A stretch of 46,640 bases of DNA from Thermoanaerobaculia bacterium (GCA_046590705.1 JBKJUK010000256.1:1-46640), one strand, 5' to 3'. Positions 1 to 46,640 are shown, counted from the stretch's first letter. Notes: a model not told the origin generated them from the sequence alone. Numbers and translations are program-made.

Positions 1-197
1 GAGGGAGAGTCGGCAGTCAGCGCAACGACCTCGAAGCCGGGAATCCTCACCGCAGCCGCGAGTAGAACCCCCGAGTCCACGCCGCCGGAAAAGGCCACGA
101 TGAGCGACTCGTATTTCGCGAGTTCCGTCTGCAGTCGTACCAGCAGAAGTTTGGGATCGAGCGTGGCAGGTTGAGTTTGCGTAGATTCGTTGAGCAC
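1..197 (-). CDS. larE: LarE-like PP-loop ATP-dependent sulfur transferase, 5' part (truncated by window edge)
   Basis: Manual translation from GTG at 197: VLNESTQ...LAKYESLIVAFSGGVDSGVLLAAAVRIPGFEVVALTADSP. It has the PP-loop SGGVDS and the ALTADSP motif typical of LarE/TIGR00268. Not in the ORF track. Confidence 0.75.
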   Translation of the reverse strand, partial: MLNESTQTQPATLDPKLLLVRLQTELAKYESLIVAFSGGVDSGVLLAAAVRIPGFEVVALTADSP

Positions 198-253
198 AGT
201 TTCTCTTTATCAGAAAGGAAGGCCGCAGCGAAACGATTCCTGCGGGCAGGCCA

Positions 254-421
254 GTGGAGCACAGGCAATCCTGCCTGTGGCACGGACAATTGAATTCAGG
301 CCCTCTCGATGTTTCCCCGTCCTTTGCGAATCGTCGATAGGAGTGACATTCGGGCCAGCCGAACGAAGTCGTCCGTCGAACTCAGCGCTTCGCGCCACAG
401 GCAGGATTGCCTGTGCTCCAC
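254..421. repeat. REPIN-like element copy 1 (inverted pair of GTGG-tagged REP palindromes)
   Basis: Left arm GTGGAGCACAGGCAATCCTGCCTGTGG and right arm CCACAGGCAGGATTGCCTGTGCTCCAC. Interior is homologous to the copies at 8882, 12013 and 46473. Confidence 0.9.
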
Positions 422-510
422 ACAACCGCGACCAAGCCCCACAGTTCCGGCATTCAGGATTCACCACACGCGTGCTATCGTCGCCTCATTCTTTTCAGGG
501 AGCCGGATCG

Positions 511-1095
511 TTGATCATCACGTGCGAACATTGTCGGGCCAGATATCAGTACGACGAGGCGCGGTTCGAGGGAAAACCTTCGAAGAAAATTCGCTGCGCG
601 AAATGCCAGCAGGTTTTCGAAGCCGTGAACGCCATACAGGATGTCCCCACGCCGGCTCCGGCCTTCCATGCAGATGAAACCTCCACGCGAAAGCCAATGC
701 GCACGCGACCTCAGGACCTTTCCCTCCCTGAGATCGAAGACGAAGAACCCGCCGCAGTCGAGGGCCCATCGGAACTGCCGCAACTTCCGGTCGGGAAACG
801 TTTCGCGCTGGCCATCATCTCCGGTCCGGACGCAGGAACGGTGCATCGCATCGAGAAGGCGCAGGTCGTCATCGGTCGCTCCAGCGCTGACGTGGCCTTG
901 AACGACGGCGAGGTCTCGCGTTCACATGCTGGAATCGAGATCCGCGACAATTTCTACTACCTGGACGATCTCGGCTCGACCAACGGCACACTCTTCAACG
1001 GTCAGAAAGTCACCGAGCACGTCGAACTGCAGAATCAGTCCGAGTTTCAGGTCGGTGGAAGCATCCTCATGTTCATCGTGACCGACACGGATTGA
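511..1095 (+). CDS. Zinc-ribbon (MJ0042-type) plus FHA domain protein
   Basis: TTG at 511 after GGGAG. N-terminal CEHC...RCAKC zinc ribbon. C-terminal FHA motifs (IGRS, VSRSHA, DLGSTNGT). The ORF-track start at 190 runs through a repeat. Confidence 0.85.
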   Translation: MIITCEHCRARYQYDEARFEGKPSKKIRCAKCQQVFEAVNAIQDVPTPAPAFHADETSTRKPMRTRPQDLSLPEIEDEEPAAVEGPSELPQLPVGKRFALAIISGPDAGTVHRIEKAQVVIGRSSADVALNDGEVSRSHAGIEIRDNFYYLDDLGSTNGTLFNGQKVTEHVELQNQSEFQVGGSILMFIVTDTD

Positions 1096-1154
1096 TCTAA
1101 CCCGCAGACGACGTACAGGGCCCACTTCCGGTAGAGTAGTCTCGTGGTGCGAAC

Positions 1155-1952
1155 GTGATGACCTCCGACCTGGCGAACCTCTACCGTCACAGGCAGTTGA
1201 TCGCGACCCTGACCGCGCGCGATCTGAAGGCGAGGTACCGCGGTTCAGTCCTCGGGTTTTTCTGGTCACTGGCCAACCCGCTGATGTTGCTCGGGGTCTA
1301 CACGCTGGTCTTCACGCGGTTCTTCGAGCGGCAGGAAATCGTTGCCTACCCGCTGTTCCTCTTCGCCGGCATCCTTCCCTGGACCTTCTTTTCGGCGGCT
1401 GTTCTGGAATCGACCACTTCCATCTCCAGTAACGCCGGGCTGATCAAAAAGGTCATGTTTCCCGCCGAGGCCTTGCCTCTGGTGGTGGTGTTCTCGCACC
1501 TGACCCACTTCGCTCTGGCGCTGCCGATTCTGCTGGCGGCCATGCTCATCTCCACTCTGATGGGGAAGACCAGCTTCACGATGTATGTACTACTCGCGCC
1601 GCTGATCATCGCTCTCCAGACACTCTTCATTTCCGGGATCGCCATGATGATCTCCTCAGCCTCGGTGCTCTTCCGTGACCTGAGAGATCTGGTGGCCAAT
1701 CTTCTTCAGCTGGCTTTCTTCATGACTCCGGTCATCTACCTGCTGAACGGGATCGATTCACGCTGGCTGCGCGTGGCGCTGCGCATGAATCCGATGACAC
1801 CGTTCATCGCCTCATACCAGCAGATCTTCTACTACGGTCGTCCGCCGCTACTCGTCGATACCCTGCTGATGACGCTGTACGCAGGTGGTTCGCTGGCGCT
1901 GGGGTTCCTCGTTTTTGATCGTCTGCGGGACACTCTCGCGGAGGCGCTGTAA
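1155..1952 (+). CDS. wzm: ABC-2 polysaccharide export permease (Wzm/TagG family)
   Basis: RDLKARYRGSVLGFFWSLANPL, FRDL and TPVIY...NPMT motifs. About six hydrophobic segments. Abuts the ATPase gene. Confidence 0.9.
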   Translation: MMTSDLANLYRHRQLIATLTARDLKARYRGSVLGFFWSLANPLMLLGVYTLVFTRFFERQEIVAYPLFLFAGILPWTFFSAAVLESTTSISSNAGLIKKVMFPAEALPLVVVFSHLTHFALALPILLAAMLISTLMGKTSFTMYVLLAPLIIALQTLFISGIAMMISSASVLFRDLRDLVANLLQLAFFMTPVIYLLNGIDSRWLRVALRMNPMTPFIASYQQIFYYGRPPLLVDTLLMTLYAGGSLALGFLVFDRLRDTLAEAL

Positions 1953-3341
<1,389 letters not shown>

Positions 3342-3367
3342 GCGACGCCCGCTCGCGCGCATCCGAT

Positions 3368-3706
3368 TTACTTCTTCGGCGGCGTTTTCTCTTCCGGCGG
3401 CAGCATGTAGATCACTTCGCCTTTCCGGGACATGCTGAGATCTTCTCGAGCAATGCGTTCCACGGCGAAGGTCGACCGCTTCAGGCTTTCGATCTCGGCG
3501 GCCAGCCGCTGATTCTCCGTCTTCAGCCGTGAAATGTCCTGCTCGAGCTGCTGCACACGCTTCCTCGCACCAGCCAGTTCATTGATCCCCTCCTCGGAGA
3601 AAAAGAACGAGATGAGAAAGATGATCGTCAGCACCCCGGAAAGCAGGAAGACGACGCGCATCGCAGTCCTGCTTACGCGACGTGGATCACGGGGAGTGAC
3701 GGACAT
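3368..3706 (-). CDS. ftsB: Septum formation initiator FtsB/DivIC
   Basis: Single TM helix, then a coiled coil (LKTENQRLAAEIESL), then the VERIAREDLSMSRKGE motif. Confidence 0.85.
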   Translation of the reverse strand: MSVTPRDPRRVSRTAMRVVFLLSGVLTIIFLISFFFSEEGINELAGARKRVQQLEQDISRLKTENQRLAAEIESLKRSTFAVERIAREDLSMSRKGEVIYMLPPEEKTPPKK

Positions 3707-3980
3707 GGGGCCAAGGTAGTTTCGGGAGTGAATCAGAGAGTGTCAAGTCGAGCGGGCGGATGTTACGTAGTACGCACGTCGCTGTCGAACGCGTTGGCAA
3801 CCAATTGTTCGAATGAAGCGCATGCGCGGAGGCGCATCCAAAGTGTAGAAGTCCCGGCGAGTGTGCGTGTACTATTACCCCACATGCCTCTTCCCTACTG
3901 ACCTCTCCATTCGCGATTGGTTCCGACCAATCGGCGGCATAATCCAACGCTGCATCGAACCAGCACCACGAAGGAGTTTC

Positions 3981-5786
3981 ATGCAGACTAAAACGCAGCT
4001 GTCGTTCGCCGCCTTATTTGTTCTACTCGTGGCAGCCCTGACCAGTCCTCTTTTCGCGAATTTCGCAGGGACCGATCTGATCCTTCCCGCTGCAGGTCGC
4101 GTACTCGGCGCGAACGGCTCCGAGTTTCTCACGACCGGCTGGGTGACGAATCCGAATGCAACAGCCGTCGACGTTCAGTTCCAGTTCCTGGAAGCGGGTC
4201 GCGCGAATCTGACTCCCATCACCATCACCGACACACTCGCCGCCGGACAGACGAAATCGTACGAGAACCTCGCCGAGACGCTCTTTCGCAGGTCGGGCGT
4301 TCTCGGTGCCGTTCGCGTGCGCGCATCAAAACCGGTCCTGGTGTCGGCTCGCATCTACAGCCAGACGCCGGGAGCGACGCTCGCGAATACCAACGGCGTT
4401 TACTTCGCCGGAGTTCCCGTGAGTTTTGCTATCGGCAAAGGCGAACTGGGTTCCTTGCAGGGCGTGAATCAGAACAGCAATTTCCGTTACAACTTTTTCG
4501 TGGTCGAAGTGAGTGGATCACAGACCAACGTTCTCGTTCGGCTCCGCGACGGAGCGGGCGGCGAACTCGCGAACAAAACCTACGCGCTTCGGCCGTATGA
4601 ACAGCTGCTCGTGAACATGAGCGATCTCGCTCCGGGTGTAACTGTCGACGGCGGTCAGATCGAAGCGACCGTAACCAGTGACGCAGGCCGTGTGATCTTC
4701 GCAGGTTCGCTCGTTACAAACGGGACACAGGACTCGACCGGCTTCGAGATGAGTTTCCGCAGCGATCTTCTTGCAGAAAACTCGCAGCGCGTGGTTTCGC
4801 TCAATGGCTTGAGCGGCGCACTGTCGCTTTCGGGAGGCCAGGGCGTCGCGATCACGCAATCGGGCAACACCATCAACATCGATGCTTCTGGAGCAGTCGG
4901 ACCCGCCGGACCAACTGGACCGGGAGGCCCGCGGGGCTTGACCGGGCCTCCCGGTGCCACTGGCGCGAATGGCGCCACGGGTGCGCAGGGGCCGATCGGA
5001 CCAGCTGGTGTGGCTGGGCCCGTCGGACCGGCTGGTGCGAATGGCGCCACAGGTGCGCAGGGACCGATCGGACCAGCTGGTGTGGCCGGTCCGGTCGGAC
5101 TAACTGGAGCGAATGGTGCGACAGGTCCTCAGGGACCGCAGGGACCCCAGGGACCCCAGGGACTTCAAGGAGTTCAGGGAACTACAGGAGCGGCGGGACC
5201 AACAGGAGCGCCCGGCGCATCCGGACCTGCGGGTAGCACGGGACCCGCGGGACCTGCCGGTCCTCAGGGACCTCCAGGCCCTCCCGGCTTAAACGGAACC
5301 AACGGTGCAGTCGGTCCTCAGGGACCTGCGGGTCCGAGCGGTCCAGCAGGTCCAACCGGACTCCTTGCGTTCGCCGATTTCTTCGCTCTGATGCCGGGCG
5401 ACAACGTTGCGACCGTCGCTCCTGGAGGGTTGGTCCAGTTTCCACAGGATGGCCCCGCCGACGGAAGCGCTTCGATCGTCCGACTGACGGCCAGCACCTT
5501 CAATCTCGCCAATATCGGGACCTACCACGTCTCTTTTCAGGTAAGCGTCAGCGAACAAGGGCAATTGGTACTCTCGCTGAATGGAATTGAATTGCCATTT
5601 ACCGTAGTCGGACGTGCAACGGGAACGACTCAGATGGTGGGGGTCGCCCTGATCAGCACGACCACAATTAACTCCGTCCTCTCCCTCAACAACCCAAACG
5701 GCGCGATCAGTGCCCTCACAATCGCACCTATGGCCGGAGGCAACTCACCGGTCTCCGCGCATCTGACGATCTTGAGAGTGAAATAG
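3981..5786 (+). CDS. Secreted collagen-like protein with a BclA-like C-terminal beta domain
   Basis: ATG at 3981 after AAGGAG. Signal peptide (...SPLFA). About 52 uninterrupted Gly-X-Y triplets (4890-5366). C-terminal domain begins [12 protein letters not shown]. Confidence 0.85.
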
Positions 5787-5796
5787 GCCCTGCGTT

Positions 5797-5834
5797 CGAG
5801 GCGACGGTTATCGCATCCGCGACCCGTCGCCTCG
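5797..5834 (+). terminator. Strong hairpin after the collagen-like gene (possible terminator, no U-tract)
   Basis: Perfect 11-bp stem CGAGGCGACGG/CCGTCGCCTCG, 10 nt after the stop, between convergent genes. Confidence 0.4.
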
Positions 5835-5976
5835 CCACCCGACCCAACGTGCGCCCGAGGCGCGTCAGAGGTTGGTTGGTGACGACTGCCAAGCATGCGG
5901 ACTTCTGATAAGCCAGATATACCCACACATCAACGTCACCCGATCGCGATCACTGGACGCGCTGCGGAGAGTTGCA

Positions 5977-5999
5977 GACGCGTTGCTACGCGTCCCTAC
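5977..5999 (-). repeat. GTAG-type REP palindrome
   Basis: Minus strand reads GTAG-G-GACGCGT-AGCA-ACGCGTC. Confidence 0.55.
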
Positions 6000-6064
6000 G
6001 CCGCTACCTTCCGTCGGCGGGGGCCCGCATTAGAGACGCTCAAGTCGCAGCTTCAGGTGTTCGT

Positions 6065-6325
6065 TTATCCGCTATCCTTCAGGGCCTCTCGCACGGCCGA
6101 CAAGACATCGTCACCTGAGGGCCAGGGCCTGCCCATTAGTTTGGCGATCAAACCGCCCTTACGTGATACGACTATTCGGCCGTTCACCTCGACATCGAAC
6201 TGGCCAAAGCGACCCTTCTCGAGTTCGACAGTAGTGTCGAGCTTCTCCCGAATCAATGCAGCGAAACTCGCTGCGTTAGCGGCAATTGCTGCTCACGTGT
6301 CGCAATAGACGATTCGAACGCTCAT
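6065..6325 (-). CDS. SelW/Rdx-family selenoprotein (86 aa, CxxU)
   Basis: ATG at 6325 gives MSVRIVYCDT-TGA-AAIAANAASFAALIREKL...GRFGQFDVEVNGRIVVSRK...WP. The TGA at 6293-6295 is in frame at the CxxU position, and the Rdx G-x-F-D/E-V motif follows. Confidence 0.85.
6258..6274 (-). promoter_or_regulatory. Putative bacterial SECIS hairpin
   Basis: GCAGCGA-GTT-TCGCTGC begins 18 nt after the in-frame UGA. The apical loop starts with GU, 25 nt from the UGA. Confidence 0.7.
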
Positions 6326-6425
6326 ACCATCAAGCATACCAGCGCCTCCGGGACGAGGCGCGGGCAGATCGAGCGAGGAGCGTCGCGCCCGCCCCTCGCG
6401 CCGCCCGATGAAATATAATCCCGGC

Positions 6426-7862
6426 GTGAACAGGGATTCCGCATCGCAGCCGCTTACCGAACGCTACGCCTCGAAAGAGATGTCGTACCTTTTTTCGCCG
6501 AACTACAAGTTCCGCACATGGCGACGACTCTGGCTGGCACTAGCAGAGTCGCAACAGGAACTCGGCCTCCCCATCACCGACACCCAACTGACGGAGATGC
6601 GGGCGGCTCTGCACGACATCAACTTCGAAGAAGCCGAGAAGAGAGAGCGCGAGGTTCGACACGACGTGATGTCTCACATCCACGCCTTCGGACTGCAGGC
6701 GCCCTCAGCGAAGCCGATCATTCACCTCGGAGCCACCTCAGCCTTCGTCACCGATAACACTGACATCCTGCAGATGTCGGAGGCGCTGCAACTATTCAGA
6801 ACGCGCCTCATCAATCTGATGGCCAGGCTTCGCCACTTCGCACACACGTGGCGTGACACCCCTACCCTGGCCTTCACTCATTTCCAACCCGCGCAGCTCA
6901 CTACAGTCGGCAAGCGCGCCACGCTCTGGCTGCATGACCTGCTGCTCGACTACGAGGAGCTGGTATTCCGCCAGCAGTCCCTCTCTCTCCTCGGCGTAAA
7001 GGGAGCCACCGGCACACAGGCATCGTTCCTCAAACTCTTCGAGGGCGACGGCGAGATGGTCTTGAAGCTCGAGAAACTCGTGGCTGAGAAAGTGGGACTC
7101 TCGAAGATCTATCCCGTCTCCGGCCAGACCTACTCACGAAAGGTCGACAGCAGTGTTCTCAACACCCTCGGCGCCTTCGCACAGTCGGCATCGAAGTTCG
7201 GATATGACATGCGTCTGCTGCAACACCTGCGCGAGATTGAAGAGCCTTTCGAGGACGAACAGGTCGGCTCCTCAGCCATGGCCTACAAGCGAAATCCTAT
7301 GCGCGCCGAACGGATCGACGCACTGACGCGGCACATGATCATCAACACCATGAACCCAGCCTTCACCGCCGCCACACAATGGTTCGAACGAACGCTCGAC
7401 GATTCGGCGAACCGCCGCATTGCCATCCCCGAAGCCTTCCTCGCTGCTGACGCGGTGGTGCTGCTGTACGACAACATCGTCGGCGGGATCGTGGTGCATC
7501 CCGAAGTCATTTCCGCCAACGTGCGTCGGGAGCTTCCCTTCATGGCCACCGAGAATCTGATGATGGAAGGAACGTCCCGAGGGGGTGACAGACAGACGCT
7601 GCATGAGAGGGTTCGGGTCCACTCGATGGCCGCCATCGACCGATTGAAATCTGGCAGTTCCGAGAACGATCTTTTCGAGCGGATCGCCGGTGACAGCCAC
7701 TTCGCGCTCGACCGGAAAACGATCGATGAGCTGGCCTCGCCGGAACGTTTCGTCGGTCTTTCTCCGCAACAGGTCGACCGCTTTCTGGCAGAGAACATCG
7801 ATCCGCTGCTGGAGAAGGATCGCGCGCTGCTGTCGGACGTAACCGGGGAGATCAGAGTTTGA
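6426..7862 (+). CDS. purB: Adenylosuccinate lyase
   Basis: RHDVMSH, IHLGATS and THFQPAQ motifs plus the signature GSSAMAYKRNPM. GTG 6426 is preferred because TATAAT lies 6 nt upstream. ATG 6408 is the alternative. Confidence 0.95.
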   Translation: MNRDSASQPLTERYASKEMSYLFSPNYKFRTWRRLWLALAESQQELGLPITDTQLTEMRAALHDINFEEAEKREREVRHDVMSHIHAFGLQAPSAKPIIHLGATSAFVTDNTDILQMSEALQLFRTRLINLMARLRHFAHTWRDTPTLAFTHFQPAQLTTVGKRATLWLHDLLLDYEELVFRQQSLSLLGVKGATGTQASFLKLFEGDGEMVLKLEKLVAEKVGLSKIYPVSGQTYSRKVDSSVLNTLGAFAQSASKFGYDMRLLQHLREIEEPFEDEQVGSSAMAYKRNPMRAERIDALTRHMIINTMNPAFTAATQWFERTLDDSANRRIAIPEAFLAADAVVLLYDNIVGGIVVHPEVISANVRRELPFMATENLMMEGTSRGGDRQTLHERVRVHSMAAIDRLKSGSSENDLFERIAGDSHFALDRKTIDELASPERFVGLSPQQVDRFLAENIDPLLEKDRALLSDVTGEIRV

Positions 7863-8818
7863 GATCGCGGCGCCAGACCGTGGCCGTGATCGCGTCCATG
7901 CTGCTGCTGCATGCCTGCGCGAGCACGAGTTCGCGTGCGACAGAGGTGACTCCCGAGACCGTCCAGGGGATCGCCAGCTGGTACGGCCAGGAGTTCGCGG
8001 GACGAGCGACCGCCAGCGGTGAGATCTTCGATCCGCTGGCAATGACTGCGGCTCACCCCAGCCTCCCCTTCGGAACCATCGTCGAGGTCACCAGCCGTGC
8101 CACAGGAAAGTCGGTCGAAGTCCGGATCAACGATCGCGGGCCGTACGTAGGTAAACGGATCATCGACCTGTCGTATGCAGCGGCTGAAGAGATCGATTTG
8201 CACACGCGCGGAATCACGGCAGTCGAGGTTCGTGTCATCTCCATTGGCGACGGAAAGCGTTTCCGCAGACCTGCTGTGGTGATGGCTAAAAACTCTCCAG
8301 TGCAGGCTCCGGTGATCGATGCGGTCCTTCCACCTGATATCGCCTTCCCTCTCCCTCCGGGAAGCGAGCCTGTGCAGGCGACCGGAAGCCACCCACGCAA
8401 CACGGACGACTTCCGCGTGGAGGTCTCCGAGGAACGTTCAGGCGTGGTCGTGCGCAAGCAGGTGAGCGCGGATGGAACAAGTCTGGAAATCGTCGGCGAT
8501 CCTGCTGGAACATTGCAGACTGACGGAAGCGGAAACTTCAAGACGGCGCCGGCACCTTCTAGCGCGCCTGTCGCGAGAACGGTGATGTCCCGGAAGTTCG
8601 TGGTACAGGCCGGCGCCTTTGCCGACCGGGAGAATGCTGAGACTCTGCGACTGAAACTGAAGGCACTCGATCCGAGCGCACACATTCAGACCGCGGAGCA
8701 GATGCATCGCGTGCGAATCGGTCCTTTCGCCACGAGAGAAGAAGCTGTCGCGGCACAAGCATTACTGGAGAACGCCGGACTGTCAGGGCTGGTGATGCCC
8801 CTCGATTCAGCGGAGTGA
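7859..8818 (+). CDS. rlpA: Septal ring lytic transglycosylase RlpA lipoprotein with SPOR domain
   Basis: Lipobox LHAC. DPBB motifs GIASWYG, TAAHPSLPFGT, VRINDRGPY and IIDLS. C-terminal SPOR domain (VQAGAF...RVRIGPF). Confidence 0.92.
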   Translation: MRSRRQTVAVIASMLLLHACASTSSRATEVTPETVQGIASWYGQEFAGRATASGEIFDPLAMTAAHPSLPFGTIVEVTSRATGKSVEVRINDRGPYVGKRIIDLSYAAAEEIDLHTRGITAVEVRVISIGDGKRFRRPAVVMAKNSPVQAPVIDAVLPPDIAFPLPPGSEPVQATGSHPRNTDDFRVEVSEERSGVVVRKQVSADGTSLEIVGDPAGTLQTDGSGNFKTAPAPSSAPVARTVMSRKFVVQAGAFADRENAETLRLKLKALDPSAHIQTAEQMHRVRIGPFATREEAVAAQALLENAGLSGLVMPLDSAE

Positions 8819-8881
8819 ATTAGGAGTGCTGGAGACGCCGCGGCAATCCGGGCGCCCGGGCGACTCAGTTCACGCCAGATA

Positions 8882-9059
8882 TGTGTGGCACAGGCAATCC
8901 TGCCTGTGGCGCGAAGAAGTCAGTTCCGTGCCCCAATCATTGATGTTCGGCACGTGTCGTGGCACCGTCGCCGGTAGAAGCGACATGACGGCTACGCAGA
9001 CCGAATCGTATTTCGAATTCGGTGCATGGCGTCACAGGCAGGATTGCCTGTGCCACACA
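8882..9059. repeat. REPIN-like element copy 2
   Basis: TGTGTGGCACAGGCAATCCTGCCTGTG ... CACAGGCAGGATTGCCTGTGCCACACA, 178 bp, between convergent rlpA and ndk. Confidence 0.92.
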
Positions 9060-9167
9060 ATCCGTCCGAACTCTAGGGTTTTTGATTACACGACGATCGG
9101 CCTGACACTCCGTAACAGTAACCAACGGCCTCGGGAATTGCTCCTCCGGCCGTCGCTCACATTGTGA

Positions 9168-9581
9168 TCAGACCAGCTCGGATTCTGCGAAGAAAAACGC
9201 GATCTCGGAGTTGGCGTTCTCTGACGAATCGGATCCGTGAATGGCGTTCCGCTCGATCGATTCGCCGAATTCCTTCCTCAGCGTTCCGGCCTCGGCCTTG
9301 GCTGGATCGGTGGCGCCCATGAGCGTGCGAAGCTGCGGTACGGCCTCGTCGCGCTCGAGTGCGGCGACGTAGACCGGACCCGAGGTCATGTAGCGAACCA
9401 GGTCGCCGAAGAAAGGGCGCTCGCTGTGAATGCCGTAGAAGCTTTCTGCCTGCTTCTGTCCGAGAGCGACTTTCTTGATCCCGAGGATGCGAAAGCCCTC
9501 GGCCTCGAGACGGCTGATGATTTTTCCGAAATTGCCTTTCTCGACGGAGTCAGGCTTGATGATGGTGAAGGTACGTGCCAT
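9168..9581 (-). CDS. ndk: Nucleoside diphosphate kinase
   Basis: RTFTIIKPD, HSERPFF, SGP and NAIHGSDS (catalytic His) motifs. Confidence 0.97.
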   Translation of the reverse strand: MARTFTIIKPDSVEKGNFGKIISRLEAEGFRILGIKKVALGQKQAESFYGIHSERPFFGDLVRYMTSGPVYVAALERDEAVPQLRTLMGATDPAKAEAGTLRKEFGESIERNAIHGSDSSENANSEIAFFFAESELV

Positions 9582-9709
9582 GTTGAGTTCCTTGCTGGAG
9601 AGGTCGCCTTCCGCATTTCGCGCTGCAAGATTTCATTGCTCGCGCAAATTGGGACGGGGCGGCGTCCGGTAGCCGGGCGCGCTGCGGAGTATAACCTGCC
9701 ACCAATCCG

Positions 9710-11848
9710 TTAGTGCGCTGGTGGAATACCGGCCGCGCTCTGCGGAGGAAGTTCGGCATCCGGTGTCGGGTCGAACTCCACGGGCAGATAGAGCGTAAAT
9801 TCCGAACCCTTGCCACTCTCGGACTTCACCTCGATCAATCCGCGATGAAGCTCGACGAAGTTCCTTGTCAATGAGAGCCCCAGACCTGTGCCGCTCCTGC
9901 TGACGCGCCGCCCCTCTTCGGCCTGATAGAACTCATCGAAGATGCGTTCGAGTTCTTCCGCACTCATGCCGATCCCTTCGTCACAAACCCTGATGCAGAC
10001 AGAATCGAGTCGCAGGGGCGAGTCTGCTGCGCCGACCGGAGACACGCGGATTCCAACTGCGCCTCCATCTGGCGAGAACTTGAAGGCATTCGAGACGAGA
10101 TTGAAGAGAATCTGCTTGAGCCGCCCTTCATCGAGCCGCACCAGCGGGGTATCCGGATGAACGTCGCTCTCCAGCTTGATCCTGGCATCGGCTGCCATAC
10201 CATGCATCACTCGCTCGACCGATTGCACTGTGTCGCGAAGGTCGAACTTCTCGGGACGGAGCTCCATTTTCCCGGCCTCGATCTTCGAGAGATCGAGGAT
10301 GTCATTGATCAGGGCCAGCAGATGATTTCCAGCCGTCTGGATATTCTCGAGGAACTTGTAGAACCTCGGCGTGAGAATGTTCTGCGTGTTCTCGAGCAGT
10401 AACCCAGAGAATCCAATGATCGAATTCAGCGGCGTCCTCAGCTCGTGCGACATGTTGGCCAGGAACTGATTCTTGGAACGGTCCGCAGCCATGAGTCGCA
10501 GATTCGTCTCCCGCAGCTCGATCGTCCTCTCGCCGACGCGGGTTTCCAGTGCGAACGTGAGCGACTCGAGATCCTTGAAGAGGATGCCATTTTCGATTGC
10601 CACAGCGGCCTGGTTGGCGATGGAGGTCAGCAGAAGCACGTCGTCAGGCGAAAAAGCATTTTTCCGAAAGCTCTGCACGGAGATCACGCCGATCACTCTG
10701 TCGCGCGAAACCATCGGCACGCCGAGCCACGACTCGCTGATGATCCCGTCGCTCACCGAGGAGAGTCCCAGCCTTCGTTCTTCCTTGATGCTTCCCAGTA
10801 GCAGAGGCTGATTGTTCGTCACGACCCAGGAGTTCAATCCCTCGCCGACCTCGATGCTTTCCTTCGGCTTCGGCTCCCCCTCTGCGATGTCGAGTTCGAA
10901 CGAGAGGATTCGTCTGTACTCGTCGTAAAGAGCGATGCTGAAGAGCGAGACATCAACGACCTTCCGGCACTCCTGATAGATGGTCATCAGCAGTTCGTCA
11001 CGGGTGAGGTCGAGCGAGATGAGACGACCGACGTTGGTCAGCGAAGCCAGACGCTGCAGCTGAAGCCTGCTCCGGCTTCGGGTCATCGCTAGATTTCGCG
11101 CGACTGCGTTCCCGATGATTCCCGTGAAGATGAGCGCAATCAGGGCACCAGGACCGAGCGTGCTGTATGAGAAGGAGAGCACGATCGCAAACGGGAGTGT
11201 CAGCAGGTAAATCGACGAATCGACCGCAGCCAGCTTCAGCATCTTCCTGAGCGAGTAGCCATACGATCTGAGTACACGCAGCATGATCAGATTGTTGAGA
11301 AGAATGATGAGCGCGCCGCAGAGAGTCATGCGCAGGGCAGCGGCGGCGGAAACTCCTGACAGCGGGGTCTGTCCACCGATCAGGGAATAGCACCACGACG
11401 CCAGAACAACCGGCAATCCGTACGTGCCGAAAAGACCAAAGGTCTTGGCATACTCGAGCGGACGATCCTGAACGTCGATTTTCACCGGACCTATCTGCTT
11501 CATGGCCAGCCAGCGCGTGAACGTCGTGACGGCCACGGCTGTCCATGCCGAGATCACCGTACCAAGCAACGGGTACATGACAATGAATGCCGTGATACCA
11601 AGCGATACATACACGAGGTTTGTCAGCTCGAACTTCAGCAGCTGCAGAGCGATCGCGCAAACGACGACGATGCCGAGCAGCAGATACATCGAGGATCCCA
11701 GTGCGGCTGCTACTTCTCGGGTCTGTTCGGCGAAAAACCATGTCGCCGCGAGCAGCGCCAGCAGACCGATCAAACCCTGAGTGACGAAAACAGAGAAAAT
11801 TCTGTCCCGCGAAACCTCATGCGTGGCCGTGGAGTTACTGTTGTTCAT
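9710..11848 (-). CDS. Multi-TM sensor histidine kinase with GAF domain
   Basis: Hydrophobic N-terminal ~250 aa. GAF domain (SWLGVPM...IGVISVQ). H-box FLANMSHELRTPL, N-box NLVSNAFKF, G-boxes DEGIG and GTGLGL. Confidence 0.92.
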   Translation of the reverse strand: MNNSNSTATHEVSRDRIFSVFVTQGLIGLLALLAATWFFAEQTREVAAALGSSMYLLLGIVVVCAIALQLLKFELTNLVYVSLGITAFIVMYPLLGTVISAWTAVAVTTFTRWLAMKQIGPVKIDVQDRPLEYAKTFGLFGTYGLPVVLASWCYSLIGGQTPLSGVSAAAALRMTLCGALIILLNNLIMLRVLRSYGYSLRKMLKLAAVDSSIYLLTLPFAIVLSFSYSTLGPGALIALIFTGIIGNAVARNLAMTRSRSRLQLQRLASLTNVGRLISLDLTRDELLMTIYQECRKVVDVSLFSIALYDEYRRILSFELDIAEGEPKPKESIEVGEGLNSWVVTNNQPLLLGSIKEERRLGLSSVSDGIISESWLGVPMVSRDRVIGVISVQSFRKNAFSPDDVLLLTSIANQAAVAIENGILFKDLESLTFALETRVGERTIELRETNLRLMAADRSKNQFLANMSHELRTPLNSIIGFSGLLLENTQNILTPRFYKFLENIQTAGNHLLALINDILDLSKIEAGKMELRPEKFDLRDTVQSVERVMHGMAADARIKLESDVHPDTPLVRLDEGRLKQILFNLVSNAFKFSPDGGAVGIRVSPVGAADSPLRLDSVCIRVCDEGIGMSAEELERIFDEFYQAEEGRRVSRSGTGLGLSLTRNFVELHRGLIEVKSESGKGSEFTLYLPVEFDPTPDAELPPQSAAGIPPAH

Positions 11849-11875
11849 GGGAGAAGCAATCGTAGCATCAGATGC

Positions 11876-11896
11876 TGGCCGGGGGTCGGGGGGCTG
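11876..11896 (+). repeat. G-rich heptad repeat arm (left arm of cassette)
   Basis: TGGCCGGGGGTCGGGGGGCTG, a short member of the GGCCGGGGGCCGGRGTCRGGGGGCCGGAGC family. Confidence 0.65.
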
Positions 11897-11997
11897 ATGA
11901 ACGCAGAACGCAGAACGCAGAAGGCCGAAGTAAGAAAAGTGTCAACGGCTGTGGGGTCTCTTCTCATTTCGACTTTGTGCGTTCTTCGTCCATCAGC
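11893..11997 (+). repeat. GAACGCA-heptamer hairpin element, copy A
   Basis: GCTGATG...CATCAGC ends, (GAACGCA)3 on the left, and a core GTCAAYGGCTGTRGG shared with 43146-43250. Confidence 0.75.
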
Positions 11998-12012
11998 GTG
12001 CCGGGGCGGACA

Positions 12013-12189
12013 TGTGTGGCACAGGCAATCCTGCCTGTGGCGCGGAGAAGTGAGTTCCAGACCCACTTGTTTGATGTGCCGTACGTGTCGCGGCCGGTTA
12101 CTCGAAAGGAGCCACACGTCGGTTTAGCGAACGAATCGTTCTTCGAAGTCAGTGCGTCGCGCCACAGGCAGGATTGCCTGTGCCACACA
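12013..12189. repeat. REPIN-like element copy 3
   Basis: Same arms as copy 2, 177 bp. Confidence 0.92.
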
Positions 12190-12214
12190 ACCGCGCATCG
12201 AGCACCTGCGCTTC

Positions 12215-12246
12215 GCTCCAGCCCCCCGACCCCGGCCCCCGGCCCG
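12215..12246 (-). repeat. G-rich heptad repeat arm (right, inverted)
   Basis: Plus strand GCTCCAGCCCCCCGACCCCGGCCCCCGGCCCG, just past the stop of 12253..12939. Confidence 0.8.
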
Positions 12247-12252
12247 TCTCCG

Positions 12253-12939
12253 TCAGACCGCCGGCTTGTTCTGCCGCAGCACGGCGATGGAGGCATCACC
12301 GAGAATCTGCGCAACGCCATCCGGCGCGATTGCCAGCGCCGACCGCGCTGGCAACCCGACCGCAGCATCAACTTCCTCAGACTCGAGGAGCGCCGCTGTA
12401 CGACTTTGCATGGCAGGGTCGTAGCCTCCGTCGATCACCGTGCGGGGCAGCCAGTCCAGACCGCGCAGGGGCGCTCCGCCAGTCGTCATCGAACGCGTCA
12501 GAGTTCCAAACACTGAAGCGGCACCGCCAATGGCAAAAATCACGGCACCGTTCGACACCGCTTCTTCGAGCGCGATCACGACCGGCGAATCCGTGATGGT
12601 GTTCAGCAGCAGATCACTCGTTCCACCGCCGATGTACACCATTCCTGCCGAGCGGACCATCTCGAGATTCTTCTCACGCCGAACATCCCGCCCTCGGTAG
12701 ACAGGTACGTTCACGAACGTTGTGTCGGGCGCGATCGCCGCAAAATACTCACCGATTTTCTTCGCGTAATCGAGAGAACCGGAAGCAGTCGGCAGGAAGG
12801 CGATGGAACGACGGGAAGGCTGCATGTGGGCGAGCGCAAACTCGTCGAATTCCTTGGTCTCACCAAACGAGAACTCGCCGCCGCCTGAAAGAATCAGCCA
12901 GCCATTCTGGATTCGCCGTGGAAGGATGAGCGGTTTCAT
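12253..12939 (-). CDS. Peptidase S51 / cyanophycinase-like protein, apparently catalytically degenerate
   Basis: LILSGGGEF, IAFLPTASG, VYIGGG and GLDWLP motifs match the family. GxSAG is replaced by AIGGA. Confidence 0.75.
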   Translation of the reverse strand: MKPLILPRRIQNGWLILSGGGEFSFGETKEFDEFALAHMQPSRRSIAFLPTASGSLDYAKKIGEYFAAIAPDTTFVNVPVYRGRDVRREKNLEMVRSAGMVYIGGGTSDLLLNTITDSPVVIALEEAVSNGAVIFAIGGAASVFGTLTRSMTTGGAPLRGLDWLPRTVIDGGYDPAMQSRTAALLESEEVDAAVGLPARSALAIAPDGVAQILGDASIAVLRQNKPAV

Positions 12940-12984
12940 TTCGCGCTACGCATTGACGATTGCGACCCGTGTCGGAACCTGTTG

Positions 12985-13971
12985 TCAGCGCTTCCAGACC
13001 TCTTCGATCTTCGAGGCGATGTCGGCTGGTGATTCGATGACATTGATTCCTGCAGCGGTGAGTGAGGCCATCTTCTCTGCGGCAGTACCCTGACCACCAC
13101 TGATGATCGCTCCTGCATGACCCATACGCCGTCCAGGAGGTGCGGTCTGTCCGGCGATGAAGGCCACCACCGGCTTGGTGACGAACTGCTTCACGAACGC
13201 ACCAGCTTCTTCCTCTGCAGTTCCGCCGATCTCGCCGATCATCACAATGGCCTCGGTCTGCGGATCGTTCTCGAAGGCTGCCAGACAGTCGATGAAGTTC
13301 GTTCCGGGAAGTGGATCGCCGCCGATCCCGACTGCTGTCGACTGACCGATACCACGCTTGCTGAGTTGTCCCACAGCTTCGTAGGTCAGCGTTCCCGAGC
13401 GAGAGACGATCCCGATCGGACCTTCCTTGTGAATGTGTCCCGGCATGATGCCGATCTTGGTCTGACCAGGGGTGATGATTCCCGGACAGTTCGGTCCGAT
13501 GAGACGCGACGCGCCAGCGCGCTGCATCATGTCGGCGCCTGCGGCCGTCCATGTCGCTGAAGGATCTTCCGATTCAGCAGTGGCTGCAAAAACCCTCTCG
13601 CCGAACGCGGCCACACGTGACTGATTGACCTTGCGGAGCAGATCGTGCGCACGGATCATGTCATTCACCGGAATGCCTTCGGTGATGCAGATGATCAACT
13701 CGATCCCTGCGCTTGCAGCTTCCATGATGGCGTCGGCGGCGAATGGTGGAGGAACAAAGATCAGAGCGCAATTCGCGCCCTCTTTCTCACGCGCCTCGAC
13801 AACGGTGTTGAACACCGCAAACCCTTCGTGCGTGGTGCCGCCCTTGCCGGGAGTCACACCGCCAACGACATTTGCTCCGTACTCGCGGCAACCGATTGCG
13901 TGGAAACTTCCCTCACGACCGGTGATTCCCTGCACGATGATTCGCGTATTTTTATCAGCCCAGATTGCCAT
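12985..13971 (-). CDS. sucD: Succinyl-CoA synthetase alpha subunit
   Basis: [33 protein letters not shown] and GRRMGHAGA (phospho-His) motifs. Confidence 0.97.
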
Positions 13972-14062
13972 TCGTTCCTCTGCCTGTCATTTCAGTCTTC
14001 TGTCGTGACCCGCAGGTTTCTGCGCGGGCATTCTCTTTACATCGATCGGTACTCAGCGGATA

Positions 14063-15226
14063 TCAGCGCCCCATGGCCGCAGCGACAACCTTCTGCGCTG
14101 CGTCAGCCATGCCGTCGGCGGAAATGAGATTCAGTCCCGAGTCCTTCAGGATCTGCTTGCCGAGTTCCACGTTCGTCCCTTCCAGTCGCACCACAACCGG
14201 AACGGGAAGACCAATCTCTTTCGATGCTTCCACAACGCCTTCGGCGATCCGGTCGCAGCGCATGATCCCGCCGAAAATATTGATTAGAATCGCTTTCACA
14301 TTTTTGTCGGAAAGAATGATCCGGAAGGCATTCTTGACCTGCTCCGCCGTGGCCCCGCCCCCGACATCCAGGAAGTTGGCAGGCTGACCGCCGGCATGTT
14401 TGATGATGTCCATCGTGCCCATGGCCAGACCGGCACCATTCACCATGCAGCCGACATTACCGTCGAGCTTGATGTAGTTCAGACCAAACTTCGAGGCTTC
14501 GACTTCGAGCGGATCTTCTTCAGCGAGATCGCGCATCTCCAGTTCCGGCTTGTGACGGAACATGGCGTTGTCGTCGAAGGTCATCTTGCAGTCGAGCGCC
14601 AGCACCTTTTCTTCTTTGGTAATGAGCAGCGGATTGATTTCAGCGAGCGAACAATCCATGTCGACGTAACACTTCATCAGTTTTCCGATGAACTCGACGC
14701 AACTCTTGAAGGCCTCACCGGTCAGGCCGAGCGCATAGGCGACCTGGCGGGCCTGAAATGGCTGCACTCCGAGCACGGCATCGATCGGTTCGCGGTAGAT
14801 CGCGTCAGGATTCTCAGCTGCGACCTCTTCGATCTCCATCCCACCCTGTTTCGAAGCCATGATCACCGGCTTGCCGAGCTTCCGGTCGAGGGTGATACCG
14901 AGGTAGAACTCTTTGTCGATGTTCAGCGCCTCTTCGATCAGCACCTTCTGCACCAGACGGCCTTCCGGTCCGGTCTGGTGCGTGACGAGGGTCATACCGA
15001 TGATCTCGCCCGCAAGCTTCACAGCTTCTTCAGGATCCTTGGCCAGCTTCACGCCGCCGCCCTTACCTCGGCCGCCTGCATGAATCTGCGCTTTCACCAC
15101 GACCCGGCCACCAAGTTCCTCGGCGATCTTCCGCGCGTCTTCAGCCTTGTCGACCACACTTCCGCGAGGAACGGCTACGCCGTACCGTCGCAGAATTTCC
15201 TTAGCCTGATACTCATGTACTTTCAT
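14063..15226 (-). CDS. sucC: Succinyl-CoA synthetase beta subunit
   Basis: Starts MKVHEYQAK at 15226. [31 protein letters not shown] and NIFGGI motifs. Confidence 0.97.
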
Positions 15227-15365
15227 TCTTGCCTCTGTGATCTCGAAGAGGTACGGGGTGATGTTGCGACGCCCGGCATCATTCCCCAGACCGTGACTGC
15301 AGTGGGGATGCCCGAGGCGAGGCGCGGGAGGTTTTATCACGCCTCCGGCAGATTGCAAACAGGCT

Positions 15366-15548
15366 CAGCCCGCATTTCTCACACTCCTTCTGCTGCGGCG
15401 GCGGATAGCACCCTGTCTGCTTCGTTACACGACGGTTTCGCTCCTCAACATAGAGTCCACTATGCCCTCGTCGCGAAATCGCCGTGCGCCTCGCATCCAG
15501 GCCACTCTCCCCCGCCTCGCAACGAACGAGTGTGAGAAACGCGGGCTG
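15366..15548 (-). repeat. Structured palindromic element (MITE-like or ncRNA), copy 1
   Basis: 21-bp terminal IR with 1 mismatch (CAGCCCGCATTTCTCACACTC / GAGTGTGAGAAACGCGGGCTG) and nested inner stems. Shares two exact 11-mers with 43456-43576. Confidence 0.8.
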
Positions 15549-15582
15549 CGGTTCAACAGAACGCAAAGTACACTCTCCCCGA

Positions 15583-16767
15583 ATGCCGACTCACTCCCTG
15601 CGGCGCGGACAGAGAATCGAGCTCGAGGCTCGTGAGCTTGTGGCCGGTGGTGATGCTCTCTGCCGCCACGGTTCGCTCCCGGTCTTCGTGGCCGGCCTTT
15701 TTCCTGGCGACATCGCCATCGTGGAAATCACCGAGGCCAGGAAGAACTTTGCGCGCGGCGAATGGCGGAAGCGGATCTTCGACAGCCCGCTCCGACGCGC
15801 CGCACCATGTCCAATTGCCGACAGCTGCGGAGGATGCGACTGGACTGCCCTCCGCCTCGACGTGCAGCTGGAGGCCAAAAAGAAAATTCTCGACGAGTCG
15901 CTGCGACGGGTCGGGAAATTCGACACAGCATCGCTTCCCGAGATCAAGCTTCATCCTTCTCCACTGAATTACCGGCTTCGCAGCCGCCTCCATTACGACA
16001 AGAGGAAGCGGGCCATCGGTTTCTATGCGGCCGGTACCCACCATGTCGTTCCGCTCACGACTGCCTGTGAAGTCGTTGGCCCGGGCGTCATCGATCACCT
16101 CGATGAACTCACTCGCGAGGCCGGGCGAGCAAATGCCTCGGTGGAAACCTTCGAGAACGGACGTCACTTCTGGTCCGGAATTGCGGAACGCACTGAATCA
16201 GGGGTCGCCCTCGATGTCGGCTCGGATCGGTATCAGCTGTCGACCGCCGCGTTCTTCCAGGTGAACCGGCATTTGCTTCGACAGTTGCTCGAGCGGATCG
16301 AAACGCATGGCGGAAGTTGCTGGCCCAGACGCCTGGCTTTCGATCTTTACGGCGGCGTCGGTTTCTTCGCTCTGCCCCTGGCCAGAACGTTCGACTCCGT
16401 GGTCACGGTCGAATCCTCGGCGGTCTCGCATCGTTACGCGAAGCTGAATACCGCTCACCTCCGAAACGTCGAAGCCGACAGCCGATCGGTGGAAGCCTTC
16501 CTGAGTTCCACCAGGCAGCATCCCGACTTCATCATGATCGATCCGCCCCGCGCCGGAATGTCGCCCAAGGTGATGGAGATCGTGGCTGACTCCCCTGCGG
16601 AGAAGATTTGTTATCTCTCGTGCGATCCGGTAACCTTTGCACGGGACGCGTCACGGCTTGCGCGCTCAGGCTGGATTCCCACCTCCCTCGATCTACTCGA
16701 TCTGTTTCCAAACACTCACCACATCGAGACTCTCTCGCTCTTCGAGCGTGCAGAAAAAAGAAAATAA
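15583..16767 (+). CDS. rlmD: RNA (uracil-C5)-methyltransferase, RlmD/TrmA family with TRAM domain
   Basis: Fe-S Cys cluster C-x5-CGGC, FFQVN, DLYGGVGFF, IDPPRAG, YLSCDP and DLFPNTHHIE motifs. Confidence 0.85.
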   Translation: MPTHSLRRGQRIELEARELVAGGDALCRHGSLPVFVAGLFPGDIAIVEITEARKNFARGEWRKRIFDSPLRRAAPCPIADSCGGCDWTALRLDVQLEAKKKILDESLRRVGKFDTASLPEIKLHPSPLNYRLRSRLHYDKRKRAIGFYAAGTHHVVPLTTACEVVGPGVIDHLDELTREAGRANASVETFENGRHFWSGIAERTESGVALDVGSDRYQLSTAAFFQVNRHLLRQLLERIETHGGSCWPRRLAFDLYGGVGFFALPLARTFDSVVTVESSAVSHRYAKLNTAHLRNVEADSRSVEAFLSSTRQHPDFIMIDPPRAGMSPKVMEIVADSPAEKICYLSCDPVTFARDASRLARSGWIPTSLDLLDLFPNTHHIETLSLFERAEKRK

Positions 16768-19009
16768 ACTACCCGCATTCATCCCGGCACTTCTGCTGGC
16801 AGCAACCATCGCTGCAGCAGACTTCCTCGTCGTTTCCCGGCTCGAGCTCTGGCTGCTGGGGCTCTCGGGTCTGGCATCGCTGGCACTGAGGTCCAGGTGG
16901 GCTCGATCAGCGGGAATCTCGCTGCTGGTCGTCACCCTGGCGATGCTGCTTCTCCAGAAGCGACAGGCGCAACAGACAGCGGAGCTATCCTGCCTCGGGC
17001 GAATGGAGCAAACTCGCTTTGTCGACGCCGCGGCAACCGTAGAACGAGTCATCTCGCATAAGAGCGAATCCCGACTGGTCGAACTGCGTGGCGTCACGTT
17101 TTCGCAGAATTCCCTGACTTGCCGTAGCAGTCTGCCTGTTCTGCTCATCCTTCCATCGGACGCGCCGGCGACAGTGCCCAACGCGACCTTCAGGAGTGCA
17201 GGCCTCCTTTCCTTCGGCGACTCCGGTCTTCGACTTCATGTGAAGTCGGCGCAGTTGATCGAATCGATCACGAATCACCGTCGCCGCGGCCTGGCCGGAG
17301 TGAACGATGCCATTGCGGCCAGATTCAATTCGGAAGCCGAGGCAGTGCCAGAGCGGCGCGAGCTTCTGGCATTACTGCAGGCGGTCGTGCTGGGCCGCAG
17401 CACGCAGCTGGATGAAGCGATCAAGGAAAAGTATCGCGCGGCAGGCACGTATCACCTGCTGGTTTTTTCCGGGATGCAGATCACTCTGCTCGCAGGAATG
17501 CTGGCGTTCCTTCTGAGACGGTTTGGAAGGCCGCGGCTGAGCGACATCACCCTGCTGACCCTGGCTTGCGCCGCGCCGCTATTCGCCGGCGCGGAGCCAT
17601 CGGTCACACGCTGCGCGATGATGATTGGCCTGTACGCAGTCGCACGCCTGCTGGGCAGACCTACCTCGATCGAAAACCTCTACTTCGTCTCGATCATTTT
17701 CCGTCTGCTGGTGGTGCCGAACGATCTCTACGACGGAGGTTTCGCCATGACCTATGCCGCTACCTTCGGTCTCATCTTCTGCGGTAAGCCACTGATTGCG
17801 GCGCGCCAGGTGAGGAATCCAATTCTGGCCGCGCTTCTCTACGGTGTCTGCGCTGAACTCGCAATCCTGCCATTCCTGCTTACCTGGTTTCAGCAGTTCA
17901 CCGCGGGAGGCGCGCTGCTGACGCTCCTCATCGCTCCGCTCTTTTCACTGCTTCTCTGCCTCGGCATCCTCTATTGCCTGCTTCTTTTTCTTCTCCCCGA
18001 CCTTTCTGCCCCACTCCTCGATCTGCTGGCATTCATCAGCAACCTGGCAGATCTGTTGAACGCGGCGGGCGCGGAACTTCTCTGGCGTGGACCAGCAGCC
18101 CGACCGTCAATCCCAATCATGTATGCGGTCCTGGGCTTGCTCTGCATCATGCTGCTCTTCCGCTGGTCGCCTTCGCTCAGAATTCTTCTACTTTTCGTCA
18201 TTCCACTGCAGGTGGCAATTTTTCATGCGACGCACTCGAGTGTCGACGTGCCACGGGCGGTGCTGCTTGACGTCGGGCAGGGCGACGCGGTCCTGGTTCG
18301 AAGCGAATCGCGCAACATCCTCGTTGACGGAGGTGGATGGGGAGAGAGTTCGCACTTCGGACGACGGATTCTCATTCCCCAACTGCTGGCCCGTGGAGTG
18401 AGACGACTCGACGCGGTCGTGTTGACCCATCCGCATCCTGACCACTGTGGAGGGCTCCCCGATGTACTACGTGACCTGGAGGTGGGCGAGCTCTGGATGA
18501 ATGCACGGCACCTCCCGCAACCATGCGCATTGGAACTGGCCCATCTCGCTGCCCGTAACGGCACACTGCTACGCCTTGTCAGGTATTCAGGGCGTCAGCT
18601 GATTGGCGGTCTGCCGGCCACAACGCTGGTTCCGCGGCTGCGGTTGAAGCGCTCCTGGCTCAACAACAGTTCGCTGGTCTGCCGGCTGGAGTTCCCTGGC
18701 GCGCGGATTCTGCTCACCGGCGATATCGAAAAGGAGGCGGAACTGCTGTACGCGGACGAACATCCAGCCGCGTTGCGTGCCGAGTACCTGAAGATTCCTC
18801 ACCATGGCAGCAAAACCTCGAGTTCGCTTGAATTCGTGCGTGCCGTCGATCCGCGCGTAGGGCTGATCTCCGCCGGAAAAGACAATCCGTTCGGACACCC
18901 GCATCAGGAAGTTCTGCAGCGACTGCGCGCCGCGAAGACGTCGATACGACGAACGGATCTGCAAGGCGCCATCGAGATCGACCTGCTGCCGGGAGCACGA
19001 CGAAATTGA
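16748..19009 (+). CDS. comEC: DNA uptake competence protein ComEC/Rec2
   Basis: Competence domain (GTYHLLVFSG) and metallo-beta-lactamase domain (DVGQGD, THPHPDH, LTGD, PHHGS, NPFGHP). Start placed at in-frame GTG 16748. Confidence 0.92.
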   Translation: MQKKENKLPAFIPALLLAATIAAADFLVVSRLELWLLGLSGLASLALRSRWARSAGISLLVVTLAMLLLQKRQAQQTAELSCLGRMEQTRFVDAAATVERVISHKSESRLVELRGVTFSQNSLTCRSSLPVLLILPSDAPATVPNATFRSAGLLSFGDSGLRLHVKSAQLIESITNHRRRGLAGVNDAIAARFNSEAEAVPERRELLALLQAVVLGRSTQLDEAIKEKYRAAGTYHLLVFSGMQITLLAGMLAFLLRRFGRPRLSDITLLTLACAAPLFAGAEPSVTRCAMMIGLYAVARLLGRPTSIENLYFVSIIFRLLVVPNDLYDGGFAMTYAATFGLIFCGKPLIAARQVRNPILAALLYGVCAELAILPFLLTWFQQFTAGGALLTLLIAPLFSLLLCLGILYCLLLFLLPDLSAPLLDLLAFISNLADLLNAAGAELLWRGPAARPSIPIMYAVLGLLCIMLLFRWSPSLRILLLFVIPLQVAIFHATHSSVDVPRAVLLDVGQGDAVLVRSESRNILVDGGGWGESSHFGRRILIPQLLARGVRRLDAVVLTHPHPDHCGGLPDVLRDLEVGELWMNARHLPQPCALELAHLAARNGTLLRLVRYSGRQLIGGLPATTLVPRLRLKRSWLNNSSLVCRLEFPGARILLTGDIEKEAELLYADEHPAALRAEYLKIPHHGSKTSSSLEFVRAVDPRVGLISAGKDNPFGHPHQEVLQRLRAAKTSIRRTDLQGAIEIDLLPGARRN

Positions 19010-19035
19010 CACGTTTGAATCGCGGCGCTTAACAT
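19006..19035 (+). promoter_or_regulatory. Sigma70-type promoter, probably leaderless
   Basis: TTGACA (19006-19011), 18-nt spacer, TAACAT (19030-19035), then ATG at 19043, 7 nt downstream. Confidence 0.55.
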
Positions 19036-19042
19036 CGTGGAA

Positions 19043-19372
19043 ATGTCGACAACGCTTCTTCGCTTCGGCCTGTGGATCGTGCTGCTGGTTCTCGGAGCGT
19101 ACGTTCTGCGCGAAACATTCGCCGAGGCTCCCGAGACCGAGTATCTGGCCATGCCCTTCCTGCAGAAAGTGGGCGGCTTCGGCCTTCTTTTGATCGCGGT
19201 CGGTGCCGGCCTTGGTTTCGCAGAGAAACTCATACGTAAGGCGCGGAAGAGTCGATGCTCAGTGTGCAGGAAGCCGGTCTTCAAGGGTGAGCTCTACTGT
19301 CGCCCGCATCTTCGGCAGGTGATCGAGGAGGAAGACGATCGCTTCCACAACACACAACTTCGAGGGCGCTGA
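19043..19372 (+). CDS. Small two-TM membrane protein with a C-terminal CxxC...CxxH zinc finger
   Basis: Two hydrophobic helices followed by CSVC-x10-CRPH. Confidence 0.7.
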   Translation: MSTTLLRFGLWIVLLVLGAYVLRETFAEAPETEYLAMPFLQKVGGFGLLLIAVGAGLGFAEKLIRKARKSRCSVCRKPVFKGELYCRPHLRQVIEEEDDRFHNTQLRGR

Positions 19373-20303
19373 ATTCCGGCAGAGCGTACCCCTCATCGTC
19401 ATCGGAGGAGCCACAGGCACGGGCAAGAGCAGTCTGGCCATGGAGCTCGCAGCGAGGCTCAACGGCGAGATTGTGAACTGCGATTCGATTCAGATTTACC
19501 GCGGATTCGACGTCGGCAGCGCCAAGCCATCCGCTGCAGACCGGCAAAGTGTTCCTCACCACCTGTTCGATTTCGTCGACGCAGACGAGCCGTTCACCGC
19601 CGCCGACTTCTCCGCGCACGCCTCCCGAGTATGCCGGGAGATTCTCGCGCGCGGACGGAGCCCCATCGTCGTCGGGGGGACCGGCTTCTACCTCCGCGCT
19701 CTGCTGGCCGGACTTCCTGCGCTACCTTCGAGCGACCCCGCCATGAGGTCACGCCTGCAGAAGCTGAGATCCAATGAACGGGGACGGGCAAGACTTTTCC
19801 GCCTCCTGCAACGCGTCGATCCGCCAACCGCGCTGCGACTCGCTCCGGGCGACAGTCATCGCATCGAACGCGCACTCGAGGTTTACTTCAGCACCGGCAA
19901 ACCAATCTCCAGTTGGGAGCGACCCACTGCCTCGACCCCTCCCAGATGGAGTGCGATCAAGTTCGCTCTCGATCTGGAAAGAGAAACGCTGGTGGCCCGT
20001 CTCGACGCGCGCGTCGCTTCGATATACGCGAACGGACTTCTGGAAGAGACGGCCGAATTGCTGACGCACTATCAATGCGACGCCGCGCCCTTTCAATCCA
20101 TCGGATATCGCGAGGCTGTTCGTCACCTCTCGGGTTCGCTTTCGCTGGGCGAGGCCATCAATCAAACCAGACAGCGAACCCGCGCCTATGCCAAACGGCA
20201 GAGAACCTGGTTCCGCGGGGAAGTCGACACCCACTGGCTCGACGCTGCAAGCTCGATCTCGGTACTTGGCGAGCAAGCTCTTCAGCTGATCACCGCGAGA
20301 TGA
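19338..20303 (+). CDS. miaA: tRNA dimethylallyltransferase (start codon uncertain)
   Basis: P-loop PLIVIGGATGTGKS lies upstream of ATG 19440. DSIQIY, GSAKP, PHHL, VGGTGFY, SIGY and YAKRQRTWF motifs are present. The frame is open back to the TGA at 19320. Start tentatively placed at ATC 19338. Confidence 0.9.
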   Translation: MASTTHNFEGAEFRQSVPLIVIGGATGTGKSSLAMELAARLNGEIVNCDSIQIYRGFDVGSAKPSAADRQSVPHHLFDFVDADEPFTAADFSAHASRVCREILARGRSPIVVGGTGFYLRALLAGLPALPSSDPAMRSRLQKLRSNERGRARLFRLLQRVDPPTALRLAPGDSHRIERALEVYFSTGKPISSWERPTASTPPRWSAIKFALDLERETLVARLDARVASIYANGLLEETAELLTHYQCDAAPFQSIGYREAVRHLSGSLSLGEAINQTRQRTRAYAKRQRTWFRGEVDTHWLDAASSISVLGEQALQLITAR

Positions 20304-20304
20304 C

Positions 20305-20335
20305 AGGCCGGGGGCCGGAGTCGGGGGGCCGGAGC
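20305..20335 (+). repeat. G-rich heptad repeat arm
   Basis: AGGCCGGGGGCCGGAGTCGGGGGGCCGGAGC immediately after the miaA stop. Confidence 0.85.
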
Positions 20336-20394
20336 AAGGCAAGCCGATTCATCAGTCGTGCCGGTCCCCTCGTATCGGTCACTGGCTCCCGGTA

Positions 20395-20474
20395 CGTCAT
20401 TCCGATGAGCAGGCGAACCTTTTGCGAGCTTGCTCGCTTTGAATGCGAAGAGGAATCTCCGTTCCGCGCCGCGA
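20395..20474 (+). repeat. CGTC-type palindromic repeat, single arm
   Basis: CGTCATTCCGATGAGC...GCGAAGAGGAATCTCCGTTCCGCGCCGCGA. The last 30 nt are the exact reverse complement of 38561-38590. Confidence 0.85.
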
Positions 20475-20632
20475 AAGCCGAAGTGCAGCACCACCTCTGT
20501 GGGGTCGAGGCTTCTCTGCGCGGGCCAAGGCGGCGTGCAGTGAATGAGCATGCGACAACCCACCATTTACGACGCACCAGACTCGTCTTCCGATACAATC
20601 CGGTCGTTTCTCCAACTCACTGGATCGTCCTC

Positions 20633-21946
20633 ATGCATGCAACCACTCTCCGCGCTTTCCCGTCAGCAATCTTAGCGATCGTCATGCTCGCGGCCTGTGC
20701 TTCAACCGCTCCTCAGGTCGAGCAAACCACCACCGCACCTCGTAACCCGTTTCTCATCGATCCGAGAACGGGCGTGAATGAAACAGTCTCACCGGAGGAT
20801 GCACGACGGTTCGATGCCGCATGGGCTGCCTTCAGACGTGGCGCACCGGTCGAGGCCGAACGACTCTTCGCCGACATCGAATTGAGGAGTCCGGGCCGGG
20901 CAGATGTAGCGCTGGCGCTGGCCGCCATTTCCCTCGACTCAGGAGATCCGGCCGCTGCCGAAGAACTGATTGCGCGGGCAGAAGCGTCAGGGCGAACGCT
21001 CGCCAGCACTCTCTACCGAGCCGAAATCGCACGCTCGCGCGGCGATTGGAAAACCGCCTTCGCGCGCTACACCGAAGTTTCACGCAACGCTGCCGCACCG
21101 CCAGGCATCAGCGAGCGGCTGGCCGAATCGCGAGACAAACATTTCGCACAGCTCCTGTCCGAGGCCGAGGCGGCATCTGACGCAGATCGCTCAGCAGCAA
21201 TGCTCCGTGCTGCGCTCGAACTCAAGCCTGAGGCCTCGAACACCCGCATTCAACTCGTGCGTAAGTTGATCGCTTCGAGCGACTGGGATGAGGCGCGCCG
21301 GGAACTCGACCCGCTGCTGAGGCGTGGTGAAGCCGACCGTACCGAGGTTCAGGAAGCGCTTGCCGATATCGATGCAGGAAAGGGCCGTTTCCAGGAAGCG
21401 ATCGTCCGGCTAGAGAAACTCATCCGGCGCGCACCTGACGCTCGACTGCAGCAAAAATTGGATGCGCTCAAGACTGACTTCACCAGCGCCAACATGCCAC
21501 CCCAGTACCGGAGAGCACGCGAGTCGGCAGCGATCAACCGCGCCGACTTCTCGGTTCTGCTTTACTGGGAAGTCTCCTCCGTTCGTTTCGCGACCAGGCT
21601 CAGACAGCCGCCCATCGCCGTAGACATCAGCAACGTGATCGGTCGGGACGAACTGGTGCGAGCGCTCGCCCTCGGTCTATTCAACGTCGATCCAATCACC
21701 AGGCGAGTTGATCCGTACAGAGTGATCACAATCAGCAGCTTCACTCGAATCGTCGCACGAGTGCTGCAGATGCGTGGGGCACCCTGCGCCGGCACGAGCG
21801 AGCCCGCTGACTTCGCATCCGCGCAGCGGGTGCTGAGCAGCTGTGGAGTATCCGTTCCCGATGCACAGGGCGCGACCGAAGCACCCGTCAGTGGCACCGC
21901 GGCCGCCAACACGCTGAGGAAGGTCGATGAGATTTTGTCGAAGTGA
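20633..21946 (+). CDS. TPR-repeat lipoprotein
   Basis: Signal peptide with lipobox LAAC after ATG 20633, followed by Ala/Leu-rich helical TPR-like repeats. The ORF-track start at 19913 overlaps miaA and repeats. Confidence 0.8.
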   Translation: MHATTLRAFPSAILAIVMLAACASTAPQVEQTTTAPRNPFLIDPRTGVNETVSPEDARRFDAAWAAFRRGAPVEAERLFADIELRSPGRADVALALAAISLDSGDPAAAEELIARAEASGRTLASTLYRAEIARSRGDWKTAFARYTEVSRNAAAPPGISERLAESRDKHFAQLLSEAEAASDADRSAAMLRAALELKPEASNTRIQLVRKLIASSDWDEARRELDPLLRRGEADRTEVQEALADIDAGKGRFQEAIVRLEKLIRRAPDARLQQKLDALKTDFTSANMPPQYRRARESAAINRADFSVLLYWEVSSVRFATRLRQPPIAVDISNVIGRDELVRALALGLFNVDPITRRVDPYRVITISSFTRIVARVLQMRGAPCAGTSEPADFASAQRVLSSCGVSVPDAQGATEAPVSGTAAANTLRKVDEILSK

Positions 21947-21957
21947 GGCAGGTGAAG

Positions 21958-21988
21958 CGGCTGGGGTCTGGGGGCCGGGGGCCGGAGC
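21958..21988 (+). repeat. G-rich heptad repeat arm (left arm of cassette)
   Basis: CGGCTGGGGTCTGGGGGCCGGGGGCCGGAGC, 11 nt after the TPR gene stop. Confidence 0.8.
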
Positions 21989-21997
21989 AGCTGATGG

Positions 21998-22046
21998 CAG
22001 TAGTCAGTAAGCAGTAGTCAGTAAGCAGTAGTCAGTAACTAGTAGT
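21998..22046 (+). repeat. Tandem heptamer repeat, 7 units (CAGTAGT/CAGTAAG alternating)
   Basis: CAGTAGT CAGTAAG CAGTAGT CAGTAAG CAGTAGT CAGTAAC TAGTAGT, read directly. Confidence 0.95.
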
Positions 22047-22064
22047 CCTGTTGCGATCCGCGCT

Positions 22065-22091
22065 TGTGTGGCACAGGCAATCCTGCCTGTG
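22065..22091 (+). repeat. Solo GTGG-type REP arm
   Basis: TGTGTGGCACAGGCAATCCTGCCTGTG, identical to the REPIN arms. Confidence 0.9.
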
Positions 22092-22136
22092 TGCATTTGG
22101 CATCGCCGGTGCTGCCGAGTTCCTAATAGGTTTCTA

Positions 22137-22168
22137 CCCCGGCCCCCTGACCCCGGCCTCCGGCCCGC
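22137..22168 (-). repeat. G-rich heptad repeat arm (right, inverted)
   Basis: Plus strand CCCCGGCCCCCTGACCCCGGCCTCCGGCCCGC, just past the stop of 22172..22852. Confidence 0.8.
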
Positions 22169-22171
22169 TCC

Positions 22172-22852
22172 TCATCCAAACAGCGACAGACGCGGGATCG
22201 CGAACTGCTTCCTGATGAGTCTTCGCAGATTTGCATCTGAGGTCCGCGCTCGCACTTTCTCATCGGCGATGCCTGCGAGGGCGCGGCTCGCTTCCTGTTC
22301 GAGGACAGCCTTCTCATCGGGAGTAAGCGAAGCACGTAACAACTCGAAGAGTGCGGACTCGAGCATGATCAGTTTCTCCTCGAGATCCGGGACTGAGGTC
22401 ACTTTCCGGTTCAAACCGTTCACCTTGATAGCAGTCGCGCTGAGCGCCTCGGCAGCGGATGACGTCTTTGAATTCAAGGCGGCCTGCTCGAGATCATTCG
22501 CAAGCAGGGCCAGTCCTGCTCCCGGATCTAGTTCGGGGATCGAGCCCGTCGATCCGGCCTGCAGCGACTTCCGTTCTTCCCAGAGATCTTTGACGGCGTG
22601 ACGGCAGTAGGAAAGACTGGAGATCGTTTTGCGCCTTCCGCTCTCGCTGTTTTTCTGAAAACAGCCGTCGATCGCTTCAATCAGGATGGGCAGGGGGATC
22701 CCGCCTTCTTTCCAGCTCTTCAGGAGAGCCCAGTCTTTGGCCGAGATAACGAACGCAGTGCCTCGCTTCTCCGCAAAGTGCGACTCGATTTCCAGGAAAT
22801 AGTCGTCTTCGGGGAGAAAATGGTGCGGTGGCTCTTCAGTTCTGCTCGGCAA
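22172..22852 (-). CDS. Hypothetical protein with a possible DnaD-like N-terminal domain
   Basis: Helical 226-aa ORF. The W-x3-GIPLxxLxEAI...SLSYC pattern resembles DnaD domains (inference). Confidence 0.65.
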   Translation of the reverse strand: MPSRTEEPPHHFLPEDDYFLEIESHFAEKRGTAFVISAKDWALLKSWKEGGIPLPILIEAIDGCFQKNSESGRRKTISSLSYCRHAVKDLWEERKSLQAGSTGSIPELDPGAGLALLANDLEQAALNSKTSSAAEALSATAIKVNGLNRKVTSVPDLEEKLIMLESALFELLRASLTPDEKAVLEQEASRALAGIADEKVRARTSDANLRRLIRKQFAIPRLSLFG

Positions 22853-23231
22853 GAATCTTCTTCACCGTCTCGGTCAGGTCGGCAATCTCGAAGGGCTTGT
22901 TCAGGACGGCACGCACGCCGAGGTCGGTGAGACCTTCTGTTCGCTGCGCGCCCACCGCGGTCAGAACGATGACCGGAATCTGACCGATGAGGTTACGTTC
23001 CTTGAGCGTCTCGAGCACCTGCCAGCCATTCATGCGGGGCATCATGAGATCCAGCATCATCAGCCGTGGCACAGAGAGTTCAATCGCTTCGATTGCCTCG
23101 ATCCCATCTCGGGCTTCACGCTCTTTCATCCCGAGCCTTCGGAAAATTTGTCCGAGCAGACTTCGGATCGGGGGGTCGTCATCGACGATGAGCACGTCGG
23201 ATGCAGCAACAATCGTTTGGGAGTCGGTCAA
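22836..23231 (-). CDS. Single-domain response regulator (CheY-like)
   Basis: VLIVDDD, LDLMMP (phosphoacceptor Asp), VIVLTA and KPF motifs. TTG start after GAGGA. Confidence 0.9.
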   Translation of the reverse strand: MTDSQTIVAASDVLIVDDDPPIRSLLGQIFRRLGMKEREARDGIEAIEAIELSVPRLMMLDLMMPRMNGWQVLETLKERNLIGQIPVIVLTAVGAQRTEGLTDLGVRAVLNKPFEIADLTETVKKILAEQN

Positions 23232-23371
23232 ATCAGTGTTCCTCGCAGCAGGTGACGGTGCATTCTTCTACGTCCCGCGACTTCTGTCCAGATTCGTGCA
23301 CGACTCGAATCGTAGTAAGGTTCCAGTGTGACGTCCATTTCCCGTTGTGCTGGTCCGCGGAAGTTTCGGTC

Positions 23372-25030
23372 TTGAGCGACTCTGCAGCAGGAATCCGGCC
23401 AACCAGGGTACCGGGCGCTGAGGTCACCATCGTGACAGCGAGTTCTCCGTCCACAAAAGTCTCGATTGGAACGGAGGGAGCGTCGATCGGTCGCGCCGCA
23501 GAGTGCACGATACCGTTGAAGGATCGTTACCTCTCGCGCAAGCACGCAGAGATTTGCGCGAACGACGGATTTTGGAGTGTTCGCGACTGCGGAAGCGCCA
23601 ACGGGACCTATCTGAACGGCAACCGACTCGACCGCGAGATGCCGATGCACTCCGGCGATCGCATCAGGCTCGGCGACACCGAGTTGATTTTCAAGTCGGA
23701 CCAGTCGACCGACCGGCTGGAGGTAGGTGACGCGAAGATCACAGCGACCATTTCCATCCCGGTCGAAGAGATTCTGAATCGCCACAACCTCTCGACGGAG
23801 AACGTCGAGAGATTACAGATCCTGAATGCGCTGGCGGTGGGACTGATCGATGACCACCCGCTGGACTCGTTGTTCGGTGTCGTGCTCGATCAGATCATGG
23901 AGCATCTTCGGCCCTCCCGTGCAGCGATCGCTCTGGTGGCAGAGGGGTCGAGAACGTTCTCGAATGCCGAGGTGCGTCGCGCCGATGTGAATGACAGTAA
24001 GGAACTCTCGATCAGCAGAACTCTTCTCGACGAGGTCGTGCTGCAGAAGCGTGCGCTGGCCTACATGGATGTATCGATGGATGAGAAGCTGAGTCACGCG
24101 AATTCCATCATCCTCCAGGGGATTCACTCTGTTCTCTGCGCGCCCATTCTCATCAACGACACCGTGGAAGGAGTTCTGTACGTCGATTTCCTTTTCAATC
24201 AAACGAAGCTCGATGAAGAGGACCTCAAACTGGTAGCGCAAATAGCCCGTTTTGCCGCGGTGAAACTGGAGAACACCAGGCTGCGCGAGAACGCGCTGCA
24301 GAAAGCGCTCACAGACGAAGAGCTGAAGATGGCCTACACCATTCAGCGGCGATTGCTGCCGGAGACTCCGCCACCGGTTGCCGGATTCTCGCTGTTCGGA
24401 ATCAATCGACCTTTCCGAACCGTGAGCGGTGACTACTACGACTTCGCGAGAAGACCCGATGGCTCGCTCTACTTCGTGATCGCCGATGTGAGCGGCAAGG
24501 GCGTGACCGCGGCGCTGCTCATGGCAGGCCTGCAGGCTTCGTTTCGTATCTTCACGAAAGCAGATCCGAGCCCTTCCGAACTGGTGACACAACTCAACGG
24601 ATTCCTGAAGGAGAACCTGCCACAGTCGAAGTTCGTCACGCTGCTGGCCGGACGACTGAATCCCGCAACTGGAGAGATTGTGTACACCAATGCGGGACAC
24701 ACACCTCCTGTCTGGGTGCGTCGAGATGAGAACATCGATCTCACCGAAACCGACCTGCTGCTGGGGGTTTTTGCCAATGCCACGTTTCGCGATCAAATGA
24801 TCCAACTCGATCAAGGTGATGCGCTGGTTCTTTTCACAGACGGAATCACCGAGGCTGAAGACGCCGGCGGCGAAGAATTCAGCCAGAACATTCTCGCTTC
24901 AGCATTGCGCGACGCCGCGGGACACAATGCCGCTGAAATCGGCAATCGGATCGAGCAGGCTGTGATCAGTCACCGCGGGGCCGAACTGCAGTCTGACGAC
25001 ATCACCCTGCTGGTCATCGCCCGCGATTAG
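23372..25030 (+). CDS. FHA-GAF-SpoIIE (PP2C) Ser/Thr phosphatase
   Basis: FHA (IGRA, LSRKHA, GSANGT), GAF (SVLCAPI, GVLYVD) and PP2C (VSGDYYD, DVSGKG, NAGH, FTDGITE, DDIT) motifs. Start uncertain; in-frame TTG 23372 chosen. Confidence 0.9.
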   Translation: MSDSAAGIRPTRVPGAEVTIVTASSPSTKVSIGTEGASIGRAAECTIPLKDRYLSRKHAEICANDGFWSVRDCGSANGTYLNGNRLDREMPMHSGDRIRLGDTELIFKSDQSTDRLEVGDAKITATISIPVEEILNRHNLSTENVERLQILNALAVGLIDDHPLDSLFGVVLDQIMEHLRPSRAAIALVAEGSRTFSNAEVRRADVNDSKELSISRTLLDEVVLQKRALAYMDVSMDEKLSHANSIILQGIHSVLCAPILINDTVEGVLYVDFLFNQTKLDEEDLKLVAQIARFAAVKLENTRLRENALQKALTDEELKMAYTIQRRLLPETPPPVAGFSLFGINRPFRTVSGDYYDFARRPDGSLYFVIADVSGKGVTAALLMAGLQASFRIFTKADPSPSELVTQLNGFLKENLPQSKFVTLLAGRLNPATGEIVYTNAGHTPPVWVRRDENIDLTETDLLLGVFANATFRDQMIQLDQGDALVLFTDGITEAEDAGGEEFSQNILASALRDAAGHNAAEIGNRIEQAVISHRGAELQSDDITLLVIARD

Positions 25031-25047
25031 CTGGAAGGCGTTCAGCC

Positions 25048-25070
25048 GTAGGGGCGAACTGCGTTCGCCC
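25048..25070 (+). repeat. GTAG-type REP palindrome
   Basis: GTAG-GGGCGAAC-TGC-GTTCGCCC. Confidence 0.7.
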
Positions 25071-25221
25071 GCTCCCTCACGGCCGTTCCATGGAACTCAA
25101 CGTAGAGAGCGCGCCCCACGAACGTACCTGCTGCTAGAGACGCTCCAACCATGCGTTTTCTTGCGCAGCGCAGCCATCGCCTGCGGCAGGCAGAACCGCT
25201 CGACGCTGCTACAATCTGCCC

Positions 25222-25389
25222 ATGCTTTCAGGCAAGAAATCCGAAGGTCGCACGTCGGTCGCTCCGAAGGGTGTCGATAGAACGGCAATTCGCCGTCTTC
25301 TGAAGCTCACTCCTGCCGAGCGGGCACGCGTCGCCGTCGAAGAAGCGCGAAACCTGCAGATTCTCGACGAACGTCTTCCTCCGCGATGA
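25222..25389 (+). CDS. 55-aa small protein, putative antitoxin-like partner of the nucleotidyltransferase
   Basis: MLSGKKSEGRTSVAPKGVDRTAIRRLLKLTPAERARVAVEEARNLQILDERLPPR. ATGA overlap with the next gene, and TGCTACAAT 6 nt upstream. Not listed in the ORF track. Confidence 0.7.
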   Translation: MLSGKKSEGRTSVAPKGVDRTAIRRLLKLTPAERARVAVEEARNLQILDERLPPR

Positions 25390-25880
25390 CCTTCGCAGTC
25401 TTCGACCCCCTCCGAGCGCTGGGCCTGCTTCTCAGGGGCGGCGTCGAATTCGTCGTAATCGGTGGATTTGCAGCGCGAATCTGGGGTTCCCCAACGATCA
25501 CCAACGATCTCGACATCTGCTACTCAACGACTCGGTCCAATACAGAAGCACTTGCGCGGGTACTTCTTTCGCTGAATGCGCGACCACGCGACTTCGACAC
25601 TTTTTTGCCATTCATTCTAGATGGACGCACCATCGCTCTCGGCGGAAGCTTCACCTTCGAGACCGATGCAGGCAACATCGACTGCCTTGCTACGCCTGCT
25701 GGGACCAACGGTTTTAAAGATCTCGAGCGCGAAGCAACGATGATTGATCTGGGAGAACAGCTGCAGGTTCGCTTCGCGTCGGTGGACGACGTCATTCGCA
25801 TGAAGCGTGCTGCCGGTCGAAAGAAGGATCTCATCGAACTGGAAGTCCTTGAAGCACTCAAAGCGGAGCGCGAACGATAA
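25386..25880 (+). CDS. Stand-alone nucleotidyltransferase (Pol-beta superfamily, AbiEii/DUF6036-like)
   Basis: VVIGGFAA...TNDLDI (GG...DxD), a third acidic residue in NIDC, and C-terminal MKRAAGRKKD. Confidence 0.8.
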   Translation: MTFAVFDPLRALGLLLRGGVEFVVIGGFAARIWGSPTITNDLDICYSTTRSNTEALARVLLSLNARPRDFDTFLPFILDGRTIALGGSFTFETDAGNIDCLATPAGTNGFKDLEREATMIDLGEQLQVRFASVDDVIRMKRAAGRKKDLIELEVLEALKAERER

Positions 25881-25921
25881 GGGCAGGACCTGAACAGGCT
25901 TGTGATTTGCCAGCAGCTGTT

Positions 25922-28807
25922 TCAGTCGCTGCTGCCATCACGCGCGATGAGAAGTGCCAGTGGGAATGTTCGCAACAGAGATGCTAAAGGCACCTGTCCC
26001 GATTCGCGGACGCTGACCGTCTCGCCCGTGAAGGCGTTGGTCCATTCTCGCGGTGCCGCGGTCGGAAGGGTAATGAAAGTGTCTTTCCAGATTTCGGCGC
26101 CAATCGGGAATCGCCCCGGGCGAGAGAGCCTGGTCACGAGCCGCGGGACCACTGCCAGCACGGCCTGGTGGTCGGTGCGACGAATGAGACTCACCACGCT
26201 CTCACCGCACGATCCACTCGACAAAAGCGGCTCGTACGATCCGTATCTGAAGACCGAAGGCATGGCGTTCCGAATTGCCAGCGTTCTACTGGTGACGAAC
26301 AACTTGATCTCGCCGTTCTGCCAGTTCCGGAGAAGCGCATTCACCTGAGGTTTGCCGGTCTCGCTCCGGTGACGGTCGAGGATCTCCGTGCGCAGCGCGT
26401 AGTCGACTGGACGACGGTTGTCCGGATCCACCAGACTGAAATCCCACAACTCACTACCCTGATAAAAATCGGGAACTCCCGGTGCAACGCACTTGAGCAG
26501 TAGCGCCGAGATGGAATTCGTCGCTCCATGAAATGACGTAAAGCTCGCGAAGCGGTGAAAATCCTCGAGAAACTCTGTGTTCTCCGCAGACAAAATTCCT
26601 TCGATGAATCTCTTCACCGCAGACTCGTACCCTGCATTCTGCTGCAGCCAGCTCGTATGTACCTTGGCCTCCCGAAGCGCTTTTTCCGCGAACTGCAGCA
26701 TCCGTCCAACCAGCCCTTCCCGTTGACCAGCATCGAATGGCCAGACTCCGACCAGCGACTGATAGATCAGCAACTCTTCGTTTGCATCGGGAATCTGCTG
26801 CCCCCCGATCGAGGTGCGGAACGGCGCGTTCAGCCTCATCCACTTGCGAACGTGTTTCGCCCATCGCTGAGGAATCTCAGAAAGAACATGAATCCGAGCG
26901 CGCGAATCTTCACTTCGTTTCGTGTCGTGAGTGGATGACGCATTCAACGTGGATGGCCAGCTCTCGAGTACGTGCAGATTGTGACGATGAAAGGTTTCGA
27001 CTGCGTCGACTACCGAACTTCCCGGCTCACCACCGACTTCATTCATCGAGATGAGACGGTTGTAGTTGTAGAACGATGTGTCCTCGACCCCTTTGGCCAT
27101 GACCGGTCCGGTGAACTGCTGCCAGCGCATCACAAAACGAAGCCAGGAATCCGCCTGATCAGACGCGTAATGAGGCGGCTCGACCAACAGCACTTTCCTG
27201 ATGAATTCGAACAGGCGATCATCGATTGGAGTCACGCTGCAGGCCAGCAGGCTTGATCCTTCCTCCTGCCGCATCGCTTCATTGCGCTGCCGCGCATGGG
27301 CGATGGCATTTTCGATCCGATCACGATCGCGCGCAGCAATGCTTACATCACGTTCATAGGTGCGATACACGGCCAGGCAGGCTGTGACTTCAGCGAGGGC
27401 TGCATGCAACTCCGAGGGTGAAAAGTCACGCGCGTTTCTTTCCTTACTGGCCAGCTGCCAGAGTGCGTTGCCGAGCCCGCGCATCTCACCGTAGAAGAGA
27501 GTCTCGATGACCAACCTTTTCTTCTGGTACACCATCGATTCGAAATCGCGATCAGTGCCGGTCGTTTCGGCATAAAATTTCGACAGGAGATCGAGTCCGA
27601 CCGGATCAATGAACAGCTGATCACACCTGGCGATGAACTCGTACCCTGTCGTTCCGCTGCAGGCGAAATCAGAAGGTAACGTCTCGTCTGCCGCCAGGAT
27701 CTTTTCGACGAGTACATAAAACCCGAGACGCTTTGCATCAGGGGTCCATCCTCGTCCCAGCCTGGCCTGCAGTTTTCGGAGGTGACTGGCGGGGTCGAAC
27801 AAACCGTCAATGTGATCCACGCGAAGTCCGGTGATTTTCCCCTGCTCCACGAGTTGGATGACTCTGGACATGCGCGCTTCAAAAACTTCCGGTTCTTCGA
27901 CTCGCACTCCAACCAGGTCGGCCACATCGAAGAACCGCCGATAGTTGATGCTTTCACCGGCGATGCGCCAGTAGGCCAGCCGGTACCACTGCAGCTCGAG
28001 TACGTCGTCGAGCGCGTCAAAACTCGGCCTGTCGCCGCCTCTTCCGTTCAGTTGCTCCAGAGCTTTCTGTACTGCTGCGTCGAACGTCGCGTCGCTTCGG
28101 CTGAGACGCCAGAGCGTTTCCTTGAGGAACCTGCTGTTCACCGTCGGCTCGGCTGCGTGGTCTGCTGCCAGAGCAGGCAACCTCTCCACCAGATCGGTGA
28201 GCTCGAGCGCTGCCGTGGTCATGCCTGCGTCCTGTTCCAGGACTTGCAGAATCATGCGAAGAATCGGTGGCCAGGAACGTGTGGAAACGGGGAACTGCCT
28301 GTCGTAGTAGTTGATCGTGAAGCCGCCCTCGTCGAACCGCAGGATCAGCTTTCCACCTTCGAGCTCTTCTCCATACGGTCTGCCGAGAATGGGGAGTAGA
28401 ACCTTCCGTTCCGGACCGCTGTCGAGTGGACTCCAGTCGATGTCGAAGTAATTGACGAAACGGGAGCCCGGTCCGTTCTCCAGGACACTCGTCCACCAGG
28501 CATTATCAGGGCTCGCGGCCATGTGATTAGGAACCACGTCGAGGAGAAACCCCAGCTCGTAACGGCGTGCAGTCGCGCTCAGCTTCTCGAACTCAGACTC
28601 CCCGCCGAGATCTTCACTGATGGCCGTAGAGTCCACCACGTCATAGCCGTGTGAACTTCCGCCGCGGGCCCTGAAGATTGGCGAGGCGTACAGGTCAGTG
28701 ACCCCGAGGTCGGCCAGGTAGCGGGCAATGGACTCTGCCTGCGCGAACGTGAAGTCTCGATTGAATTGCAGACGATACGTTGCCGCAGGAATCCGGAGCT
28801 GGCTCAT
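25922..28807 (-). CDS. treY: Malto-oligosyltrehalose synthase
   Basis: Starts MSQLRIPAATYRLQ (ATGA overlap with treZ). SHGYDVVD, DVVPNHM, NYRRFFD, GLRVDHIDGL, STHDTKRSED and LVDPDNRRPVDY motifs. Confidence 0.95.
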   Translation of the reverse strand: MSQLRIPAATYRLQFNRDFTFAQAESIARYLADLGVTDLYASPIFRARGGSSHGYDVVDSTAISEDLGGESEFEKLSATARRYELGFLLDVVPNHMAASPDNAWWTSVLENGPGSRFVNYFDIDWSPLDSGPERKVLLPILGRPYGEELEGGKLILRFDEGGFTINYYDRQFPVSTRSWPPILRMILQVLEQDAGMTTAALELTDLVERLPALAADHAAEPTVNSRFLKETLWRLSRSDATFDAAVQKALEQLNGRGGDRPSFDALDDVLELQWYRLAYWRIAGESINYRRFFDVADLVGVRVEEPEVFEARMSRVIQLVEQGKITGLRVDHIDGLFDPASHLRKLQARLGRGWTPDAKRLGFYVLVEKILAADETLPSDFACSGTTGYEFIARCDQLFIDPVGLDLLSKFYAETTGTDRDFESMVYQKKRLVIETLFYGEMRGLGNALWQLASKERNARDFSPSELHAALAEVTACLAVYRTYERDVSIAARDRDRIENAIAHARQRNEAMRQEEGSSLLACSVTPIDDRLFEFIRKVLLVEPPHYASDQADSWLRFVMRWQQFTGPVMAKGVEDTSFYNYNRLISMNEVGGEPGSSVVDAVETFHRHNLHVLESWPSTLNASSTHDTKRSEDSRARIHVLSEIPQRWAKHVRKWMRLNAPFRTSIGGQQIPDANEELLIYQSLVGVWPFDAGQREGLVGRMLQFAEKALREAKVHTSWLQQNAGYESAVKRFIEGILSAENTEFLEDFHRFASFTSFHGATNSISALLLKCVAPGVPDFYQGSELWDFSLVDPDNRRPVDYALRTEILDRHRSETGKPQVNALLRNWQNGEIKLFVTSRTLAIRNAMPSVFRYGSYEPLLSSGSCGESVVSLIRRTDHQAVLAVVPRLVTRLSRPGRFPIGAEIWKDTFITLPTAAPREWTNAFTGETVSVRESGQVPLASLLRTFPLALLIARDGSSD

Positions 28808-30669
28808 GACTCTTCGGGTACTTCCAGAAGAAGAAGGAAAGACGCTGCAGGAAGCTCGAGCTCGTACTCGCCCCGTGAGCGCAGCGTCAGCTCGGAAGCC
28901 TCGACCGATCCTCCGAATTCTACTGAGGATGAGTTCAGCTCTACCCGCCAGTTGCCAGCCGGCAGCGGAAGAAACCGACGCGCAGGTTTCTCGGAAAAAT
29001 TGTAGATCGCAGCCACTCGACTCTCGTCGGTTCCTCGCACCATCAGCAATAGACCGCTGCTCTCGAAAGGCCAGGCTGCGGTGGATGAAAGTGAGGGGTC
29101 GGCCAGCGCCGGAAGTTCGAAACGTAACTGCAATAGTCGTTTGTACAAAGTTCTCAGGGCCGACGGCCGCGGCGCGTCCCACTTCCACCCGATCCTCGAT
29201 TGCTCGTACGTGCTCTCTGCGTGCGGATCGGGCACTTCGCCTTTCCATTCGAATCCCGCAAACTCTTCGCGCCTGCCGCGACGGACGGCCTCGACCAGAT
29301 CATCGTCGGAGTGATGCATGAAATAGAGGAAGGGCGCGGTCTCGCCGTATTCCTCCCCCATCCAGAGCATGGGCGTCATCGGAGCCAGCAGCATCACTCC
29401 GGCTGCTAACTTCAGCTTGTCGAAGGAGACTAGCGTCGAAAGGCGCTCTCCGCGCATCCGGTTCCCAACCTGATCATGATTCTGGATCGAGATCACGAAC
29501 TGCTCGCCGCGTCTGGTCGCTGGCGGTGCACCGAATCGGCGCTTTCGGAACTCCGAGTACCTTCCAGCGTAGAGATAACCGTCCCGCAGCACAGTGGCCA
29601 GGTCAGAGACTTTTCCGAAGTCGGCGTAGTAGCTTTCCTGTTCGCCGGTGAGAAGCGTATGCACGGCGTGGTGAAAGTCATCCGCCCAGTGCGCGTCGTA
29701 GCCCAAACCGCCATGCTCCAGCGAGCGCAGAACGATCGGATCGTTCAGGTCACTCTCCGCGAACAGATGCACCATGCGCCCCAGTTGTCGCGCCATCCGA
29801 TGAACCTCGTCTGCGAGTTCCGCAAGAAATGGTCGAGCGGAATGGTCGACGATTGCATGCACGGCGTCGACGCGCAGTCCATCGATGCGAAACTCAGAGA
29901 TCCACATCAGTGCCGATTCGATGAAGAAACTGCGCACCTCGTCGCTGTACTCACCATCGAAGTTGAGCGCCGCTCCCCACGGGGTTCTGTACCGCGCCGT
30001 GAAGTACGGCCCGAAGTCGTTGAGGTAATTGCCCTCAGGACCGAGGTGGTTGTAGACCACGTCGAGAATGACGGCCAGACCTCGCTGATGCGCTGCATCA
30101 ACCAGTCTGCACAACCCTTCACGTCCGCCGTATGAATCCTGCACAGCGAAGGGATAGACGCCGTCATAACCCCAGTTGCGGGTACCTGGAAACTGGGCGA
30201 CGGGCATGAGTTCGACGGCGGTGACGCCGAGGTCGGCCAGTGCGTCGAGACGTTCGATGACGGCGTCGAATGTACCTTCAGAGGTGAACGTGCCCACGTG
30301 TAGTTCGTAGATGACGTAGCCTTCCAGCGGCATGCCCCTCCACTCGTTGGCCACCCATGCAAAGGGCGTCTCATCGGGAACCGAGGTCGGCCCATGAACA
30401 CCCTCGAGTTGAATACGCGAAGCCGGATCGGGTCGGTCTGGCCCACCTGACATTTTGTAGAAGTATTCTGCACCGGGGCCTACTGCATCAGTTTCAAGGT
30501 TGAAGTAGCCGTTCCGACCGCGTTCCATCGGAAGCAACCTTTCAACCGGTGACGTCAGATGGAGCATCACCGAGTCGTGCTGCGGTGCCCATACCCGGAA
30601 GTGTGTGCGATCGTCTTCCAGCTGTTTCGCGCCGAGGCGAAGGCGGTTCTCCCGTAGCTTTCTGGTCAC
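28804..30669 (-). CDS. treZ: Malto-oligosyltrehalose trehalohydrolase
   Basis: GTG 30669 overlaps the glgB stop. FRVWAP, YELHVGTF, NWGYDGV, DVVYNHLGPEGNY, GLRVDAVHAI and QNHDQVGNR motifs. Confidence 0.95.
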   Translation of the reverse strand: MTRKLRENRLRLGAKQLEDDRTHFRVWAPQHDSVMLHLTSPVERLLPMERGRNGYFNLETDAVGPGAEYFYKMSGGPDRPDPASRIQLEGVHGPTSVPDETPFAWVANEWRGMPLEGYVIYELHVGTFTSEGTFDAVIERLDALADLGVTAVELMPVAQFPGTRNWGYDGVYPFAVQDSYGGREGLCRLVDAAHQRGLAVILDVVYNHLGPEGNYLNDFGPYFTARYRTPWGAALNFDGEYSDEVRSFFIESALMWISEFRIDGLRVDAVHAIVDHSARPFLAELADEVHRMARQLGRMVHLFAESDLNDPIVLRSLEHGGLGYDAHWADDFHHAVHTLLTGEQESYYADFGKVSDLATVLRDGYLYAGRYSEFRKRRFGAPPATRRGEQFVISIQNHDQVGNRMRGERLSTLVSFDKLKLAAGVMLLAPMTPMLWMGEEYGETAPFLYFMHHSDDDLVEAVRRGRREEFAGFEWKGEVPDPHAESTYEQSRIGWKWDAPRPSALRTLYKRLLQLRFELPALADPSLSSTAAWPFESSGLLLMVRGTDESRVAAIYNFSEKPARRFLPLPAGNWRVELNSSSVEFGGSVEASELTLRSRGEYELELPAASFLLLLEVPEES

Positions 30670-32930
30670 GGCTTTTCTCGTCGCAGGAAGACCGCCCCCA
30701 GCGGAGGAATCGTGAGATTCAGCGCGAAGCGACGCCCATGCTGAGAGATCGGTGCCGCCTCCACCCTTCCCATGTTCCCCTGACCGCTTCCGCCGTAGAT
30801 CTCTGCATCGCTGTTGAGAATTTCCGTCCAGAAGCCACCCGCATCTGCCCCAATGAGATAGTTCGTGCGCGGGACAGGCGTGAAGTTGAAAGCGGCCACG
30901 ATGTCCTGGTCGCCTTCGAAACCATGACGAATCAGACTGATGACACTCTGCTCTGAATCGTCGCAGTCGATCCATTCGAAGCCGTGCGGATCAGAGTCGC
31001 GGCGATGCATGGCCGGATTGTCGCGGTACATCGCATTCAAATCGGAAACCCAGCGACGCAGAGCCCCGTGAATCGGAAACTCCAGCAGATCCCAGTCCAG
31101 AGCACGGTCATGACTCCACTCCCGCCACTGGCCGATCTCGGCGCCCATGAACAACATCTTCTTTCCGGGCTGTGCATACATGTAGGCGTACAGCAGCCGC
31201 AGATTGGCGAACTTCTGCCAGTCGTCGCCCGGCATCTTATTCAGCAGCGAACCCTTGCCATGAACCACCTCATCGTGGGAGAGCGGCAGCACGAAGTTCT
31301 CGGTGAAGGCGTAGAGCATTCTGAAGGTCAGCTTTCCATGATGGAACCGGCGATGCACCGGCTCGGTGGACATGTATTTGAGCGTGTCATGCATCCAGCC
31401 CATGTCCCACTTCATGCCGAATCCGAGACCTCCAAGGTGCGTCGGACGCGACACCATGGGCCAGGCCGTCGACTCTTCAGCGATGATCTGTGTATCAGGT
31501 GCAATCTGATGGAGGTCCTCGTTCACACGACGCAGGAACGAGATAGCCTCGAGGTTTTCTCTGCCGCCCCACTCATTGGGGATCCACTCGCCTTCCTTCC
31601 GCGAGTAATCGAGATAAAGCATCGAAGCTACGGCGTCCACACGCAACCCGTCCGCGTGGTACTTGTCGACCCAGTAGATGGCGTTGCTGAGCAGGAAACT
31701 ACGAACCTCGTTGCGTCCATAGTTGAAGACCAGGCTTCCCCAATCGGGCTGGAAACCCTGACGCGGGTCTGCATGTTCGAAGAGATGCGTCCCGTCGAAG
31801 TACCCGAGGCCATGTTCGTCGCTCGGAAAGTGCGAAGGTACCCAGTCGAGCAGTACGCCGATCTCCTGCTGATGCAGGTAGTCGATCAGATACATGAGGT
31901 CCTGCGGGGTGCCGAACCTGCTGGTTGGCGCGAAGTATCCGGTGATCTGATAACCCCACGACGCGTAGTATGGATGTTCCATCACCGGCATGAATTGAAC
32001 ATGCGTAAAGTTCATCTCACGCAGGTAAGCAGCGAGTGGTTCGGCGAGATCCCGGTAGCTCAGGGAATGACCGTCGCGATGCATCCACGAGCCTATGTGC
32101 ATTTCGTAGATCGACATCGGCGACTGGAGAGAGTTGCGTTCGCCCCGGCCCTTCATCCACTCGGAGTCTTTCCACTCATACTCGAGATCCCACACAACCG
32201 ATGCGGTCCTCGCCGGCACCTCATGCATGAAGGCGAACGGGTCCGCTTTATCGACGCGGTAACCGTTATGCAGCGAGAGGATGTTGTACTTGTAGACCGT
32301 GCCTCGCTGCAGACCGGGAACGAAACCTTCCCAGAGACCTGAGCCGGCCACCGCCCTGAGTCGATTGACTCCCGGAGTCCAGCCATTGAATTCGCCGGTC
32401 ACCGAGACTTCGGCCGCATTCGGCGCCCAGATCCCGAAGTGAACTCCCTGCACCCCGTCGACCTTGACGACCTGTGATCCCAGTCTCTCGTACAGGCGCT
32501 GATGCGAGCCTTCGTTGAAGAGATAAATGTCCTGCTCCGTGATGAAGCAGGGATTGTCTTCAGAGCGCTCGACGAAGAGCGCCGTTTCTTCGCGGCCAGG
32601 TATACCGACGACATGTGCGCTCTGCTCGGTCGAATGCAGTTGGATCTCATCGGCGTGTGCTCTCAGCGCCCGCTCGCTCTCCAGCACCTCGACGACCGTG
32701 TGGGCCACGGCTGCCATGTCGTTAGCTGCTGCCTGCAGCAGCTTCTTGACGTTCTTCGCAACCTTGGCGATGGCAGGTCTCGAAGGCTTCGAGGTTGCAG
32801 CCTTGCTCTTGCGAGGTGTCGCGCCAGCTCCAGCGCTCATCGTTCGCTTCTTCGGTGATTCAGCGATCACTGGTTTCGTCGGAGTCGCGGTTTTCTTCGT
32901 GACAGGTTTCGGATCTTTCTTGTCAGCCAT
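30666..32930 (-). CDS. glgB: 1,4-alpha-glucan branching enzyme
   Basis: WAPNA, YEMHIGSW, SWGYQ, DWVPSHFP, GLRVDAVASMLY, AEESTAWP and LSHDEVVHGK motifs. Confidence 0.96.
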   Translation of the reverse strand: MADKKDPKPVTKKTATPTKPVIAESPKKRTMSAGAGATPRKSKAATSKPSRPAIAKVAKNVKKLLQAAANDMAAVAHTVVEVLESERALRAHADEIQLHSTEQSAHVVGIPGREETALFVERSEDNPCFITEQDIYLFNEGSHQRLYERLGSQVVKVDGVQGVHFGIWAPNAAEVSVTGEFNGWTPGVNRLRAVAGSGLWEGFVPGLQRGTVYKYNILSLHNGYRVDKADPFAFMHEVPARTASVVWDLEYEWKDSEWMKGRGERNSLQSPMSIYEMHIGSWMHRDGHSLSYRDLAEPLAAYLREMNFTHVQFMPVMEHPYYASWGYQITGYFAPTSRFGTPQDLMYLIDYLHQQEIGVLLDWVPSHFPSDEHGLGYFDGTHLFEHADPRQGFQPDWGSLVFNYGRNEVRSFLLSNAIYWVDKYHADGLRVDAVASMLYLDYSRKEGEWIPNEWGGRENLEAISFLRRVNEDLHQIAPDTQIIAEESTAWPMVSRPTHLGGLGFGMKWDMGWMHDTLKYMSTEPVHRRFHHGKLTFRMLYAFTENFVLPLSHDEVVHGKGSLLNKMPGDDWQKFANLRLLYAYMYAQPGKKMLFMGAEIGQWREWSHDRALDWDLLEFPIHGALRRWVSDLNAMYRDNPAMHRRDSDPHGFEWIDCDDSEQSVISLIRHGFEGDQDIVAAFNFTPVPRTNYLIGADAGGFWTEILNSDAEIYGGSGQGNMGRVEAAPISQHGRRFALNLTIPPLGAVFLRREKP

Positions 32931-32942
32931 CAGGCCCCCACT

Positions 32943-35900
32943 TCAAACATTCGCGGCGAGCAACTGGAGGATTCCTCGAATGGGGATCGCGACCCATGCC
33001 GGACGATTATCGAGCTCGTAAGCGAGCTCGTAGAGCGCCTTCTCGAGGAGATAGATATCAAGCAGGGTGCGCAACTGCTCCTGATCGTCAGGCAGGAAGC
33101 TTCCCTTGCGCGCTGTCCCGAGGTATGAACGAAGAAACATCGCGCTGGACCAGGTCTGCCAGACTCGCGCGGCATCGTCGAGTGCTTCGACGTCCCGCGA
33201 CCGCACCGACGCTCCCGGGGCCTGACCGAAGAGCACAGCATACGGCGCGTAGTGGAAGGAGCGGATCATCCCCGCGACATCCTTCAGCGCAGAGCGTTTG
33301 ATCTTCCTTTCGCTGATCGGCCGGGTGGGCTCGCCTTCAAAATCGACAATGACGAAATCTTTCCCTGTGTTCAGCACCTGCCCGAGGTGATAGTCGCCGT
33401 GCGTACGAATCCGCTGGGCCTCGATCGGGATCGCAGTGCTTCTCTGGAAGCGCGCATGAATTTCCGCCGTTCTTGCCAGAACTTCCTCAGCTTCGGGGCG
33501 CACACCTGCGTCGATGTCTTTCAACTTCTTCTTTAGAAGTTGGAGCGATGAAGTGGTCTGGGCCCGCATGGTCTGGTACAGCGATTTCTGCCAGAAGGGG
33601 TTGAAAGGTACAGGTGCGAAATCGGCGATGTCGGGTCTGGAGGCGAGTGCCAGATGCATCTCGGCGGTGCGCTGACCGATCAGTTCCGCAGATGAGACGA
33701 AGGTCTCGAGAGTTGCTGCGGCGATGGCGTTGATTGGTTGGGCGGCGAGGGCGACCAGGCTGACCTTCGGCAGCACCTCACGCAACTGCACCGGAGTGTA
33801 AGGCTCAACGGCGATCCGATCAAAGTACCGCCCGACCGCATCGAGCGAGAAGCTCCAGGCGTCGCCGCCGTTCGGCACAAACTCCTGCAAAATAGCTAGT
33901 GTGATGGATTCGCCGTTATCGCGCTTGTACTCCAGCGCGCCGGCCAATGCTGGCGTATTTCGAAATTCTGTTTCCTCCATGAGGAAGCGGCTGATCTCGA
34001 GATCGGTGTTGGTCCCTTCCTCGAGTCTTCGGAAAACCTTCATAAAGAATTGGTCACCAAAGAGGATCGACGTATTGGTCTGCTCCGTCTTCAGGCGCCT
34101 CGGTTGGAGTTCCCCGAGGCTTCGTCGTTCCTTCAGAAAGCGGGTACGAAGCGGCGTGGCCTCGCCCGCTTCTCCTCGGAGGCCGCGGCGACCGTTGACC
34201 AGTGCCAGCAGCGCCCGCGCAAATTCCGGGTCCTGCTGACCTTCGTAAATGTATCCGCTTTGCTGTTTGCCTTCGATTCTGGCGATGGTCCCGTCCGGCG
34301 GGCCCGTGACAGCTTCTGTATCGAGTCGGATGGCCAGCGGCAGCGAGTAGATTTCACTGCTGCCGTCGCGATAATCGACCCTGACCGCAGAGAGCCAGCC
34401 GGAGCGGCCGGGTAACTCAATCGCGTCTTCGATCGACACTTTCGAGATCGACCTGCTCTTACTTCCGAACCAGCGCTGAAGCGGCAGGTAGCTGATCAGC
34501 ACATCCTCCAGCTGCGACCTGGCTGGCTCGCGCAACAGGTTCTCGGCGCTGACGTCGCGCAACGTCGGAACCTCGAAAGCAACAGCCTCTGTGGCCACAG
34601 GGAGAGCCGGCTTGTCTTTGAGTACGAGCCAGTAGAAACCATGCGCGGCGATGGTGATGAAGAAGGGTTGCTGGGTGATTTCGGGAAACTCGGCGTGCCC
34701 GAACATCTCGACCGGAATCGCGCCGGCGAACTTTGACAAATCGATCGAAACTCCCTGAATGAATCGAGAGAGATTCGCGACCACCAAAATGGTCTCGTCT
34801 TCATATTGCCTGATGAACGTCAGCACCTTGCGGTTGTCAGGCTGCAGAAACTCGATGGTTCCTCTGCCGAACGTTTTAGTACGCTTTCTCTGATCGATCA
34901 GTCGTTTCGTGAACCATAAAAGCGATTCGGTGTTGTGCTGCTGCGCCTCGACGTTGACCGCCTCGTAGTGGTACTCCGGGTCGATGATCACCGGCAGGTA
35001 CATCCGCTGCGGATTCGCGCGCGAGAACCCTGCGTTTCGATCCGAACTCCACTGCATCGGAGTTCGCACTCCATGCCGGTCTCCGAGATAGATATTGTCG
35101 CCCATTCCGATCTCGTCGCCGTAGTAGATGATCGGTGTTCCAGGGAACGAGAAAAGAAGCGCGTTCATCAACTCGATACGCCGCCTGTGATTGCGCAACA
35201 GTGGTGCGAGCCGCCGCCGGATCCCCAGGTTGATGCGGGCCTGACTGTCCTGGGCGTAGGTGCGATACATGTAGTCGCGATCTTCGTCAGTCACCATCTC
35301 CAGCGTCAGCTCGTCGTGATTTCTAAGGAAAAGAGCCCACTGACTGTTCTCCGGTATTTCAGGAGTCTGGTCGAGAATGTCGATGATCGGAAAACGATCC
35401 TCCATGGCCAGCGCCATGAATAGTCGCGGCATGAGCGGGAAGTGAAACGCGACATGGCACTCGTCGCCGTCTCCGAAATAGGGTCGAACATCTTCAGGCC
35501 ACTGATTCGCTTCTGCCAGCAGCATGCGATTCGTGAAGTTCCCGTCGATGTGTTTCCGCAGCTTCTTCAGGAACTCATGCGTTTCAGGAAGATTCTCGCA
35601 GCTGGTCCCCTCACGTTCGTAAAGATAGGGCACGGCATCCAGACGAAGCCCGTCCACCCCTAACTCCATCCAGAAATCGAGCGCCTGGAAGAGAGCCTTG
35701 TGGACTGCCGGATTATCGAAATTGAGATCGGGCTGATGATGAAAAAACCGATGCCAGTAATAGGACTTTGCCACGGGGTCCCAGGTCCAGTTGGAAGGTT
35801 CGAAATCCTTGAAGATGATTCGTACTTCCTTGTACTTTTCTGGATTGTCGCTCCAGACATAGAAGTCGCGCAGACTGCTGCCAGGCTTCGCTTCGCGAGC

Positions 35901-36293
35901 TTTCTGAAACCAGGGATGCTGATCCGAGGTGTGATTCACCACGAGCTCTGTAATGACCTTGAGACCGCGACGTTTCGCTTCGCGCAGAAAGACCTTGAAG
36001 TCGTTCAGCGTTCCGTAGTTCTCGTTGATGGCTGTGTAGGAGGCGATGTCGTACCCGTCGTCCTTGAGCGGCGATGGATAGAAGGGAAGAAGCCAGAGCG
36101 CGGTAACGCCGAGGTCCTGTAGATAGTCGAGCTTTTGTGTGAGTCCGGCGAAGTCTCCGATCCCGTCACCGCTACTGTCGAAGAAGGCCTTGATGTGCAG
36201 CTGATAGATGACTCCATCTTTGTACCAGAGCGGATCCTCTTCGGCCGCCTGTTCAGAGACTTTCACGGCCATCGGACTTCCCTGTCTTTTCAT
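32943..36293 (-). CDS. treS: Trehalose synthase / maltokinase fusion (TreS-Mak/Pep2)
   Basis: TreS motifs DDGYDI, NHTSDQHPWF, RLDAVPYL, FLRNHDELTLE and NLGIRRRLAP. C-terminal maltokinase motifs EQTNTS, HGDYHLGQV, DFEGEP and EKALYE. Alternative start at 36272. Confidence 0.95.
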   Translation of the reverse strand: MKRQGSPMAVKVSEQAAEEDPLWYKDGVIYQLHIKAFFDSSGDGIGDFAGLTQKLDYLQDLGVTALWLLPFYPSPLKDDGYDIASYTAINENYGTLNDFKVFLREAKRRGLKVITELVVNHTSDQHPWFQKAREAKPGSSLRDFYVWSDNPEKYKEVRIIFKDFEPSNWTWDPVAKSYYWHRFFHHQPDLNFDNPAVHKALFQALDFWMELGVDGLRLDAVPYLYEREGTSCENLPETHEFLKKLRKHIDGNFTNRMLLAEANQWPEDVRPYFGDGDECHVAFHFPLMPRLFMALAMEDRFPIIDILDQTPEIPENSQWALFLRNHDELTLEMVTDEDRDYMYRTYAQDSQARINLGIRRRLAPLLRNHRRRIELMNALLFSFPGTPIIYYGDEIGMGDNIYLGDRHGVRTPMQWSSDRNAGFSRANPQRMYLPVIIDPEYHYEAVNVEAQQHNTESLLWFTKRLIDQRKRTKTFGRGTIEFLQPDNRKVLTFIRQYEDETILVVANLSRFIQGVSIDLSKFAGAIPVEMFGHAEFPEITQQPFFITIAAHGFYWLVLKDKPALPVATEAVAFEVPTLRDVSAENLLREPARSQLEDVLISYLPLQRWFGSKSRSISKVSIEDAIELPGRSGWLSAVRVDYRDGSSEIYSLPLAIRLDTEAVTGPPDGTIARIEGKQQSGYIYEGQQDPEFARALLALVNGRRGLRGEAGEATPLRTRFLKERRSLGELQPRRLKTEQTNTSILFGDQFFMKVFRRLEEGTNTDLEISRFLMEETEFRNTPALAGALEYKRDNGESITLAILQEFVPNGGDAWSFSLDAVGRYFDRIAVEPYTPVQLREVLPKVSLVALAAQPINAIAAATLETFVSSAELIGQRTAEMHLALASRPDIADFAPVPFNPFWQKSLYQTMRAQTTSSLQLLKKKLKDIDAGVRPEAEEVLARTAEIHARFQRSTAIPIEAQRIRTHGDYHLGQVLNTGKDFVIVDFEGEPTRPISERKIKRSALKDVAGMIRSFHYAPYAVLFGQAPGASVRSRDVEALDDAARVWQTWSSAMFLRSYLGTARKGSFLPDDQEQLRTLLDIYLLEKALYELAYELDNRPAWVAIPIRGILQLLAANV

Positions 36294-38281
36294 AAGTAGT
36301 ACTCGAAATCATGTTCGGTGCGCACTCGCCGGCGAATCTGAAAGATCATGGCCGGAGAACCATGCGGGTTGATTGTGATCTGCTGCCTGCCTCCGTGCCA
36401 CGTATAACGGGCGCCGGTCAAAAGGTCGTGCGCCTGAAAGGTCGCATCGTTCTCGATGCCGAGGTCAGCGAGCGAGAGGTCCAGCAAACCGGACTGGGAC
36501 GAGTAGGGATCGAGATTGACCACGCAAAGGATCACGCTGGAGAAATCTGCAGTGGCTTTGCTGTAGCAGATCAACTGCTCGTTACTGATCGAGTGAAAGC
36601 GCAGCGATTGATTGCTGTGAAGGGCCGGACACTCGCGACGAATCCTGTTCACCCTGCCGATGAAATCACGCAGACTGTCGGGACGTTCGAGATCCCAGTT
36701 CCTGATCTCGTATTTCTCCGAGTGCAGGTACTCTTCCGATCCCGGGCTGGCGGGTTGATGCTCGCCCAGTTCGAAGGCAGGGCCATAGATGCCGTAGTTC
36801 GACGACATCGTGCCCGAGAGGACCAGGCGTGACATGAACGCAGCGCGTCCACCATGCTGCAATTGTTCGGTCAAAATGTCGGGAGTATTCGGCCATACGT
36901 TAGGTCGAAAAAAATCCTTCACGTCGGTCGTAGTCAACTCCGTGAAGTATTCAGTCAGTTCAACTTTGGAAGTACGCCAGGCGAAGTAGGTGTAGCTCTG
37001 ATTAAAGCCGGCCTTGGCAAGGTTGTACATGATGCGCGGACGCGTGAAGGCCTCGGCCAGGAAGATGCTGTCGGGATATACCGAACGCACCTCGGCGATT
37101 ACCCACTCCCAGAAAGGAAGCGGCTTGGTGTGCGGATTGTCGACGCGGAAAATGCGGACGCCCTGCTCAGCCCAGTAGAGAAAGATGTCGCGTAAATACT
37201 CCCAAAGCGATCGCCAGGAGGACGAGTCAAAGTTGAAGGGATAGATGTCCTGATATTTTTTGGGAGGATTCTCCGCATACTGCACCGTACCGTCAGGGCG
37301 TGTGAGAAACCACTCCGGATGCTCACGCACAGCAGGATGATCGGGCGAAGCCTGGAAGGCAATGTCCATGGCCAGCTCGAGTCCGAGCTCGCCAGCACGA
37401 GCGATCAGACTCCTGAAGTCTTCGAGCGTCCCGAGTTCAGGATGGATCGAAGTGTGCCCACCGAGCGAGCTTCCGATGGCCCAGGGACTTCCCGGTTCAC
37501 CGACTGCCGCAGTCACGGCGTTGTTCCTTCCCTTGCGATGAGAAATGCCGATGGGATGGATCGGCGGGAGATAAAGTACATCGAATCCCATCTCGGCGAT
37601 GTAAGGAAGTCGCACTTCGACATCGCGAAACGTTCCGTGACGACCTGCCTCGGCAGATGCGGAGCGGGGGAACATCTCGTACCAGGCCGAGAAGCCGGCC
37701 CGCGTCCGCTCGACTTGAATGACCAGCTTCTTTTCGTAGCGTGTGGCCAACGAGCGATCCGCGTTGCGACTCATGCGGAGTGTCAGGTCTTCATCGAGCG
37801 AGAGCGCCAGCTTCTCTTCCGAGTCTCCGGCCGCCCTGAGGGTAGAGATGACTTCCTCGAGGCGCTTCCGGTCCTTCGGCTGGCAACCCGAAAGAACATG
37901 CTCGACATGGTTGGAGCCGATGATGAACTGTACTTCGAGGTCTTCCCCTGCTGCGGCGCGCTTCTTCATGTCGCGCTGCCAGGAACCGAAATGATCGATC
38001 CAGGCCAGCAGCGTGTAGCAGTAGCTGCCGGGATGCGGAAGCGGAAACTCGGCCATCCAGCGGTCGTTCCCGAGCGGTTGCATAGGTGTTTCCTGCCACT
38101 CGGACTGGTCTGCAGAACGATGGAGAATCACTGCCGTGATCAGATCGTGACCGTCAGCGAAAATGTCGGCCTCGACGCGCCGCTGCTCACCCTCGACGGC
38201 TTTCGCCGGAAACCTTCCGCCATCCACCTCGGGGCGAACGCCTTCGATGACAACGCGTCTCCGCCCATCGTCCAATCGCAT
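36290..38281 (-). CDS. glgE: Alpha-1,4-glucan:maltose-1-phosphate maltosyltransferase
   Basis: FADGHD, WYEMFPRS, YLPPIHPIG, YAENPPKKYQDIY, FRVDNPHTKP, AEAFTRP and NTPDIL motifs. Confidence 0.96.
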   Translation of the reverse strand: MRLDDGRRRVVIEGVRPEVDGGRFPAKAVEGEQRRVEADIFADGHDLITAVILHRSADQSEWQETPMQPLGNDRWMAEFPLPHPGSYCYTLLAWIDHFGSWQRDMKKRAAAGEDLEVQFIIGSNHVEHVLSGCQPKDRKRLEEVISTLRAAGDSEEKLALSLDEDLTLRMSRNADRSLATRYEKKLVIQVERTRAGFSAWYEMFPRSASAEAGRHGTFRDVEVRLPYIAEMGFDVLYLPPIHPIGISHRKGRNNAVTAAVGEPGSPWAIGSSLGGHTSIHPELGTLEDFRSLIARAGELGLELAMDIAFQASPDHPAVREHPEWFLTRPDGTVQYAENPPKKYQDIYPFNFDSSSWRSLWEYLRDIFLYWAEQGVRIFRVDNPHTKPLPFWEWVIAEVRSVYPDSIFLAEAFTRPRIMYNLAKAGFNQSYTYFAWRTSKVELTEYFTELTTTDVKDFFRPNVWPNTPDILTEQLQHGGRAAFMSRLVLSGTMSSNYGIYGPAFELGEHQPASPGSEEYLHSEKYEIRNWDLERPDSLRDFIGRVNRIRRECPALHSNQSLRFHSISNEQLICYSKATADFSSVILCVVNLDPYSSQSGLLDLSLADLGIENDATFQAHDLLTGARYTWHGGRQQITINPHGSPAMIFQIRRRVRTEHDFEYYL

Positions 38282-38381
38282 CGTGTGCCGTACCGCTCCT
38301 TCAAATCGAACGACCGGGCCACCTCAGGCCGGGTGGTTTTCAGGGTCTTCAGACCGCTTTGGATTGCGAGTCTCATGCCTT

Positions 38382-38406
38382 GCGGGCCGGGGTCGGGGGC
38401 CGGAGC
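38382..38406 (+). repeat. G-rich heptad repeat arm (left arm of cassette)
   Basis: GCGGGCCGGGGTCGGGGGCCGGAGC. Confidence 0.75.
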
Positions 38407-38462
38407 GAAGAACACTGCATCCTCACTACTCCTGGTTCACGCCCCTGCCCGCATCGCCTGAA

Positions 38463-38640
38463 CGTCATTCCGATGAGCCGCGTGATGGTGGGAGATCTCG
38501 CAGCATTGAATGCGAAGAGGAATCTCAGGTCCGCGCGGACGCGGTGGATCGCCACGACCCTCGCGGCGCGGAACGGAGATTCCTCTTCGCGTCACCCCGC
38601 GCAAGCTTGCCCGAAGCACTCCGTGCTCATCGGAATGACG
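38463..38640. repeat. CGTC-type palindromic element, full copy (178 bp)
   Basis: Perfect 16-bp terminal IR CGTCATTCCGATGAGC/GCTCATCGGAATGACG and perfect 15-bp inner IR GCGAAGAGGAATCTC/GAGATTCCTCTTCGC. Confidence 0.9.
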
Positions 38641-38683
38641 GCGTGGTGTGGAACACAGGAGTACTGAAGCTGCCTTGTTGCTG

Positions 38684-38720
38684 GCTCCGGCCCCCTGACT
38701 CCGGCCCCCGGCCCGCATCA
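38684..38720 (-). repeat. G-rich heptad repeat arm (right, inverted)
   Basis: Minus strand reads TGATGCGGGCCGGGGGCCGGAGTCAGGGGGCCGGAGC. Confidence 0.85.
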
Positions 38721-38759
38721 TCCCCCGACCCGCATCTCTTGATAGGATGCACCCTGATC

Positions 38760-39770
38760 ATGAATCAGATCACCATCAACGTTCGCTACCCGCCCGGAAA
38801 AGGGACCATCGCACTCCGCACCGAGCATGACTGGGATCGGACGCTCGAGCCGGATTCATACGACGAGGAAAGTTTTCAAGCCGCTTTCCTCATCGACACC
38901 GAGCGCCCTCACTTCTACTTCAAGCCCGTGCTGCTCGCAGACGGCGAGGAAATGGCGTGGGCTCGAGGCGGCAACTATCTGGCCATCATGAATGTGCAGC
39001 CGAGCCGCAACGTCTATCCACACTTTTATGATGAACGGGGCTCGACGATCTGCGAAAAGTTCGAGCCGCCGTCATTCAGTTCCGACTCGCATGCGGTGCG
39101 CATCTTTCTTCCTCCCGGATACGAAGAGAACACACTCAAGCGGTACCCGGTGCTCTACATGCAGGACGCGCACAATCTGTTCTTTCCGCATGAAGCCTTC
39201 ACAGGAGAGCACTGGCGAATCAGCGAGACACTGGACATCCTCACCTCGATGAACATCATCCGGAAATCGATCGTGGTCGGAATCTATCCGAATGACCGCC
39301 TGGTGGAGTTCACGAATCCGGGCTACGAAGAGTACGGGCGCTATGTCGTCGATGACCTCAAGCCGTTGGTCGATGCCAGATACCGCACTTTGAAAGATCG
39401 CGAGAACACCGCGGTCATGGGTTCCTCACTCGGAGGGGTGGTGTCGTTCTTCCTGGCCTGGCAATACCCCGACGTCTTCGGTAAAGCCGCGTGCATGTCG
39501 AGCACATTCGGTTTTCGTGACGACCTGATGGAACGGGTCCGCCGCGAGGATAAACCGGACCTGCAGCTCTATCTCGACAGCGGCTGGCCGGAGGATAATT
39601 ACGAGGCCACCAGAACGATGAGGGACCTGTTGCTCAAGCAGGGCTTCGAGTCGGGCCGCGACCTGTTGTACTTTGCATTCCCTAACGCTCTGCACAACGA
39701 GCGTTACTGGGCCATGAGAAGTCACATTCCATTTCAATATTTCTTCGGTAAAGTCCCCCATGGCGAATAG
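38760..39770 (+). CDS. Alpha/beta-hydrolase esterase (PF00756-like) with N-terminal beta domain
   Basis: LPPGY, YPVLYMQD, GSSLGG nucleophile elbow, LYLDSG and HNERYW motifs. Start ATG 38760; the upstream part of the tracked ORF is repeat DNA. Confidence 0.88.
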   Translation: MNQITINVRYPPGKGTIALRTEHDWDRTLEPDSYDEESFQAAFLIDTERPHFYFKPVLLADGEEMAWARGGNYLAIMNVQPSRNVYPHFYDERGSTICEKFEPPSFSSDSHAVRIFLPPGYEENTLKRYPVLYMQDAHNLFFPHEAFTGEHWRISETLDILTSMNIIRKSIVVGIYPNDRLVEFTNPGYEEYGRYVVDDLKPLVDARYRTLKDRENTAVMGSSLGGVVSFFLAWQYPDVFGKAACMSSTFGFRDDLMERVRREDKPDLQLYLDSGWPEDNYEATRTMRDLLLKQGFESGRDLLYFAFPNALHNERYWAMRSHIPFQYFFGKVPHGE

Positions 39771-40554
39771 CGCTGCAAACACCTCACGGCTGCATCCGCA
39801 AGTCGATTTTCTGGAAGCGCTCGCCGACCTCGGTGGCCATAAGCTTTTCTTCCGACGTGGCGGCACAGGTGGTCCGGCCATCCTCTTTGAAACAGGCTGC
39901 GGAACCTCTGCGGATGACTGGAAGGAAGTGCAAACTGCACTCTCGCTATCGAGTACCACCCTGGCCTACGACCGGGCAGGATGTGGGCGCAGCGATCGCG
40001 GGGCCGGTCCTCGTACGCCCGGCACGATCGTGGCTGAGCTTCGACTGCTTTTGCGCGCGCTGCAGATGGCACCTCCATACATACTGGTGGGACATTCTCT
40101 GGGAGGCCTCAGCATGCGGCTCTTCGCCCATCTGTACGGCCCTGAAGTTGCCGGGATGATCCTTGTCGATTCGGCGCACGAAGAGATGCGCAGCCGGCTG
40201 CCGGCTGACTACTGGTCACACGAGCAGAGTAGCGTCGCGCGCATGTCCGGCATCGGACGCGAAGAAGCGCTCTCACTCGAGCGCGGCTTCGACGAGTTGC
40301 GGAACGCTGGAAGTTCTCTCGGCGAACTTCCGCTGACGGTCATCACGGCCGGGCGAAAGTTTTTCGACGCTCCAAGGGGAATCCGCAGGACGCCGATCCG
40401 CGCAGCGTGGTCAGAACTCCAGCGCGACCTCGTGGCACGATCGTCAGCGGGCCGTCAGGTTCTGGTTCGCGACTCCGGCCATTCCGTCCATCGCGAGCGG
40501 CCTGACCTCGTCATCGAGGAACTGCAACGGATGCTGGAACTGGTGCGGAGATAA
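39760..40554 (+). CDS. Alpha/beta fold hydrolase
   Basis: YDRAGCGRS, LVGHSLGG, GMILVDS and SGHSVH motifs. Confidence 0.88.
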   Translation: MANSAANTSRLHPQVDFLEALADLGGHKLFFRRGGTGGPAILFETGCGTSADDWKEVQTALSLSSTTLAYDRAGCGRSDRGAGPRTPGTIVAELRLLLRALQMAPPYILVGHSLGGLSMRLFAHLYGPEVAGMILVDSAHEEMRSRLPADYWSHEQSSVARMSGIGREEALSLERGFDELRNAGSSLGELPLTVITAGRKFFDAPRGIRRTPIRAAWSELQRDLVARSSAGRQVLVRDSGHSVHRERPDLVIEELQRMLELVRR

Positions 40555-40611
40555 AAGTGAGGCGCAGCACGCAGAACGGAACAGAGCGAAACTTCGGCAA
40601 TGGAGTGATCA

Positions 40612-40642
40612 GTGGAGCACAGGCAATCCTGCCTGTGGCGCG
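40612..40642 (+). repeat. Solo GTGG-type REP arm (GTGGAG variant)
   Basis: GTGGAGCACAGGCAATCCTGCCTGTGGCGCG. Confidence 0.88.
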
Positions 40643-40693
40643 CGACAAAACTCATCGCGACGCTTTGAGGACGAACGCGGAGTTCGCGCAGGC

Positions 40694-43105
40694 ATGACGA
40701 GATCAATCTGCATCCACGGTCATTTCTATCAGCCCCCACGCGAAAATCCGTGGCTCGACACCGTGGAGATGCAGGATTCCGCCGCTCCGTTTCATGACTG
40801 GAACGAGCGCATCACCGAAGAATGCTATGCGCCGAACGGCGCCTCTCGCATTCTCGACAGCGAAGAAAGAATCGTAAGGATCGTCAATAACTACTCGCGG
40901 ATCAGTTTCAATTTCGGGCCGACACTGCTGACCTGGCTGGAACGACACGCGCGGGAAACGTACGACGCCATTCTTGCCGCGGACCGCGAGAGCAGCAGCG
41001 TCTTTTCCGGTCATGGTTCGGCCATCGCCCAGTCGTACAACCATCTGATCATGCCGCTGGCGAATCAGCGCGACCAGAGAACTCAGGTGGTCTGGGGAAT
41101 GCGTGACTTCGAGGCGCGTTTCGGTCGAAAAGCGGAAGGAATGTGGCTGCCGGAAACGGCTGTCGACATCGCCTCGCTGGAAGCTCTCGCCGATGCCGGA
41201 GTGAAGTACACGATTCTCGAGCCGCATCAGGCCTTGCGCGTCCGTCCGTCTGCCTCGACAGAATGGCTGGATGTATCGGGTCGTCCCGTCGATTCAAAGC
41301 AGCCCTACAAGACGCTTCTCCCGTCGGGACGCTCGCTCGCAATCTTCTTCTACGACGGCCCGATCTCTCGAGCGGTTGCCTTCGAGCGTCTACTCACCCG
41401 CGGTGAATTTCTGGCAAATCGATTACTTGGCGCTTTTTCTGACACAACGGACGCTCATCAGCTGGTGAACATCGCCACGGATGGAGAGACGTACGGACAT
41501 CACCATCGCTTCGGCGATATGGCTCTGGCATACGCGCTCGACACCATCCAGCGCGTCGAACCCGCGCAACTCACCAACTACGGCGAATATCTCGAAGAGC
41601 ACCCACCGAGCTGGGAGGTAGACGTTGCCGAGAACACTTCATGGAGTTGCGTGCATGGCGTGGAGCGGTGGCGAAGTGACTGTGGTTGTCATACCGGCGG
41701 CGCAGAGGGCTGGAACCAGAGTTGGCGCCACCCTCTTCGGAATGCACTGGACATGTTGCGGGACGCGGTACTGCCGATCTTCGAAGAGCGTGCGGCCGTT
41801 TTGCTCGACGATCCATGGCGCGCGCGCGACAACTACATCGAGGTCATCCTCGACCGCTCCGACGAAGCGCTGGACCGTTATTTCACGCGCGAGCAGAAGC
41901 GAGCGCTGACCGAGGTCGAGCGCGTCGAGGCGCTTCAGCTTCTGGAAATGCAGCGGCATGCCATGCTGATGTACACGAGCTGCGGATGGTTCTTCAACGA
42001 TGTCTCCGGAATTGAGACCGAACAGGTGCTGCATTTTGCCGGTCGGGTTGCGCAGCTCGCAGCGCTCTTCACGAGCGAGCCGATCGAACAGCGTTTCATC
42101 GAACTGCTCCGGCTTGCGCGTAGCAACGTGGCCAGCCAGGGTGATGCGGCCACGATGTACGAAGCCCGGGTCAAGACCACCATGCTCGACCTGGCGCGCG
42201 TGGCCGCTCACTGGGCGGTTCTCAGTCAGTTCGAGCAACAGGAACGTGAGAGCAGCGTGTACTGCTACGACGTCCGTCGCGAGGATGTCACCACGCTCGA
42301 GAGCGGGCGCTCGCGTCTTACCGTTGGTAGAATCCGAGTCACCTCGCGTATCACACGCGCATTCGAAACATTCGACTTTGGACTTCTCTACCTGGGCGAC
42401 GTCCATCTGACCGGTGGCGCGCGCATCAGTCGTGGTGACGAAGCGTTCGATGAACTTCGGAAGCAGATGTCCGACTCGCCATTCGGCACCGACTTCACAT
42501 CTGTAGTTCGACTGCTGGATCAGCAGTTCGAAAGTCTCACCTTCTCGATCCGTTCTCTTTTCAGGGACGAGCAGCGCCGAGTCCTCAGCAAGATCTGCGA
42601 CGTCACCCTCGGTGAAGCTGAGATCGCGCTCCGTCAGCTGCATGAAAAGTATGTTCCGCTGATGCGTTACCACCACGAACTCGGCATCCCGCTCCCGCGC
42701 GTTCTGGGAGTCGCTGCGGAGTTCGACCTGAATCTCAGATTGCAGCGTGCCATTCAAGCCGAGGAGCTTCCGATCGCCGAGATCGAAGGACTCTGGCGGC
42801 AGGCGCGATCAGAAGATGTCACACCAGACGCGACGTCTCTCTTCGTTCTCGAGCGACGCATCGATCGAATGGTCGACACGGTCTCGCATGCTCCGACAAA
42901 TCTCGAGGCTATGCAGAAGCTGCTGTCCGCTGTTCTTTTGGTCCGACGACTCACGCTCAATGTAGACCTGTGGCGAGCGCAAAATCTATTCAACCGACTT
43001 CGCAGCGCAACGTTCGAAGCGCAGAACCAGGTGGACGACGCCGATTCGAAGAACTGGATCGCCGCCTATCAGGAACTGGCAAGCGCGCTGCGATTCAGAA
43101 TGTGA
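40694..43105 (+). CDS. Glycoside hydrolase family 57 protein with DUF3536
   Basis: IHGHFYQPPRENPW, WLPETAVD, ATDGETYGHH, SWSCVHGVERW and MYTSCGWFF motifs. Confidence 0.92.
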   Translation: MTRSICIHGHFYQPPRENPWLDTVEMQDSAAPFHDWNERITEECYAPNGASRILDSEERIVRIVNNYSRISFNFGPTLLTWLERHARETYDAILAADRESSSVFSGHGSAIAQSYNHLIMPLANQRDQRTQVVWGMRDFEARFGRKAEGMWLPETAVDIASLEALADAGVKYTILEPHQALRVRPSASTEWLDVSGRPVDSKQPYKTLLPSGRSLAIFFYDGPISRAVAFERLLTRGEFLANRLLGAFSDTTDAHQLVNIATDGETYGHHHRFGDMALAYALDTIQRVEPAQLTNYGEYLEEHPPSWEVDVAENTSWSCVHGVERWRSDCGCHTGGAEGWNQSWRHPLRNALDMLRDAVLPIFEERAAVLLDDPWRARDNYIEVILDRSDEALDRYFTREQKRALTEVERVEALQLLEMQRHAMLMYTSCGWFFNDVSGIETEQVLHFAGRVAQLAALFTSEPIEQRFIELLRLARSNVASQGDAATMYEARVKTTMLDLARVAAHWAVLSQFEQQERESSVYCYDVRREDVTTLESGRSRLTVGRIRVTSRITRAFETFDFGLLYLGDVHLTGGARISRGDEAFDELRKQMSDSPFGTDFTSVVRLLDQQFESLTFSIRSLFRDEQRRVLSKICDVTLGEAEIALRQLHEKYVPLMRYHHELGIPLPRVLGVAAEFDLNLRLQRAIQAEELPIAEIEGLWRQARSEDVTPDATSLFVLERRIDRMVDTVSHAPTNLEAMQKLLSAVLLVRRLTLNVDLWRAQNLFNRLRSATFEAQNQVDDADSKNWIAAYQELASALRFRM

Positions 43106-43109
43106 GGGG

Positions 43110-43146
43110 TGATGCAGGCCGGGGGCCGGGGTCGTGGGGCCGGGGC
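43110..43146 (+). repeat. G-rich heptad repeat arm with canonical G-quadruplex pattern
   Basis: TGATGCAGGCC-GGGGG-CC-GGGG-TCGT-GGGG-CC-GGGG-C, 4 nt after the GH57 stop. Confidence 0.85.
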
Positions 43147-43250
43147 TGCTGAACGCGGAAACTCAGAAGCTAGAAGGAAGAAAAGGTCAATGGCTGTAGG
43201 GATTTCTTTCTCACTTCGTCGTTCTGCGTTCGGCGTTCTGCGTTCATCAG
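43146..43250 (+). repeat. GAACGCA-heptamer hairpin element, copy B
   Basis: CTGCTGAACGC...GCGTTCATCAG ends, TGCGTTC-type heptads on the right, and a core shared with 11893-11997. Confidence 0.75.
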
Positions 43251-43388
43251 TCTTCGAAGTCAGAGGGTCCCGTCACAGGCAGGATTGCCCGTGCCACACA
43301 TCCCCATTGCTGGCGACCAGTCTGCCTGGTTATCACGTGTTCGAAGTCAGAGCGTCCCGACACAGGCAGGATTGCCTGTGCTCCACAC
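43251..43388 (+). repeat. Two tandem right-half REPIN fragments (43251-43300, 43340-43388)
   Basis: Each reads TTCGAAGTCAGAG.GTCCCG.CACAGGCAGGATTGCCYGTGC..., matching the right flank and arm of the full copies. Confidence 0.88.
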
Positions 43389-43455
43389 GTCTCTGTACGA
43401 GATCGAGAGCGGGACGAAGTCCAGCGCGAACGCAACACGCGCACCCGCGAACGTA

Positions 43456-43576
43456 GCGTGATCAAACGGGGTCAGATGCGAGGCGGAGCGAGGTCGGACG
43501 GTGAGGCGTGGCCCAAGCCACGTTGAAACCGGCCGGCCGAAGCGACAACGAAGCAGATGGCCTCGTTTCATCACGC
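43456..43576 (+). repeat. Structured palindromic element (MITE-like or ncRNA), copy 2
   Basis: 19-bp imperfect outer stem with invariant GATGCGAGGCG (43475-43485) and AACGAAGCAGA (43547-43557). Ends 3 nt from the pfk stop. Confidence 0.8.
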
Positions 43577-43579
43577 GGC

Positions 43580-44746
43580 CTAATGAAGGAACATCGGGAG
43601 GCCCAGGACTTCCTGCACCCTCGGTCGATAATTCTCACGATCGTAAAAATGATCGACATCCACTCGTTTGATTCCTTCTCCGCCCAGTTGAATGGGCACC
43701 GAGGTGTAACGCCCACCGAGGATCGCTACCATTCGACCCGTCTCTCCTCGTAGTGCGAGGCTCGCAGCGAGGGTTCCGAAATTGTTCGACACCAGCTGAT
43801 CGAGAGAGTCAGGTGGACCAGACCGCATCAGATAACCGAGTTTCTGATAAATCACCCTGTCTTCGGTGCGTCGCTCGATGTAGTCGGCGAGATAGGCGCC
43901 GACGCCGCCGAGTTTCCTGTTCCCGAAAGAGTCAGGCTCGCCACTCACGAAAGGCTGACCGCCGATCGGAGCGGCACCCTCTGACACAGCAACCACTGCG
44001 TAGTTGCTCGGATTTTGACTCTTGTCCCGTTTCAAAAGCTCGAGAACTTTCTCCGGATCGAATGGAACTTCTGCGAGAAGCGCACGATCCGTACTTGCCA
44101 GATACGAGCTGAGAAGACAGGTTTCGCCTGAGTTTCTGCCGAACAGTTCGACTACCAGAAAGCGCTCGTGCGAGCCGGCAGCGGTCCTGAGGTCATTGAT
44201 GAAGCTCACCGAACGGGTGATGGCCGTAGAGAATCCGATGCAGTAGTCAGTTCCGAACACGTCGTTATCCATGGTCTTGGGGATGGCCACGACAGGAAAC
44301 CCTTCGAGGTCCAGCCTTCGTGCAAACGACAGCGTGCCGTCTCCACCGATGGCGATGAGCGCGTCCAGTTCGAGAAACTGCAGGCTCTTCACTGCAACGG
44401 AGGTGAGGTCATATCTTCCGCGATCGGAAAGCTGGCCTGTTTCATTCCGTAGATGCTCCGGCACCTGGGCGGGCTTGAGTAGCGCGGGGTTGGTGCGCGA
44501 ACTGTGAAGGATTGTTCCGCCGGTTCGATCGATCGTGCGGGTATTGCTGCGGTCGAGAGGGGTGACCCACCGGCTGTTGTCGAATCCCTTTTCCGGAATC
44601 ACGTTGAGCAGAGCGGCCCAGCCGCGTCGAAGGCCCACGACCTCACATTCCGCGTCCGACATCCGCCAGACCAGAGATTTGATGGCCGCATTCAGGCCTG
44701 GTACGTCGCCGCCACCTGTGAGGATCCCTACTCTCTTCAAAACCAT
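43580..44746 (-). CDS. pfkA: 6-phosphofructokinase (PfkA family, group III-like)
   Basis: ILTGGGDVPGLNA, GGTILHSSR, IGGDGT, PKTMDND and LGYLMRSG motifs. RBS AGGAGAG. Confidence 0.9.
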   Translation of the reverse strand: MVLKRVGILTGGGDVPGLNAAIKSLVWRMSDAECEVVGLRRGWAALLNVIPEKGFDNSRWVTPLDRSNTRTIDRTGGTILHSSRTNPALLKPAQVPEHLRNETGQLSDRGRYDLTSVAVKSLQFLELDALIAIGGDGTLSFARRLDLEGFPVVAIPKTMDNDVFGTDYCIGFSTAITRSVSFINDLRTAAGSHERFLVVELFGRNSGETCLLSSYLASTDRALLAEVPFDPEKVLELLKRDKSQNPSNYAVVAVSEGAAPIGGQPFVSGEPDSFGNRKLGGVGAYLADYIERRTEDRVIYQKLGYLMRSGPPDSLDQLVSNNFGTLAASLALRGETGRMVAILGGRYTSVPIQLGGEGIKRVDVDHFYDRENYRPRVQEVLGLPMFLH

Positions 44747-44927
44747 TCTCTCCTAACCAGCCGCTCGCCGCCGCACTGCTCATCGATGGTCCTCCGCATG
44801 TTCAGACTTCGCGGCCAGAATTTCAACTGTCGCAGCGGTATGAAAAATGAAAGATACGAAAACATCTGATCATGAAACGAAACTACACTGCATTGTCACC
44901 AATCCATGTGAGGACCCGGAATACTGC

Positions 44928-46457
44928 ATGAGGGAAGGTAGTGAAAAGAGCAAGCTGGCTCTCAGTCGTGGTGCAGGTATTCTGCTCCATCCGACATCGC
45001 TTCCGGGACCTTTCGGCGTCGGCGATCTCGGTGACAGCGCAATCCGCTTCCTCGACTGGTGCGTCGAGGCCGGCCAGACCTATTGGCAGTTGCTGCCTCT
45101 CGGACCTCCCGGATTCGGCAACTCACCCTATGGAGCGCTCTCGGCGTTCGCCGGAAATCCCCTACTGATCTCTCCCGAGTTACTGGTTAGTCAGAATTTA
45201 ATTGATCCCGGTCACCTCGAGCATCACCCTCACTTTGATCGCAGCAGAGTTGAATTCGTCAGCGCGGGCGCGTGGAAGCGAGAGCTGATTCGTGAGGCCT
45301 GGCTGCGATCGAGGTCCCAGGGCTTCGAAGAGCTGCAACAGCGCTTCAACTCCTTCCAGAGCGACCCGTTTCAGAAGGTCTGGCTCGACGAGTGGACTCT
45401 CTTCATTGCGCTCAAGGAAGAGCATCATGGGAGTTCATGGCAGCAATGGGAACGGGGATGCTCGCAGAGAGATTCGGCCTCGATCGCCGAGGCCACGAGC
45501 AGACTTGCCAACGAAATCGAGTTCCACAAGTTTGCGCAGTTCCTCTTCTTCGAACAATGGCAGCGAGTGCGAAAAGCCGCAAGGGAACGTGACATCAGCG
45601 TGATCGGGGATGTACCGATCTACGTGGCCTACGACAGCGCCGACGTCTGGGCGCATCGTGAACTGTTTCAACTCGACGCGGAGGGTAACTCCAGAAACGT
45701 CGCCGGCGTTCCTCCTGACTACTTCAGCTCGAGCGGTCAGCTCTGGGGAAACCCGGTCTACGACTGGAACAAGGCTGAAGCGACCTCGTACGCATGGTGG
45801 ACGGATCGAATCCAGTCCAACCTCCGCATGACCGACATCGTGCGGCTCGATCACTTTCGCGGATTCGCGCAGTACTGGCAGGTTCCTTCCGATCACGCCA
45901 CAGCCATCAGCGGCAACTGGGCACCCGGACCTGGCGGGAAACTTTTCACTGCGCTCCGCGACGCGCTCGGTGTTCTTCCACTCGTAGCGGAAGACCTCGG
46001 GCTCATCACAGAGGACGTGAATGAACTCCGGCGATCGCAGGGATTTCCGGGGATGAAAGTGCTGCAGTTCGGATTCAGCGAAGTCGACAGTCCACACCTT
46101 CCTCACAACTTCACCGTTGATACCATCGTCTACACGGGAACACACGACAACGACACCACGGTCGGATGGTTCCGAACTCTGAATGACAGCGAAAGGAATC
46201 GGCTGGATCGCTACCTTCACTCCACGCAGCACGTACACAGGCAACTCACGGAATATGCGTACAAGTCCGTGGCTGTGCTGGCCGTCACCCCGTTGCAGGA
46301 CGTGAGAGGCCTCGGCAGTGAGGCGAGAATGAATACTCCCGGTTTTCCAGCAGAGAACTGGAGCTGGAGGGCCACGTCCGCCGACTTTGATCCCGAAGAC
46401 GCTCGCTGGCTTCGGGAGCTTGGCGAGTTGACTGGCCGGTTCCGTCCGGCCTCGTAG
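44928..46457 (+). CDS. malQ: 4-alpha-glucanotransferase (amylomaltase, GH77)
   Basis: GILLHPTSLPG, SPY, GDVPIYV, AGVPPDYFS, GQLWGNP, RLDHFRGF, AEDLG, YTGTHDNDT and RMNTPG motifs. Start is 44928 or 44847. Confidence 0.96.
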   Translation: MREGSEKSKLALSRGAGILLHPTSLPGPFGVGDLGDSAIRFLDWCVEAGQTYWQLLPLGPPGFGNSPYGALSAFAGNPLLISPELLVSQNLIDPGHLEHHPHFDRSRVEFVSAGAWKRELIREAWLRSRSQGFEELQQRFNSFQSDPFQKVWLDEWTLFIALKEEHHGSSWQQWERGCSQRDSASIAEATSRLANEIEFHKFAQFLFFEQWQRVRKAARERDISVIGDVPIYVAYDSADVWAHRELFQLDAEGNSRNVAGVPPDYFSSSGQLWGNPVYDWNKAEATSYAWWTDRIQSNLRMTDIVRLDHFRGFAQYWQVPSDHATAISGNWAPGPGGKLFTALRDALGVLPLVAEDLGLITEDVNELRRSQGFPGMKVLQFGFSEVDSPHLPHNFTVDTIVYTGTHDNDTTVGWFRTLNDSERNRLDRYLHSTQHVHRQLTEYAYKSVAVLAVTPLQDVRGLGSEARMNTPGFPAENWSWRATSADFDPEDARWLRELGELTGRFRPAS

Positions 46458-46472
46458 GCTCGCGCACTTACA

Positions 46473-46640
46473 TGTGTGGCACAGGCAATCCTGCCTGTGG
46501 CGCGTAGAAGTAAATTTCAAACCCGCTGCCTGATGTTTCGCACATGGCGTCGGAAGGTCACCGACAGGAGCGACATGTCGGCTACGCGTTAGCGAAATCG
46601 TCCTTCGAAGTCAGTGCGTCGCGCCACAGGCAGGATTGCC
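46473..46640. repeat. REPIN-like element copy 4 (right arm cut by window edge)
   Basis: Same left arm, homologous interior, and right arm CCACAGGCAGGATTGCC at the end of the window. Confidence 0.9.

What the first reader, a model, noticed from the sequence alone, without database searches (positions are those of the whole stretch)
15366..43576. Candidate new structured nucleic-acid element: invariant 11-mers at fixed spacing, covarying stems, unrelated outer arms
Seen: two loci 28 kb apart in opposite orientations (15366-15548 minus, 43456-43576 plus) share one architecture: outer stem - GATGCGAGGCG - stem2 - GAGG(G)C - stem3/loop - GTTGA - stem2' - AACGAAGCAGA - outer stem'. Both 11-mers are identical between copies and lie 60 versus 61 nt apart. 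The stems differ in sequence but keep pairing. Stem3 is CATAG/CTATG versus CGTGGC/GCCACG. Stem2 is CACGGCGATTTCGC/GCGAAACCGTCGTG versus GGTCGGACGGT/ACCGGCCGGCC. The outer arms are unrelated (21-bp versus 19-bp IR). Conserved internal loops with freely swapped helices indicate selection on structure. An ordinary MITE shows the opposite pattern, with conserved termini. One copy lies in the divergent sucC/rlmD promoter region and the other at the pfk 3' end. Inference: a multicopy structured RNA or ssDNA motif, such as a protein-binding scaffold, ribozyme-like element, or substrate of an unknown mobiliser. Function cannot be read from the sequence, and only two copies support it here.
Basis: partly seen in the sequence, partly recalled or inferred. 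Interest (0 to 1): 0.75.

Follow-up and report, generated by a model that had tools for sequence, protein, structure and literature searches.

The report
Cross-phylum hairpin mobile repeat with conserved core
The two look-alike stretches are copies of a small non-coding mobile DNA repeat that folds into a long hairpin, and whose central part, with two unchanging unpaired stretches, turns up in bacteria of many distant phyla, which is unusual for this kind of element.

Summary
The pattern occurs 36 times exactly in this genome, and a covariance model finds 54 copies. The model also matches 27 of 41 relatives and 20 of 20 Sporomusaceae. At least 116 exact copies lie in MAGs and genomes of many phyla.

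Locus 1 is an ordinary MITE at its ends. It has 14-15-bp terminal inverted repeats and 4-bp target duplications, and an autonomous IS1380-family partner with the same ends exists in a relative. The "unrelated" outer arms are diverged homologues.

What is unusual is a roughly 125-nt hairpin module. It sits inside shells with different ends: IS1380-type, CAGG/CTAG-type, and a Sporomusaceae form with no shell. Its stems covary heavily. Its two 11-mers are the best-conserved part. Its non-Watson-Crick positions are purine-purine on one strand only.

No Rfam family matches and my searches found no paper. Earlier notes of this scan had described the Rokubacteria form on other DNA.

Best reading: a selfish hairpin MITE superfamily with a strand-specific, selected core of unknown role.

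The parts
15369..15545 (-). Type A element: 177-bp MITE, TIR to TIR, wholly foldable as one rod-like hairpin
   Evidence: TIR-based collection lists this copy at length 177 with flanks GCAG/CTGA. MFE is -121.8 kcal/mol forward versus -88.4 reverse for 15366-15548.
15531..15545 (-). Left terminal inverted repeat (CCCGCGTTTCTCACA), IS1380-type
   Evidence: Sequence read. The same TIR bounds the 1.72-kb IS1380-family IS in relative G006.
15369..15383 (-). Right terminal inverted repeat (TGTGAGAAATGCGGG on the element strand)
15404..15509 (-). Hairpin module of locus 1 (12 bp of arms plus the 82-nt core) as matched by covariance model R1
   Evidence: 72.7 bits, E 6.5e-17, model positions 1-106.
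15487..15497 (-). 5' conserved 11-mer GATGCGAGGCG (5' strand of internal loop 1)
   Evidence: Mean identity to consensus is 0.987 among 21 TIR-ascertained copies.
15416..15426 (-). 3' conserved 11-mer AACGAAGCAGA (3' strand of internal loop 1)
   Evidence: Mean identity to consensus is 0.983.
43354..43576 (+). Type B composite repeat (~220 bp): REP-like hairpin, ~75-nt linker, then the hairpin module. The left end is approximate.
   Evidence: Alignment of 17 genomic copies shows conservation from the CACAGGCAGGATTGCCTGTG hairpin to ...TTTCATCACGCGGC. Window sequence read.
43463..43569 (+). Hairpin module of locus 2 as matched by model R1
   Evidence: 73.5 bits, E 3.8e-17. MFE is -73.3 forward versus -49.2 reverse for 43446-43580.
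43475..43485 (+). 5' conserved 11-mer GATGCGAGGCG
43547..43557 (+). 3' conserved 11-mer AACGAAGCAGA
43361..43380 (+). REP-like palindrome CACAGGCAGGATTGCCTGTG at the left of the type B composite. A second copy lies at 43274-43293.

Best explanation
Both loci are copies of a non-coding, non-autonomous mobile repeat (a MITE-like superfamily). Its constant part is a ~125-nt rod-like hairpin module with this layout:
- ~20-bp arms;
- an invariant asymmetric purine-rich internal loop (GAUGCGAGGCG opposite AACGAAGCAGA, with UGC/GCA paired inside it);
- a 15-19-bp variable helix, often built from tandem G.A pairs;
- a second purine-rich loop;
- a short apical hairpin.

At locus 1 the module sits inside an IS1380-type shell. 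The shell supplies 14-15-bp TIRs, and the element was pasted into 4-bp YTAR targets by an IS1380-family DDE transposase acting in trans. That enzyme is not found in this assembly, so the copies here are probably orphans.

At locus 2 the same module carries CAGG-type arms related to those of the CTAG-flanked Rokubacteria form. Its left arm is fused to a REP-like hairpin and linker.

Shown: multicopy status, TIRs, target duplications, a partner IS in a relative, stem covariation, conservation of the 11-mers, and one-strand asymmetry.

Inferred: the module is kept by selection on the element's own spread or persistence, as a hairpin formed by the purine-rich strand (ssDNA or RNA). Its mismatched loops would be read by a protein. 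It is not kept because each copy serves the host.
For: Copy number and spread:
- 36 exact and 54 model matches in the genome.
- 27 of 41 relatives.
- 20 of 20 Sporomusaceae, with 1-101 copies each.
- At least 116 stretches in many phyla.

MITE nature of type A:
- 40 full-length copies with distinct flanks were examined. 16 have identical palindromic 4-mers, 5 have identical non-palindromic direct 4-mers, and 1 has a reverse-complement-only pair. The remaining 18 differ between the two sides.
- The genome also holds many internally deleted and solo-TIR derivatives.
- The partner IS in G006 has 6 copies. It is 1.72 kb, with TIRs CCCGGATTTCTCAC / CCCGCATTTCTCAC and a CTAA duplication. It scores NF033539 IS1380 at 390 bits and PF13701 at 507 bits.
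- The same TIR lies beside IS1380 fragments in G029 and in a Porticoccaceae MAG.
- IS1380 TIR variants (L198, L199) match the arms of the Aminicenantes-type copies.

Structure, from 112 distinct sequences:
- 86.0% of cells are paired, versus 63.2% in shuffles (0 of 500 shuffles reach the observed value).
- 891 double-change cells, versus 285.
- Slid controls give 28-40% paired.
- 37 of 40 pairs show changes on both sides.

Strand asymmetry:
- G.U 265 versus A.C 115, G.A 306 versus C.U 25, G.G 90 versus C.C 20.
- Outer arms: G.U 284 versus A.C 72.
- The forward strand folds better in 7 of the 8 elements folded; L060 is the exception.

Loops:
- The 11-mers show 0.983-0.987 identity. The arms show 0.78-0.82 among TIR-ascertained copies.
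- Where the loops vary, they change together and stay mismatched (107 rows, 5 genomes). G6 goes with A6' in 16 of 17 rows. U6 goes with C6' in 69 of 71.

No host-serving orientation:
- In tandem-gene contexts 21 copies lie on the same strand as the genes and 21 on the opposite strand.
- There is no GC-skew association (Fisher p 0.74).
- Genome G112 has 27 forward and 27 reverse copies.
Against: - No IS1380, IS630 (DDE_3) or DDE_Tnp_1 transposase was found in this genome. Mobilisation here is therefore inferred from a relative. The assembly has 399 contigs, so ISs may be unassembled.
- A DDE cut-and-paste transposase needs only the TIRs. It does not explain why an internal core is conserved across shells and phyla, or why it is strand-asymmetric.
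- The partner of the CAGG/CTAG-type and Sporomusaceae forms was not found.
- Five rRNA-operon copies in four Sporomusaceae genomes are all in the sense orientation. This would fit an RNA role.
- Covariation counts are cells, not independent events, and alignment A3 was fitted to the model.
- An inverted-repeat DNA element can show arm covariation without any folding.
- No empty site was recovered.
Confidence: 0.55

Rival explanations
1. The module is a true structured non-coding RNA, such as a protein-binding scaffold or an RNA-processing or ribozyme-like element. It rides in MITEs or has been spread by them, and it is kept by selection on the RNA itself.
For: - The internal loops are asymmetric and invariant, while the helices between them swap freely.
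- G.U and G.A are enriched on one strand.
- The loops show mismatch-preserving covariation.
- The same module sits in shells with different ends.
- Copies exist in tiny CPR genomes, 1 and 3 copies.
- All five rRNA-operon copies in Sporomusaceae are in the sense orientation, about 25 nt upstream of the 23S or just after the 5S.
Against: - Orientation relative to flanking genes is random, 21 same versus 21 opposite in tandem contexts.
- No sigma-70-like promoter or intrinsic terminator was found in or beside either window copy.
- There are tens of copies per genome, with many truncated derivatives.
- No Rfam match.
- There is no expression evidence for this rival; no expression data were available to test it.
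Confidence: 0.25
2. It is a plain palindromic MITE family. The conserved core and the 'covariation' reflect common descent, recent horizontal spread and homogenisation between the arms of an inverted repeat. The folded form is under no selection.
For: - Type A has TIRs, target duplications, an autonomous partner and many decayed copies.
- In G046, 4 of 20 copies have the 3' 11-mer replaced by a near-complement of the 5' one. That is what arm-to-arm conversion would produce.
- Orientation is random.
Against: - Arm homogenisation would erase asymmetric loops. Instead they are the best-conserved positions.
- The loops are identical across phyla whose stems have diverged completely.
- Purine-purine mismatches outnumber pyrimidine-pyrimidine ones by 437 to 53 on one strand.
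- Watson-Crick intermediates at the covarying loop position are rare, 3 of 107 rows.
Confidence: 0.12
3. It is a REPIN/PATE-like element moved as single-stranded DNA by an HUH tyrosine transposase (RAYT or IS200/IS605 type) that recognises the hairpin and its mismatches.
For: - Hairpin features are strand-specific.
- Y1_Tnp genes are present in 35 of 41 relatives, including 7 hits in this genome.
- A REP-like palindrome is fused to type B.
- The Sporomusaceae form has no recognisable TIR shell.
Against: - Type A shows real 4-bp target duplications and IS1380 TIRs. HUH transposition does not make such duplications.
- Y1_Tnp is nearly ubiquitous among the relatives, so it does not discriminate.
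- No copy was seen flanking a Y1 gene. The neighbour clustering found no recurrent transposase next to copies.
- There is no replication-strand bias.
Confidence: 0.06

Closest known systems
IS1380-family insertion sequences and MITEs derived from IS ends
   Same: Type A shares the 14-15-bp TIR (CCCG[C/G]ATTTCTCAC) and the 4-bp YTAR duplication with an intact 1.72-kb IS1380-family element found in a relative. It is short, non-coding and multicopy, and it leaves deleted and solo-TIR relics.
   Different: Only the TIRs are shared with the IS. The interior is a conserved hairpin module that the IS lacks. The same module also occurs in elements with unrelated ends.
ERIC/IRU, Correia and other hairpin-forming MITE-like intergenic repeats (features recalled from general knowledge, not from a call)
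   Same: They are ~120-180-bp imperfect palindromes that are intergenic and often at gene 3' ends. The CTAG/TA-type flanks of the Rokubacteria form fit this picture too.
   Different: As far as I recall, those families are confined to narrow taxa. They are not reported to keep invariant asymmetric internal loops across phyla. Here exact 11-mers recur in Acidobacteriota, Methylomirabilota, Negativicutes, Bacteroidota, CPR and others.
REP / REPIN elements with RAYT transposases
   Same: Both are abundant intergenic hairpins whose single-stranded form matters. Mosaic arrangement with other repeats also occurs at locus 2.
   Different: The target duplications and IS1380 TIRs of type A point to a DDE enzyme. 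The module is one long rod, not two inverted REPs. No RAYT flanked by copies was seen.
Integron attC sites (features recalled, not tested by a tool)
   Same: Both are strand-specific imperfect hairpins in which structure and a few unpaired bases are conserved while the stem sequence is free.
   Different: There are no cassette arrays and no uniform orientation; three copies on contig C35 lie +, -, +. No R/L box consensus was recognised by eye. The copies are dispersed singly.

Membership tests
MITE (non-autonomous DDE transposon) | Short (<300 bp), non-coding, multicopy | tested here: met
   The element is 177 bp. There are 36 exact and 54 model matches in the genome.
MITE (non-autonomous DDE transposon) | Terminal inverted repeats | tested here: met
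   Type A has CCCGCATTTCTCAC at both ends, with 142 TIR-like hits in the genome. The type B and Rokubacteria forms have CAGG[N]TGCT[S]AAAAA-type arms.
MITE (non-autonomous DDE transposon) | Target-site duplication | tested here: met
   Type A, 40 copies: 16 identical palindromic, 5 identical non-palindromic direct and 1 reverse-complement-only flanking 4-mers. For the Rokubacteria-type form the length of the duplication (TA or CTAG) stayed unresolved. The window's own type A copy has degenerate flanks, GCAG/CTGA.
MITE (non-autonomous DDE transposon) | Autonomous partner with the same TIRs | tested here: met
   Met for type A in relative G006. Not found in this genome. Not found for type B, the Rokubacteria form or the Sporomusaceae form.
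IS1380-family derivative | TIR identity with an IS whose transposase scores as IS1380 | tested here: met
   NF033539 at 390.1 bits (cut-off 180) and PF13701 at 506.7 bits. TIRs are CCCGGATTTCTCAC / CCCGCATTTCTCAC.
IS630/Tc1-mariner-derived MITE | TA duplication within CTAG and a DDE_3 partner with matching TIR | tested here: not met
   - There are no DDE_3 hits in this genome.
- The IS630 elements of G006 and G047 have unrelated TIRs.
- Only 1 of 5 host genomes from other phyla has DDE_3.
- The flank pattern is inconclusive for the Rokubacteria form, 3 xTAG/CTAx cases versus 1 direct.
REP/REPIN with RAYT | Copies flank or associate with a Y1 (RAYT) gene; no target duplication | tested here: not met
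   Type A has target duplications. Y1_Tnp is present in 35 of 41 relatives whatever their copy number. No transposase recurs next to copies.
Any described Rfam family | Match at or near the family's gathering score | tested here: not met
   There were no matches at gathering score over the whole window. In E-value mode the only hits were MIR1437 (28.9 bits against a gathering score of 168), sR7 and Flavivirus_DB (14 bits against 41.5). I read all three as chance.
Self-cleaving ribozyme | Site-specific self-scission | not testable with these tools
   No known ribozyme model matched. The rod-like fold has no multi-helix junction. Cleavage itself needs a bench assay.
Kink-turn / loop E type protein-binding RNA motif | Canonical motif: 3-nt bulge followed by tandem sheared G.A (k-turn), or AGUA/GAA (loop E) | tested here: inconclusive
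   I inspected the loop by eye against recalled consensus motifs. Tandem G.A pairs flank a UGC/GCA helix, but the strand lengths (5 and 6 nt) and sequence do not fit the canonical forms. No 3D tool was applied.

The most novel reading that the evidence does not exclude
The ~125-nt module is a previously undescribed structured nucleic-acid motif, in RNA or single-stranded DNA form, that is conserved across bacteria. Its mismatched purine-rich loops would be the docking site of a conserved protein, either cellular or element-encoded. Several unrelated transposon shells have captured it, or have been captured by it. That would make it a portable functional unit rather than transposon filler.
Probability: 0.3. 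Interest if true: 0.85.

Novelty: new variant of a known kind. Interest (0 to 1): 0.62.

Why it matters
MITE and REP-like repeats are normally lineage-restricted, and their interiors drift freely. Here one 125-nt hairpin keeps identical unpaired 11-mers and a fixed ~60-nt spacing while its helices are rewritten. It does so across Acidobacteriota, Methylomirabilota, Negativicutes, Bacteroidota, candidate-phyla bacteria and others, and it sits inside shells with different ends.

If the core is needed for mobilisation, it points to an unrecognised single-strand or host-factor step in DDE-type MITE spread. If it is an RNA, it is a widespread unannotated family.

In practice it breaks assemblies, since many copies lie at contig ends. 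It often sits on or next to stop codons, and it is missing from Rfam. It occurs in cultured Sporomusaceae with complete genomes, such as Sporomusa rhizae DSM 16652, so the question can be tested at the bench.

Tried and rejected
- IS630/Tc1 partner. The TIR look-alike and CTAG flanks suggested it. No DDE_3 was found in this genome, and the IS630 copies in G006 and G047 have other TIRs.
- The multicopy IS in G006 with TIR GAGTCTGCGCGGTAG. It often abuts MITEs at CTAG but is a different element.
- C357, a TIR pair 2.4 kb apart. It encloses a methylmalonyl-CoA-mutase-like gene, not a transposase.
- Resemblance of the G006 IS start region (GAGGCGGCGG..ATGAAGCAGACAG) to the 11-mers. It is not conserved in other IS1380 members, so I treat it as coincidence.
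- Empty sites. None were found within the genome or in four soil-metagenome contig sets. The latter only showed other copies' flanks ending in TTAA/CTAA.
- RNA evidence. No RNA holder was listed for the window stretch.
- Neighbour-gene clustering around 118 copies. The recurrent 'families' were ORFs read through the repeat itself, and no transposase recurred.
- Orientation tests against gene direction and GC skew were null.
- Plasmid collection: no match.
- Viral contigs: 0 exact matches.
- Complementarity of the 11-mers to the rRNA operon of L037: none of 9 nt or more.
- Resemblances to SRP RNA helix 8, 5S loop E, the L11-binding region, k-turns, the 11-nt tetraloop receptor and the d(GCGAAGC) mini-hairpin. 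All were recalled from memory, none fitted in register, and none is claimed.
- L034 (Phycisphaerales). The 11-mers flank a non-hairpin interior, and the model did not match it even though the locus was searched. I read it as one of the ~1.4 chance hits expected by my arithmetic.
- Conservation of the 11-mers in the 20 G112 copies. Discarded as evidence, because those copies were picked with a pattern that fixes most of the 11-mers.
- Papers. Searches for the 11-mer string, for IS1380+MITE+hairpin, for MITE+structured RNA+covariation+bacteria, for Sporomusa/REP/hairpin, and for tandem G-A/MITE/CTAG found nothing describing this element. I read passages of one preprint (10.64898/2026.09.22.753630); it concerns other elements. 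For all other papers I saw only search listings and abstract starts. Supplementary files were not consulted.

Full report
**1. Observation**

Reading both loci confirms the finding. GATGCGAGGCG and AACGAAGCAGA lie 60 nt apart at 15416-15497 (minus strand) and 61 nt apart at 43475-43557 (plus strand). No shuffle of the window gives a match. Each locus folds into a single long hairpin, and the 11-mers face each other. The gene context is as stated:
- Locus 1 lies between sucC (14063-15358, minus) and a U5-methyltransferase-type gene that ends at 16767 (plus).
- Locus 2 lies between a GH57 gene (ending at 43105) and pfk (43580-44746, minus), and it touches the pfk TAG stop.

**2. It is a large repeat family**

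- The pattern occurs 36 times in the window's own 3.94-Mb, 399-contig assembly, while the reversed control pattern occurs 0 times. Many copies lie at contig ends.
- A covariance model (R1) finds 54 copies in this genome.
- The model has matches in 27 of 41 relatives, with up to 82 copies in one genome.
These come from Methylomirabilota/Rokubacteria, Acidobacteriota, Omnitrophota, Deltaproteobacteria, Porticoccaceae, Aminicenantes, Gemmatimonadota, Chloroflexota, Bacteroidota, Spirochaetota, Negativicutes, and the candidate phyla Kaiserbacteria and Saccharibacteria.
- By my own arithmetic about 1.4 chance matches are expected in that collection. L034, whose interior is not a hairpin and which the model did not match even though the locus was searched, is probably one of them.
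- In the Sporomusaceae 20 of 20 genomes have model matches, from 1 to 101 per genome.
- Nothing was found in 2.9 million viral contigs or in the plasmid collection.

**3. Locus 1 is a genuine MITE of an IS1380-family element**

- Type A copies are 176-179 bp and are bounded by CCCGCATTTCTCAC inverted repeats.
- I examined 40 full-length copies with distinct flanks, taken from this genome and others. The flanking 4-mers are identical and palindromic (CTAG or TTAA) in 16, identical and non-palindromic in 5, and related only by reverse complement in 1. The rest differ between the two sides. Direct repeats of non-palindromic 4-mers indicate a true 4-bp target duplication.
- The genome also holds short internally deleted forms and solo TIRs.
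- Relative G006 has about 219 TIR hits. It also has six copies of a 1.72-kb IS with TIRs CCCGGATTTCTCAC / CCCGCATTTCTCAC, a CTAA duplication and a 472-aa ORF. That ORF scores as an IS1380-family transposase: NF033539 at 390 bits and PF13701 at 507 bits.
- The IS shares only the TIRs with the MITE and has no core.
- The same TIR lies next to IS1380 fragments in another family of the class (L204) and in a gammaproteobacterial MAG (L210).
- IS1380 members with TIR variants (CCCGGATTATTCAC, GGGGATTATTCACGAG) match the arms of the Aminicenantes-type copies.
- The window's genome has no PF13701, PF13358 or PF01609 hit. Its copies therefore look orphaned, with the caveat that the assembly is fragmented.
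- The window copy itself has degenerate flanks, GCAG/CTGA.

**4. Locus 2 and the other shells**

- Type B (17-18 copies) is a composite. It consists of a REP-like palindrome (CACAGGCAGGATTGCCTGTG), a ~75-nt linker, and then the hairpin. The arms of that hairpin (GTGATCAAACGGGGTCA / TGGCCCCGTTTCATCAC) are clearly related to the arms of the Rokubacteria form (CAGGCTGCTCAAAAAGGTCCA / TGGGCCTTTTTCAGCAGCCTG).
- The Rokubacteria form is flanked by CTAG and carries an extra arm-like copy on the left only. It comes in 125-nt and 186-nt sizes in G046 (about 136 arm hits). The longer size has a ~61-nt GA-rich apical extension.
- Whether the Rokubacteria form duplicates TA or CTAG could not be settled.
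- Its partner was not found. IS630 elements in two hosts have other TIRs. IS1380 elements of the Rokubacteria order have CCCGGATTATGCGTGAAC-type ends.
- In Sporomusaceae genome G112 the conserved unit is essentially the bare ~125-nt hairpin, with only weakly conserved asymmetric flanks.
- Aligned by distance from the core, the inner arm of type A matches the Rokubacteria arm at about half its positions (my hand alignment). All forms share a mismatch about 10-12 nt from the core: G.A in 56 and C.C in 43 of 151 sequences.
- So the constant entity is a ~125-nt module, and the shells differ.

**5. Structure**

- RNAfold gives the same architecture for nearly all representatives. From outside in: arm; a GA/GA 2x2 loop; UGC/GCA; an asymmetric loop (GAGGC against AACGAA, with one possible G-C pair); a 15-19-bp helix; a second purine-rich loop; and a 5-7-bp apical stem (commonly GCGUAC/GUACGY).
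- On 112 distinct sequences aligned to the model, 86.0% of cells pair, against 63.2% in shuffles (0 of 500 reach the observed value). Controls with the partner slid give 28-40%. 37 of 40 pairs change on both sides, and there are 891 double-change cells against 285 in shuffles. The caveats are that the alignment is fitted to the model, that cells are not independent events, and that inverted-repeat DNA could mimic part of this.
- In many lineages the middle helix is made of repeats of two Watson-Crick pairs and a tandem G.A (for example L033).
- Non-Watson-Crick cells are strongly one-sided: G.A 306 against C.U 25, G.U 265 against A.C 115, and G.G 90 against C.C 20.
- In the arms G.U numbers 284 against A.C 72.
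- The forward strand folds better in 7 of the 8 elements folded; L060 is the exception (-66.9 forward against -67.9 reverse). Examples: -121.8 against -88.4 for locus 1 and -73.3 against -49.2 for locus 2.
- Within families, single changes give G.U 93 times and A.C 46 times. Double changes keep pairing 90 times and break it 17 times.

**6. The loops are the selected part**

- Among type A copies collected by their TIRs alone (n = 21), identity to consensus is 0.983-0.987 in the 11-mers. It is 0.78-0.82 in the arms and 0.89 in the interior.
- Where the loops do vary, they change together. In 107 rows from five Sporomusaceae genomes:
  - G at position 6 of the 5' strand goes with GAA on the 3' strand in 16 of 17 rows.
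  - T goes with a C at the facing position in 69 of 71 rows.
  - C goes with C in 2 of 2 rows.
  - A goes with GCA in 16 of 17 rows.
- The states are therefore G.A, U.C and A.A/A.C, all mismatches. The Watson-Crick intermediates (G with C, U with A) appear only 3 times.
- The A/GCA state also dominates in the acidobacterial relative G006 (34 of 34 copies).
- Copies with the same interior carry either loop state: L267 against G115:3785095.
- This pattern indicates selection for a defined unpaired geometry rather than simple inheritance. A phylogeny-aware count is still needed.

**7. What the module is for**

- Orientation is random with respect to flanking genes. In tandem contexts 21 copies lie on the same strand as the genes and 21 on the opposite strand, and divergent promoter regions are rare (5 of the 85 copies whose nearest ORFs lay within 400 nt).
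- Orientation is also random with respect to local GC skew (p 0.74). Genome G112 has 27 forward and 27 reverse copies.
- No promoter-like or terminator-like site lies in or beside the window copies. No recurrent protein gene neighbours the copies.
- These results argue against a cis role for host transcripts and against a replication-strand effect.
- A DDE transposase needs only the TIRs, so the conserved, strand-specific core is not explained by the known chemistry.
- I therefore favour a selfish element whose propagating lineages are selected to keep a single-strand hairpin with protein-read loops. It could act during mobilisation or help persistence.
- I keep a sizeable probability for a true RNA function. 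Five rRNA-operon copies in four Sporomusaceae genomes are all in the sense orientation. Four lie about 25 nt upstream of the 23S and one lies just after the 5S. CPR genomes under 1 Mb still carry 1 and 3 copies.

**8. Comparison and novelty**

- No Rfam 15 family matches.
- Five full-text searches found no description. One preprint was checked by passages and deals with other elements.
- Earlier notes of this scan had already described the Rokubacteria 125/186-nt hairpin repeat at CTAG/TAG sites on other DNA, as an undescribed MITE-like family. I partly re-tested this.
- I class the finding as a new variant of a known kind: a MITE/REP-like repeat with an unusually deep-conserved structured core.

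Noticed in passing
window 43274-43293 and 43361-43380; contigs listed: A REP-like palindrome (GTCACAGGCAGGATTGCCTGTGC, followed by CACAC) recurs upstream of most type B copies, often twice. The genome has 7 Y1_Tnp hits, some in 230-320-aa open frames. This may be a separate REP/RAYT system.
   Followed up: partly
window 43195-43250 (reverse complement); contigs: Another repeat, with a GAACGCAGAAC(T/G)CAGAACGCAGAACGATGAAGTAAGAAAA-type unit (a CAGAACG-like heptad repeat), sits next to the REP-like hairpins. The GH57-pfk spacer is therefore a mosaic of at least four repeat families.
   Followed up: no
G000 contigs C16, C130, C145, C181, C195, C262: Half-copies of the type A MITE are joined to yet another multicopy repeat (...GTCATTCCGATGAGCAC...GAAGAGGAATCTCCGTTCCGCGCCGCGCTGAGGTAGCG).
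   Followed up: no
L189, L185, L181, L192 (relative G006): A 1.6-kb DDE_Tnp_1 IS with at least 12 copies, TIR GAGTCTGCGCGGTAG and CTAG flanks repeatedly abuts type A MITEs and its own solo ends. Several elements appear to compete for CTAG sites.
   Followed up: partly
L215, L219, L223, L234 (G046): In 4 of 20 Rokubacteria copies the 3' 11-mer is replaced by (G/C)(T/C)ACCTCCGCAG(A/G), nearly the complement of the 5' 11-mer. This closes loop 1, as arm-to-arm conversion would.
   Followed up: no
L218, L220, L222, L225 etc. (G046): The 186-nt size class carries a ~61-nt GA-rich apical extension. That is about the same length as the normal 60-nt interior, which suggests modular growth of the rod.
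   Followed up: no
L037, L104, L263, L264, L265: Sporomusaceae rRNA operons carry the hairpin in the sense orientation. In S. rhizae the gene order is 16S-5S-[element]-23S. The spacer copies of G041 and of G126/G127 share arms and loops but have different middle helices.
   Followed up: partly
L274-L293 (G112): The weakly conserved flanks of the Sporomusaceae form contain stop codons facing outward on both sides (for example CTTAAGGTGAATAG on the right). Left flanks often end at a ...CTCAG motif that may be a neighbouring gene's stop on the other strand.
   Followed up: no
L061, L068, L176, L177; G000 C163: Several copies lie within a few tens of bases of tRNA genes.
   Followed up: no
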